From Isurus oxyrinchus (taxonomy: Eukaryota): DNA of 64,000 bases. The stretch spans positions 9,920,001 through 9,984,000 of the forward strand of contig JANJGN010000029.1 of NCBI GenBank assembly GCA_026770705.1, read 5' to 3'. The position numbers and the translations under genes were made by a program. Positions 1 through 64,000 of the stretch are shown here, piece by piece; positions within the stretch are counted from its first letter, which is position 1, and each line of letters opens with the position of its first letter. The notes beneath the pieces were generated by a model, which was not told the origin of the DNA, searched no databases, and was given only the letters and a program-made list of their open reading frames with translations.

Positions 1-777
1 GTTTATGTGGAAGTGCCTATCATTCGTTCTGTGTCTCGTTTGAGTGCTGACTGATTGGGGATTTGCCACGTGAGAATCACAAGACTTTTTTTTATTCATT
101 CATGGGATGTGGTGTCTGCTAGCAAGGCTAGCCTTTATTGCTGATGTAAGTGCAAATCCACATTTCAGTTCAATTGCCGGAGTCGCATATATGCTGTTGT
201 CAGAATCGCATTTGAAAACATTTTTGCTTCAGCAGTTCCCACTCAAACAACTGTGGTATGTTATATAACATAACTGCTTGTTGCAAAGTTCTGAATTGTA
301 CAACTTCGGATCTGTATAATGCTACCAGGCGCAGGAAGTGCAAGTGAGAGCTGTAAGGCTAAAGAACTGGTCAAGGACAGTAACACTGAGTGAATGTTCC
401 TGCAAACCCTGAATTAAATCATTTTATTCCCTCCCATAGGCCATACAGCCTCTCATTATAAAAGCATGTTAATTGGTTTCTGTGCATAATTGTCAGGCCT
501 TTTGACATTAGGGTTTCAATTATGCCCCAGAAGAAATCCAAAATCAGAGTTGAAGCCAACAAGATCCTAATGCACAAACAACTTCAATAATAAGATAAGT
601 ACACATATGCTGACCCTCTAAGCTGCAAGTCAATAGTGAGACTCCTGGCTCCAGCACCCCTTTTTACTTAGCAAAAGAGTTGATGCCCGCTCATTGATTC
701 AATTCAAAGCTGGCTCTTGCATTCACTACACTGATACTTGAATTACTGTGCTTTTTCTATTAAACCCAAGTTTTTTG

Positions 778-1160
778 ATTATTTATTTATTCGTTCATGG
801 GATGTGGCTATTGCTGGCTAGGCCAGCATTTATTGCCCATCCCTCATTGCCCTGCCACACCATTTCAGAGGGCAATTAAGAGTCAACCATATTGCTGTGG
901 GTCTGGAGTCACGTGTAGGCCGGACCAGGTAAGGACAGCAGATTTCCTTCCCTAAAGGACGTTAGTGAACCAGATGGTTTTTACAACAATTGACAATGGT
1001 TTCATGGTCACCATTACTAAGACTAGCTTTCAATTCCAGATTATTAATTGAATTTAAATTCCACCAGCTGCCATGATAGGATTTGAACCCTTGTCCTACA
1101 GAACATTAGTCTGGGTCTCTGGATTACCATCCAGTGACATTACCACTCCCCCACCATCTC
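778..1160 (-). mobile_element. tRNA-derived SINE with a tail matching LINE family A
   Basis: Minus-strand head ggagatggtgggggagtggtaatgtcactgg..gggttcaaatcc (A/B boxes). The tail gggatgggcaataaatgctggcctagccagc..catcccatgaacgaataaa is the same type as the LINE-A 3' ends. Confidence 0.7.
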
Positions 1161-2098
1161 CCCCCCTGTCCTCGAGAAGGTGGTGGTGAGCTGCCTTCTT
1201 GAACCGCTGCAGTCCATGTGGTGTAGGTACACTTGCGGTGCTGGTAGGAAGGAAGTTCCAGGATTTTGACTCAGCGACAGTGATGAAATGAGAATATGGA
1301 CAGCACGTTCCAAACCCACGACCACTACCGTCGAGAGGGACAAGGGCAGCAGTTACATGGAAACAGCATCACCTGCAAGTTCCCATCCTAGGCATACACC
1401 ATCCTGACTTGGAATGTTCCTTCAATGTCACTGGGTCAAAATCCTGGAACTCCCTCCCTAGCAACACTGTGGGTGTACCAACACCACATAGATTGCAGCA
1501 GTTTAAGAAGGAGGCTCATCATCACCTTCTCAAGGGTAGTTCAGGATGGGCAATAAATGCTAGCATAGCCAGCGATGCCTACATCCCACGAATGAATAAT
1601 TTTTTTAAAAGTTCCAAGTCAGGATAGTATGTTGCTCGGAGGGGAGCTTGCATTGCAGGCTGTGGTGTTCCCATGCTTCTACTGCTCTTGTCCTTCTAGG
1701 TGGTAGAGGTTGCAAATTTGGAAGATGCTGTAGAAAGAGCCTTGGTGAGACGCTGCGGTGCATTTTGTGCATGGTACACACTGCCGCTGCTGTGTGTCGG
1801 TGATGGAGGGAGTGAATGTTGAAGTGGTGGATGGGGTGCCAATCAAGTGGACTGCTTTATTCTGGATGGTGTCAAGTTTTTTCAGTGGTGTTGGAGCTGC
1901 ACTCATCCAGGCAAGTAGAGAGTATTCCATCACACTCCTGACTTGTGCCTTGTAGATAGTGGGCAGACTTTGGGGAGTCAGGCGGTGAGTTATTTGCCAC
2001 AGAAGTTCCAGCTTCTGACCTGAATTTGTAGCCACAGTATTTATATGGCTGGTCCAGTTCAGTTTCTGGTCAGTGGTAACCCCCCAGGATGTTGGTAG
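1161..2098 (-). mobile_element. LINE family A (CR1-superfamily) 3' fragment, interrupted by a plus-strand copy at about 1298-1610
   Basis: ORF 1679-2035: TIYKAQVRSVMEYSLLAWMSAAPTPLKKLDTIQNKAVHLIG (RT C-terminus). The 3' UTR continues on both sides of the nested copy. Confidence 0.8.
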
Positions 2099-2180
2099 TT
2101 AGCACATATTTCCAAATTGGCTGATTTTGCAAAAGAGCAAACCCTAAAATCAGCAAGCTTAACTGCCTTTCTGTCAGAAG

Positions 2181-2311
2181 GTTCCAATGAAAGATCACAA
2201 TCTGAAACATTAACTCTGACTCTCCCTCCACAGATGCTGCCAGACCTGCTGAGTATTTCCAGCAATATTTTTCTTATTTCAGATATCCATCATCCGCAGT
2301 ATTTTGCTTTT
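2181..2311 (+). repeat. Solo Penelope terminal repeat with degenerate hammerhead motif
   Basis: ccaatga-a-AGAT-caca-ATCT-GAAA-cattaact..ccacagatgctgccagacctgctgagtatttccagc..gcagtattttgctttt. Confidence 0.7.
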
Positions 2312-3877
2312 GGAGAAGCACGTGATGGAGAAAGGTTACGATGTAGATTAGATGCGAAAAGATGGGAGGAGGCTCAAGTAGAGCCTAACTACTGGCATGG
2401 ACTGATTTGGGTGGAAAGGCCTGTTTCTTCCCTGTATATCCTATGTAATCTCGTATTTCCTTTCAATAGATATTATGAATTTTGCATTTATCTATATTAT
2501 TCCGGTATAACTGTATAAGAAAGAAAAGGTATATCCATTTTGGAAGCTGAAAGGTTTTCACATATTCCTAGCGACGTTAGCTACTGCTTTGCAACAACTC
2601 AACTCTATAACTCTCTTGTTCTTTCAGTTGATCCTTTATATCTATACACTCCTCATTTTTACAGCACTTTTTTACAGTTTTGTTACTGTTTCTATCATTG
2701 TTTCTGTGGGCTCTCATAATATCATAAAAATATATTCAGCTGATAAATTGGACATTAGATTAAATATTGCAGTTTCCAAAGCTGTACAGAGCCTACCTAA
2801 TAAAATAAGTAATGTCGCAGGGCATTTGTCTGATAGAGCGACACAGCTTATGAATAGATAAATGATAATTGATAAATGTATATGGAAACCAAAGTTGAGT
2901 TATTCATTGCATTCCTTTTATTCAGACTGTCTAGTCAGATACTGGGTGTAAGAGAGATGCATAACCAAAAAAGTTAAAGAAGCTGTTAATTGTACAACCA
3001 CAGAGATAGTTTTACATCAGATTTAAAACATAGCAGTTCTGTGTGCTCCTGCAATGATTTGTGCTTCCCACTGTGTAAATATAATATTTGACAAAGATTC
3101 AAACTAAGGAGGTGTTTTATCTCTTAGCTGAGTATGATGGACTGATTAAATGAAAAGATCTTTTCTTGGTGTGCCTGGGGCTATGCAGAAACAATATCGC
3201 TGCTTAGAAAAGACAATATCTGTTGGTTTTGGTCATTGTATAATGAGACAACCAGTTAGGAACATGCTAGGAGTGTACTCAAGAGCTTGTAGTCAGATAA
3301 GCCTCACGAATATTAGTTTTATTCTTTAATTTTTCATTCTGATGAATGGTACGGGTAGTCCACTGTGGCAGGAAGCAAAGCCTTGGGCGATTCCTCATGT
3401 AGGAGCATTTCTTTCAAATTTCTCAATGACCTGTCAAAGACTCTTAACTTGATGCATATCTCGTATGCGGATGCTCTTAATTTGGCATATAGTCCTATTA
3501 CGTATTGTGGCATGTTCTAGTTGGCTGAGACTTAAGGCCATGCGAATGCAGAGCAAGCAGATTTTCACAGATTTTGTTACAAGTAAACTTCCTTTAGTTT
3601 TTTCTGTATTTTTGAAATTTTGTAATGTATGTGGCTCTCATCTTGGAGAAATATACACTTTGTGTATTCTCCTTCTCCTTTTTTAATCCATTTTTAAACA
3701 AAGCTGTATATTGAAAATGTACATTTTTATCATGTCATGAAATCTAGCAAAAGCGTGCTCTAAATGAAGGAAAAAAGATAAAAGAGAAAAGGTTAGTAGT
3801 TAAAAGATTCAAAAGATTTATGACTGCCTGTTATAGACTTCTGCTAGAATTAGCATGGATTTTTATGCATTAATATG

Positions 3878-4320
3878 CTTGATTGGCACCCCATCCACTA
3901 CCTTAGACATCCACTACCTTAGACATTTACTCCGTCCACCACCAATGCACAATAGCAGAGCAGTGTGTACCATCTACAAGATGCACTGCAGCAACTCACT
4001 AAGGCTCCTTCAGCAGCACCTTCCAAACTCATGACCTCTACCACTTAAAAGGACAAAGGCAGCAGAAACATGGGAACACCACCACTTCCCCTCCAAGCTG
4101 CACATCATCCTAACTTGCAACTATATTGCCGTTCCTTCACTGTCGCTGGATCAAAATTCTGGAATTTCCTTCTTAACAGCACTGTGGAAGTACCTGCACC
4201 GTGGACAGCAGCAGTTCAAGAAGGTGGCTAACCAGCATCTTCTCATGGGCAATTTAGGGTTGGGCAACAAATGTTCATTTAGCCAGTGATGTCCACATTC
4301 CATGAAAGAATAAAAAAAAA
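3878..4320 (+). mobile_element. LINE family A 3' fragment
   Basis: catctacaagatgcactgcagcaactcac.., ending ccacattccatgaaagaataaaaaaaaa. Contains a 16-bp tandem duplication at 3892-3926. Confidence 0.8.
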
Positions 4321-4457
4321 TTCCCTTCAGGAAACACACACAGCAGATGATTACACCAGTTTGGGGGAGGTAAGGGGAAGGAACTTTGCACAAATAAGTA
4401 GGAAGCAAATGGTTTATCAGCAAATTATATTTGATTAAACTAATTCTGCATCCAAAT

Positions 4458-6005
4458 TAGAGTCATAGAGGTCTACAGCATAGAAAAAGCACCCCCCCAA
4501 TCGATTCTCTGGCTGTCAAGCAAGTACCTAACTATTGTAATCCCATTTTCCAGCAATAGGCCCATAGCCTTGTATGCAATGGCATCGCAAGTGCACATCC
4601 AAATACTTCTTAAATGTTATGAGGGCTTCTGCTCCTACCACCCTTTCAGGCAGTGAGTTCCAGATTCCCACCACCCTCTGGATGAAAAAATTCTTTCTCA
4701 CGTCCCCTCTAAACCTCCTGCCCCTTACCTTAAACCTTTGCCCCTTTGTTTATTGATCCCTCCACCAAAGGGAAAAATTCCTTCCTGTCTACCCTATCTG
4801 TGCCCCTCAATTTTGTACACCTCAATCATGTCCCTCATCAATCTCCTCTGCTGCAAGGAAAATAACCCCAGTCTATCCAATCTTTCCTCATAACTAAAAC
4901 TCTTCAGCCCTTTGCACTATCTCTAGTGTAATCACATCCTTCCTATAATGCGGATTCCAGAACTGCACGCAGTACTCTAGCTGTGGCCTAACCAGCATTT
5001 TATACAGTTCCAGCATAACCTCCCTGCTTTTATATTCTATGCCTGGGTTAATAAAGGCAAGTATCCCATACGCCTTCTTAACCACCTTATTTACCTGTCC
5101 CGCTACCTTAAGAGACCGGTGGACATGCATACCAAGGTCTCTCTGATCCTCGGTGCTTCCCAGGGCCCTACCATTCACCGTGGATTCCCGTGCCTTGTTT
5201 GTCCTGCCCAAGTGCATCACCTCACACATCCACATTAAATTCCATTTGCCACTGATCAGCCCATCTGACCAGCCCGTCCATATCCTCCTGTGATCTAAGG
5301 CTATCCTCCTCACTATTTACCATCCCACCAATTTTCGTGTCATTCGCGAACTTATGATCAACCCCCCTACATTTAAGTCTAAATTGTTTATGTATACCAC
5401 AAACAGCAAGGGTCCCAACACCGATCCCTGTGGAACCCCACTGGACATGGGCATCCAGTCACAAAAATGGTCAACCCTCGACCATCACCCTCTGTTTCCT
5501 GCCACTCAGCCAATTCTGCATCCAATTTGCCAAATTGCCTTGGATCCCATGGGCTCTTACCTTCGTTATCAGTCTCCCATGTGGGACCTTATCAAAAGCC
5601 TTACTGGAGTCCAAGTAGACCACGTCAAATGCATTGCACTCATCTACACACCTGGTCACCTCTTCGAAAAATTCAATCAAATTGGTCAGACATGACCTCC
5701 CCTTAACAAAATCATGTGCTGACTGTCCTTGATTAATGCCTGCCTCTCCAAGTGTAGATTAATTCTGTTCCTCAGAATGGTTCCAATAGTTTCCCCACCA
5801 CTGAGGTTATACTGACTGGTCTGTAGTTCCCTGGTTTATCCCTTCCTCCCTTCTTGAATAACGGTACCACATTGGCTGTCCTCTGGCAGCTCTCCTGTGG
5901 CCAGAGAGATATTGAAAATTGTTGCCAGCGCCCCTGCTATCTCCTTCCTTGCCTCACTCAAACGCCTGGGATAAATTTCATCTGGGCCTGGAGATTTATC
6001 TACTT
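4458..6005 (-). mobile_element. Canonical CR1 LINE (family B): RT region and 3' end
   Basis: FDVVYLDSSKAFDKVPHGRL..WMQNWLSGRKQRVMVEG and MLELYKMLVRPQLEYCVQFWNPHYRKDV. Confidence 0.9.
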
Positions 6006-6054
6006 ACAAATTTAATGCATTTTATTTATTTTCACTCTTTTGTGCTGAATAAAA

Positions 6055-6310
6055 ACATAGAATCAGGAGGAGGCCATTCAGTCCCTTGAACCAGTTGTGC
6101 CATTCAATAGGATTGTTGCTGATTTATATCCTAGCTCCGTTTACTCACTTTGGCTCCATATCCCTTAATATCCTTGGCTAGCAAAACTATCAATCCCAGA
6201 TTTTAAATTATTAATTGAGCAAGCGTCTCCTGTTTTTAATGTGAGAGAGTTCCATACTTCTGCCATCCTTTGTGTGAAGAAATGTTTCCCAACTTCTCTC
6301 CTTAATGGAT
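6055..6310 (-). mobile_element. CR1 3' end fragment
   Basis: catagaatcaggaggaggccattcagtcccttgaacc..ctttgtgtgaagaaatgtttcc. Confidence 0.65.
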
Positions 6311-6380
6311 TTGTGATACTGAAACTGAGAAATAGAACATTTTGCCAATTTGGACATCCAGTGTCAATGTCAACATTAGC

Positions 6381-6480
6381 CGTTCTGATGAAGAGTCATA
6401 CGGACTCAAAATGTTAACTCTGTCTTCCTTTCCACAGATGCTGTCAGACCTGAGTTTTCCAGCAATTTTTGTTTTAGTTC
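6381..6480 (+). repeat. Solo Penelope terminal repeat with hammerhead motif
   Basis: gtt-CTGATGA-a-GAGTC-atacg-GACTC-aaaa-tgttaac, followed by the shared ccacagatgctgtcagacctgag tail. Confidence 0.7.
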
Positions 6481-6944
6481 AACAGTAGCTGCACCCAGGT
6501 GATGTGTAGCACAATGAGGTGTATTATGGAGCCCTTTTCTCTGTCTTAATAATGTGACATATCCTTCAGAAAAAAGCACCCTGCTGCAAAAGTTGCATTT
6601 CCATTTCCCATATTTTGTGGGGTTTTTAGAATGAGTCCCAATTAATATCAAACCATGATCAACTAGGAATTGGGTCAAGATTGTCCCAAAGCTAGTTACT
6701 TGAGAACCTTACAGATATCAGAGAGGAGATTTTCATTATAGTGGCTGCATTTGGGCAAGAACAATGTTAATGTTTGACACCGATTTTATGTTTGCATTTT
6801 ATGGTTTTCTTTGAAGGTCAAAGTCCTGGAGCAAAATGGTAAACAGCAACTTCCAGTGGCAAGTAAGATGGATAAACATTTGAAGTAAAAGAAAATACAG
6901 GGTGATGGGGAGAGAGCAGGGCAGAGGGATTATTTTTGGATTGA

Positions 6945-7525
6945 CATAAAAACAGAAAATGTTGGAAATACTCAGCAGAAGTATTTGTCTAAAGGCAGAG
7001 TGTTGGCTTTCACTTGTTGGTGTCATACTTTGTTTTACTATGTTCCTGTGAAGTGCCTTGGGATATTTCGTCATGTTAAAGTGCTATATAAATATAAGTT
7101 GTTGCAGCATGTCTCTCCTATATATGCTTTTGTTTCTTTACTTATTCCATTATCATCCCCTTTTCCTTTGCGTAATCATCTGGCCTGTCATAACATAAAT
7201 GCAGTCACAACGAGGAGAAGACATGGAAATTTGGGCACTGTGGGAAGGGATTCTGTTATCCAGTTGAGCTGGAAGCTCATCTCTCCAGTCTTCCATCCTA
7301 CCATGGACTTTCCATTTTTGTTTGAACATCCCCTCCCCTGTTTCCTTGCCTCTGTACTTGCTTTAGACCTATAACATCTCTATCTTTTTCCAATTGTAAT
7401 GGAAGGTCATCAACCTGAAAAGTTAACTCTGTTTTTCTCTCCAAAGATGCTTCCTGACCTACTGAGTGTTTCTAGCATTTCCTGTTTCTTTTCAGATACA
7501 CAGTACCCGCAGTATTTTGGTTCTT
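6945..7525. repeat. Penelope terminal-repeat relics (short minus piece, longer plus piece) with an intervening L2-like 3' tail at about 7015-7105
   Basis: aaaacagaaaatgttggaaatactcagcag (minus copy). aaggtcatcaacctgaaaagttaactct..gcagtattttgg (plus copy). The L2-type tail is gtgccttgggatatttcgtcatgttaaagtgctatataaatataagttgttg. Confidence 0.55.
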
Positions 7526-7689
7526 TACTCAAGCAATGCAAAACTAATTAAGAGTTGGTAGTCTTGTTAGGCTGAATGACCAACTTTTGCTCTCAGGCAC
7601 TTTTTCCTTCCCTCTGCCTTATTATCTCTTTTCTTTCTCTCTATGTGTAACTTTTATTTGATTAAGTGCATTTTTAACAATTTTTTTCA

Positions 7690-7960
7690 TTCTACAAGAT
7701 GTACTGCAGCAACTTGCCAAAGCCCCTTGAACAGCATCTTCCAAACCTGCGACCTTTACCACCTAGAAGGACAAGGGTAGTAGACACATGGGAACATCAC
7801 CACCTCTCATGTTTCTCTCAATGTTGCACACTATCATGACTTGCAAATGTATCATTGTTGCTTTACTATCGATGAGTCAAAATCCTGGAACTCCCTCCCT
7901 AACAGCACTGTGGGTGTACCTAGAGCATATGAACTGCACAGGTTGTTGTCAAGGGTAGTC
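7690..7960 (+). mobile_element. LINE family A 3' fragment
   Basis: tctacaagatgtactgcagcaacttgccaa..aaaatcctggaactccctccctaacagcactgtgggtgtacc. Confidence 0.75.
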
Positions 7961-8490
7961 ACTCTCATCTCACTTTAGCTGTCTTCCTTTTTCCTATTTT
8001 TTCTGCATCCTTTCTCTCTTCTGCCCCCTCCTTTACTTGTTCTTTTGCAATTTGAATTTTATTTTCTATTTTGAAGCGTTCTCTGTTTTCATACCTTTTT
8101 AGGCTTAGGTGTGCGTTATTATTGGGCAGAAGCTGGCAGCTGCAAACAGGAAAAGGAATGGAACACAGATCTGTGCCACAGATAGAACTGGTTGAGGTTG
8201 AGGATCTAGCACTGTAGTTCCTCTGATGGCAGCCAAAGGTTAGAGGCAAGGACTGGGCCTGCAAGTTCTATCTTCCAGGCAGAGTGGAGGAATCAAGGAT
8301 TGGTTGGAGACTTGGAAACTGCATGCTTGGTGGTGGGGCTTTCATGATGCATTCTTGTGTGGTGATTGCAGCTTTTGGTGGGAGGAGGTTTGATGATGTG
8401 CGGTGATTGCACCAGGGGAAGAGAGTGGATGTTGAAGAGGTAGTGATGTGAGATACAGTGCTCCTCACTTTGGAGATGCAAATCTTGGGG

Positions 8491-8621
8491 NNNNNNNNNN
8501 NNNNNNNNNNNNNNNNNNNNNNNNNNNNNNNNNNNNNNNNNNNNNNNNNNNNNNNNNNNNNNNNNNNNNNNNNNNNNNNNNNNNNNNNNNNNNNNNNNNN
8601 NNNNNNNNNNNNNNNNNNNNN
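8491..8621. other. Assembly gap (131 N)
   Basis: Run of N. Confidence 1.
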
Positions 8622-9244
8622 AAATATGACACTCAGGCATGACACCTAGATGTGATGGTAATAATACAACATGAGCTTTCTATAATCCCAGTGTGCTATA
8701 TGTAAAATTTCTAATATTATTGATTATATAAAAAAGCCTTCTAAAATTGTTACTTATATCTCAAAGGTTATTTATGTGGTTCAGGGAAGAGTGAAATGTA
8801 TTTCCAGATAAGCCGCAACCTTTAATATATGGTATTTTAATGAGTTCTGTCTTGTGAGATTAACTCACATATAATATATTTGAAGAAAATGCATGCTACT
8901 TTATCACTTAATGTGAAAAATAATGTTAATATAACCAGTAAAATAACAACATTTTACTCCCCTATGCTGAGTTTAACACCATTTGCGGAATCAAAACAAA
9001 ATCAAAATAAGATTTGCAGGGAAGAAAGAGTGACGATTCAGTCAGTGCCAAATGTAGTTTGCATAAACTAAAATGTAGCATTGAGATTTTTTTGAAAATT
9101 ATTGTTATTTCTAGGTTTACAGGGAGCTTTTTCTGGTGACCTATATCTATAATACTGTCAATTTGTGATTTAATTTATTTTATGCACTTAAATAATTTTA
9201 GTACACTTTAATGGTTCTAGTAGTGCCACTTAATATCGCAAAAA

Positions 9245-9690
9245 CTGAAGGATAAGAGTCTTAAGTTATGTGGAGAAACTAGAGAAGCTGATATTGTTCT
9301 CCTTAGAACAGATTTTTAAGGGGAAATCTGACAGGTGTTCAAAATTGAGGGATTTTGTTGGAGTAGATGGGAAGAAACTTTTTATTGATCGGAGAGTCAA
9401 TAATTGGAGGATTCAGATTTAAGATAATTGGCAAAAGAAGTGGGGAAATGAGAAATTATTTTACCATCAAGGTGTTATGATTTGGAATGCGCTATCTGAA
9501 GGACGGTGGAAGCAGATTAAATAGTACCTTTCAGTAGAGAATGGGATATATACTTTAAAAGGAAAAATCTGCATGACTAAGGGGAAAGAGTGAGGAAGTG
9601 GACCTAATTGGATAACTCTACCAAAGAGCCAACACAAGCATGATGGGCCAAATGGTTTATCTCTGTGCTGTATCATTCTGTAATTCTATG
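9245..9690 (+). mobile_element. CR1 3' fragment
   Basis: agttatgtggagaaactagagaagctg..gatgggccaaatggtttatctctgtgctgtatcattctgtaattctatg. Confidence 0.7.
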
Positions 9691-10307
9691 AAAAAGAATT
9701 AAGTTATGAGTAATGAATTGACAAACAGGCTAATGGTTATCCTCAATGGAGAGACTAGAAGAGTGCATGTGTACTTACTGTGTACATATCAGTATCCTTA
9801 TCTGACAAAATAATGCACGCACCAATTGTGAAAACTCGAAGTGAGTAACCTTGATTGTTTTTTTACGTCTTAATCTGTGTATTTAATTTGTACCTTAATG
9901 TTTTTAAGGCCTTAGTTACACAGCAAGATGATAGATAAAATGTGCTAGGCTAAGGGGGTATTTGACAGTGGCGGTGGATTGCGGGGTTAGTGGCACTGAA
10001 GAATATTCCTGGGCTTTGGTAGCACTGAGGGATGTTCAACTTAGATGTGGACTCCTGGGGGGCTGCTTGCTTTGATGGATGAGAGATCCATGGTCTGATA
10101 TCACTGGTTTGTAAGAGATGAATATGATTGGTTCCTGGAAAATAACTTATTTTCCATTGCTAAGTACCACAGTTACAGAAATAATTCTAAAGGTTTCTTG
10201 GAGTTTCTGGACAGTAGGTAAACATGTGCAGCTTTGATTTAAATTTATAGTCAGTTTTTTTTGTTTCTCTTGGAAAGTGGATGGGATGGTGGGATTTTCA
10301 ACCATAA

Positions 10308-10440
10308 TTCTCTGATGAAAGGTCATTAACTTGAAGTGTTAACTCTGTTTCTCTCCACAGATACTGCCTGACTTGCCGTGTATTTCCAGCATTTTTTGTT
10401 TTAATTTCAGATTTTCAGCATCCGTAATATTTTCCCTTTT
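10308..10440 (+). repeat. Solo Penelope terminal repeat with hammerhead motif
   Basis: CTGATGA at 10312-10318, aaggtcattaactt, GAAG, tgttaact, then the shared tail. Confidence 0.7.
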
Positions 10441-10518
10441 GTCCTCTTATGGATGGCCAGTCTTATAGCCAGTCATAAACATTTCCAGAAATTACCTTCA
10501 AAACATTATTTCCCTTAA

Positions 10519-10755
10519 ATAAAAGCAAAATACTGTGGATGCTGGAAATCTGAAATAAAAACAGAAATTGCTGGAAATACTCAGCAGGTCTGGCAGCATC
10601 TGTGGAGAGAGAGAAACAGAGCTAAAGTTTCGAGTCCGTGTGACTCTTCTGCTTTAAATAAGAGTCAGATTGGACATGAAACATTAATTCTGTTTCTCTC
10701 TCCACAGATGCTGCCAGACCTGCTGAGTTTTTCCAACATTTCTAGCTTTTATTTA
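10519..10755. repeat. Head-to-head inverted pair of Penelope terminal repeats (palindrome)
   Basis: A minus copy at 10519-10650 and a plus copy at 10660-10755 form arms of about 95 bp, e.g. ctcagcaggtctggcagcatctgtggagagag / ctctctccacagatgctgccagacctgctgag. Confidence 0.8.
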
Positions 10756-13700
10756 TTTTTTCCTTAGCTGAGCATTTCTATTTGAATTAAAATCCTAACA
10801 GTAACATGGTTTATGTTGTTAAAGTTATTGCACAACCAAAATTTTTAACAGGGCTCCCAGGATTTGCCACTCAAAGCAAATAATTCACTTTCACACTACA
10901 GCTGAATAAACAATTCTTATATAAAGTTTTTTTTTACTGTAAAAGCAAAGACTAGGACAAAATAATATCAGTGCGTCCTGGGAAATGATGTGGGCAACAT
11001 GCCTAGATTGCAAGAGCCACCTTAAGCCAACAGGGTCGAAACAATGGGCAAATATTTTAATTTGTCCTTTGTGGGCAATACCGGTAAGGCCACATGTGTT
11101 GTCCATCCCCAACTCGAGAAGGTGCTGGTGGGCTTTCCCATTGAACTGCTGCAGTTTATTTTTGAAAAACTGTTTTGATTGATTTCATTGGTTTGACTTC
11201 CTCCTTGTTTTGTTTAGCTCTCCAGACTGGTTATTCAAGATCTGCTGCTTTCATAAATCCTTAGTTTCCAATTTACATTATTCTCGCTCTTTGCTGACTC
11301 GGTGTTTCCCCCACCATTTCCTGTTTATTGCATTTTTATTTTGAGCTGATCAGAAACTCGCTGAAATGTGTTACCAGAAGTGGATATTATTGATTAGGTA
11401 CATGGGGAAGAACTTCCAATGGAACAGCCACCCTTTACACCCCTGATGCGATACATAGGGCAGAACTTGCAATAGATTGGCCACCCCTTATATGCACCTC
11501 ATCCACTTTTCCCTTTCATTGATTACAGTTTTCATACCTTTGCTGAGGTTGAAGTTCCTGCATACAAAAAACACATTGTATTCAGCAAATACCTGTGCCT
11601 GTTACACCTAGGATCATGTTCACTCATTTCTGTCACACACTGTATAAAAGTAGAAAGCCAGGCTGGCCTAAACTGAGCTGAAGAAGAAAGGAGAGTTCCA
11701 TCTTGTGGCCTTAAAGGAATACCGAGTTCTATCCTGTTGTCCTTTAGCAGCTGAATATATTGTGCATTATGTGGCGTAATTCCCCTGTCTTTTTATAAGC
11801 CGTCATATTCTCTGATCCATTGTGAACAGTGGCATGTATAACTGCCACTGTAAATAAGTTTGATTGGTACTGGCATGTGGTCTTAACGCTTATCATTATA
11901 ATGGAAACAATCCACTTCACTATCTTTCCCCTGACCCAGTAGTTCTGAAATATATTGATATTTTCACTGTTAATGATCGAGAGAGAAAATTCAAATAGCT
12001 TTGTGACCAGTTATTAAAATGCACAGTATTCAGAACATTGACTGAGGTGTGTTGGGAACTGAGTGAACTATGAAAGTCATCCCAGCTCCATTTTTGAATA
12101 AATTATGCAAAGTAGAGACCTATGAATAACAACAAATTTATTTAGTATTCCATATCACTACACAAGTGGTTTATTAATTACTTTGCCAATTTTATGAGCA
12201 ACTATAACCAATAGAAAAAATTGTGAAAAATGGTTTTGTGGCTGGCATCCAGTTCTTGGGACATCATATAAACTGTGAAGTAGTTTATTAGAAGATAAAT
12301 GATAGATTATGAAGATCAATTCTCCCTGATCAAGCATAGTTGATGTTGTGTAATCTGACACCTTCTGATGTAGTGTATGCAAGTTGCATTAAAAATAGAT
12401 TATTCATAGCACTGTCAAAAACACTGGATTTCCACTGGGGAGATGATTTATATCAGTTTCTTCTCCCTCCCTCCTTTTCTTTTTACAGGATTTAGAAAAT
12501 TTTAAAGCTGTGAAAATGACTGAAATTATACTGATCACAGCATCTTAAATCTGCTGTGCACTGAAAAACAAATGAGAAATATCTTCATTTTCCCTTCTCT
12601 TTGAGTCCGTCACTTGAGGCAGTTTATGCTGTAAATACCACATTTTCCTTCCACCATGAATTTGACAGCATATACTGAATAGGAAACCCTTTTTTTGAAG
12701 TACAGATTACTGCAGTAAGTATTAATCTACCATTTAATCACTTCTGTACTTTTAAAGTGCTGGATTTGGTCGTCATTGTGCTACATTAGACATTACAGAA
12801 GTCAGCTAATGAACAGAAGCTGCTAGTTGGAGCTGTGATTTACAGTTGATATCAGTGTGCTTTTAATTATCATTTGAATTTTATGACTGCTTTTTATTGG
12901 GTGAATCGTGTATGAAATCAGTTGCGATTTGCACAGACCAATTAACACCACTTTCCTAACCACAGCCTCAGCATGAGAGCAGTGAGCAGCACATCAAAAT
13001 GACCCCTTGTAAAATGCAATGACAGGCTGGGCAAAAAAAAGCGTAACTTGGCATCCCAGATGAAATACGAAAGTGGATGTCAATTAATGAATCAGTGATG
13101 ATGCCTCCTCAGTCAGGCAGGCTGAGCTTGAAGCATCTAATATACATTTTTTGCTAGCCATCCTGGTGGTCGTTTGCATCGTCCCCCAGGAATTGTTTGG
13201 CAGTAGTGCCCCAAGCCCCTCTATGCTTCATTTGGCTGTGCTCCACATCATCCGTTTAATCATGATTACTATCGTCAGCTAAGTTTCAATGGGAAGATGC
13301 AGTGTAGGTTATAGAGTAATGAAATGATAGTCAGGCCCATACCACAGGCCTGTGCTGATGTTTATTGTGATCCAAAAGCCTGTTTTATATTTGATTGTGT
13401 AATTATGGAACTGTAAGCTATGTAGAAAGACATATTTAGCAATACTGACTTTTGGTTAAAAGGAGCAAGGCTTGAAATTATTTTGATTTATGAACTTAAT
13501 GTTTTCTGAGCCAACTTAACTAGTGAAATGATGATTTATTGAGAGTCAAATAATCTTTGCATCTGAGGTTTACAGTAAATATATAAAGGATATCCCCTAG
13601 GTACTGATTTTAATACAAAATATAATTACTGGCAGACCTGACCTCATAACCCATGTGTGACTGAATTGTGAGTGGGTTGTGAAAGTCAGGTCAAACTTGA

Positions 13701-14049
13701 GCATTCACTGGGCTCCTGGGGGATGTTACTTTGTACTGACCATTCTAAGATTGGTGTATAAATGTAGTTAATAAAAAATGTGTCCGCTGCAACTCCATTT
13801 ACATTTCTTTCTAACCACCCCATAAATTGAAAGATCAAGCCTAGGTAGCAGTGCCTCAGGAAATATCCTGGATTTACTCACCAGTAAATCCTGTAGGGGA
13901 CAATCTGAATTCTGCTTGATCACTCCCACTACAGGCTAACCAGGATTGGGAACTTGTGTGGGGAATTACTGCAGCCTTGTTTAATTGTTTCTCTCTAAAC
14001 ATGTAGTTACCTCTAAACAATGCAAAACTTGATTTTTTTTAAGTGCTTT

Positions 14050-14355
14050 GATGGACTGAATAGGGAAAGATTATTCCCTCTGGTTGGGAGTCAGTGAAAA
14101 GGGATATCAATTTTAAGTTATGACAGAGAAAGTGAGTAGAGAGATCAGGAGAAACGTCTTTATATAGAGGATTGTAGGAGCATGGAATGATTTGGTATAG
14201 GGAATAGTGGAAGGAGAGACCATTGCACCTTTTAAAGGAAAATTGGATAACATTTGAAACTGGGGGATGAGCGTAAGGACAAGTTTTGGATTGCTGTAAT
14301 AAAATGCCAGCACAGACACGGCCTCCTTTTGTCCTCTAACCTCCTGTGATTCTGT
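14050..14355 (+). mobile_element. CR1 3' fragment, degenerate
   Basis: agggaaagattattccctctggttgggag..tttaaaggaaaattggata..ggcctccttttgtcc..tgtgattctgtg. Confidence 0.55.
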
Positions 14356-15214
14356 GTATCGGAACTTGGTCTTCCTCTGGCATTTCTGTGGTTGTCTTTT
14401 TTTAATCGGGAAATTCTTACATTGCAGTTCTCAATAAAGATTGAATAGTACACAATAAAAGATCCCCAGTAATACACTTGTATAAACAATCAACGCACAC
14501 CAACCATGAATGGTAATGTGCAATAGTTTCTGCCACTGCGATGTATGTGAAAGAAACACCTTGAGAAGCTGATAGATAAACTGATTCACCTTGCTGTTGA
14601 TCTACTGAAGTTCTGTTCTCTAGGTTATTTCATTGTATGTTCCCCAGGCACTGTCGTTTATTACTTAAATTATTTGGTGAGGATGTCAACACATCCCAGA
14701 CCATGAAACAGAGTGTGCACCTTAGTTGTGTGACGAGAGTCATTATTCACTCATGGCTACTGTCAGCTGTGGAATGTGCTGTCTTACCCATTTGAGAGTT
14801 TTTTTTTAAGGGCTATACATTCTGGAATACAGCATTTTGCACTGGTTCTTACAAAATATTGTCATTCCACTTTGATTTATTTTGGTTCTGCAGCTTCTTT
14901 TCCCTCTTTTTCTTAAACCCTAAAGCAGTCTCTTTTCCCCTTTAAACAGATAATAAGAGCTGTGATTTTAGACCATAGTCAGCGCAATGTGCATACAGAT
15001 TGATCAGGATAAGCACTTCTGTTGATGCAGTGGTTTCTTACAGTTTTCTACGTTCTGAAGTACTTTGCTACACAGCTTCAAGATCAGCAATATGGCGAGT
15101 GGACTGACCAAGCACTGATGGCAGCATGCTGAATAAGGGTAGATCAGATGCTGAATCTGAACGTGGGTTTTGACTAGAGTTTTGAGCTTTGGACTTGCTG
15201 GATTGGGAGTGATT

Positions 15215-15830
15215 TAAAAAATAATTTTTCATTCACAAGATGTGAGCATCACCAGGCCAGCATTTATCGCCCATCCCTATTTGCTTTTGAGAAGAGGTGG
15301 TGGATTTTCATGAGCTGCAGCCTGTGATGATGACAGTACTCCCGCAGTACTGTTAGGTAGAAGATCCAGGATTTTGACTAAGCAACAATTAAGAACATTA
15401 TACATTTCCAAGTCAGGATGGTATGTGACTTGGAGGGGAACTTGCAGGTGATGGTGTTCGCATGCTGCTGCTGCCTTTGTCCTTCTAAGTGGTAGAAGGT
15501 ACAGGCTTGGGAAGTCTAAGAAACCTTGGCGAGTTGCCACAGTGCCTGTTACAGATAGTACACACTACTACTACTGGAGGGAGCAAATGCTTAAGGTGGT
15601 GGATGCTGATCAAGCGGACTGCTTTTGCCTGGATGTTGTTGAGTCTCTTGAGTGCTGTTGGAATTGCACTCACCCAAGTAAGTGGGGAGTATTCCATCAC
15701 TGACTTGCGCCTTGTAGATGGTGGACAGGCTTTGGGGAGTTGAGCGGTGAGTTACTCACTGCAGAATTCCCAGCTCCTGACCTGCTCTGGTAGTCACAGC
15801 ATTTATATGCCTGGTCCACTTAAGGTTCTG
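15215..15830 (-). mobile_element. LINE family A 3' fragment
   Basis: MMEYSPLTWVSAIPTALKRLNNIQAKAVRLI plus the family tail. Confidence 0.8.
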
Positions 15831-18129
15831 GTACTCTATCTCTTAAGCTATTTAATATGCCTTTTTTTTAGGTGTCATTCATCTTTCACATGACACACAC
15901 AATTCTTCAGACAAGAGGGCAGACAGGTTATAGTCTCTAGGCCTTGCTGCTGATTTTGTTCAGACAGCTACTGCAAACTGCTTGAGCAAGGGTTTTGGCT
16001 ACTTTCAGTCCAGTATTTTTCCTCTACCTCCCTCCCTTAAGGAACACTATACATCCAGTATTTCTATAGTAACTTTTCATTCACCCCTTGCCATCCTCTT
16101 CCTTCCATGCCTCATTGCCCATGACAACTGAGATAATTCTAAGAATGAGCAGTACTCATATTTCTGTGAATCAGTGCATCATTGTAAGATTCTACCTGTA
16201 TTTTAAAATCTGCCCACATTACCTGTGAAATTATGTTACCAACTAATTTTCATAGTGAATTCCCATTTTCAGCCTGAGTTATATGACCATGAATAAGCCT
16301 TGTTTCTTTCCTCTTCTTTCTCAGTTTCCTTTTTTCTCTATCTCACTGCTTCCTCTCTATCTCTCTCCTTTTCACTCCTATTATTCGGTCTCCCCTGCTT
16401 TCTTGCACTCTCCTTTCACTGGAGAATTGGCAAATTAAAAAGTTCATTCTGTTATATTTATGTATAGTTTGTTGGAATATGTCTGGTAGTCTGTCAGTTT
16501 TACCAGTACAATTGACTCACATCCTGTGCAAGTTGCAGCTTGAATCATAGTGCAAGCTTTATAGGCTCACTACATTTAACCTTTGGGCTTGTGACAATGT
16601 CACCATCATAGATGTCAAGCTTGCTGTTAAGTTCATTAATTTTCTACCTAGACTCTGAAGGGGGCTTCAGGTAATCCACTACCATATATGTGTTAACCAG
16701 TAGAAAATTTAGTTTTTTTTTGAAGTATTGTCTTATTATTTATATTGATTTGATACAGCGCCATGCATGCATGTCTTTTAAGAGGTTAGATTTGACTTCC
16801 CTATGGAGGCAGCCTTGTCACCAGGGTTAATATTGATACTCAACTCAGTTGCACAGATCAGGTTCACGTGAACACTGAAGAAAATGATGGTAAAAGCCTT
16901 TCAGTATTCATGCTTAAAGCTCAGTATGTTTTTTTTTCCATCCTCCCCCACTGCTCTGAGCCACTGAGACTTCTCCCTGTATCAGCTCTGGGCATGGAGA
17001 TGCTTCTAGAGAGATGAATTGCCATAATGGAAATAGTGAGCGATGATTCACCAGCCATGCTCTGTATAATTACCTGCAGGCATGTCCACTTCATCCTGTG
17101 TATGTCATCCTCATCATTGCACTGACTACATTAAAAATATTACTTCTCATCTCTAAGCAGACTTGCTAAATGCCTCAATGTTCAAGAACAGATATTGAAG
17201 TTTCAAAATTATGAAATATTTCAACAGAAACTAAGCTGTCTTGCAAAGAGCATATAATATTGTAAGGGGAGAGGGAAGGGAAGCAGGCTAGCACTAAGAT
17301 TTTTTTTTACAAGAGTTCCTGATATTTTCCAGGTAGATTTGAATGTAGCAACATTTAACACTCCTACAAAGAATTATAGTAATTGTTGCTTCTTAGCTGA
17401 GAAACATCACCTCTGAGACTTAATATGTTATATTCATGCCTCTGTAAATAACTAGTCTGCTCTCGACAAGAAGGAAGGTGTGTGATTGTTATGTTCTTAA
17501 TACCTGCACAATAATGTGCGCCATTCATGGGCTAATGGGAAAAAATATTCCAAGGGGAGTCACTTTCAATAGTTCCCCTTTCATATCTCAGATATATAGT
17601 TAATTAAAACTCTAGCTGCACTCCCCTAATGGGTTAGTGAATAAAGACAGTGCCTGGTATAGGACCAAACTGATTGAGGTTCCAGCTTTGACTTATCTTT
17701 GCTCATCTCAGCTGGAGCAGCAGTAGGGGCACCATGATTCACCCCAGCTTCTGTGGCCTAAAGAGGGGAAATTTCAATCAAGGCTCCCATTTCTGAGAGT
17801 GACCCTTAATTTGACCTAATCTGGCAATCTCGCTGCAGGAACTGGAAGAATCCACACTGAGAGAGTGGGGCCACTCTTTTGAAATTGGCATTGACCTGGG
17901 AGTGCTTCATACTGATTGACACTGGTACTAAAATTGTGTTCTACTTCTCAGCATTAAAGTCCCTCATCTAAATGATCCATAAAACATCACAGGAAAAATT
18001 GAGATTTGGGGTTCTATGGTAATGAGTTTTGTTGGCTTTTAAGTGCGTAAATGGTTCAATGCAGATCAAAATCAATTAAAAGTTCAAATGTAACTTTATG
18101 ACATGAGCTGCATTACTTGATTCAAATGA

Positions 18130-19385
18130 ACAGGAGAAGGCCATTCAGCCCCATGATTCTATTCCACTATTCAATTAAATCATGGTTGATCTGTACCTTA
18201 ACTCCATCTACCCACTTTAGTCTCTTAACTCGTAAAATACCATTAATCTATCAATCTCAGTTTTGACATTTTTTTAGTTGACCTCCAACCTCAACAGCTT
18301 TTTGGGAAATTTTGATTACCCTTTGTGTGAAAAAATAATTTCTGATATCACATCCATGAATGACCTTGCTCTAATTCTAAGGTTATACTTCCTGGATCTG
18401 GACTCTCCCAGCAAAGGAAATAGTTTGTATCTATCTAACCTATCAACTTCTTTAATCACCTCTTAATCTTCTCCCTCTTAATATTCCCCTAAAGGCAGTA
18501 CAAAACCTTGTCTCAATGCAAGTTGTTCTCATAATTTAACCCTTTCAGCTCAGTATTGTTCTGGTGGATCTGAATCCCCTCCAAGGCCAATATATTCTTC
18601 CTGAGCTGCAGTGGCCTGAACTGAATGCAGCACTCCAGATGGATTCTAAACAGAACTCTGTACAGCTGTAGCATAACTACCACCCCTTGTATTCTAGTCC
18701 TTTCAAGATTTGGACCAACATTAGTCTTTTAATGTTTTTTTTGTACCTCTCCATTTATTTTTAGTGATTTCTGTACTTGGACCCCTTAAATATCTTCGCT
18801 CATCCACCATTCCTATCTTCTCGCCATTTAGAAAATACCTTGATCTATCTACTTTGGGTCCAAATCAGATGACCACACATACTTTCCCATATTGAATTCC
18901 ATCTGCCACAATTTTGTCAATTCACTTCATTTATCAACATCCCTTGCAACTTTCTGCTCCCATCTACACTGTTTGCTCTGTCAACTAACTTAATGTTGTT
19001 AGCAAACTTAGATATATATGCCTCTCTATTCCTTCACCCAGGTCATCTATAGATATAGTGGAACACAAATGCTCTATTACACATCTCTGGGGTTTACCAC
19101 TAGTCACTCCTGCCAATTTGACTGCCTAACTGTTATTCTACTTTCTTCTCCTACCTGCTAATGAATTTCTTATCCAAGTCAACAATTGCCTCCAATTCCA
19201 TGCGTATCATTTTTGTTACAGTCTCATATGTGAAACCTTGCAGAATGTCTCCTGGAAGTCCATATAAACAAAAACCTTAGATACCAGCTTATCTACCAGG
19301 TACATCTGTTACTTCTTTAAACAACTCAACCAAGTTCATGAGACATGACTTGCTCTTTACAAATCCATGCTGGCTCTCTCTGATC
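18130..19385 (-). mobile_element. Old CR1 fragment (RT to 3' end)
   Basis: LIRESQHGFVKSKSCLMNLVELFKEVT at the 5' side and aggagaaggccattcagccc at the tail. Confidence 0.75.
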
Positions 19386-19734
19386 AGCTGACTGGTCTGC
19401 ATGGAACTTTTGTTCCTTACGTGAACCTCCTGGAATGGCTGAAATTTTGAACTTTTCCAGCAATTGTGTACTAAATTAAAAATGTTCAATAGAAACCATA
19501 CCACTAGCAGTAAAGTCTGGACCTTAAGTTAGCTAATTTAAATAGACCCTGTGATCAGAGCTGTGACCGCAACCATACTCCTTGCCATCAACATATTGCT
19601 GGTCTGATTACAGTGAACATATTGTCAGCCTTATTTGGTTCCTATTTTTTGGATAAAATTAATATTTCCCATTTGTATCCTTCATGGATATATATCAACA
19701 TTTTTGTAATTTTCTCTCGGAATATAGGCAACAA

Positions 19735-20205
19735 TGCAAGATTGTTACCTGGAATGGGTGGGTTGTCTTATGAGGCAAGGTTGGTCTTGTTTCCGCTGGA
19801 GTTTAGAAGAGTGAGGGGTGACTTGATTGAAACATATAAGATCCTGAACAGTATTGACAAAGTGGACGTGGAAAGGATGTTTCCTTTTGTGGGTCAGCCC
19901 AGAACTGGGGGGGGGAGGGGGTGGGCACTGTTTTAAAATTAGGCGTCGCCCTTTTAGGGCAGAGACAAGGAGAAACTTTTTCTCTGAGGGTTGTGCGACT
20001 TTGGAATTCGCCGTCTCAAAGGCAGTGGAGGTGGGGGTCATTGAATATTTTTAAGGCAGATATAGATTCTTGTTAGGCAAGGGAATCAAAGGTTATCAGG
20101 TGTAGATGGGGATGTGGAATTCAAAACACAAACAGATCAGTCATCATGAATGTCGGAGCAGGCTCATGGGGCCAAATGGCCTAGTTCTCCTATTTCGTAT
20201 GTTTG
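19735..20205 (+). mobile_element. CR1 3' fragment
   Basis: LLPGMGGLSYEARLVLFPLEFRRVRGDLIETYKILNSIDKVDVERMFP. Confidence 0.85.
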
Positions 20206-20394
20206 TATCATCCCATTGCCCATCCCTAGTTGCCTTGGGAAGGTGATTGTAGGGTTTCTAGAGCCACTGCAGTTCTTGTGCTGATGACACTCCCAACTAT
20301 TCAGAAATTAATTAGAATATTCCATTATTTACATTAAAAAGTTGCATTTTCTAGCCAAACTGATTTACAAGGGTGAAGCCAGAAATGCATAGGT

Positions 20395-20810
20395 TTACGT
20401 ATCAGGAAAGGATTGACAGACTGGGTCTCCTCTTGAAAAAAGAAGGCTGAGGGGTAACCCAGTAGAGGTCTTTAAAATTCTGAAAGGTTTTGATAGAGTG
20501 GATACTGAGAGAATGTTCCCTCTTGTGGGGAAGGGAATAATTAGAGGCCATCAATATAAGATAGTCACCAAGAAATCCAATAGGGCGTTCAGAAGAAATT
20601 TCTTCAACCAAATAGTGGTGAGAATGTAGAACTCATTACCATGGGGATTGGTTGAAGTAAATAAAGTAGATGTATTTAAGGAGAAGCTAGACAAGCATGT
20701 GGGTGAAGGGAGATTGGTACAATGGTAGATTTAGATGAGGAATGTTGGGAGGAGGCTCAAGTGGAGCATAAACATGGGAATGGCCTATTTCTGTGCCTTA
20801 TATATTAAAT
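20395..20810 (+). mobile_element. CR1 3' fragment
   Basis: tatcaggaaaggattgacagactgggtctc..gagaatgttccctcttgtgggg..gggaggaggctcaagtggagcataaac. Confidence 0.75.
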
Positions 20811-23289
20811 GCCCATGCCTATGTACTCCTACATGCTTACAGAATAGAGGCATCACTTGAAAGGAGTCTGTAAAAATGTGTCAAACTTTTTACTTGTGCA
20901 CCTGTTTAGCATCTACTGAATGTTTTTAGGTTGCTTTCACATTGGTGTTTCCACTGGACAATACCACTTCTGAGGCTGAGTGATGCAGAAATAGTTAAAG
21001 CTTTGTGTAAGTACATCTTAAATGCCTGTTTTGTCTTGCTAATAACAACATTACGTTACTAAAGTTGTAATACATTGACTGAGAAAGTGTTTGCTGATTT
21101 GGGGTATATTGAGTTACAGTCCTCTACCTCTTCCATGTGCTCTTGCTTTAAAACACTACATAAGTATCAGATATGTTCTAAAGCAAACAAGATTTGTAAT
21201 TGATATTCTAACAATACACATTGTGTGAATAGTTTTTCTGAAGGTAAGTAGTCTCTTGAGAACAGTCACTGGTTCACTCTGACCATTGGGCACCTAGACT
21301 CCACAAATCAGCGAAGCCGCCCTCTCAGAAGCCCTCTGGGGAGACTGTCAAAACAAACTTTGCAACATTCATATCGAACTGATCTTCGCTCTTTTTGCAC
21401 ATTGTCTAAGCTTTAAAGTGATAACCAGCAAAGCAACATTAGACAAATATACACTGGCACGTCAACTTGCAGCACCGTCATATTACAAGAAGCGCAATTA
21501 AAAATATGAAAGGATTATAGTATCATGATTTGGCTCCTTTATTTTACTCAGCAAGCCTTATACATCAGTGAGAATGTCGGTCAATGACCAAATGCTAGTG
21601 AATACTTGCAAATTTTTCTCTCTTTCAGAAATCTTCCTCTTTCTTTTCTCCAGGGCATTGATTTCTTGCAGGGTTATGGTGTCGCAGGTGACAATTGCAG
21701 TCTGGTGCCTTGCCCAATTGCCAACTTTTCATTTTGGGTCCTTGATGATGAGTGTTGGGAAGAATTTGTTCATTGGACAGTTGTGCCCAGTCCTGTCCTT
21801 GCCTAAATTTAACCTCCAGCACTGCTCTAGCTGCTTTTTCCCTTTACAGCCCAGCATTCTGAATAACGCCTCAACAATCCTTTTAACAAGATATTAGCAC
21901 AGCTGAAAGATTGAATTTTGGAATTTCTTTGCCTGAGCTATAAGCTGACAGTATATTGATAATCTAATCATTCTGTTTATCCTTCACAGAGAAATTTGTT
22001 TGGTTTCTTCAAACCACATGTCTTTTACCTTAATAGTTCTTGGATTTGAATCAGATTAGACACCAAGTATACAGCTATTAACTTTTAATTACTCTGCATT
22101 GCTATCCTAACTTGAAGGGAGTAACAAATTCCATTTATGTAAGCTAAAGTTGATGTTTTATTTTGTGGTGCTTAGGTGGAACATGATGTATTCTTGCACA
22201 TTTGATACTTCATGGAGTTTATTATAATAGCACAATGTTCTTTCTTTTATATAAATGTTTACATAAAATATAGCCTTTCATCACACAAAAGCTAAAATCT
22301 GTCTAAAATGTAATTTGATGTCATGTTCTAGCACAGTCATTTAATCAAACACAGTGATATATTCTTGCACATTCTGCGCATTCTGTTCTGTTATTTGTTC
22401 AACTACATCTTCACATTCACGAGATATTGCTTGAGTCTCAAAACCCCACATCTCGAGGTAAAATATTTGATTTGCAATTCAAAGCACTGAAATTAGTCAT
22501 TATGTTGTAGAAATGCTTATGCCATTCAATGCAAGAATACTGACTACGCCTATAGTTCATCAGCCATTCGTTGTAGCCAAATGCTGCAAACCCTTCAGTC
22601 CCGCTCTTTGGTATTTTATATGTTTGGCAATAGTTCTGGCTCACTTGGCAGGAATCTGTCAAATTTGACAAGGTCCTGATGAGTAATTATTACTAAACTT
22701 TAACCCACAGTACATAGGACAGTTTGCTGAGTTCAAGCAGTAATTTCACTGCTTCATGTTCCACGAAAAACTGAATTTGCAGATTTTGAGAACCCAGTCA
22801 TGGGCCTACGATCCTGTTTAACATTTTAGTGGTTATACCATATGAATCTGGCACAGTGACCTATGAACAACATTTTCACAACAGAGCTTTCATGCATTAA
22901 TGAAAGATTGTGTCTCATAAACTTGGCACATCATGTGCCACAGTGTGCAGAAGTGATGTTTCAGGCAGAAGAATCCCTGGCAGCTTTTACAAATACAGTA
23001 TTATTCAGGACATGCTTCAGGTTTTCACAAACAGCTGCATGACTGGTCTTGGACACTTCAGTTGGCCTGCTTGTAGTAATAATGTTTATGTCTATAAAAC
23101 TGACATCAGACCTTCTGTTCTTGAGGGCGCAGTTAAATTTAAATACTGTATTTGAAGGAGTAGCTTCATAGCTGATTACCTTTTTTTAATATCAATTTAA
23201 AGTAAAATTGAAGAGCTTGCATTAATTACCCTGTTACATAGGATATGTGGTTAGATTTTGTTTGAAAGCCAAACATTTGGTAAAAGATG

Positions 23290-23450
23290 AAAAGGAAAGT
23301 ACTGTGGAAATGTGATATTAAAAACAGAAAATGCTGAAAACAGAACAGGTAGCATCTGTGGAGAGAAACGTAAGGTTAACATTTCAGCCTCTCGTCAGAA
23401 GTATCAGTTCTGACCTGCTAAGCATTTCCAACATTTTCTGTTTTTATTTA
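23290..23450. repeat. Short inverted pair of Penelope terminal repeats
   Basis: aaaacagaaaatgctg..gcatctgtggagagaaac..ttaacatttcagcctctcgtcagaa, then gacctgctaagcatttccaacattttctgttttt. Confidence 0.65.
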
Positions 23451-25464
23451 GCAAAAGACTGTTTGCGACAGCAGCACCACTAGTCAATTGGGCCTCCTGC
23501 TTCTCAGTTTGCATCCAGTCAGGTACAAGCGTAAGTTGACGATGTGCTGTCTGCTATGTTAGTGCTCCCTCTAATGCCAAAGCCATTTTTCATAAAAGGT
23601 CAGAAATATTCCTTTCCATGTAGTTTCTTGGTGGAGATTTAAAATTGTTCCTAGTTAATGCTTTGTGTGGCAGTTTATAGAGTCTATTGAGACATAGTAT
23701 ATTTTCCCCTAACTAGTTGTGTTTCCTGTCACTGTGATGCATAGAACATTACATGTTGTAATCTGAAATGAAGCAGAAAATGTCTGAGTGAGTTAGGGTC
23801 TTTTTGTCAGGGGACAGCATTAGGATTTTAAAAAATAAAATGTAAAGTCTTAGCATAGTAAATGTGTCTTCCCCGAATTATTAGTATGTAGTGTTTCTAT
23901 TTTATTTTTTATTGTTCATTGTTGTCTGATACTTCAAGGGAGTTTCTAAGGCTGTTGCTTTGGGCTTAATGGATAGCGTAGACAGAATTTGGAAGAGCTG
24001 CTAGTGATTGCAGGCCTCTGCCCTGTCTGACTGTGACAGTAGATTGCAGTGCCAACACCAGAGCCCCAAGGATTTTAGGGGGTCTCGGCTTGTGTTCCGT
24101 CATGGCAAACCCAATGACCTGCCAACATTGAACAGTGCACACTGTTCACATGTAAGTTGTACGACAGATTTCATCTGGCTTTTACCACTTGACTTGCGAC
24201 TAGCTTATGTGTGAATAATTAATGGCAATTAATGTTTAATTACAGTAATTAGACAAGTCACAGAAAATTAAGCTGCAGCTGGGAGTGATGTAGTTTGTGG
24301 CATAGAGGAAGGCTGCAGTATCCTAACTATGTTGAGCATTTCTGACAGCATGGCATAGCTCCCATATACCATCTCCAACACGTTTTCTAATTGCAGCTGA
24401 ATTACACCCCCACATTTATAACACTCCACTAAGATGGGCAGCTAAAACATCATGTCAAGCATGTCATGTGATTTATGTATAGTGCTCTTGCTGATAAGAG
24501 GTAGGCATAATTAAATTCACAAAGAGGGTGTTCTTTATACACACAAAAAAGTCACACCCTAAATTGGTATCTCTACAATTAATTGAATTAATAAAATTGT
24601 GTGACATATTTTAAATCATTTTTCTTCAAAGAAATGCAATATTTCTATGCAATGAATTTGATATTTGTAGATTTGCATGGGTGAATATTACCAGAGCATA
24701 AAACAGATTCTTGGTGAGAATGTATTTGCAAAATTGACAATAGTAGCAAATTAAGTTCCTTAATAACATTTCCCACAGAAGGTAATGAGCTATATCACTA
24801 AGCCAAGAGCTTTTCAGTTAAATTCAGATATAATGAAAGGCTTCAAACACCATTAAAAAGGCAGATGCATATCAAAAATCGGTTTTTAGAAATAGAGGGA
24901 ACATTCCAGGTTTACTGTTTAAATAAATTACATCTTCAGTCTTAAAGCAAACCTTCAGAGGATCACTTATGGTGATTGAAGTGTGTGGCTCCTGATTAAT
25001 TTCAAGCTACCTGTCTGAATGGGCCTAATGATATTCATTTGGTTGTGCCTCAGTAATTGGGTTGAGGACCTTGTACTGGATAGTACTATTGTACGAGATG
25101 CATCTTGATGTTGATACTTTTTTGCCAAATGTTAGTCACTGTTAATGTAACATGGAAAGTGTACTCAGTGGGACCTTAAAGTGTTCACAAGATCATTACT
25201 GACATGGAAGGCCATCAACTCCGAGAGACCCTAACATCCTTCTCGGTTGTAGCATCCTGTAGTTTATTAAATGATTTTAGGAATTTTTTGACTTCACCTC
25301 TCTATCTGGAAGTTTATTCTGCGAGTGGATCACTCTTTGTGCAAAGAAGAATTTGCTGAAATTAGCCCTAAAACTAGCTATATATGTTTGATTCTGCACT
25401 CTTCTCCCCCTCACCGCCTCCCAATTTATTCTGTCAGTTTAAAGAGCTACAATCTGTTAGGAAG

Positions 25465-26565
25465 TGTTGACGTTTAGAGAAGAAATCCCAACACCCAGTT
25501 ATTCACGGACAGAACTACGCTACACGATTTCACGATTTTAAAACAATCTTTATTGAATATATATTAAAAAATTAAACAAAGCAAGTGCTACTAACAACAC
25601 TATAGTTTATAAAGTCTTGTCATAATTGTCATAAATTCAGTTTTCCCTTTTTTCCCTCCACCCAGGAGTTATCTTATGAAATCTTGAAGGTTCTTTCAGC
25701 TTTTTCTGGGACAAACCCAAAAAGTTTGCCAAAGCACTCCAGAATTTACTTTAATTCTCCTTAGCATTCCAGCTATTCCTCAAGGCACAAATTAATGGGA
25801 TCCTTCCATTAGCTTTTGGCTAAGCGTTTCTCTAGTTTTATTTAAAGACCTTATGACTGTGGACACTTCAGCTCCTTGTCCTGGCTTTGGATATACGTAG
25901 ACTCCCCCACCCCCCCACCCCATCTCGCAGTGCACTCCCACAGCTTCTACATAGTTCCTTCCAAGCTAACTATTCCAGCTGACTGCTTTCTGCCACAATG
26001 GTCTACTGAGGACTACTGTAGATTTCTTCCACAAGATGCAAGCTAGAGAAAATCTTCCAGCTGCTTTTCTCCTCACAAAACCCAAAGTGAATTGCCTGCT
26101 TCTGTCAGCAAGCACACACACATAAACTAAAGAACCTTCTAACCGAGGCTGCACCCTGAATCACTATCACTTTGGCAATGTGGCATGTTTTGGGATGATT
26201 CAACAGAAATGGAAACTAATTATTTTACCTTCAACACAACGCTTTTATTCTGTAACTCATATGAAAAATTTCCATCTCTAATGGAGTTTTACAATTCTTT
26301 CTCCAGACTTCATGGCTCCATTACAATCTTAGAAATGGATTGTTCATTGTTCAACTTTTTCACTATCAGCTCTGACCTTGCAGGGCAAGCACAGGGTACT
26401 GCTTAAACGTAATAAACCCAGGCTTGTTTCAGTTGCATTTACATCAGCATTGTTGTTACCAGTTTCTCAACCAGATGCCCCCATTTTATACAGTTAAAAC
26501 TTTAATTCCTAAAACTAAACTTTATGTTCCAAGACATAGAAATTATGAACTAGGTATTTACAACA
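25465..26565 (-). mobile_element. Candidate solo LTR (about 1.1 kb) interrupting an old CR1 fragment
   Basis: TGTTG...CAACA termini; minus-strand AATAAA near 25550; CR1-like sequence on both flanks. No convincing TSD. Confidence 0.35.
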
Positions 26566-27849
26566 ATAGTAATATTCTGAGTTAACTTTTTCTTTATCCT
26601 TACTTATCCCACTAAAAGATCACCTCCCAGACATCTCTGTTCCAGGCTGAAAGCCTAATCTTTCTAATTGTTCCTCACTTTGACCTCCTAACCTCTGACC
26701 CTGTGGCTCTGTTCTGCCTCCAGCCATTGAATGTCTTTCTTGTTTACTGGTTACCAGAACTAGACACAGTCACAAGGTGCAGTCTGATCAGAGCCTTGAG
26801 CAGTGTGACTCCTGCCTTCTGTGACCTGCACTCTGCTGTTTTGGCCTGTGTAGTTCAGCATCCTATTAACTCTGTTGATTGCTGCTTTGTATTGATTGAC
26901 CATAACTTTATGTCAAATCTACTAAGATTCATAGGTCTCTCTTTTTTGCTTAATCCTCCGTAATTTCAACATTACTCATGCAGTATTGTGTTGGAGGGGT
27001 AGGTCACTAACATTCATAGTCAAATGTTCCCAATTTGCAACAAAAACAAACTACTAAGCAAGGGATATAATGCCATCAGTCAAAACAGGTGATTTTAAGA
27101 TGACCCCTTCAGAACCACAACCCATCCACCATCCAGGAGGAACACTGACTCCAAACATCACGACGATGGGACCATCTCTGACTCCCCCCCACACCCACCC
27201 TCAAAACCCAGGGTCAAGCAAGCTGTCTGAACTCGGTGACCTGCAACAATCCCAGTGTAGGGAATGTGAAGTGGTGATACACACCTCCTGCTAGCACTAT
27301 GCAGTTAGAATCTGCAGTGACTTCAGAAACTATATAAGGGAATTACATTCTCATGACATGTGTCTGAATGAACATCTCTAGAATAATGTCATAATATATG
27401 TGTGACTGTACCCTTAATCATAAAATACTCATCAAAAAATGTACACTCTGAATGTACACTCGTCTGTATAATAGTTTGAGAAAAATGTGACTACATGTTT
27501 GAGAAACTAATTATAAAAAAAACTACAAGTAATAACATTTGAATTAAATGGAATTAGAATTCCCTCCAATTCAATATCGAGAGGACCAAAGCTATCATTT
27601 TCAGTTCCTTTCTAAACCTCTACACACTTGCCACTGATTCTATCCTTCTCCTGGCTGCTCACTTAGGTTGAATCAGCCTGTACTATCTGTTCAACTCTGC
27701 TGAGTTTCAAATCCCATACTCTATGTTTGACCAAGACTATTTACTTCCATCTGAATGTTGCTGACTTCAGCCCTTACCTCCACTGCTACTGAAAGACCCA
27801 TAAAAACCATCATTTTAGGAAGTATATACATACGTTTTATGATGTTGCC

Positions 27850-28066
27850 TTCGAAGGAGAGAGGGATAGAGCCTGAGGAGAGAGAACTGGTAAGAATGTC
27901 AGCTAACATGGGAGCATGGAAGGGAAGTTTGGGTGGTCATTAGCTTAGTGGGAATAGGGTTGAGAGAATAGGAAATGGGAGTCATGGACAAGATGAGCTT
28001 AGAGAGAGAATGAGGGGAGATAGGAGAGAAAATAGAGAAAGATACAAGCTCAGGGCTTGGGCAGGG
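27850..28066 (-). mobile_element. L2 LINE RT fragment; continues at about 29390-29480 after the Penelope insertion
   Basis: LSKLILSMTPISYSLNPIPTKLMTTQ..MLADILTSSLSSGSIPLSF, matching the L2-type LDPIPT..SL.SG.VP motif. Confidence 0.65.
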
Positions 28067-29386
28067 TCTCCTCACACCTCGCTTCCTGTAAGGACTCCAT
28101 CCCATTCTCTTGGTTCCTTCGCCTCCGTTGCATCTGTTCTGATGATGCCACTTTCAAAAACAGTTCCTCTGACATGTCTTCCTTCTTCCTTAACCGAGGT
28201 TTTCCACCTACGGTGGTTGACAGGGCCCTCAACCGTGTCCAGCCCATCTCCCGCGCATCCGTCCTCACACCTTTCTCTCCCTCCTAGAAACATGATAGGG
28301 TCCCCCTTGTCTTCACTTATCACCCCACCAACCTCCGCATTCAAAGGATTATCCTCCGCCATTTCTGCCAACTCCAGCATGATGCCACCACCTAACACAT
28401 CTTCCCTTCACCCCCCCGGTGGCATTCCACAGGGATCGTTCCCTCTGGGACACCCTGGTCCACTCCTCTATCACCCCCTACACCTCAACCCCCTCCCATG
28501 GCACCTTCCAATGCAACTGCAGAAGGTGCAACATCTGCCCCTTTATTTCCCCAAGTGCCCAAACACTCCTTTCAAGTGAAGCATCATTTCACTTGCACTT
28601 CCCGCAATTTAGTCTACTGCATTTATTGCTCCCAATGCGGTTTCCTCTGCAGTGGAGAGACCAAATGCAGACTGGGTGACCGCTTTGCAGAACACCTTCA
28701 GTCTGTCCGCAAGCATTACCCAGACCTCCCTGTCCTTGCCATTTCAACACTCCACCCTGCTCTCATGCCCACGTGTCTGACCTTGGCCTGCTGCATTGCT
28801 CCAGTGAAGCTCAACGCAAATTGGAGGAACAGCACCTCATCTTCCAACTAGGCACTTTACAGCCTTCCGGACTGAATATTGAGTTCAACAATTTTAGATC
28901 ATGAACTCTCTCCTCCATCCCCACCCCCTTTCCAATCCCCCCCTTTTATTTCCAATAACTTATATAGATTTTTCTTTTCCCACCTATTTCCGTTATTTTT
29001 AAATGTATTCTCATCCATTGTTTTATCTCTACCTTTTAGCCTATTTCGATTCCTTCACCCCACCCCACCCCCACTAGGTCTATCTGTACCTTGCTTGTCC
29101 TGCTTTCTACCCTTAATTAGCACATTCCTTAGATAATATCATCACCTTCAACACCTCTTTGTCCTTTTGTCTATGACATCTTTTGGCAATCTCCACCTAT
29201 CACTGGCCCTCTATCCAGCTCTACTTGTCCCACCCCCCCTTAAACCAGCTTATATTTCACCTCTTTTCTATTTTTGCTTAGTTCTGTTGAAGAGTCATAC
29301 AGACTCGAAACGTTTAACTATGTTCCTCTCTGTAGATGCTGTCAGACCTGCTGAGTTTTTCCGGGTATTTTTATTTTTATTTTTGT
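28067..29386 (+). mobile_element. Penelope-like retroelement, 5'-truncated: RT thumb, GIY-YIG endonuclease and terminal repeat
   Basis: SSHLASCKDSIPFSWFLRLRCICSDD..FFLNRGFPPTVVDRAL (RT C-terminus), then CNCRRCNICP and HFTCTSRNLVYCIYCSQCGFLCSGETKCRLGDRFAEH (degenerate GIY-YIG), frameshifted. The 3' end carries the hammerhead-like repeat. Confidence 0.88.
29280..29319 (+). ncRNA. Minimal type I hammerhead ribozyme motif (one core substitution) in a Penelope terminal repeat
   Basis: AGTT-CTGTTGA-A-GAGTC-ataca-GACTC-GAAA-CGTT-t-AACT. Helix I is AGTT/AACT, helix II is GAGTC/GACTC, helix III is palindromic ACGT. The core has T in place of A6. Confidence 0.6.
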
Positions 29387-32300
29387 TGTAGAGTAAGTTT
29401 AATTTGGTGGATGAGGGGAAGCAAGGAAAGTGGCATTAGATAGAATGGTCTCAATGTTTGTGACAAAAAAAATTCATCACTTGCAGCTGGGGCTGAAGGC
29501 AGAGGAAACATTCAAATACTCAACCAAGTCTTTGGTCATTTCTCCTAATTATCTCAACAACAATAGGCACCTTCTCCCTTTCCTCCTGATATTCGTTATG
29601 TTAAAGGTGTCATATAAATACAATTTGTTGGTCAGTCACTGGGATAGCAACCTCTGTTTTGATCAGTATTTCCTGCAAGCTGTGAATACACAGCAAACCA
29701 GAAGGTACCGTGGAAGCTGCTCATGAGCTGTTCCATTTGTGGTATCTCGCATGCCTGCAAATAAACTTAAAGGTACCACATATTCAAATGAACAGGCCAC
29801 AAACAGTAGAAACACTTCAGAGGGGACGTTGATTGTGACGGTTTTGGTAAATATTTTGCTTTTTCAAAGCTGTTTGGCTGAAAGCCACTTGATAAACAGA
29901 CTAGAGAGTACATGCTTTTATTATCAAATATTTAAAATGACATAGATTGGAACTTATCACAGTTTACAGTTTTCAATTTAATTTTGCCATCTGCACTATT
30001 AAGAATGGGACTATTTTCAGATATCTTACTGAAGCCTGCTTATGGGTATGCAATTAACAAAAAAAAATAAAGAACCTAATGTGAGTTCTAACTAGCAAAA
30101 ACTCATACTAGAAATCAAATAGCTTGTTTTTCATAAGTTTTGTCAGAATCTCGTGACATTAATTGATCATAAATTGGTTTAAAACAAAATTTTTTCATAT
30201 GATCTTTACTACAGAATAGTTGTTAATAAGATAGCACTTCATGATCTAGTGTGTTATTTTCTTGCAGTCTTCCCAAATTCCCTCCCTCTTAACTGCAGCC
30301 ATTTCAAGAACGTCAGTATGAGACTGTTTCATGTTCTGCTATATCATAATGAAAAATAAAAAAATGTCCTGCAATCCATCACAATAGGATGTTACAAATC
30401 TATGTGGTTACTTACACTGACCACTAAAGGAAGCAGCACAAATTGATATTGGTCTGTGTGGAGATTTCAGTTCAGACAGTTTGAAGCAGAATGCTTTGTA
30501 AATGCACTCATAAATATGTTTGAATTGGTCTGTCGAGGCACTGCAGTCTGCAGCTAGGCTGATGAGTCCTTGTTTTTACATCAGCTATTTTATGTTTATG
30601 CAGAAGGTTTTTGGTGTGCCCAACATTAATAAGAAAACACAGTGTAAAGTAATTAATGCATTTCAATCTTGCAGCATTGTGATTATTACTTTATGTATAC
30701 CAACTATATTTCTGTCTTAGAAGTTCCTTTCATATCAGTGAATCAAGTGCAAGTTGCTGAAGACATTTTCAATGTTATTTAATGTCAAGCTTTTTGGTAA
30801 TATGTATTCAATGAACAAAAATGGTATTTCAAATTCAAAAAAGGCAAATAAGAATATTACTCTGCAAACCATGGTTGTTATTGTGCTTACAGTTTGAAAG
30901 TCACAGATGGATTACTGCTAAAGAGCTTCTCCAAAGTCCTTCGAGCACATCTAGTAGACCTATTCAGTGCCATGTGCATCTTTATTAATCAGATTCAATC
31001 TGCAGTTCCTAACCTCCCCATTTTAGACTCTGATGGAGAAATGAAGTCCTGCAGTAGGAGGACACCATACAGAGAATATTATCACCAGACATCTGTTCTC
31101 TACAATTTTCTTTTTTTAAGAAACAGAAAATCTGGAAGATGTTCAATGAACACCTGAATGAAAAAGATTGGTTAATGTTTTGGGGGTGGGTGTTGGAGGT
31201 GGCGGAGATGTGGTCAGAAACATTAATATCCCCTCAATCTGCTGCTGATTGATCTGCTGTGCATGTCCCACATTTTCTGCTCTTACTCCAGATTTTCAGA
31301 AATTGTAATTTTTCTTAAGCCTGTGTGACAAAATGTAAGATGCAAAAAAAAAGTTATGCAAACAGTCCAGGGGGAAAAACACATTCTACAAGTCTTTAAA
31401 ACTTGTTTGGATTCTGTCGTATGCCTGAAAATATCAAAACTTATACTCCTATGGGGTATGGAGGCAGATATGATAGGATCAGGATTGCATGTCACTCCAG
31501 CTGATCAAAGGAGGGGAAGAAAGCAGCTGGATCAGAGAATCAATTACCTGATTATTTTAAAATAAATAGCCTTTCAGAGGAATGAAAGTACGTTAAATAA
31601 ACACAAAAATACAGTACTACATCTCTTTGGCAAAATTTGGACAGGTCATCCCATTTAATTGCAGTTTGCATAGAGAGGATTTAAACTGATTATTGAATAA
31701 TAGAAGCAATGGCAGAAAACTGGAGTGGTGACTGGAAGCTTCAGAAATTAATTTAGGATTTTGGTCTTTTTGTACAATTCTGGTACACTCTCTAAGCAAT
31801 TCCGATAAAGTTGTTTAGAGATTAGTACATTGCTGCAAATGTTCAGCGCTTAGATTTATTAATGTCATTGCTAAGCAACTGCTGGTAAAACTTTTGAAAT
31901 TATTATCCCTGTAACATACCGTACATTGTGTACCATTTACATTTGTTTATGGAAGTTCAACAGTTGGAAAGTGACCCTTGCCATCTCCCTTAACTCAGCT
32001 CTGGGAAGACTTGAAATATTTGCAGAGCTCAGCTGCCAGGAACTAGCTCAACTTGTTGTTCCAGTTAACCATATTGGGCAAATGCAGAAACGGCCTTTCA
32101 TACTTAATGGGAATGCTTGTCATTTGGAAGAAATTAAAGAAAGTTTGGAAAGTCTTTTGAGTTCCAGGTGGCATGCATGTATAATATCAGAGCTTAAGTG
32201 ACCTCAGTCTAATGTACAGGACATACACTCTATCCACCAAAACAAAGAGAATGTCCACCCCACCCTCCACCCCCAAACATTTTCAGGGAAAATAAAATTT

Positions 32301-33114
32301 GGAGGATAATTACGAGTCCAAAAATGTTTTTGTCACTCTTATGGTGCAGCAGGAACCAAAACAAAAGTACAATTCTGATCAAGTAGCTTGAATTTAATCT
32401 TTCTTGGGATGTGTAGTTGAATTATTTTGGACAGGAGGAGATTGGTGTTAGTTGCTGTGCAGTGAAGCAACATCTTGTGCAAGCATTTATTCTGAAAATT
32501 CTGGTGGATAGTCAGGAAGATGAATAATGTTGGTCACAGTCATAATGTACAAACTTATTGCAGTCTATTCCTCTTAATTCTAAGACTCTTCATTCAAGTA
32601 ATATGATCATTTTGGTTGTTTAGCATTAAATTCCCACTTTGTTGTGTTTATGCCACTTCATGTAACCTAATACAAATGGCTGAGTTGTTGAATTTCTTTG
32701 ATCACAAATCAAGACTTTTCTCTCAAAGCTCCTGAATCAGACTCAGAAGAAAAACACTTTTTTAACCTGTTGACAATCTAGTGATTCTGTGTTTATATCC
32801 AAAGTGGGAAGGATACTTGTAGGAATAGAAATATGGCACACAAGTTTTACTGACCTGATGTACAGGGAGCTGGTCGGTCAGAAATGTATGGGGAATCTGC
32901 AATTCGGGTTTCCCCCGCACGCTGTGGAGCTTTATCCACAGGGAGTCACTGACATCATTGATCGGCTCCCTGCCCGGAAGCTAACCTGATTGACATGATG
33001 GGTCTCCAGTCAGGCAGGGTGCCAGTCAGTGACAGCTGCAGGGGGCTTGACCAGGTTTGCAGGGAAGTAGATTAGAAAAAGATTAATCTGATAGGCTACT
33101 GACCCCATGGAGTG

Positions 33115-33380
33115 GTCGGAGGCTTGGTTATGGTGGGTGGACTGGGACCTGGTGGCGGTGGATAGACTGGGGCCTGGCGGTGGTGGATAGACTGGGACGG
33201 GTAGATTGGGGTCTGGTGGGCAAATTTGGACCTGGTGATGGTGGGTAGATTGGGGCCCAGTGGTGGTGGGTAGATTGGGGCGTGGTGGTGGTGGGTAGAT
33301 TGGTGCCCTGTGGTGGTGGGTATATTGGGGTCCAATGGGCAGATTAGGTCTTGGTGTGTAGTTTGGGGCGTAGTGGTGTT
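33115..33380 (+). repeat. G-rich imperfect minisatellite, unit about (GGT)nGGGTAGATTGGGGC
   Basis: About 10 diverged units such as tggtggtgggtagattggggc, inside a GC-richer repeat-like block at about 32870-33750. Confidence 0.8.
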
Positions 33381-33974
33381 TGCGAGGAGGGTTAGCCGGC
33401 GGCTTCATGGTGGAATTGCAGGCCTCAGTCGGAAGATCGTTGGTAGTGCCCAATTGCAGATGCTCCTCAGGCAAGTATTTGGCTCCGGGAGCTAGGTGTG
33501 AAGGCACTTGCCTCCTGAATCCATCAAGTTCTTTCCTTGATGAAGCTGCCAGATTCTTCGACACTCAGGAAACTCCTTCGACAGCTCATTATTACGTTTA
33601 AAGTTGCAAACCACCTCCTTGGATCAGGCTGCCCGTTTTCCTGCCTCAATTGAAGCCAAAATAGGAAGAAGTGAGTTTGGGTCGGAAAGCCATTTTCTCA
33701 GAATTTAACCCTTCACCTGGCCAAAACTGTCTGTTTTTGAAGATTAAAGCTCAAGGCAACGACATACTCATATTGAACATATGCATGGAATTGAGAACCA
33801 AGTACAGATTCTTCAGATATTCTTCATTGTTAAGATAAAATAATAATACATCCTCATTGTTTCCCCATGTTAACAAGTGAAATGCTCTGATGTGTACACA
33901 TTGCTCATCATTGCTGTTCTGAGGGAGAGCTAGACTGTTGAGATATTGTCTTTTGGATACGACAATCCACTCAT

Positions 33975-34130
33975 TGACCTTATTGCTTTTGTGGGATCTT
34001 GTTGTGCAGAAAATGACTCCTGCATTTCCCAATGTAGCAATGATTCTGCTTCTAAAGCACGTCATTGGCTGAGAAGCACTTTGGGATGTCCGAAAGCTGG
34101 GAAAGGTGCTATATAAATGTGAGATCTTTC
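33975..34130 (+). mobile_element. Deu-domain/SacSINE1-like SINE, 3' part
   Basis: attgcttttgtgggatcttgttgtgc..cattggctgagaagcactttgggatgtcc..gaaaggtgctatataaatg. Confidence 0.6.
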
Positions 34131-35524
34131 AATTTTTCCTGCTGCACAAGGAACCCTGAATGAAAATTTAATTAACAATTAAATGTGCTTTGACATTTTC
34201 TAAAGAGCAAGTTACAGGCTTATATTCAGATAGTTCTTCAGTGTATCATTTGGTGAGTTGTGGCTGCCCTGGGAACAAACTTGACCCTCTAATGACCAGC
34301 AGCAAGTCCACTTGTTTATCAAATTACCCAGCCCTCTGTGAACCTCAAAATTGCTGAGCTGGTAAAGGGTAGTTAGTAAGATATGTTATATAAATGGAGC
34401 TTCCACAGTGATACAGTGGAAGTATAGTGTTAACACAGAGCCCTATAACACTAAACTGATGGAGTGTAAATTGGGTGATGATGTCTGAAGAGAAATTGAC
34501 TGAATCTTGCTGCCCTTTGCCCCTCAGTCAGGTCAGATTCAAACTGCACTTACACTATAACCGTAGCATTCGTTTAACATAACAGTTAATAGCATGAATC
34601 TGCCAAGAATGACCAATGAAGTATCATAACTGTAATGCCAAAATCTGGTTGCCCAAGTCTCTTGACGCTTGTGGCAGGGTTTACAAGTTATATGTTCTAT
34701 ATTGTTGGCTTCAATTCCAATTCATCCTTTTAGGATTAAATGACTCTGCTTCTGACAGGGTTTCTATGACATAGCTGCAATTTATCATTTCATTCACAAT
34801 ATGAGGCACAAACTACTGGCTCTATTACTATGCGAATACTTGTATTTATTAAATGACACTAAAGTGCTATACTGTATTTTGAGTAAGTTGTGCAATGGAG
34901 TGCTAACAGATGTGAGCTTTTACCTCCAGGTTCTGAACTCTTGTCCTGATTAAAAGCGTGGTGTTCTTCTCCCTTTCTCTATTCAAGAGCAGAGTCTTGA
35001 GGGTGAAATCATCACTGGTGGATATTGACTGCCTCCTGGTGGCTGGCTTTAATATAGCATCGGCTGAGAAATGAGTAGGTTTTGCCCAACTCTTCCCTTG
35101 GATGTGAGAATGATGCATGGCGTTTAGAGAGGGGAGGCGAGACGGGCTTAAAATTTGGGGAGAAAATACATTAGATTATTTGTGCACATTACAAGGCAAT
35201 AAGAAATTGCTGACTTTGGTGGTGATACATTACATGTCACATTATCTAATTTAGCGTGGCAGTTTTCTGTCATTCTGCATTGCAACAGAAAACCTAATAA
35301 AATATCGATTTAGCAATGTGCTGTAAGTGTGCTGCTAAATCGGCTTCCCTCCACGTCCCTTTACAAAATGTCTGTGATCTGCTGTATACAAATGAATTTC
35401 AGTGCACAAAAAGTCGATATGTAGCAGCATTATGCAGTGAAGCTGCATTTTGAATTATGTTTCAGCCAGGAGTTTGTTTACTTGTTGGGAGTGTGGCTGT
35501 GACGCTCTCTTCTCCGGGGATTAT

Positions 35525-35538
35525 AGGTCAAAAGTTCA
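35525..35538 (+). promoter_or_regulatory. Consensus DR2 nuclear-receptor element (candidate RARE)
   Basis: AGGTCA-aa-AGTTCA matches RGKTCA(N2)RGKTCA, in a repeat-free island. Motif match only. Confidence 0.3.
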
Positions 35539-36754
35539 TTCATCAGCAGGGAGTTTTGTGATGGGACTGGTCTAGTGAAAAGTTTATTTATCTAAAGCAG
35601 TATTTGTGGGAAGACTGTGAAGTACTATTTAAATAAACGGAGCGTGACAGTATATTCTGAGAGCAAAGTTTTGATTTCACCTAATTATTGTTTGGTAGTA
35701 GACGATATGCAGTATAAATAAGTGTCCAGCAGTAATTTTAAAACTTCACTGAGTTCTTACAGAATTCTTGTTATTTCAAATCAATTCATTCACAAGGTTT
35801 ATTACCACATTTTTTGCCCATTCAAAATAAGCAAATAACAGATGCCGCAAAACTCAATTCAATCTGAAACTATTATAGAACAATGAAGTTTGCAGTTTTT
35901 AAAGAGGCCCATTCCATTTAGTGAGAAAAACTAAAGTCTGTCCATATGTCTGCTGAGTATTTCATTCCAAATTTAGTGATTTTACTAGAATGTTTCCAAT
36001 ATATCTGATAGACCTCAATGCTGTAAAATGGATTGTGTTTTTACACCAATGTTATTTTCTCAATTTACATCTGACCTATAGTTGTGAAGAATTAACAGCA
36101 CAAAATGTTTGTTTTATTTTATAGAATATATTTAAAGCAAAGCCAAGTTAAAGGCATCACAAATCAAAAATACAAGTTATAAAAATTGCCTGATGTCCAT
36201 TGCTTGAAGCATTAGTGATCTTCTGTAACCTTTATGAAAAGCAGCTCACTTTCTAAGGTTCCAAAACACTGGTGTGCCTCATGTATACTTTCAACCTTCT
36301 CCCTTCCCCTCCTACTGTAGCGCAGAGGATCTGATGGGGGAGAGAGAGAGAGATTTATGTTACAGTGCTGTTCATCCATCCATGGGCAAATGTTTTTCAC
36401 ATGAATAACTTAAAAACGGGTATGTCAGAACCGCACAGTATGGGAATGCGCATGTCCACACACACAGACATGCTTCATCAGTGAACAGTGCTAGTATGTT
36501 ACTATAATAGCTTCTCTAAAACAATGATTACACTTAAAATGAGTGTGATGGGGTATGTGCACTTACAGATGTCCGTTCATAAAGAATGATATCTACCACC
36601 TCACCAATGTGGACGTTTTCACTTTTATTGTGTCCTACTTTAAAAAGATATTGATGTATTCTTGCAATGATGGATATGTTTCAACAGTACAATGTGGTTC
36701 TGTATTTCTGAATTTTTATTTTAAAAATCTGAAATATATGTGGAGAATGCTTTG

Positions 36755-37110
36755 GATTACAGAGTCGTTATGGTGCAGAAGGAGGTCATTCAGCCCATCG
36801 TGTCTGCACTGGCTCTCCAAATGAGCATTATGACTTAGTGCCATTCTCCTGCCTTTTCCCTGCACTTTTGCACATTGTTTCTATTCAAATAATCATCTAA
36901 AGCCCTCTTGAATGCTTCGATTGAACCTGCCCCCATCACACTTCCAGGCAGTGCATTCCAGACCCGAACCATTTGCTGTGTGAAGAAGTTTTTTCTCACA
37001 TGACATTTGCTTCTTTTGCAAATTACTTGAAATCTGTGCCCTCTTGTTCTCGATCCTTTTACGAGTGGGAACAGTTTCTCCTTATCTACTCTGTCCAGCT
37101 CCCTCATGCT
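36755..37110 (-). mobile_element. CR1 3' fragment
   Basis: MRELDRVDKEKLFPLVKGSRTRGHRFQV..RKNFFTQQMVRVWNALPGSV..FKRALDDYL. Confidence 0.85.
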
Positions 37111-37229
37111 GCTATGGTATTTCACAGTACTTTCTGCTGTACCGTATTTTAATTGTGACAAAGCCATTCCACATACTGTTACACACATCAGTGTTGCCCC
37201 TTCTCCAGCTCAAGTAGGCAGCTACAAAG

Positions 37230-37657
37230 AAGAAAGATAGACTTGCATCGGGATAAGACTTCTCATGAAAACCGGGTGTCTCAAAGCGCTTTACACTAAA
37301 GTATTTTTAGTGTTGTGCACTGTTATAAGCCAATTTGCGCATAGCAAGCTCCCACAAACAGCAATGTGATAATGACCAGATAATTGTTTTTTATGATGTT
37401 GATTGATGGCTAAGTATTGGCCAGGGCACTGGGGAGAGCATCCCTGCTTTCCTTTGAAATAGTGTCATGTGATCTTTACATCCACTTGAGCAGGCAGAGC
37501 TTCAGTTGAATGTCTCATCTGAGAAGCAGCATGTCTGACAGTGCAGCATTCCCTCAGTACTGTGTTGGAGCGTCAGCCTTAATTTTTTTGTGCTCAAACA
37601 CTGAAGTGGGGCTTGTGATTCAGGCAAGAATGCTACCAATTGTGTCACAGCTGACAA
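37230..37657 (-). mobile_element. Deu-domain SINE (SacSINE1/AmnSINE-like) with L2-type tail, near full length
   Basis: gcaagctcccacaaacagcaatgtgataatgaccagataa..tattggccagggcactggggag..gatctttaca..ctgacagtgcagcattccctcagtactg, with a tRNA-like head at the right end. Confidence 0.7.
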
Positions 37658-40600
37658 ATTGCTAATGTACTTGTTACAAGTGCTTCTGAAGAACCAAACT
37701 ACATCCCAGTCCCCCCAAATGACTGGAGCTCCAGAGGTCCTGAAGTTGGTCACAGCTGTATGTGATTTCCAGTCTGAGAACCTTTGTTACGGCTGTTACC
37801 ACATGAAGGAACAGGTCATCCTATTCAGGAAAAAGAGGCAATAAAGCAACAATTCATCTGTACTTTCCATCTTTATTGAAATAGTTTATATGTGCCAGAA
37901 CTATTGGCTCTATTATTGTGCAAATGTCTGCACCCTTTCTAGGGGAGAGGCACAGTGATTTATGCTGGAAATTTTAGTGATTTTTATACATGGGTGTTGA
38001 GAAACATTACTGCAAAGAAATGCATGTTTTGTCATTAAAAAAATGATGTGAACGATGTTATCGTGGCTAATAGGTCCCTCTAATCAGTGTTGAAGTTGTG
38101 CATGCATATATTTGTACATGTATATTTGTACATGTGTAGATTTTGAGTACGCACTGGGCTGAAAGCTGGATGCTTCACTATACATTTTTGTGACTTTAAT
38201 TACTGTTTTTCTGGTTGTTTGGGTTCTATAGATTTTTAAAATTCAGTAATTGACATCAACAATGTTTTGGTGTTATTTGGAATATCGGACAGCAGTCTTC
38301 AGAGTAAAAAGCTGTCATTGTGAAAATCTAATAGAACAGTTAAGTCACACAGACTGGTTTACAATACTTCATACGTTTAAATTGAGAATAGTGATCAAAG
38401 CAAGGGCAGGAAGCAGAAGAACACTGTTTAAAAAAGCACATTGATGTTTTCTTTGTTTTGCCATCAAAATACAGATAGTAACTTAAGATGGTGTTAGGTC
38501 AGTTTCAAGTAATAAAATGCCAATAGAAATAATGCAGTTACATGTTTTGATCAAGATCACACAGGTCTGTTTACAGATTTGGCACTAGCCACATGCAAAA
38601 AGTTCAATCATTGCTCAGTGCTCCGTATTGCAGATATAACTGCCTGTTGGGTTCATGTTTCTGGGTTAGAATTAATGTATTCTGATTTTTCTCCCAACCA
38701 TGTGTAAAATCTGATTTTTTTAAAGCATTTTGTTCCCTTTTTGAAAGCTAAGAAAATCTGCAGATTATTTATGCTCCTGTGTAAGGCTTATCAGTTTGGA
38801 TCTGTACCAGCCCAAGGAGTTATGGCTGTGAGCTGCTGGAGTCTGAACCCCTTTCCTAGCTGTCCATGGTACACATGTGATAACATCAACTGGAAGCTGA
38901 ATGGACCATTGGTTTGAAGGAATTCTGTTCTGGAAAACACAAAATGCAAAATACTGTACATAAATGAAGGATAACCTAATCTGTAGTCAGGTGCAAGGTA
39001 CTACACACTGAAGATTTCATGAGAACAAACCATTATAAATCCTAAACCTCTGGTGCCTTTGAACATACTGCAGTCTATATGTGCAGTGCGTGCTCATGGA
39101 GATTACAGACAGGCTTTATTCTGATTTTGGCAGCTTCCTCCTTTTGCTGGTGTGATTTGAGTAGAAGCGAGATTTCTTTTTTATCTAACTGGCATATTTT
39201 ATACATATTTTACTTATGCATAAAACATATCAAGATTATACAGCAAAGCTCTTTGTTAGTGACTTTTTATTGAGTATAGAACCAGTCAACCTTATTCCTT
39301 CTTACACTGTCATTAAATTATTTTAACATAACAGGCATTGTTATTGGGTAAGTAGCTGCTACTACAGTATTACAGTGACAATAGGGCTCAAAAAATGTCA
39401 GCAATTTAATACTTCCACACCCAAGAGATAACCAAATCGAACAATGAGTTCATTAATGTTGGAGGAAAGCTTTCTATATTTTAAATCTTTCTCCTTCTTA
39501 GGGTTGGGAGATATATGATGTTTCCATGGACTATTCTGTAATCTGAAATATTGTATAAGGTGAAGAGTAATCAGGGCTTGAAGCATTGAGCCAACTAATA
39601 ACTAGCTCACAGTGTGAAATGAATAGTGCTTGAAGGTGAAAGAACTATACTGCTGACAGTATTGCAGACACAGCTTTCACTGTCAGCAGTGGTATTACTG
39701 ACATTGGCACAAACCTGGAGTTGCTTTTAAATTCAGAATATCATTTTGATGGTTGATATTCTGTTCAGTGTCAAAACATTATTGATCTCATAATAAATCT
39801 ATAAAAAAAAAGTTAGCAATAGAAAATTGCTAGTACAGCCAAAACTAAATGTAAATGATTGAGAAAGATTGACTTTTTTGATGGGGGAGCCACATCTGAT
39901 ATATGTTTCTTTGCCTCCATGAAACCTGCCATCTTGGATCTGAGCCAATGCGAGGACTTTGCAGCTGTGATTTTTCTATCTCCCCCACCACCCCCTCCCC
40001 CTGCAGCCTGACCCACTTTCCAAGATGGCCTGCGGTTAGTGTCAAATGCAGTCGCTTTACTATCGTGTTTTGTCGTCAGGGTCTGAAATCTTAAATGAAG
40101 TTTTAAGTAGATAACTATTGAAAAGTCATCCTGGCTTCATTGCGAAAAAGTGACTCTTTCCAGAAAATTAATGCACGAAGCCCTCCTGTTCTTTTTGGAT
40201 GTATAAATTGAACACTAACAGTAGAAGATTAGTATCTAAGGTTAATACTTAGCTACAGTCTCAAATTGTTTTGTGCAGGGGATGTTTTGCAAATATTGAA
40301 ACAGGCCTGGGACCTCCTGTCATTACTTTGTGCCAACCACTGCTATCATCTCAAAAAATGTAATAATGTTCAGCAACAGTACCAATGTGCTTACTAGCAC
40401 AGGGAAAATATAGATTTCTTGCAATACTGTGCTCACTGTGACTGGCCCCAGGCAACAGAATTCTGATATCCTCACAGATCCCAGAGTCCCTGATCAGAAC
40501 TGCAACACCACATTGCGTTAAAGCTAGTTTGCAAACCTGTGCATTAATACAATATGGTGCTTCTGCCCTTTAGTGCTTCAAGAAACTAGGTACACACAAA

Positions 40601-41799
40601 AATGAGAATTGATTAAGAGATATATGACAGAGATAAATGGTGTAGCAGGTTTACACACCTAAGGCTCTCCACATAGAAAATTCCTAATCTCAGTACTAAT
40701 GACAGAGCTGAAATAGGACTGTTTGTATAGTTGAGAGAAAATTGTTGCTTTAAAGCAGATAGGTGTTCCCAAGAATGTCACTTGAACTGCTGACCTTAGC
40801 TTGACCCAGGGTAGGGGAGGTCAGACATGAAAACTTTCAGTTATTGCGGTTTGCTGATTGATCCTAACCAGAGGCTGTCTGAAGGACTCTGAGAATTCTT
40901 AACGCGCATAGTGTAAGAGACGTGAGAGTCCTTTAGTCAAACCCTGAGGTGGTCACAAAACCCTAGCAAATTATACTTGGGGCCAACCAAATAATTTCTG
41001 AAATATTTAGCAACCACATCAAGACCTGAAGCCTGTGATGCTGCCTGTTTGCCTGCTAGGTAATGTTCTCTCCTGCTGCCGCATGCTTTGTTCCAAAGTC
41101 TCTGCCAAACACCACCTGCAGTTTGAAGCAAGAGCTGTTTTACTTGCCTCACTGCCATTCCTGATGTGGTGCAAGTGTCTGTTTTGACAGAAACAGATTC
41201 TAATTTCCACCCCCACCACCTCTAATCAATGCCAACTTATTTTTATATATAAAAGTAGCAACACCACTTCTACTGTCAGCTGTTGTTGAGACACAATGCT
41301 TGTTGCTGTGTGCCCAGTAACCGAGACCCAGTTTTGTAAATGATACCCTGCGCTGCCCTTAATCATGAAAGGCTTAATATTAATGTGCCTTCGTGCTGCT
41401 TCTCCCCATCAGTTTGAAATGAGTAATTAATGGTAAATAAATGAGATATCATCAAAGGAAGCGTTGGCAGCATTCAACATTCCTGGCATCATCTGTCTAT
41501 ATTCTACCAAAGTTAATACAAGGCAACAAATTATTTTGTAACAGCAATTTCTGAAACAAAGAAATAGGAAACTTTACAACAATATTCATTAGAAATGAGT
41601 ACCTCGGGGCGACGATCTGAGTTTTTGCATGTAACAGCACCTGGATTCACTATGAAGCTAATGTGTAAAAATTCAGTTACTGTATTGAAAATGTTAACTT
41701 TTACAGTTACCATCAACACCATTAGATTTTAAATGCATTAATTTATTTTGTGCATTAAAAGCAACATAGTTAACTTAACACTGAAAGTTTCCACTACAA

Positions 41800-44325
41800 A
41801 GCTAAAAAGGAATGAAACCGGACGGACCACCTGGCATCAACCTAGATACTGGAAATGGTAGTAGCACACACAGCACTGTCAGCCCTGAAAAGTCCTTCTT
41901 ACTGACTTCTAGAGACTTGTCCCAAAATTGGCAGAGCTGTCCCACAGACTAGTCAAGCATTAGCTGACATAGTCATACTCACCAAATCATACCTTACAGA
42001 TAATCCAGACACCACTATGTCCTTTCCCATGGCAGGACAGACCCACTACAGGACAAAGAAACCTGTTGATTGGCATCCCACCCACAAACATTCACTCCCT
42101 CCACCACTGACACACAGTGGCATGGTACCATCTACAAGATGCACTGCAAGAACTCACCAAGACTCCTCAGACAGCATCTTCCAAACCTACAACCACTACC
42201 ATCTAGTAGGACAAGGGCAGCAGATACACGGAGCACCACCACCTGGAAGTTCCCCTTCAAACCACACATCATCCTGACTTGGAAATATATCGCTGTTCCT
42301 TCACTGTCGCTGGATCAAAATCCTGGAACTCCCTCCCTAACAGCACTGTGGGTGTACCTACACCATATGGACTTCAGCAGTTCAAGGAGGCAGCTCACCA
42401 ACAACTTCTCAAGGGTAATTAGGGATGGCCTAGCCAGTGACGCCCACATCCCATGAATGAATTTTAAAAAATGGTGGCAGCACAGTTGTATAATGTCGGG
42501 TTGGAATATCCCTGAGAGTCCTCAACACCAGCTCCGGACTCCATGAAGTCTCATGAGATCAGGTAAAACATGGGCACCTCCTGCTGATTACCATTCACCA
42601 TTTCCACTTGCCACTTCCCCTCAGCTGATGAATCAGTACTCCTGTGTTGAACACCAATTGGAAGAAGCACCAAGGGTGGCACAGAATGTACTTTGGATGG
42701 GGGACTTAAACGTACATCATAAAGAGTGCCTCAGTAGCACCACTACTAACTGAGCTGACATTGAGGATACCCTCCATCATGTTGTGTGGCACTATCACCA
42801 TGCTAAGTGGGATAGATTTCGAACAGTCTAGCAACTCAACTGGGCATCCATGAGATGCTGTGGGCTATCAGCAGCTGCAGAATTGTATTCAACCACAATT
42901 TGTAACCTCATGGTCCCACATATTCCTCATTCTACCATTACCATCAAGCCGGTGGATCAACCCTGGTTCAGTGAAGAGTGCAGGAGAGCATGCCAGGAGA
43001 GCATGCCAGGCATACCTAAAAATGAAGTGTCAACTTGGTGAAGCTTTAAGACAGGACTTCTTATATGCCATATTGCGGAAGCAGCATGTGATAGAGGTAA
43101 GCAATCCCACAGCCAAAAGATCAGATCAAAGCTCTGCGATCCTGTCACATCCAGTTGTAATGGTGGTGGACAATTAAACAACTAACCAAAGGAGGAGGCT
43201 CCACAAATATCCCATCCTCAATGATGGGGGTACCCAGCAGATCAGTGCAAAAGACAAGGCTAATGCCAGAAGTGCCAAGTGGATGATCCATCTTGGCCTC
43301 CCCCTGAGGTCCCTAGCATCACAGTCTTCAGCCAATTTGATTCACTCCACGTGATATTAAGAAACGGCTGAAGGCACTGGACATTGCAAAGTCTGTGGGC
43401 CCTGACAACATTTCAGCACTGAAGACTTGTGGTCCAGAATTAGCCATGTCCTCAGCCAAGTTGTTCAGCTGCAACACTGGCACCTACCTGACAATGTGGA
43501 AAATTGCCAGGTATTTCCTGTCAATAAAAAGCAGGATAAATTCAACCTGACCAATTATTGCCCCATTAGTCTACTCTTGATCATCAGCAAAAGCGATGGA
43601 AGGTGTTGTTGACAGCACTATCAAGCGGCATGTACACAATAACCTGCTCACTGACGCTCAGTTTGGGTTCCGCCAGGGCCACTCAGCTCCTGACCTCATT
43701 GCAACTTTCATCCAAACATGGACAAAAAAGCTGAACTCAAGAATTGAGGTGAGAGTGAATGGCCTTGACATCAAGGCAGCATTTGACTAAGTGCCGAATC
43801 AAGGAGCCCTAGCAAAACTGGAGTCTATGAGAATCGGGGTAAACTCTCCACTGATTGGAGTCACACCTAGCATAATGGAAGATGGTTATGGTTATTGGAT
43901 GTCATTCATTTCAGTTCCAGATCATCGCTGCAGGAGTTCCTTAAGTAGTATCCCAGGCCCAGCTGCTTCATCAATGACCTTCCATCATAAGGTCAGAAGT
44001 GGGGATGTTCACTGATGATTGCACAACATTCAGTACTATTCGCAATTTCTCAGATACTGAAGCAATCTGTGATCATAATGAGCAAGACTTAGACAACATT
44101 CAGGCTTGGGCTAATAAATGGCAAGTGACATTCACGCCACACAAGTGCCAGACAATGACCATCTCCAACAAGACAGAATCTAACCATCTGCCCATAACAC
44201 TCAGTGGCATTACACTGAATCCCCCACTATCAACACACTGGGGCTACCATTGACCAGAAACTGAAATGGACCCACCATATAAATACAATGGCTACAAGGA
44301 CAGGTCAGAGGCTGGGAATTCTGTG
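41800..44325 (+). mobile_element. Long LINE family A relic (APE endonuclease and RT) with a nested family-A 3' fragment at about 42049-42471
   Basis: Endonuclease motif QNVLWMGDLNVHH; RT motifs QFGFRQGHSAPDL, DIKAAFD and MFTDDCT..QDLDNIQAWANKWQVTF. Many frameshifts. Confidence 0.85.
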
Positions 44326-46194
44326 GATGCAGAATGAGCAAGGAAATATGAACGTAGCCATGTTTCTGCATAAAGCTGGTGAAAATCCTTGGGCCTATCT
44401 TTCACATCCCTACAGTTATACCCACCCAATCTCCAATAACACGGGTATATAAGCTAGGTGTTATTTTAATGCTGCCGTTAGCATTTGCTTTGCAGTGGAT
44501 CAACCTATGTTAAAGTAAGGCTAATGGGGAAATCTGTAAATGCAGACCTTTTATCAGCCAACCCTGTCCATGTGCTAAACAGCAAGTTCGTTTCCAAGTT
44601 TCACACTGTATGAACTGCTTTGGCATTATCTCTGCTGCTCCACACACAGCTGCAGAATGTTAACTTATAGGAATTGACTGTGAAATGGTGCTGTTATATG
44701 ACTGCTTACAAAACTGGTACTGCTTTTTTTGAAGGCTCGTGGTTTTCAGACCAGGGAGGAGAGGCCAACAAATCTACAAGAACGTAGGTTGAACAGAAAA
44801 CTGAAGTTGAAAAGCAAGGGAAGAGAGATTAAAGGATTGAGTCAATTTTTGAACTTCTTGATCCAGCTTGAAAGCATTGTTTTAGAAGAAAACCCATTGT
44901 TTATTATTAGCCTGGGAATTTTAGGGATATGTCTCATTGCTTTTTTTTTCACTGCTGCTGATACTCTTAGTGAAATCAAATACAGGGCATTTGCATGCAC
45001 CTGGAATAAGTCTTGAATGATTTAAACTAACTGTTTTAAGTTCTTTATGAATGATTCTGTTCACTTTTCTCAGGTTTGCTGTTACTGATTGTATACTGAC
45101 TGCCCTTGTCCCATAATTTCTACCACAATCCCATGCTAATTGCTGTTGCCCCTCTGTTTCTTATTACTGAGATCATGTTGATTGCTTCCTGCTGTCTCCT
45201 TGATTCCCTAGCAGCTCCATTCCAATTGCTCCTGTGTTGGTATCGAGAAACTCTCTGCTTGCACAATTAGCTGAGACTAGCTGTGGCAAGCAACAGCTAT
45301 GGAATATATTGCATGTAACCACTGGTGAGAGAGACTGGATTGAAATGACCTGTGTGGCAGTTGTGGTGATAAAGGGATGGAAAAAGTTGGAGTATGACCT
45401 TGAGTGAACGTATTGCTTTTTGGAAAAAAAAATTCCTGGGCTTCACATCCTGATGAGGAGGTTTGGAATTCTTCCAGCTGAAGATGAAGTGGACGAATAG
45501 TGGTAGCACAGTTCAGTGGCTGATGGCCACACCGAAGCCAAGAAGCGTGAGGTCACTTTTAGGGGTACTGTAGTCCGGTACTAATTGGACATTCTGTTCC
45601 ATCGTCTGGGAACTTTTAAATTTAAATTTGAAAGTTGTAAAGCTTCCTTCTGCTTCTGTATGACACCTGCTGTAACATATACTGCTCATTTTCAAATGTT
45701 CTTTTGACTAAATAAAGATCACTCTTGGAAATGTAACTGAGGAAAATGTGTGAGGTTTAGCCAAGCTAACCACTCTGTTTAAGAGTTTAACCATTTATCA
45801 ATAGATCTATCACCCTTCTTTATGACGTGCAGTTCAATGTCTTATACATTAAGTTAAATGAATCTGAAATAGAAAATGTTCCTGCAAAACAGTCTACACC
45901 AGACAAGTATTTGCTACAACTTTATGATATGTCCGCTGGTATGACGATAAATGTTACAGTTTTGATTCTGTCAGCTTATTTGGCACTTAGCTTCCAGCTG
46001 TGGCAAACATTGGACTGATAATGTGCTGGCTGATGCCAGTTGTGATGCATGTTGAGCAGTGGTTCATCATATTGTTGAGCATGGAGGCCTGAGGCTTTTT
46101 CCATGCCCGATATATCCAATGTGCTGTAATGTAATGAGCATGTGTATTGTTTGCATGAAGCACGTGCACAGCATGTGCACACAGAATTTTAACG

Positions 46195-46400
46195 GCACAG
46201 AAAGAGGACATTTGGCCCACTGTGTCTGCACTGGCTCTCCAAATGAGCATTATGACCTAGTACCATTGCCCTGCCTTTTTTCCATACCCTTGCACACTAT
46301 AATCATCTAATGCCCTCTTAGGTGCCTCGATTGAATCTGTTTCCACCACACTTCCTGGCAGTGCATTCCAGACCCCAACCACTCATTGTGTGAAAACAAG
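46195..46400 (-). mobile_element. CR1 3' tail, same subfamily as 36755-37110
   Basis: tgtgtctgcactggctctccaaatgagcattatgac..cacttcctggcagtgcattccagaccc. Confidence 0.75.
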
Positions 46401-47154
46401 CTTCATTATAGCCTTAAATTTCACTCAAGTTCCTTACATTGGGCCCAGATGCATTTCAGCATCTATGAATGCCACCTCATTTCTCCTCAACAGACTGAAT
46501 CTGTCTCACGACAATTGAATTTTCAAGACACATCCAAGTATCAATCAGTGGAGCTTTCACTATCCCTTACAGTGAATGATGAAGGTGCTTGATGTGTTTT
46601 GCCCTGGTGCTTCCTTTTAGTCCAAAATGTATGGGATGTCATTTCTACTTCCTAACCTTGTGCTCCTTCTAAATATTCAACTGGAAAAAAGATGAAGTGA
46701 GTGTATGCTGCTAGGTTTCAGTGTTTGCCTGAATGGATTGTGGTGGTGCAATCTCCATTGTTAGGCGAGAAGATGACCCTACAAGTGAAAATTCCACAGT
46801 TATTGAAGAAATGGCTGCCTGGTGCTATGCATTGAATGAGTCTACTGTGGTCATTCGAGTTGAGTTGAAAGGAGGTTGAGATTTGATGCAAGAGGCAACT
46901 GCAATATTTGTGTTAACTCCTGCTATTCCCCTGCAGTTTACCAGTTCATTAGCTTTAGCCAAAGGACTAAAGTCCTTTGTGGGAGCAGATCTCTGGACAT
47001 CATTTAGGCAGGTGAAGACCTCCATTTTGGCTCGTTCAATCTAATTTCATATTCTGGACACCGCAACTGCTCTAGTTTATGGCAGTACCAAGCCTTCTGA
47101 AATGAACCATACCTGACCCTAAAAACCTGGTTGAGAGGGTCTGCATTGCAAGGA

Positions 47155-47565
47155 AAGTAAAACTTGCATTTATATAGCACCTTTCACAGCCTTGAGATGT
47201 CCTAAAAGACTTTACAACCAATGGAATACTTTTGAAGTGTAGTTGCTGTTGTAATGTAGAAATGCAGCAGTCAGTTTGCACACAGCAAACTCCGATAAAC
47301 AGCAATTGATAATGACAGATGGTCTGTTTTAGTAATGTGATAGAAGATAAATTTTACTAAGTATACAGGGGAAAACTCACCTGCTCTTCCAGTAGCACCC
47401 TGCAGGGGCAGGTGGAGCCTTGATGCAAAAGACAGCATCTCTGGCAGTTCTGCATTCCATCATTATTGCACTAGATTGTTGTGCTCCAGTCTCTTGCGTG
47501 GAAATTGAACCCACAATCTTCTGACTTGGAGGCAAGAGTGTTACCACTGAGGCACGGCTGACACC
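47155..47565 (-). mobile_element. Deu-domain/SacSINE1-like SINE
   Basis: acttgcatttatatagcacctttcac..tgaacccacaatcttctgacttggaggcaagagtgttaccactgag. Confidence 0.7.
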
Positions 47566-48004
47566 ATATAGCTACGGTAAATATGGTGGCTTGCTGTTCA
47601 GTCATGCAGCATCACACTGATACAGGCTGCGGATTCCTCAGTGGGGGCCCTTTAGCTTTACAGATGGTGTGGCAAAAATCTCTCAAATGACTCCGTGAAG
47701 CATTGGTGTTGTACTACCAAAGAACATTTGTAGCCCTAGTCTTACCACGATGAAGACGGCTGCGCCTCCTGGAATTCTGCTTGCACTTCTCCACCTTGCT
47801 TGTGCTCAGTACTTCCTCAAGTGTACCTTCCTGTAACTCATGAACAGAGCCATGCACAGAGCATATATTACAATATGCAAAGCACTAGGTCAAGGCTTCA
47901 CAGTTGACTGGGCTGCCTCTTTCAGGCACTCGAAACAAAAAGTGTAGTTTACAGTTAAATGTTGCATTATAAGGCTATGAAGGAATGATTCAATGAATAA
48001 AAAG

Positions 48005-48118
48005 GAACTGCAGCAGTTCAAGAAGGCAGCTCACCACCACCTTCTCAAGGGCAATTAAGGGTGGGCAATAAATGCTGGCCTAGCCAGCAACGCCCACGTC
48101 CCGTAAATGAATAAAGAA
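48005..48118 (+). mobile_element. LINE family A 3' tail
   Basis: gcagttcaagaaggcagctcaccaccaccttctcaagggcaattaagggtgggcaataaatgctggcctagccagc. Confidence 0.8.
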
Positions 48119-48148
48119 AAGGAGTGAATAGCAAAGGATAATAACCAT

Positions 48149-48368
48149 TGTGATGACTGCCACTTTAAGATCAGTTCAACTGAGGAGGGGTCATGTGATT
48201 TGTTCAACCAATGTGTGATTAGTATGGGGGAAATAAATTCTAGAGAGGGGTTTCCTGGGAAAAGATGGATGTATGAGAGGCTGCCTAGGTACAAACAGCC
48301 ACAGAAGCTCTTGCGTAAATAAAGTTTGTTTTGTTTGACTAAGAAGCCTCCCAGAGCGTGTTTCTACA
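48149..48368 (+). mobile_element. Candidate short solo LTR (220 bp, Gypsy-like)
   Basis: TGT...ACA termini, flanks CCAT/CTAT (3 of 4 match), an internal CCAAT and AATAAA at 48318-48323. Confidence 0.45.
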
Positions 48369-48534
48369 CTATGTTCTTGGTTTTTGTGATCTGCGCCTTC
48401 CTTTCTTTGTAAACTTCATCCAGATTGGTATCCCATTTATAAAGTAAATCCCTTGTTTCATCAGATTATGTAGTGATTTTATTATTTGCATTAGTCTTGG
48501 ATCAAATTTCATAAAATTATGCGCCCATAGCTAT

Positions 48535-49598
48535 TGTCACAACTCACTGGGCTACTGCACTGCAATATCAAGCCCACTGCTCCCTGAATCACAGCAAATG
48601 TTAAAAGTTTGATCAAACTATCTAATTGTTTAATTTAGGTTAACAGAATATGAGCACCAGGTTTGTCAACTTAATAAGTAAATGACTGTTTATTGAACAA
48701 ATTGTCTTTAACCAGTGGCAAAGAAACATGAATTGCTAATTTCTAACTCTATAACCTATACCCTACCCCTTCCTACATCCGTATACATACACATAAAAGA
48801 CACATGAGACCCACAAAATATGTATTTTAAGGGTGCAATAAAACAGTTCAATAGCACCAATTCCAGAGTACAGGATTCAGTGGGTTGATTTTGATCAATG
48901 TCTTCCAAATTCTTTTCAGTTCTTTGTTGATGACATGAGGTGGCAGCACTTTCAGTCTTTAGTTCACTGGTTGAACACTTACTTTTCAATGTCTGTAATG
49001 GTGATTTTCTCCTTTTCCTCTTGATGAGGTGTTTTCAGAGAAAGAGCAGGTTATAGAGATATAAGAAAAAAACAGCTAGGTATTATCGTAGAATTACTGG
49101 AATCTTACACATGAGAAAGAAGTTTTAGGTCTTTTCTCTTTTCAGGCTAGGATCTTCTCTGCTGCACTGCTCTCACTCAAACCCTGGTCACCTGGTTAGA
49201 AGCCAATTAAAATGTTTTGCCTGTCAGTTCCCCATTAGCCCAGACTCCTCCTTAGCACCATCCTGTTTTTCATGGCGCACACTGTTCCAGGACAGCAACA
49301 TTGTATATGTCCCTCACACTGTTCTAGTAGACATGTCTTCCAAACTGCAGCCATTGTAATTTTAATCCACAGTCCAACAGAAGTAAACAGATATGTTCTT
49401 TACATTATCCCAAGTTCTGCTTTTATCTCTGGTGGTTTCATATTTCAACCTTTTTTATACCTGATTCAATCTTGTTCAGGTACATTACATTTGGTATTGC
49501 CGCTTGCATTTTATCCTGTTGCCTCAGGATTTTCCCCATGCATCTCTGAAGTAATCTTTAAGATTATTGCCATGTGTATCTTGTATAACTCTTAGACA
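48535..49598 (-). mobile_element. Candidate solo LTR (about 1.06 kb)
   Basis: TGTC...GACA termini, flanks GCTAT/GCCAA (3 of 5 match), minus-strand AATAAA near 48690. Confidence 0.35.
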
Positions 49599-50817
49599 GC
49601 CAAATATCATCGATTTTCACCTCAAGTTGATCCAGGATCCTGGGAGCTTTTTGTTGGAATATTGTCTGTATTAATAAGACTCTAAATGATGTGCACGTGA
49701 ATTTTAGTTGAGCAAATGAAATCCACTTAGCTTAGTGCTTTCTTCATTAAAAGCTATTTGGCAGTAGTATGCTGATGATATCAAGTATGGCAGAGATGTA
49801 CATCTGCCATTTATGGAGCACTCTTCTAGGTGCATGGGCTGTTGGTAGCTCTTCTGAGTTTATTGTTTCATAGTCACCTGACATGGCAGCATACCATCTG
49901 TCACATCAGTGTACTCTTTGAGTCTGTTCCTTGGTGAAATTTTGACAATTTGCTCTGTGTTAATATTTCCCTGTTCCCAGGGCTAGTTCCAAACAGCCGC
50001 CTTTACCTGGACTCACATCCTTTTGTAGAAGTTCACCATTTGGAATTTCAAAACATAGTCTTTCCCAACTGAGCACCTCCTCTGAGGAGGAAGAAAGTTT
50101 CGTTTTGGTGTTATTAAGAGTCCAGTTGCTTTTTAAGGTTATGCTGAGATCAATTGGAAGGTATATTTTCTGCTGCTGGAGTTTCTCGATTGAGAGTGGA
50201 TTACTAATTCAGTGACATTGCTGCTATGCCACCATCTCCTTTTCTCTGCCTCTTTCTATTATTTAATGCTTATTGATCTGAACTTGTCCTGTGATCTTTT
50301 TGTACTTTTTAGGGCAGAATTTTACACTGTACGGGTGGCTGTGCGCCTGATCCAGTCAGGTGTAAAATAGCGCGAGAAGACCTTGGGCGAGTATCCTGAC
50401 ATCGTCATGCATGTTCCAATCTTCAGGTCGGCGGGCGCGCGTGGGTGTCAGAACCACTCCGTCATCAATTAAAAGGCCACTTAAGGCCATTAAAAACCCA
50501 ATTGAGCCTGATTTTACGTTGCCCAAACGATTTTGCACTCATCGCACGGGCAAAATGGGCAGGCGGACAGCCCACATTTTGCAAAACCTCATCCAAGGGA
50601 GGGATAAAAAGGGTCAGCAGCATTGCCGTAGTGAGGAGTTTACGAGATAGTTTGCTGCTGGTTGCTTATTCGAACTTGACAGCTTCATCTCAGTTCTGAA
50701 CTTCATTCTTACCATGCTTAGGCTTCATTTCAGGATTCATTGGTGTCTTCAAGACCCTTGGAGGATTTTGACCATGTAGACCATTCCAGGTATCAAATAG
50801 CCTTCTGTTACCCTGCA

Positions 50818-52044
50818 ATGGGGATTGTGGTCTCCACTGGAGGCACCTCACCTGAGGTGGAGGAGAGGGGCGGAAAGGAGAGGAGGCTAGGTATCCCAAT
50901 GCAGCTTCCAGGGGAGTGATCTGTGGGAGGAGAGGCGCAGGTACCAGGGGGGCAGGGCCAGCAGGAAGTCCAAGGTGGAAGGGGCCGCAGAAGATGCCAC
51001 TATCCTGCTGCCAGGGTTTACAGGCAGTGGTGCAGCTTCATCAATATGTCCGAGGTGCAATGCCAAAGGAGGCTCTGCTTCTCCAGAGAGACCGTGGCCT
51101 CCATTTGTCATATAATTGGGCCTCAGATTACCCCCAACTATATGGGTGGAAACTCCATGCCAGTGGCACTGAAGGTTACAATGGCCCTCAACTTCTATGC
51201 CTCTGGCTCTTTCTAGGGAGTTCTTTGTGGAATGTTCCAATCAGCTGCCCACAGTTGCGTCAAGCCAGTGACAGAAGCTCTGTTCGGGCGGGCAATGACA
51301 TTTATTTATTTCTGTAGGGACAAGGCCAACCAGACTGAGTGAGCCAGAGGGTTTGCAGCGATTGCTGGGTTCCCCACGCATCCAGGGTGCAATCGACTGC
51401 AAACTTGTGGCCATCAAGGCGCCAGCAGGTCAGCCGGGTTCCTTCGTCAAGAGGAGGGGATTCCATTCAATGAACGTACAGATAGTGTGTGACCACAGGA
51501 CGCAGATTTTGCAAATTTGTGCAAGGTACCCTTGGCAGCTCCCGTGACACTTACATCCTCAGACTTACATACTCCCAAGTGTCAAGGCTATTCAGTGCTC
51601 CAGCCTGACTGGATGGATGGCTGCTGGGTGACAAGGGCTATCTGTTGAAAAGGTGATTGATGGTGCATCTCTGCCACCCAAGAACAGAGGCAGTGCAGCA
51701 TTACAATAGGAGCCATGCTTCCACAAGGGCAGTGATAGAGAGGACCGTAGGTCTTCTGAAAATGCATTTCCATTGTCTGGACCATTCAGGGGCAGCACTA
51801 CAAACCCCCCAGAACTGGGGTGTTACTGATAGTGGCTGTATGCTGCGCTCTCCACAATCTGGCACTGGCAAGGGGGGACCCACTGGAGGAAGAGGATCTT
51901 GACGCAGCTGCATAGGCCACAGAGGATGATTCCATTAAAGAGGCAGAAGAAAAGCACAGCGAGGAAAACACTGAGGGCATGGAGGCAGACTTCTGTATCC
52001 TTCAGGGAGGCAGGGACCTTGTGATTCAACGCTCCGTCAGCTAG
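50818..52044 (+). pseudogene. Harbinger DDE transposase (HARBI1-like), disrupted by stops and frameshifts
   Basis: Motifs RVYR..SFINMSEVQCQRRLCFSRETV, LKVTMALNFYASGSF*, PRIQGAIDC (D1), RRGFHSMNVQIVCD, WLLGDKGY (D2) and HASTRAVIERTVGLLK (E), split over ORFs 50923, 51353 and 51657. Confidence 0.9.
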
Positions 52045-52359
52045 GCTGCTAAAGATCTGCTTCCACCTCACGGCAGGGCTGCCTCCTCCATTCCGGATGT
52101 CTGAAATTACCCACTCGGTGCCTATGCAATCGTTTAGAGCCACTCATGTCCAGCATTACATACTAGTGTACCCTGCACCAAAAAAAAAGGTGAAGCATAC
52201 TCAGGCCATTACAACAAAAACAAAATTTATGTCATTTTCACAATCCAAACAAACTGACATAATCTTCTCTGGTCTTCATTCCCAGACCAGTAAACATAAA
52301 CAAAACATTACAGAACAGAAGATCACCCATGACCAGTCCCTCTTGTGCTCAAGGTGCCA

Positions 52360-54197
52360 TAAACTTAGATTTGCGAGTGCTATGTCTTGGTGCCGCCTCC
52401 CCCCCACCATGCTAGCAGCGGCATTGGAGGAAGCTTGCTGACTCTGGTGTCTTGTTGGTCTTGATGACCTTGGCGGTCATCCTCTGGCCAGTGGAGCCTG
52501 TGCTGGCCCTGCCTGGGAGGGAGTGGCCTGCGCCATGGCTGGCATCTCTCCAGTCTTTGCAGCCTCATCAGATGCCACGGTCACTGGCAGAGGGACGGAG
52601 TAGCTGCTGCCTTCATCCAGAGCGCCCTGAGAGGAGCTCATAGATACAACAAGCAGCTTGTGCGCCAACATGAGGTCTCTCTGGACCTCCCTGATCGTCA
52701 TTGATGGACGGACACCTAGCTGGGATACTGGGTGCCTCATTCCTCTCCCACACTGACACTGATCACCTGAGGTCATTGCCTGTATGAGGGCTTGCAGGTC
52801 TGAGTGCAACCCCATGAACCCCTAATTCTGTCCCTGGAGCTGCCTCTCCATGAGAGTCACCAGTCTCTCAGCGGAGGAGGCAGTGCACTTGGCCTTGAGG
52901 GTCAAAGCAGTGGACTCCTCCAGAACAGAGACCATGACATGCATACCCTCATGGATCTTCACCAGATCCTCCCGCACATCCAGCATTTGCCGCCTAATGG
53001 ATGACTTCAGAGGTTCATCGTCTGCCTTCGACTCAGCATCGTCCTGGTCTCCAGCAGTCCTCCGACTGCCGGCACCCTAGGCACTCTGCTTGCACCTGCT
53101 CCTCAAGCCAGTGTGAAGTGCCCTCACCTGCTGTGCTCTGACATTCCAGCTGAAGATCTAGCATCCACCGAGGTGCTGGTATCTGCGCTGGCTCCTAATT
53201 CAGAGAGCAGGTGTGACGTAGGTGCAACTGAAACCCAGCAGTCCTCTGGTATCAGGGGTGGCTCTTCAGGGTCCTGTGAATTTTTCTAGTGAATCGAAAG
53301 GAGAATAACGACTTGTCATTAGTTTAAGTCATCACACTGTCACTGTACATGCCAGGCACCCTGGTGAGACAATGGAGATCTGCATCATGGTGTTATCGTC
53401 TTTCAATGATCAATAGGGACTCCAGTTTTGAGGCTTCCATCAATGAAGAGACTACAGAAGAATGTTTGCACCCTCTGAAACTTTCACCTCTGTGCACTGC
53501 ATTCTTACCTTCGTCTGACACCCCAGCCTCTCTGCGACCGGCTGACTGAGGTGTGTCTCTCCAGCTTCAACGAGTCCTGCTGAAATATTGTATGGATTAG
53601 GAGGTTTGGGGGGTCTCTTCTCCTGTCCGTGACCTCTTAATGTAGATATGGCTCATCTTCTCCTGAAAGGACAGAGGAGCATTGTTAGTCCACACTCTAC
53701 CTGCAGCACCATTGTAGCCTTGCCAACCACACTTTGCAGGGCACTTCCGAGTTGTGGCCCTCGAGCCGCAAAGCGCTCAGTCCAAGCAGCTAGGGCTCAC
53801 CCCTTTGGCCAGCTCTGGTGTCATTGACAGTTGGCACTCAGACTCTAACACCCCTGAGCTCCACAGCAGGACAGCCAGTCCTTAACACTTCACCAGACTG
53901 ATTCATGCCAACACGGTACTCACTTTTGTCAAGTGCAGCAGATTGTTGAACCTTTTGTGGCACTGCAGCTATGTGCGCCACACAATGTCATGGCTGCTGA
54001 CCTGGGCTGCCATCTCCTCCCAAGCTCTTTTTGTCAGGTGCAGTGGCCTCCTCCTTCCATCTCTGACAACAAGGGTGTCCCTCCTGGCAACCACCACCTC
54101 CAGGAGGACTGCAAGGTACTCCTCCGAAAACCGGGGTGGCCGAGTGCCTACCCAACCTTCCCTCGCACCTGGCATTGCCAGCCGCAGTTGAGGCCAT
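52360..54197 (-). pseudogene. Harbinger Myb/SANT (trihelix-like) DNA-binding protein gene, three exons, disrupted
   Basis: PRFSEEYLAVLLEVVVARRDTL..TKRAWEEMAAQVSS..RT*LQCHKRFNNL. Minus-strand donors GTGAGT at 53923 and GTAAG at 53508. Acceptors CAG ending 53663 and TAG ending 53286, each with a CTAAY branch point and pyrimidine tract. The 3' end is approximate. Confidence 0.75.
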
Positions 54198-54965
54198 AGC
54201 TTTGGTCTTCAGCACGCAGAAGATATGTTCTTCCCTGGCAGCATTCAAGGAGCTGTGACATTTCTAAACCAGCCGCCAAGTCACCATTGCCTGACAGGCC
54301 CTTGCCCCTGCCCAGCCCTTCCCGATCATTGGGAAGATACCTTCCACGCTGGGTGGACCTTAATTGGCCAGCGTGCTTGAAATCGTGGACAGGAGCCCAT
54401 TTCCCAACTGGTCCCGAGCCCAGCGATCATGCGCAGCCATCAACTTAAAATTCAGGCCTTAGTTTCTGCCTGTCCCCTCTTTATCCCTCAGTATCTGTTT
54501 ATTCTATTACCCTCTCTCTCGTCTTCTCCATCTCACTGTCTCTGTTTTTCTCTCTCTTTTTCTCATTTCTCTCTCCCTCCTATCTCTCTCTTACACTCTG
54601 ATTTCTCTCTCGCTCATTCTTTTACTCATTTTGTAGTTTGAAAGCAAAGGTTTCTGTCGGGTAGAATCTAGCCAGGATCTTTGGCCTGCTTTTTGGATAA
54701 TGGGTTTCAGGATAATAATTGAAAGCAACATGGAGGGGATGGGCTGTATTCCCTTGCCCCATGTCTATTTCCCCAGTTCCAAGTCCCATGGGCTCCCTCT
54801 CGCCTCCATCACTTCTCTTCCCAGCTGCATTACCCTATCGCAATCTTCTCAGTGCCATCTTATCCCATTTCTCCTCAGCTCATTCCCACCTGTTTCCTCT
54901 TCCCTCTTTGCCTCCCCTTTTGCTTTATCTCCTATCCCATCACTTATGAACCCAAGCCTTCTGTA

Positions 54966-55280
54966 AATGAAAGAGAATTTACACAGTGCCTTTCACGATC
55001 ACCAGATGCCCCAAAGTGTTTTAAAGTCAATGAAGTTTCTTTTGAAGTGTACTACTCACTGTTGTAATGTGACAAACATAGCAGCTAATTTGCACAGAGC
55101 AAACTCCCAGAAACAGCAATGTGATAATGACCAGGTAATCTATTCTGGAGATGTTGACTGATCAGGATAAATATTGACCAAGACAATGGGGAGAACTCCT
55201 CTGCTCTTCGAAATAGTTCCATAAGATCTTTTACGCCCATCTGAGAGAACAGCTTGGTTTGATATCTCATTTGTCAAAAT
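54966..55280 (-). mobile_element. Deu-domain/SacSINE1-like SINE
   Basis: Same body as 37230-37657: aaacagcaatgtgataatgaccag..ggataaatattgaccaagacaatggggagaactcctctgctcttcgaaatagt. Confidence 0.7.
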
Positions 55281-56009
55281 TATCCACTCCTTCCCTATGT
55301 CTGTTGCATCTTATCTGCCACTGGGCCGAGAAACCAGTAGTTTCATGTTTAAGTTGCACATTGTACAGAAAATGTGTTTTTGCGAGTATGGCTGGAGGCA
55401 GGGAGCCAAGTGATAGAGGTTCAAGAGAGAGTCAGAGCCTGGAATGGCTCAGAGCAGCATTCGAACTGGCACCTGGAAAAGCTAGCAGGTCGAGGAAACA
55501 GTGGAGAACTATTGGGATTTTGAAAAGATATGGGCAAGGAAACAGAGAGAAAAAAGGAACTGGGGTTGAAAAAGAGAGCATGGAAACAGGAAAAATTACT
55601 GAATACAAATACCAAGAACAAAAAATTGTGAGCTAAGAACCCAGCTTGTTACAAGTGAGAAGTGGGGACAAGAGTTTGGAGGACCAGCCTGGGAGAAAGT
55701 TACATGGGAGAATGCTATGACTATGAAGTGCCACAACAACAACTAGCCTTGGGTGGACTGAAAGTGAAGTTATAATGGAAAGCATCATATAATCGTGGAT
55801 ACATACCTTACAGCTTAAAGCAGGCTGTCAGTGTGGCAGAATTTATGTGACACAATATTCCGATAAGCACAGGAATTGTGCAAAATGTAAAACTTTACCA
55901 TGTTATATTGTTATGTTTGCCTATATAACTATGTAACAGAGAGATTGAGCGGCCAAGAGGGAGAAACATTGTGAGAAAATTGGATCTAAATTGGTTCTAA
56001 AATTCTTTG

Positions 56010-56255
56010 CAGGGGTGAATTAACACAGGGGCCTATGGGGCCTGTGCCAAGGGGCCCCAGTTAAACCTGAGCCGGAAGGTCGTAAATTGAAGCATTGTAT
56101 GTAGATACGATTTGCCTTTTATTATGAATGCACTGTATAAACATTATAGAGGCCTATTTTTGATGCATTTCACTACAGGTTTGTAATATAATGGATTGGT
56201 GCACAGAGGGGCTCCGAATGTTCCCAGGGCTCCAAAAATACTTAATCTAGTGCTC
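56010..56255. mobile_element. Possible degenerate hAT-type MITE
   Basis: Ends caggggtgaattaa and ttaatctagtgctc, with ggggccc-rich subtermini. TSD not convincing. Confidence 0.3.
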
Positions 56256-56394
56256 GGCTTTTGTTGTTCTAGCGATAGGTCCTGTCATAATGTGTCTATG
56301 AAACCTAGTCCACGGTGGGGCTTGAAGGTAGTCGTGCTGAGTTTGTGCTATCATGTTGCCTGTTTCTGCAGATGTTTGTCCTTTGCATGGACAA

Positions 56395-56450
56395 GCAAGA
56401 AAAAAAGATGCTGGAAATACTCAGCAGGTCAGGCAGCACCTCTGGAGAGC
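56395..56450 (-). repeat. Penelope terminal-repeat fragment
   Basis: gatgctggaaatactcagcaggtcaggcagcacctctggagag. Confidence 0.6.
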
Positions 56451-56641
56451 AGGGTTGTCCAATCTTTTTGTGTGGGGGGCCACATGTCAAAATTTTTCTC
56501 ACTCAAGAGGCTGATAAGCAATTTTGGAAAGATAAAGTTTGGTACAACATTAAACATGAATTTAAAGAACAAAGCTGAGGTATGAAAAGAAACAACTTGC
56601 TGAGCAAAAAAATAATGAGGAAGAAATAAAGATGAGTCATA

Positions 56642-58143
56642 GGGCAGAATTGTCCCATGTTTGCACTAAGTGCGGTAGCAGGTGTGAAAAAAGACACTTT
56701 ACCTACCAGCTGCATTGGCGGGTTTTCACGCAGTATCATCCCCTCCCCACCTCGTTAGTTATGTGGCCACAGGAAACACACCGTCTACCTGGTGGGCAGT
56801 CTCTAATTTGCCTGCCACTCCGCTACCTCGCCGCTTTGTTACACAGGGCGCCATATTTAAACTGCAGCCATGAGCACACTTCTCAATGCTTGCAGCCCAG
56901 GACTGCTCTGGTTCAGCCCCTGATTCAGTGATGCATCCCTGGGACGCCTTCTGGATGCTGTGGAGGCCTGCCGCAGTTTCCTGTACCCCTCCCCCTCCCC
57001 CCTCTTGCCACAGGAGGCTCATCAGTCTCTCCACTCTGGCTTGTTGGGGAGGGGGGAGGGGGGTTGGTGGAAGACGTGGTCAGTGCCAAAGCTGCACATG
57101 AGGTTGGCCATCCAGTGCAGAAAACAGATGAATCATCTCATCTGTGCTGCCAGGGTAAAGCAACCCTCTCACCACACTAAACTCACACACTCAGAAGGTC
57201 ATGAAGTGAATGAATGAAAGTCCCATAGGCTGCTTTCTCATTAGAGAGAGGTGACTAGTGGTGAGTTTGATCTGAGGGTCACCACTCCTCAAGTGAGGGG
57301 CGAGGTTGAGAAGGCAGGGCCTTCATGGATGACCTCAGCTGGTACGGGAATTGAGCCTGTGCTGTTGATGTCACATTGCATTACAAACCAGCTGTCTAGC
57401 CAACTGACCTTACTGATCCCCCTCACAAGGCCACCACACATTCACTGGCATCTCTCCCACTGCCAGCTCAACTGACAAAACCATTCACTCTCTCTCGCAC
57501 ACACCCTCACATTTACATCTGGCCACATCTTCTCTGGAGACTGCCTCCTTGGCCCTCACCATCTTGAGGCCACTTGCACAGATCAACATGTGCCCCCAGT
57601 ATATCCCCCCACCCCCTTCGCCAGTACAGCCCTCGCCCTGCAACTTCTTACCTTGCCAGAGGCCACTTCTCCCCCTTCCCCAAGCAAGACCTAGCCTTGC
57701 AGCCATTGAAAAGCTACCCCTGCCTTATAGCTGGTCTGGTAGGTAGAGACCTGACTGTGAGCCCCCCTTAAAATAATGTGGCGCTGCCTGTGAAGTGTGG
57801 TGCTGATGACCATGAGCGCTGCCTGAATTAAGGTAGACAAACGAACCTCGAAGCCCCGAACAAAGTGCAGCCCGCCAGGTGCATATTGCTTATGTATAGT
57901 TGTGAAACATGTTGGCTTGGTGCCTGGATGATCCAGTGTGGGTTCCAGTGAGCAGGGGTTATAACGAGATGCTAAAGTATTGAAATTAGGTTCCCAACGA
58001 CTGTCGATGGGAATGCAGTCCACCGTAGACTGGTGGAGTGAACGATCGCAAACTGGTTTCACGATGGTGTTAAACTGATTTTTGATCTTTTTGCCATATT
58101 GTCCACTCGTGCCAGCTGCCAATGGGACCAGATGATTCCACCC
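56642..58143 (+). mobile_element. Non-autonomous Harbinger-type element carrying a Myb/SANT exon remnant
   Basis: Ends GGGCAGAATTGTC and GATGATTCCACCC, flanked by ATA and TTA. About 56915-57155 reads FSDASLGRLLDAVEACRSFLYP...RLAIQCRKQMNHLICAARV, a Harbinger ORF2 N-terminus. No nuclease remnant recognised. Confidence 0.65.
57200..57422 (-). mobile_element. tRNA-derived SINE nested in the Harbinger derivative
   Basis: Minus-strand head gggggatcagtaaggtcagttggctagacag (A-box-like) and ggctcaattccc (B-box-like), with a (TTCA)n-like tail. Confidence 0.6.
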
Positions 58144-58339
58144 TTAAGAGTGTGATAGGGTGAGAGTGCGTGTGTTCGGATCACCCATCTCAGGGTGCTC
58201 ACTCATTCACTGTCGCCCACTGTGAGAGTGGAATGGAGTGCATGTTGGTGTGTGGAGCTGAGGTGAATGATAACCTGATACTGGGAGTGAGCCAGACTTA
58301 TGGACACACTTTGCCACAGCAGACAGAATCACCTCACAG

Positions 58340-58395
58340 CCTCTCTCTCCTCCCTCTCACAGTCTCTCACTCTCCCTCACAAACACACTTTCCCC

Positions 58396-58426
<31 letters not shown>

Positions 58427-58690
58427 CCCACCAAACTCTCCCTCTCTCTCTCTCACCCCCCCACTCTCTCACCCCCTTTCCTCCCCCCTCTTTCTCTCCC
58501 CTATCTCTCCCTTACCTATCTCTTCCTCCCCCCCTCCCTCACCCTTCTCTCCCCCCATGTCTACCCCCCTGCTCCCTCTCTCCGCCTTCTCTCTCCCCCT
58601 CTCTCACCCCTTCTCTCTCCCCCCCCGCTCTGTCTCTCCCCCCTTTCTCTGTCTCCCCCCACCCCCTCTCTCCGCATTCTCTTGGGCCCC
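58340..58690. repeat. CT-rich low-complexity tract with (CA)n at about 58400-58423
   Basis: Direct inspection. Confidence 0.9.
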
Positions 58691-58984
58691 ACTCCCCTGC
58701 ACCTTTGATCCTTGGACCTGCACCCATTCCCAGGACCCTGCTCCCTGGCACCTCCGCTCCCTGCCCTCTCCCCGGGCCATGAACTCACAGTTGCTGATGT
58801 TTGCTGTTCCTCCGATCACAGTTCATTTCTCTCCCATGTTTTGCTGCTGCTAAGTTCACGGTCTGTGATTGGCCAAGCAGCTCCATGCAGAATCTTCCAT
58901 TCAAACTTACCTGTTTGACCAGCATTTTGATCACTGGCTCTGGGGGCTGCATAGAGTAGCTTCACAGCCCGTATGTTGCACAAG

Positions 58985-59932
58985 CCTGGAAGAGAGAGAA
59001 ACAGAATAATGTTTCAGGTCTCTGACCTTTCATCAGAACTGGGAAAAGTTAGAAATATAATGGCTTTAAACAAGTGAAAGGGGGGGAGGTGTGGAGAAAA
59101 GAACAAAAGGGGAGGTCTAATATAGGGTGGAAGATGGCAGAAATTAAATGACAAAAGAGTTGGTGGCGCAAGACCAAAGGAAGTGGTAATGGGGCAAGTG
59201 AGGAAAGAAAAGATGTGTCTAGAGGAGGTGTGAATGTGAGGATGATGAACAACTTCCATCCGAAAACAAAGACAAGAAAAAAAGGAAAAATGCCCAATTT
59301 TCATTCTGTATACACATGACCCCGACCTTCTGGTTGCCTGTCATTTTAATTCTCCACCTTGTTCTCAGGCTGACCTCTCTGTCCTCAGCTTACTGCAGTG
59401 TTCCACTGAAGCTCAATGCCTGCGTGAGGAACAGTACCTACCTTTCGATTGAACCATTAACCATTAACTCGATCGTGACATCTGGCCCCATTTTGTTTTT
59501 GTTGACAGCAGCTATTTACCATTCTGTTGCTCACACCTTTTCTGGACTAATGAATTGCTCATTTGGAGAACTGATGTACACAATGGGCCAAATGGTCTCC
59601 TTCTGTGCTGTAACAATTCTGAGATTCTAGACACATCTTTTGTTTACATTGCTACTTCCTTTGGCCTTGCATCACCAACTCTTTTGTCATTTAATGTCTC
59701 CTGTCTTCCCGCCTATCTTAGACCTTCATTTTTGTTCTGTTTCTACACTATCCTTTCACTTGCTTAAAACCTATTACATTCCTAACTTTTCCCAGTTCTA
59801 ATGCAAGATCATTGACCTGAAATTTTAGCTCTATTTCTCTCTGCACGGATGCTGCCTGACCGGCTGAGCATTTCCAACGTTTTTCTGTTTTCATTTCTGA
59901 TTTCCAGTGTTTGCAGTACTTTGCTTTCATAT
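58985..59932. mobile_element. Penelope-like relic with inverted terminal repeats around a GIY-YIG C-terminal fragment
   Basis: 58985-59290 is the reverse complement of the terminal region seen at about 59480-59850. 59310-59450 resembles the endonuclease end at 28710-28860. Confidence 0.7.
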
Positions 59933-61605
59933 TACTGACCATAAACAGTTGGAAGTAGCCTGGGCAGTTAGGGGGGAGGGAAGGAGTTTGACAGACAGCT
60001 GTAGTAGGGAGAAACCTGTCTCTCAGGTTTGTGGATCAAACCCCAGAATTTTACCCTGCTCTATATAAAGCCTGTCAGGTATTTTGTTTTGCAAGCAAGA
60101 AAACTGTTGTTGGAGTGACGAGATGTCACTAAGTATAGAGGTCATACTGTCTGCTTGTAACAATGCATGCATAGACTATGAGAAGAAAAAACTGCAAATG
60201 TTAGAGACCTGAGATTAAAAAAGAAAATACTGGAGATGCACAGTGGGTCAGCCAGCACTAGTAAGGGACTCAAGAGCCACAAAATTCAGGATGGTGGAAG
60301 GGTCTTGCACGCTAACTGGTCTCACATTCTTAACCAGTGATCCTAACCTGATATATATTTCCAGCATCGCTGCATTTGATTCCTGAAATGGAAAACAATC
60401 TGAGCCAAAAATGCCTTTTGCATGTTGAAAGGAAGTGTTTTAGTTTTTCAAATTCACTGTTTGGAAAGCACACACAGTAAATTATATCAAACACAGGATC
60501 CCCAAATTCAAGCAAATACTTCCCCATTTGAACAATGGAACATATTTTTGTTTTATCCACCTTTAATCAAAAAAAAATTGTGTTGCTACTGAAACAATGC
60601 AAAATTCGGGAGATTAGTATGAAAAGTCAAAGCTTCCAGTTATATATGGTGCAAAATCTGGCAATGTGCCTTCTGTTCTTGAAGGTGATTAAAAAAGGAT
60701 GGTACCCTGTTGATGGTTTAACATTGATTGCCGACAATGGAGGGAAGTTGTTCATTATTTCTGATGATTTGGTGGAGTATTTGACTCTAGGTCCCATGTG
60801 AAGTGGCTATATGTAGAAATGGTTGCAGACTCTGTTCAGCTGCCCATCTCAAGTCTATTTAAAAAATGAATAAAGCAGCGTACTCCCTCTACTGGAAAAT
60901 ATGGGACAAACAATGCATGACACAGGCAAAACTATTTCTCACTTCACACCATGATCTTCATCCAACAAGTATTAGTGAATGTGACTTCATATGTGTACAA
61001 ATTGAACACTGCAGTAACATTTCAACATAGAAAGCGATAATACTGCACAAAAGAATGTTTATGAAATATGGTTCTATACATTTTTCCAATTCTCTGTCGC
61101 ATTGATTGCTGATTTCACTTGATGCATAACTGAAAAGTGATGTGTTTTTGAAAAATGGAAGCCTTTTAATACTAGATCGGTTAATCAGGAATCAATGCTG
61201 AGCATCTTTTAACTGATTATTGATGCTGAGAGAATTGACCTTCATTATTTTAAAAGCATTTGTCAAAATTCAATACGGCAGTTTAATTTTGATATGGATT
61301 TTGAAGAAATATAAAATTTTAATGAAGCAAAAATGGTAAATGTCAATATCACACTTTAAATGATAAGCTAGGTATTGACTTTTGAAATGATTTGCTAACC
61401 TTAGATAGTGGACTTGTAACTATGGAGCATTGCACTCATGGAAGCCTGAACTGAAACTTCAGGACACATAAACATGAGACTAGGCCATGTAAAAAGAGCT
61501 TATTTGTTTCTTTATATTTTTACAAAAAAAACTATTTAGATCTATTCCAAAGTAGAATTAAACGTTTCTTCAGAGTGTAAGTTGAATCTCCCTTTAAACT
61601 GTGGT

Positions 61606-62150
61606 AATAACAACAATGGCAACTTATATTTATGTAGCACCCGTAATGGAATGAAACGTCCCAAGGCGCTTCCCAGGAGCATTGTTCAACAAAATGTGAC
61701 ACTGAGTCACATAAATAGATGTTAGGTCAGATGACCAAAAGCTTGGTCAAGAGGAAGCTTTTAAGAAGTGTAGGGAAGGAATTCCGGAGCTTGGGGCCTG
61801 GGCAACTGAAGGCATGGCCACCAATGATGGGGCAGTTATGATTGGGAACGCACAAGAGGCTAGAATTAGAGGAGCACAGATATCTCAGAGGGTTGAGTTG
61901 TTAGAAGGGATTACAGAGGGGATTTGAAAACAAGGATGAGAATTTTAAAATAAAGATGTTGCTTGACTGGGAGCCAATGTAGGTCAGCAAGCACAGGGGT
62001 GAAAGGGGAACGGGGCTTGCTGTGAGTTAAGGCACGGGCATCAGATGACCTCAAGTTTACGGAGTATAGAATGTGAGACACCAGCCAGGACGGTGTTGGA
62101 TTGGTCGAGTCTAGATGTAATGAAGGCGTGGATGAGAGTTGTATTGAATG
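61606..62150 (-). mobile_element. L2 LINE 3' fragment
   Basis: LIHAFITSRLDQSNTVLAG..RKLEVI and ARALTHSKPRSPFTPVLADLHWLPVKQHLYFKILILVFKS. The tail reads gtgctacataaatataagttg..(TTG)n on the minus strand. Confidence 0.85.
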
Positions 62151-62262
62151 TACTGAAAAGCAATGTACTGTGTAAAGCTCTGGCAACTAAAGCTAGAGGC
62201 ACTGTATCTTGCTGGATATTTCCATTGCAAAGACTGTAACATTCTCTTTCTGCTCTACACAG

Positions 62263-62507
62263 TGCTGAGTATTCGAGGTGTCCAAGAAGAGGAGCCCCCA
62301 GACCCACAGTTGATGAGACTGGATAACATGCTGTTGGCTGAAGGAGTATCTGGGCCTGAGAAGGGTGGAGGGTCAGCAGCAGCTGCAGCCGCAGCAGCAG
62401 CATCAGGTGGATCACCGAATGACAACTCCATCGAGCACTCTGACTACAGAGCCAAACTCACACAAATCCGACAGATTTACCACTCAGAGCTGGAGAAATA
62501 TGAGCAG
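62263..62507 (+). CDS. PBX4: Internal coding exon (exon 3 equivalent, PBC-A/PBC-B region with poly-Ala linker) of a PBX TALE homeobox gene, most similar to PBX4
   Basis: Translates as (V)[81 protein letters not shown], a clear PBX PBC domain. Acceptor ttctctttctgctctacacAG ends at 62262; donor GTATGA starts at 62508. Length 245 nt, phase 1 to phase 0, as in vertebrate PBX exon 3. The residues IRGVQ, GGSPND and IYHSELE favour PBX4 (recalled from memory, so the paralog is less certain than the family). Confidence 0.9.
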
Positions 62508-62661
62508 GTATGAACCACATAACCAAATAATGTGTAGTGTTAAATAGCCCAACATCCACAATCCATCAGATTTATTCCATTTCAAATTTCATACCTGAAT
62601 TCCTCAGACAAATCCATTCAATATCAATAAGGTCAATTTAAACAAGGAGTGAAATGTTCAA

Positions 62662-62760
62662 TATAAAATAAAGATAGAAAGTGTTGGAAATACTCAGCAG
62701 GTCTGGCAGCATCTGTGGAGAGAGAAACAAAGTTAATGTTTCATGTTGACTCTTCAGACC
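62662..62760 (-). repeat. Penelope terminal-repeat fragment just downstream of the PBX exon
   Basis: gtgttggaaatactcagcaggtctggcagcatctgtggagagagaaacaaagttaatgtttca. Confidence 0.7.
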
Positions 62761-63154
62761 GAGAGAAATGTTCAAGCTGATTGACTGTCAGACAGTAAGC
62801 TACTTTAGTTGACCTATAATCAGTTCCTACTTAATCTCTGTAAAATGCCATCTGATGTGCATCTTAATCATAACGAAAGCCAAATTGTAGAACTGTTCAG
62901 AGAAACAAATTGAGTTATTTTTACAGAGATCTGTTTGTAGCACATAAACAGCCACTGGTGTCTAATGTTAAATTAAACTGGCAGAGTTTGCTAATTTGAA
63001 AGAATACAGTGTGGACGAAAGAAAGTTTGCTCCATCCCTGCATCTATCTCTATCAAAATCAGATGTCTATATGTACTTCATGTTAACTTTCCTTCATTAT
63101 AAATTCCTTTGTGTACAAATATATATATGGAAAACCCCTAGTAAAATTGCCATG

Positions 63155-63690
63155 CTTATCCACTATCTACAAGTCAGGAGTGGAATGGAATACTCTCCAT
63201 TTGCCTGGGTGAGTGCAGCTCCAACAGCACTCAAAAAGCTCAACACCATCTAGGACAAAGCAACCCGCTTGATTGGCGCCCCGTCCACAAACATTCACTC
63301 CCTCCACCACTGATGCACAGTGGTAATAGTGTGTACTATCTACAAGATGCACTGCAGGAACTCACCAAGACTCTTCAGACAGCACCTTCCAAAACCACGA
63401 AGGCTACCATCTAAAAAGACAAGGGCAGCAGATACATGGGAACACCACCACCTATAAGCCATACCATCCTGACTTGGAGATATATCGCTGTTCTTTCACT
63501 GTCGCTGGGTCAAAATCTTGGAACTCCCTCCCTAACACTGTACTTAGAGTGGGTGTACATACACTGCATGGACTGCAGTGGTTCAAGAAGGCAGCTCGAC
63601 ACCACCTTCTCAAGGGCAATTAGGGATGGGCACTAAATGCTGGCCTAGCCAGCGACAGCAACATTCCATGAATGAATATTTTAAAAAATC
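63155..63690 (+). mobile_element. LINE family A 3' fragment
   Basis: QVRSGMEYSPFAWVSAAPTALKKLNTI* and the family tail ..gggatgggcactaaatgctggcctagccagc. Confidence 0.85.
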
Positions 63691-64000
63691 ACAGATCTAT
63701 GAAGTAGAGATAATTGCCTTGTAAAAAAAAATGAATTTTATAATGACAAAAGCCAACCCAAAATCTAACAAGAAAAAGTAAGGTTTTGTCGACAGGAAGC
63801 GTGAGCATACACTAGATTTTTAGTAAATAGATCTTCTGTCAATATTTGTATTCCAGATTGCAGAAACTTCCACATTGCCATCAGGCTTAACCACTGAAGT
63901 ACACTTCAGTTTGCAAACTGTTTTTACTGTCAGTGTAAAATCCTCCTATTTGGACTTCTGACAGTTTCGAGGGTGTTACAAATTATTTTATTGGATTAAC

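What the first reader, a model, noticed from the sequence alone, without database searches (positions are those of the whole stretch)
2181..62760. Dispersed family of hammerhead-ribozyme-bearing Penelope terminal repeats inside a PBX intron
Seen: about a dozen copies of a 100-150 bp repeat, at about 2181, 6381, 6945/7390, 10308, 10519/10660, 23290, 29280, 56395, 59000, 59795, 60190 and 62662. The head consensus is AGTT-CTGATGA-A-[helix II]-GAAA-CGTT-AACT. Helix II differs between copies but stays paired: GAGTC/GACTC (6393-6407, 10632-10646, 29292-29306), AGGTC/GACCT (59016-59028) and AGAT/ATCT (2192-2203), which is covariation. One copy is attached to a GIY-YIG Penelope element. Established: Penelope-like elements carry minimal type I hammerheads with a palindromic helix III thought to cleave as dimers; an extra A after CUGANGA occurs in some natural hammerheads; conserved intronic hammerheads exist in amniote genes such as RECK. 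Inference: these are at least two subfamilies of short, possibly non-autonomous ribozyme-bearing retro-repeats. Plus-strand copies would be co-transcribed in one pre-mRNA, allowing pairing in cis. Caveat: every copy I could read deviates somewhere from consensus.
Basis: partly seen in the sequence, partly recalled or inferred. Interest (0 to 1): 0.7.

Follow-up and report, generated by a model that had tools for sequence, protein, structure and literature searches.

The report
Penelope retrotransposon ends with decayed hammerheads
These repeats are the end-pieces of a very abundant, known kind of jumping gene in a shark-like genome; every copy in this window has a damaged self-cutting RNA motif, so they likely do nothing to the PBX transcript, and the odd points are that many short copies begin at one fixed spot and that the youngest family carries a changed core letter.

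Summary
The repeats are real: 16 hits, about 13 insertions, with helix II paired as described. They are 3' ends (minimal type I hammerhead plus tail) of an autonomous RT + GIY-YIG Penelope-like element of Neptune/Nematis type. Intact 918-aa copies with two direct hammerheads 3.3 kb apart exist elsewhere in the genome. The PBX intron is not special: 130 copies/Mb over 262 kb against 107/Mb in random samples (about 0.5 million genome-wide), 20 sense and 14 antisense. No window copy passes a strict hammerhead descriptor, so cutting of the pre-mRNA by copies paired in cis is unlikely. Short copies share haplotypes with long ones, so they are not a separate SINE or retrozyme lineage. Two features go beyond the papers I read. 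First, 21 of 42 young copies start within -8..+11 of helix I's first base; none starts at the cleavage site (+35), one at +34. Only 1 of 23 near-full-length copies stops at that position in the upstream hammerhead, which points to an RNA 5' end. Second, the youngest family has U at core position 6 (31 of 31). This scan noted both features before on other DNA of this genome.

The parts
2175..2311 (+). Short PLE end, old subfamily with A10.1-U11.1; core broken (CCAAUGA)
6376..6480 (+). Short PLE end starting at helix I; CUGAUGA intact but G12A and C15.2U
6945..6978 (-). Tail-only fragment, no hammerhead
7390..7497 (+). Short PLE end, core broken
10310..10424 (+). Short PLE end; CUGAUGA intact, A15.1G and mismatched helix II
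10519..10755 (.). Head-to-head inverted pair of short PLE ends (10519-10649 minus with tail; 10660-10755 plus); both lack the first core box
   Evidence: (I20)
23290..23451 (.). Decayed inverted pair (minus copy with deleted helix II; plus tail fragment)
28068..29385 (+). 5'-truncated Penelope-like element: frameshifted RT thumb/linker/GIY-YIG remains (28057-28901), 3' UTR, terminal hammerhead at 29280-29320 with U6 and an extra U
   Evidence: 80% DNA identity to an intact copy over 1378 columns
31213..31293 (+). Weak, very decayed copy
   Evidence: E 0.0014
56397..56455 (-). Tail-only fragment
58985..59930 (.). One insertion: inverted terminal repeat (hammerhead at 59036, minus), GIY-YIG C-terminal remnant 59315-59446 (plus), direct terminal repeat (59786-59930, plus, core broken)
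   Evidence: (I8, I25)
60209..60268 (-). Weak tail-only fragment
62259..62510 (+). PBX coding exon (PBC domain positions 49-119); preceding PBC exon about 287 kb upstream
62661..62767 (-). Short PLE end with helix II largely deleted, in the next intron

Best explanation
The repeats are the 3' terminal pieces (minimal hammerhead plus tail) of an autonomous RT + GIY-YIG Penelope-like retrotransposon; the copies in this window are decayed insertions at background density and are likely inert toward the PBX pre-mRNA. Shown: unit layout [hammerhead - tail - 918-aa ORF - 3' UTR - hammerhead - tail], partial tandems, head-to-head pairs, 11-13-nt target duplications on some solo copies, two discrete 3' ends (about +100 and +135 from helix I) and a sharp 5' hot spot at the first bases of helix I. 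Inferred from the Anolis Poseidon biochemistry (PMC11167929): the element protein nicks target DNA and primes reverse transcription inside the RNA at one of two tail sites, which gives the two 3' ends. Inferred here (about 55% within this explanation): the fixed 5' end is an RNA 5' end, probably the transcription start of the pLTR promoter (AT-rich box about 30 nt upstream, initiator-like YYAGTT). RNAs that begin there and are primed at their 5' pLTR-ORF junction would give 100-135-nt run-off cDNAs, which integrate alone or as inverted pairs. Longer templates or template jumps give the long copies. Hammerhead cleavage is likely not what sets the ends of the DNA copies, and is likely weak in the youngest family (U6).
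For: Window copy 29280 continues into GIY-YIG/RT remains, 80% identical to intact elements. 5 of 16 fetched near-full-length copies have an intact 918-aa ORF with a CX4CX2C linker, and 12 of 16 show two sense hammerhead matches about 3.3 kb apart; ORF 5' ends are 98-100% identical. Density: 74 hits in 690 kb random, 34 in 262 kb intron, p=0.39; strand 20/14, p=0.39. Strict descriptor: 0 window copies on either strand; 0 canonical-A6 against 19 U6 copies in 690 kb. 5' breaks of 42 young copies: 21 at -8..+11, 0 at +12..+33, 1 at +34, 4 at -30..-23, 12 beyond -250; 3' ends cluster at 95-110 and 133-135. Upstream hammerhead of near-full-length copies: 1 of 23 stops at -8..+11 and 19 run past -30; Fisher p=2.5e-5, or 9e-5 after collapsing pairs by hand. 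Short and long copies share the modal haplotype (4 of 19, 3 of 12). Architecture matches PMC8557442, PMC4209133 and PMC11167929.
Against: No transcription start was measured: the RNA runs on offer were contigs only. The AT-rich box near -30 is weak (TATATTT, CATAAAA, TTTAAAG) and the families are homologous, so its spacing is not independent evidence. A simple one-start model does not by itself explain why 19 of 23 full-length copies run past the upstream hammerhead; it needs read-through, circular templates or efficient jumps. The two samples compared were drawn differently (arbitrary positions against best hits). The 64-kb window alone is about 2.3-fold richer than random (16 hits, p=0.004); this is post hoc, the seeds came from the window, and the other 200 kb hold 19 hits. 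Three canonical-core old copies (without the CG palindrome) and four sense U6 copies lie in the wider intron, so weak cleavage is not excluded.
Confidence: 0.88

Rival explanations
1. The fixed 5' end comes from the copying enzyme, not from an RNA end: early in synthesis RT is weakly processive, and after passing the hammerhead the cDNA folds back on the AG-TT-CT quasi-palindrome or on helix I and is released.
For: Three inverted pairs (L146, L127, L108) have junctions that are perfect fold-backs at position 0. PMC3846280 proposes self-priming for palindromic junctions (passages).
Against: The same sequence stops only 1 of 23 near-full-length copies, so the stop is not sequence-intrinsic unless confined to the early phase. 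Solo copies with clean target duplications also start there. A hairpin stall would be expected on the 3' side of helix II, where 0 of 37 stop.
Confidence: 0.35
2. The short units are self-propagating non-autonomous elements (PLE-dependent SINE or monomeric retrozyme) with their own source copies.
For: Sharp 5' end; target duplications of 11-13 nt on 3 solo copies; a three-unit insert with a 12-nt duplication and a short tandem dimer in L091. Retrozymes derived from pLTRs are described, including in one chondrichthyan (10.64898/2026.07.22.740005, parts 1-3 of 5 read).
Against: No diagnostic changes private to independent short insertions; same modal haplotype as long copies. Every subfamily examined also has long members with shared upstream UTR. 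No tandem arrays of the unit in the window.
Confidence: 0.1
3. Sense copies in the PBX intron pair in cis as hammerhead dimers and cut or regulate the pre-mRNA, like domesticated intronic hammerheads.
For: Nine sense hits lie in the window part of the intron; four sense U6 copies with paired helices (three with the CG palindrome) lie within 42 kb upstream. Dimer cleavage is described for PLE hammerheads, at low rates.
Against: No intact copy in the window; no strand bias or enrichment; copies decay by CpG loss, including G12A; an A6C change gave low activity (<0.1 per min) in PMC3088659 (section 8); the Anolis hammerhead did not cut without element protein.
Confidence: 0.03

Closest known systems
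Minimal type I hammerheads in pLTRs of metazoan Penelope-like elements (Cervera and de la Pena 2014, PMC4209133; parts 1-2 of 4 read, one supplement searched)
   Same: 4-bp helix I, unpaired base before helix II, palindromic 15.2-16.2 and no helix III; thousands of dispersed single motifs linked to truncated PLEs; opposite-strand pairs; several consensus families per genome; Neptune elements included.
   Different: Shark terms had 0 hits in the searched supplement (file 1 not searched). About 0.5 million copies here against 2,000-9,000 descriptor hits there (methods differ). The youngest family has U6, which is not among the variants in the parts I read.
EN+ PLEs, Neptune/Nematis type (Craig et al. 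2021, PMC8557442; passages)
   Same: Single ORF with RT and C-terminal GIY-YIG, CX2-5CxxC linker, heavy 5' truncation, partial tandems, inverted 5'-truncated copy, optional 30-40-bp tail.
   Different: A fixed 5' truncation point at the hammerhead is not described in the passages read.
Poseidon of Anolis carolinensis (Frangieh et al. 2024, PMC11167929; parts 1-2 of 4 read)
   Same: Two discrete 3' ends about 30-35 nt apart just downstream of the hammerhead; insertions do not begin at the cleavage site.
   Different: There the ORF starts inside helix II; here the long ORF starts 172 nt after helix I, behind a short upstream ATG. Different clade (linker motif present here).
Non-LTR retrozymes (Li et al. 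2026 preprint 10.64898/2026.07.22.740005; parts 1-3 of 5 read)
   Same: Short, non-coding, type I hammerhead, derived from pLTRs.
   Different: Defined as tandem repeats with a complete hammerhead in each unit; the copies here are dispersed monomers or inverted pairs that share haplotypes with autonomous elements.
Conserved intronic hammerheads such as RECK (figure legend in PMC6155905; details recalled)
   Same: Intronic location.
   Different: Those are conserved, canonical motifs (recalled: single copy, active as monomers); these are decaying repeats at background density with no strand bias.

Membership tests
EN+ Penelope-like element | Single ORF with RT and C-terminal GIY-YIG | tested here: met
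   Pfam RVT_1 E 6.7e-7 and GIY-YIG E 0.001 (below its curated cut-off) in L091; intact 918-aa ORF in 5 of 16; window remnants match it
EN+ Penelope-like element | Partial-tandem pLTRs, inverted 5' copies, optional tail | tested here: met
Neptune/Nematis clade | CX2-5CxxC linker before GIY-YIG | tested here: met
   CX4CX2C at residues 784-792; definition
Neptune/Nematis clade | Placement in an RT phylogeny | not tested
   no reference PLE set fetched
PLE minimal type I hammerhead | Helix I, helix II, extra base after A9, palindromic 15.1-16.1 | tested here: met
PLE minimal type I hammerhead | Invariant core CUGANGA...GAAA in the old subfamilies | tested here: met
   A6 in 19 of 21 and 11 of 12 aligned copies, though individual copies are decayed
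PLE minimal type I hammerhead | Invariant core CUGANGA in the youngest family | tested here: not met
   U6 in 31 of 31 and in all full-length copies
PLE minimal type I hammerhead | Self-cleavage as a dimer | not testable with these tools
   needs in vitro assay
Non-LTR retrozyme | Tandem units each with a complete hammerhead | tested here: not met
   no tandem array in window; one short dimer elsewhere
SINE-like non-autonomous family | Own lineage with diagnostic changes | tested here: not met
   35 young copies
Domesticated intronic hammerhead | Intact core, sense orientation, single locus | tested here: not met
Domesticated intronic hammerhead | Conservation across species | not tested
   no relative genome held for G000

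The most novel reading that the evidence does not exclude
Penelope-like elements make a strong-stop product: the RNA starts at the first base of the hammerhead, reverse transcription is primed about 100-135 nt inside that 5' end, and the cDNA must jump to the 3' repeat to go on. Failed jumps are integrated and make up about half of all copies here. The hammerhead fold is kept as the 5' handle of the RNA even after the core lost A6.
Probability: 0.3. Interest if true: 0.68.

Novelty: new member of a known kind. Interest (0 to 1): 0.3.

Why it matters
For the PBX gene it very likely does not matter. For Penelope biology, how these elements regenerate their terminal repeats and what the hammerhead is for remain open. 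This genome offers a recently active family with intact ORFs, a fixed 5' stop that is used at the first hammerhead but rarely at the second, and a natural U6 core variant that kept spreading. These make the start-site/strand-transfer model and the need for cleavage directly testable.

Tried and rejected
Rfam scan of the window: no hammerhead family at E<=5. Single-strand folding of six copies: no stability beyond shuffles (z -0.84 to +0.69), helix II appears only in some centroid structures; uninformative for a motif that needs a dimer. An apparent 989-aa ORF in L091 starting behind a hammerhead was chimeric: its first ~70 residues lie in an unrelated LTR-like repeat, and the hammerhead trio upstream is a separate insert; the true start was found from 29 other copies. 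Hypothesis that short copies start at the ribozyme cut (+35): 0 of 42 young copies at +35, 1 at +34; a few old copies may start near it (e.g. L110:8673), not a peak. Hypothesis of a spliced 5' end at the AG of helix I or at the CAG/ATG acceptor-like site: short copies share no upstream exon and RNA contigs show no GT..AG joint; contigs cannot show absence. RNA contigs of four runs cover the element but cannot give starts, strand or level, and the RNA label is a guess. The collapsed count typed (20 of 32) was loose and is replaced. Rows dropped: copies under 87% identity or score under 80 were left out of the breakpoint count; 2 young copies were unmatched; L204 was dropped as a duplicate of L203; identical or truncated copies were left out of alignment A1 (53 rows: 51 of the 69 listed plus 2 more window copies). 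Lunse et al. on PLE hammerhead variants could not be read and may contain a position-6 variant. A search for 'hammerhead ribozyme' + 'A6U' + 'core' gave one twister paper; searches listed no paper on shark PLE hammerheads or fixed-start solo pLTRs (listings only).
Full report
Observation. The quoted helix II strings are exact. The hits are about 13 insertions: 10519/10660, 23319/23410 and 59036/59795 are inverted pairs, and the last encloses a GIY-YIG remnant at 59315-59446. Several hits are tail-only. The window lies on contig C29 of a 4.98-Gb genome; I call it shark-like from my own knowledge of its repeats and size. A PBC-domain exon lies at 62259-62510 and the preceding PBC exon about 287 kb upstream on the same strand (that it belongs to the same gene is inferred). 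So all hits but the last share one PBX intron.

What the repeat is. The copy at 29280 ends a 1.3-kb 5'-truncated element with RT-thumb and GIY-YIG remains. Searches of the genome return many relatives at 93-96% and a younger family whose ORF starts are 98-100% identical. Of 16 near-full-length copies fetched, 5 have an intact 918-aa ORF and 12 show two sense hammerhead matches, 172 nt before the ATG and about 3.15 kb after it. The linker CX4CX2C marks the Neptune/Nematis type as defined in PMC8557442 (passages); no tree was built. Partial tandems, inverted 5' copies and an optional tail are all present and are described features of the class.

The hammerhead. The motif fits the minimal type I hammerhead of PMC4209133 (parts 1-2 read). 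In 53 natural copies helix II is 92% paired, with changes on both sides between subfamilies; helix I is 82% paired with no real covariation. Counts are by sequence, so this reflects two or three ancestral events, not a formal covariation test. Old subfamilies have A6 and a GUU triplet and decay at CpG sites, including G12A. The youngest family has U6 in 31 of 31 copies and a GUC triplet. PMC3088659 reports low activity for a natural A6C variant (section 8), so reduced cutting is inferred for U6, not shown. A strict descriptor finds no intact copy in the window on either strand, 3 canonical-core and 6 U6 copies in 262 kb of intron, and 0 canonical against 19 U6 in 690 kb of random sequence.

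Is the intron special? No. 69 arbitrarily placed 10-kb stretches hold 74 hits (107/Mb; about 0.42-0.67 million genome-wide under Poisson, though clumped), and 262 kb of the intron hold 34 (130/Mb, p=0.39), 20 sense and 14 antisense (p=0.39). The window alone is richer (16 in 64 kb, p=0.004), but it was chosen for this and supplied the seeds; the other 200 kb hold 19. The element covers about 3.7% of the random sample. About 25 kb at the start of the intron were not fetched.

Are the short copies their own family? Among 35 young copies, short, intermediate and long ones share the modal haplotype, and the differences confined to short copies come mostly from the two halves of single inverted insertions. 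Three solo copies carry 11-13-nt target duplications, so they are true insertions, not deletion remnants. They look like products of the autonomous masters.

The fixed start. With the A of helix I as 0, the 5' ends of 42 young copies fall as follows: 21 at -8..+11 (16 insertions after collapsing pairs by hand), 0 at +12..+33, 5 at +34..+63, 4 at -30..-23, 12 beyond -250. The hot-spot rate is about 26 times that elsewhere. Older A6 subfamilies show the same start (window copies 6381 and 10311). None starts at the cleavage site (+35) and one at +34, in line with PMC11167929, where cleavage was not needed for insertion in vitro (parts 1-2 read). The 3' ends cluster at 95-110 and 133-135, like the two internal initiation sites of that paper. 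New here: of 23 near-full-length copies that reached the upstream hammerhead, only 1 stops at -8..+11 and 19 run past -30 (p about 1e-4 after collapsing). The sequence alone therefore does not force a stop. The simplest reading is that a pool of templates ends there. An AT-rich box lies about 30 nt upstream in each subfamily and the site resembles an initiator (consensus recalled); a TATA plus Inr in a pLTR was noted in rotifer elements (PMC3846280, passages). In Anolis the RNA had to extend well past the initiation sites, so only the 5' pLTR-ORF junction would be a full substrate; priming there on an RNA that starts at helix I gives a 100-135-nt run-off cDNA. Against this: no start was measured, the two samples were drawn differently, and read-through, circles or efficient jumps are needed to explain long copies. 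An early-phase stall with fold-back remains a live rival.

Verdict. This is a new member of a known class. The fixed start and U6 core are not in the paper parts I read or in the listings of searches, but Lunse et al. could not be read and the preprint supplements were not seen. Earlier notes of this scan saw both features on other pieces of this genome; I had reached both before looking, and they are not independent support.

Noticed in passing
L091:5125-5436: One insert made of three short units (one inverted with tail, two in direct tandem) flanked by a 12-nt target duplication; a natural short tandem dimer of the hammerhead unit.
   Followed up: partly
L091:4475-5060 and L152-L180: An unrelated abundant ~600-nt repeat that begins with TGT(T)A(C/T)GATC and looks like a solo LTR (2021 first-look candidates, about 79% identity); a PLE inserted in frame with it gives a chimeric 989-aa ORF.
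   Followed up: partly
window 2216-2235, 10343-10362, 10690-10710 (plus-strand copies): The repeat contains a strong 3' splice-acceptor-like tract (TTAAC, pyrimidine run, CACAG) directly followed by an ATG; sense copies could in principle be exonised in host introns. No GT..AG joint was seen in RNA contigs.
   Followed up: partly
L183:1175-1326: Contigs of two runs from different studies skip the same 150 nt just upstream of the hammerhead (ends AC..CA): probably a deleted genomic subfamily rather than splicing.
   Followed up: no
window 59040-59065 (minus) and 59770-59795: In this old subfamily the bases upstream of helix I read as branch point plus pyrimidine tract plus CAG, recalling the Drosophila virilis Penelope intron that ends at helix I.
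   Followed up: no
window 33131-33338: 25-bp G-rich minisatellite, about 7 copies.
   Followed up: no
window 1170-2070, 3960-4310, 4894-5695, 7680-7940, 42120-42460, 63150-63690: Many fragments of abundant LINE-type repeats with RT remains (CR1/L2-like by recalled motifs), in both orientations.
   Followed up: no
G000 C8, C16, C21, C29: Four PBX paralogues, each with a long intron (about 56-360 kb) between the same two PBC exons.
   Followed up: no
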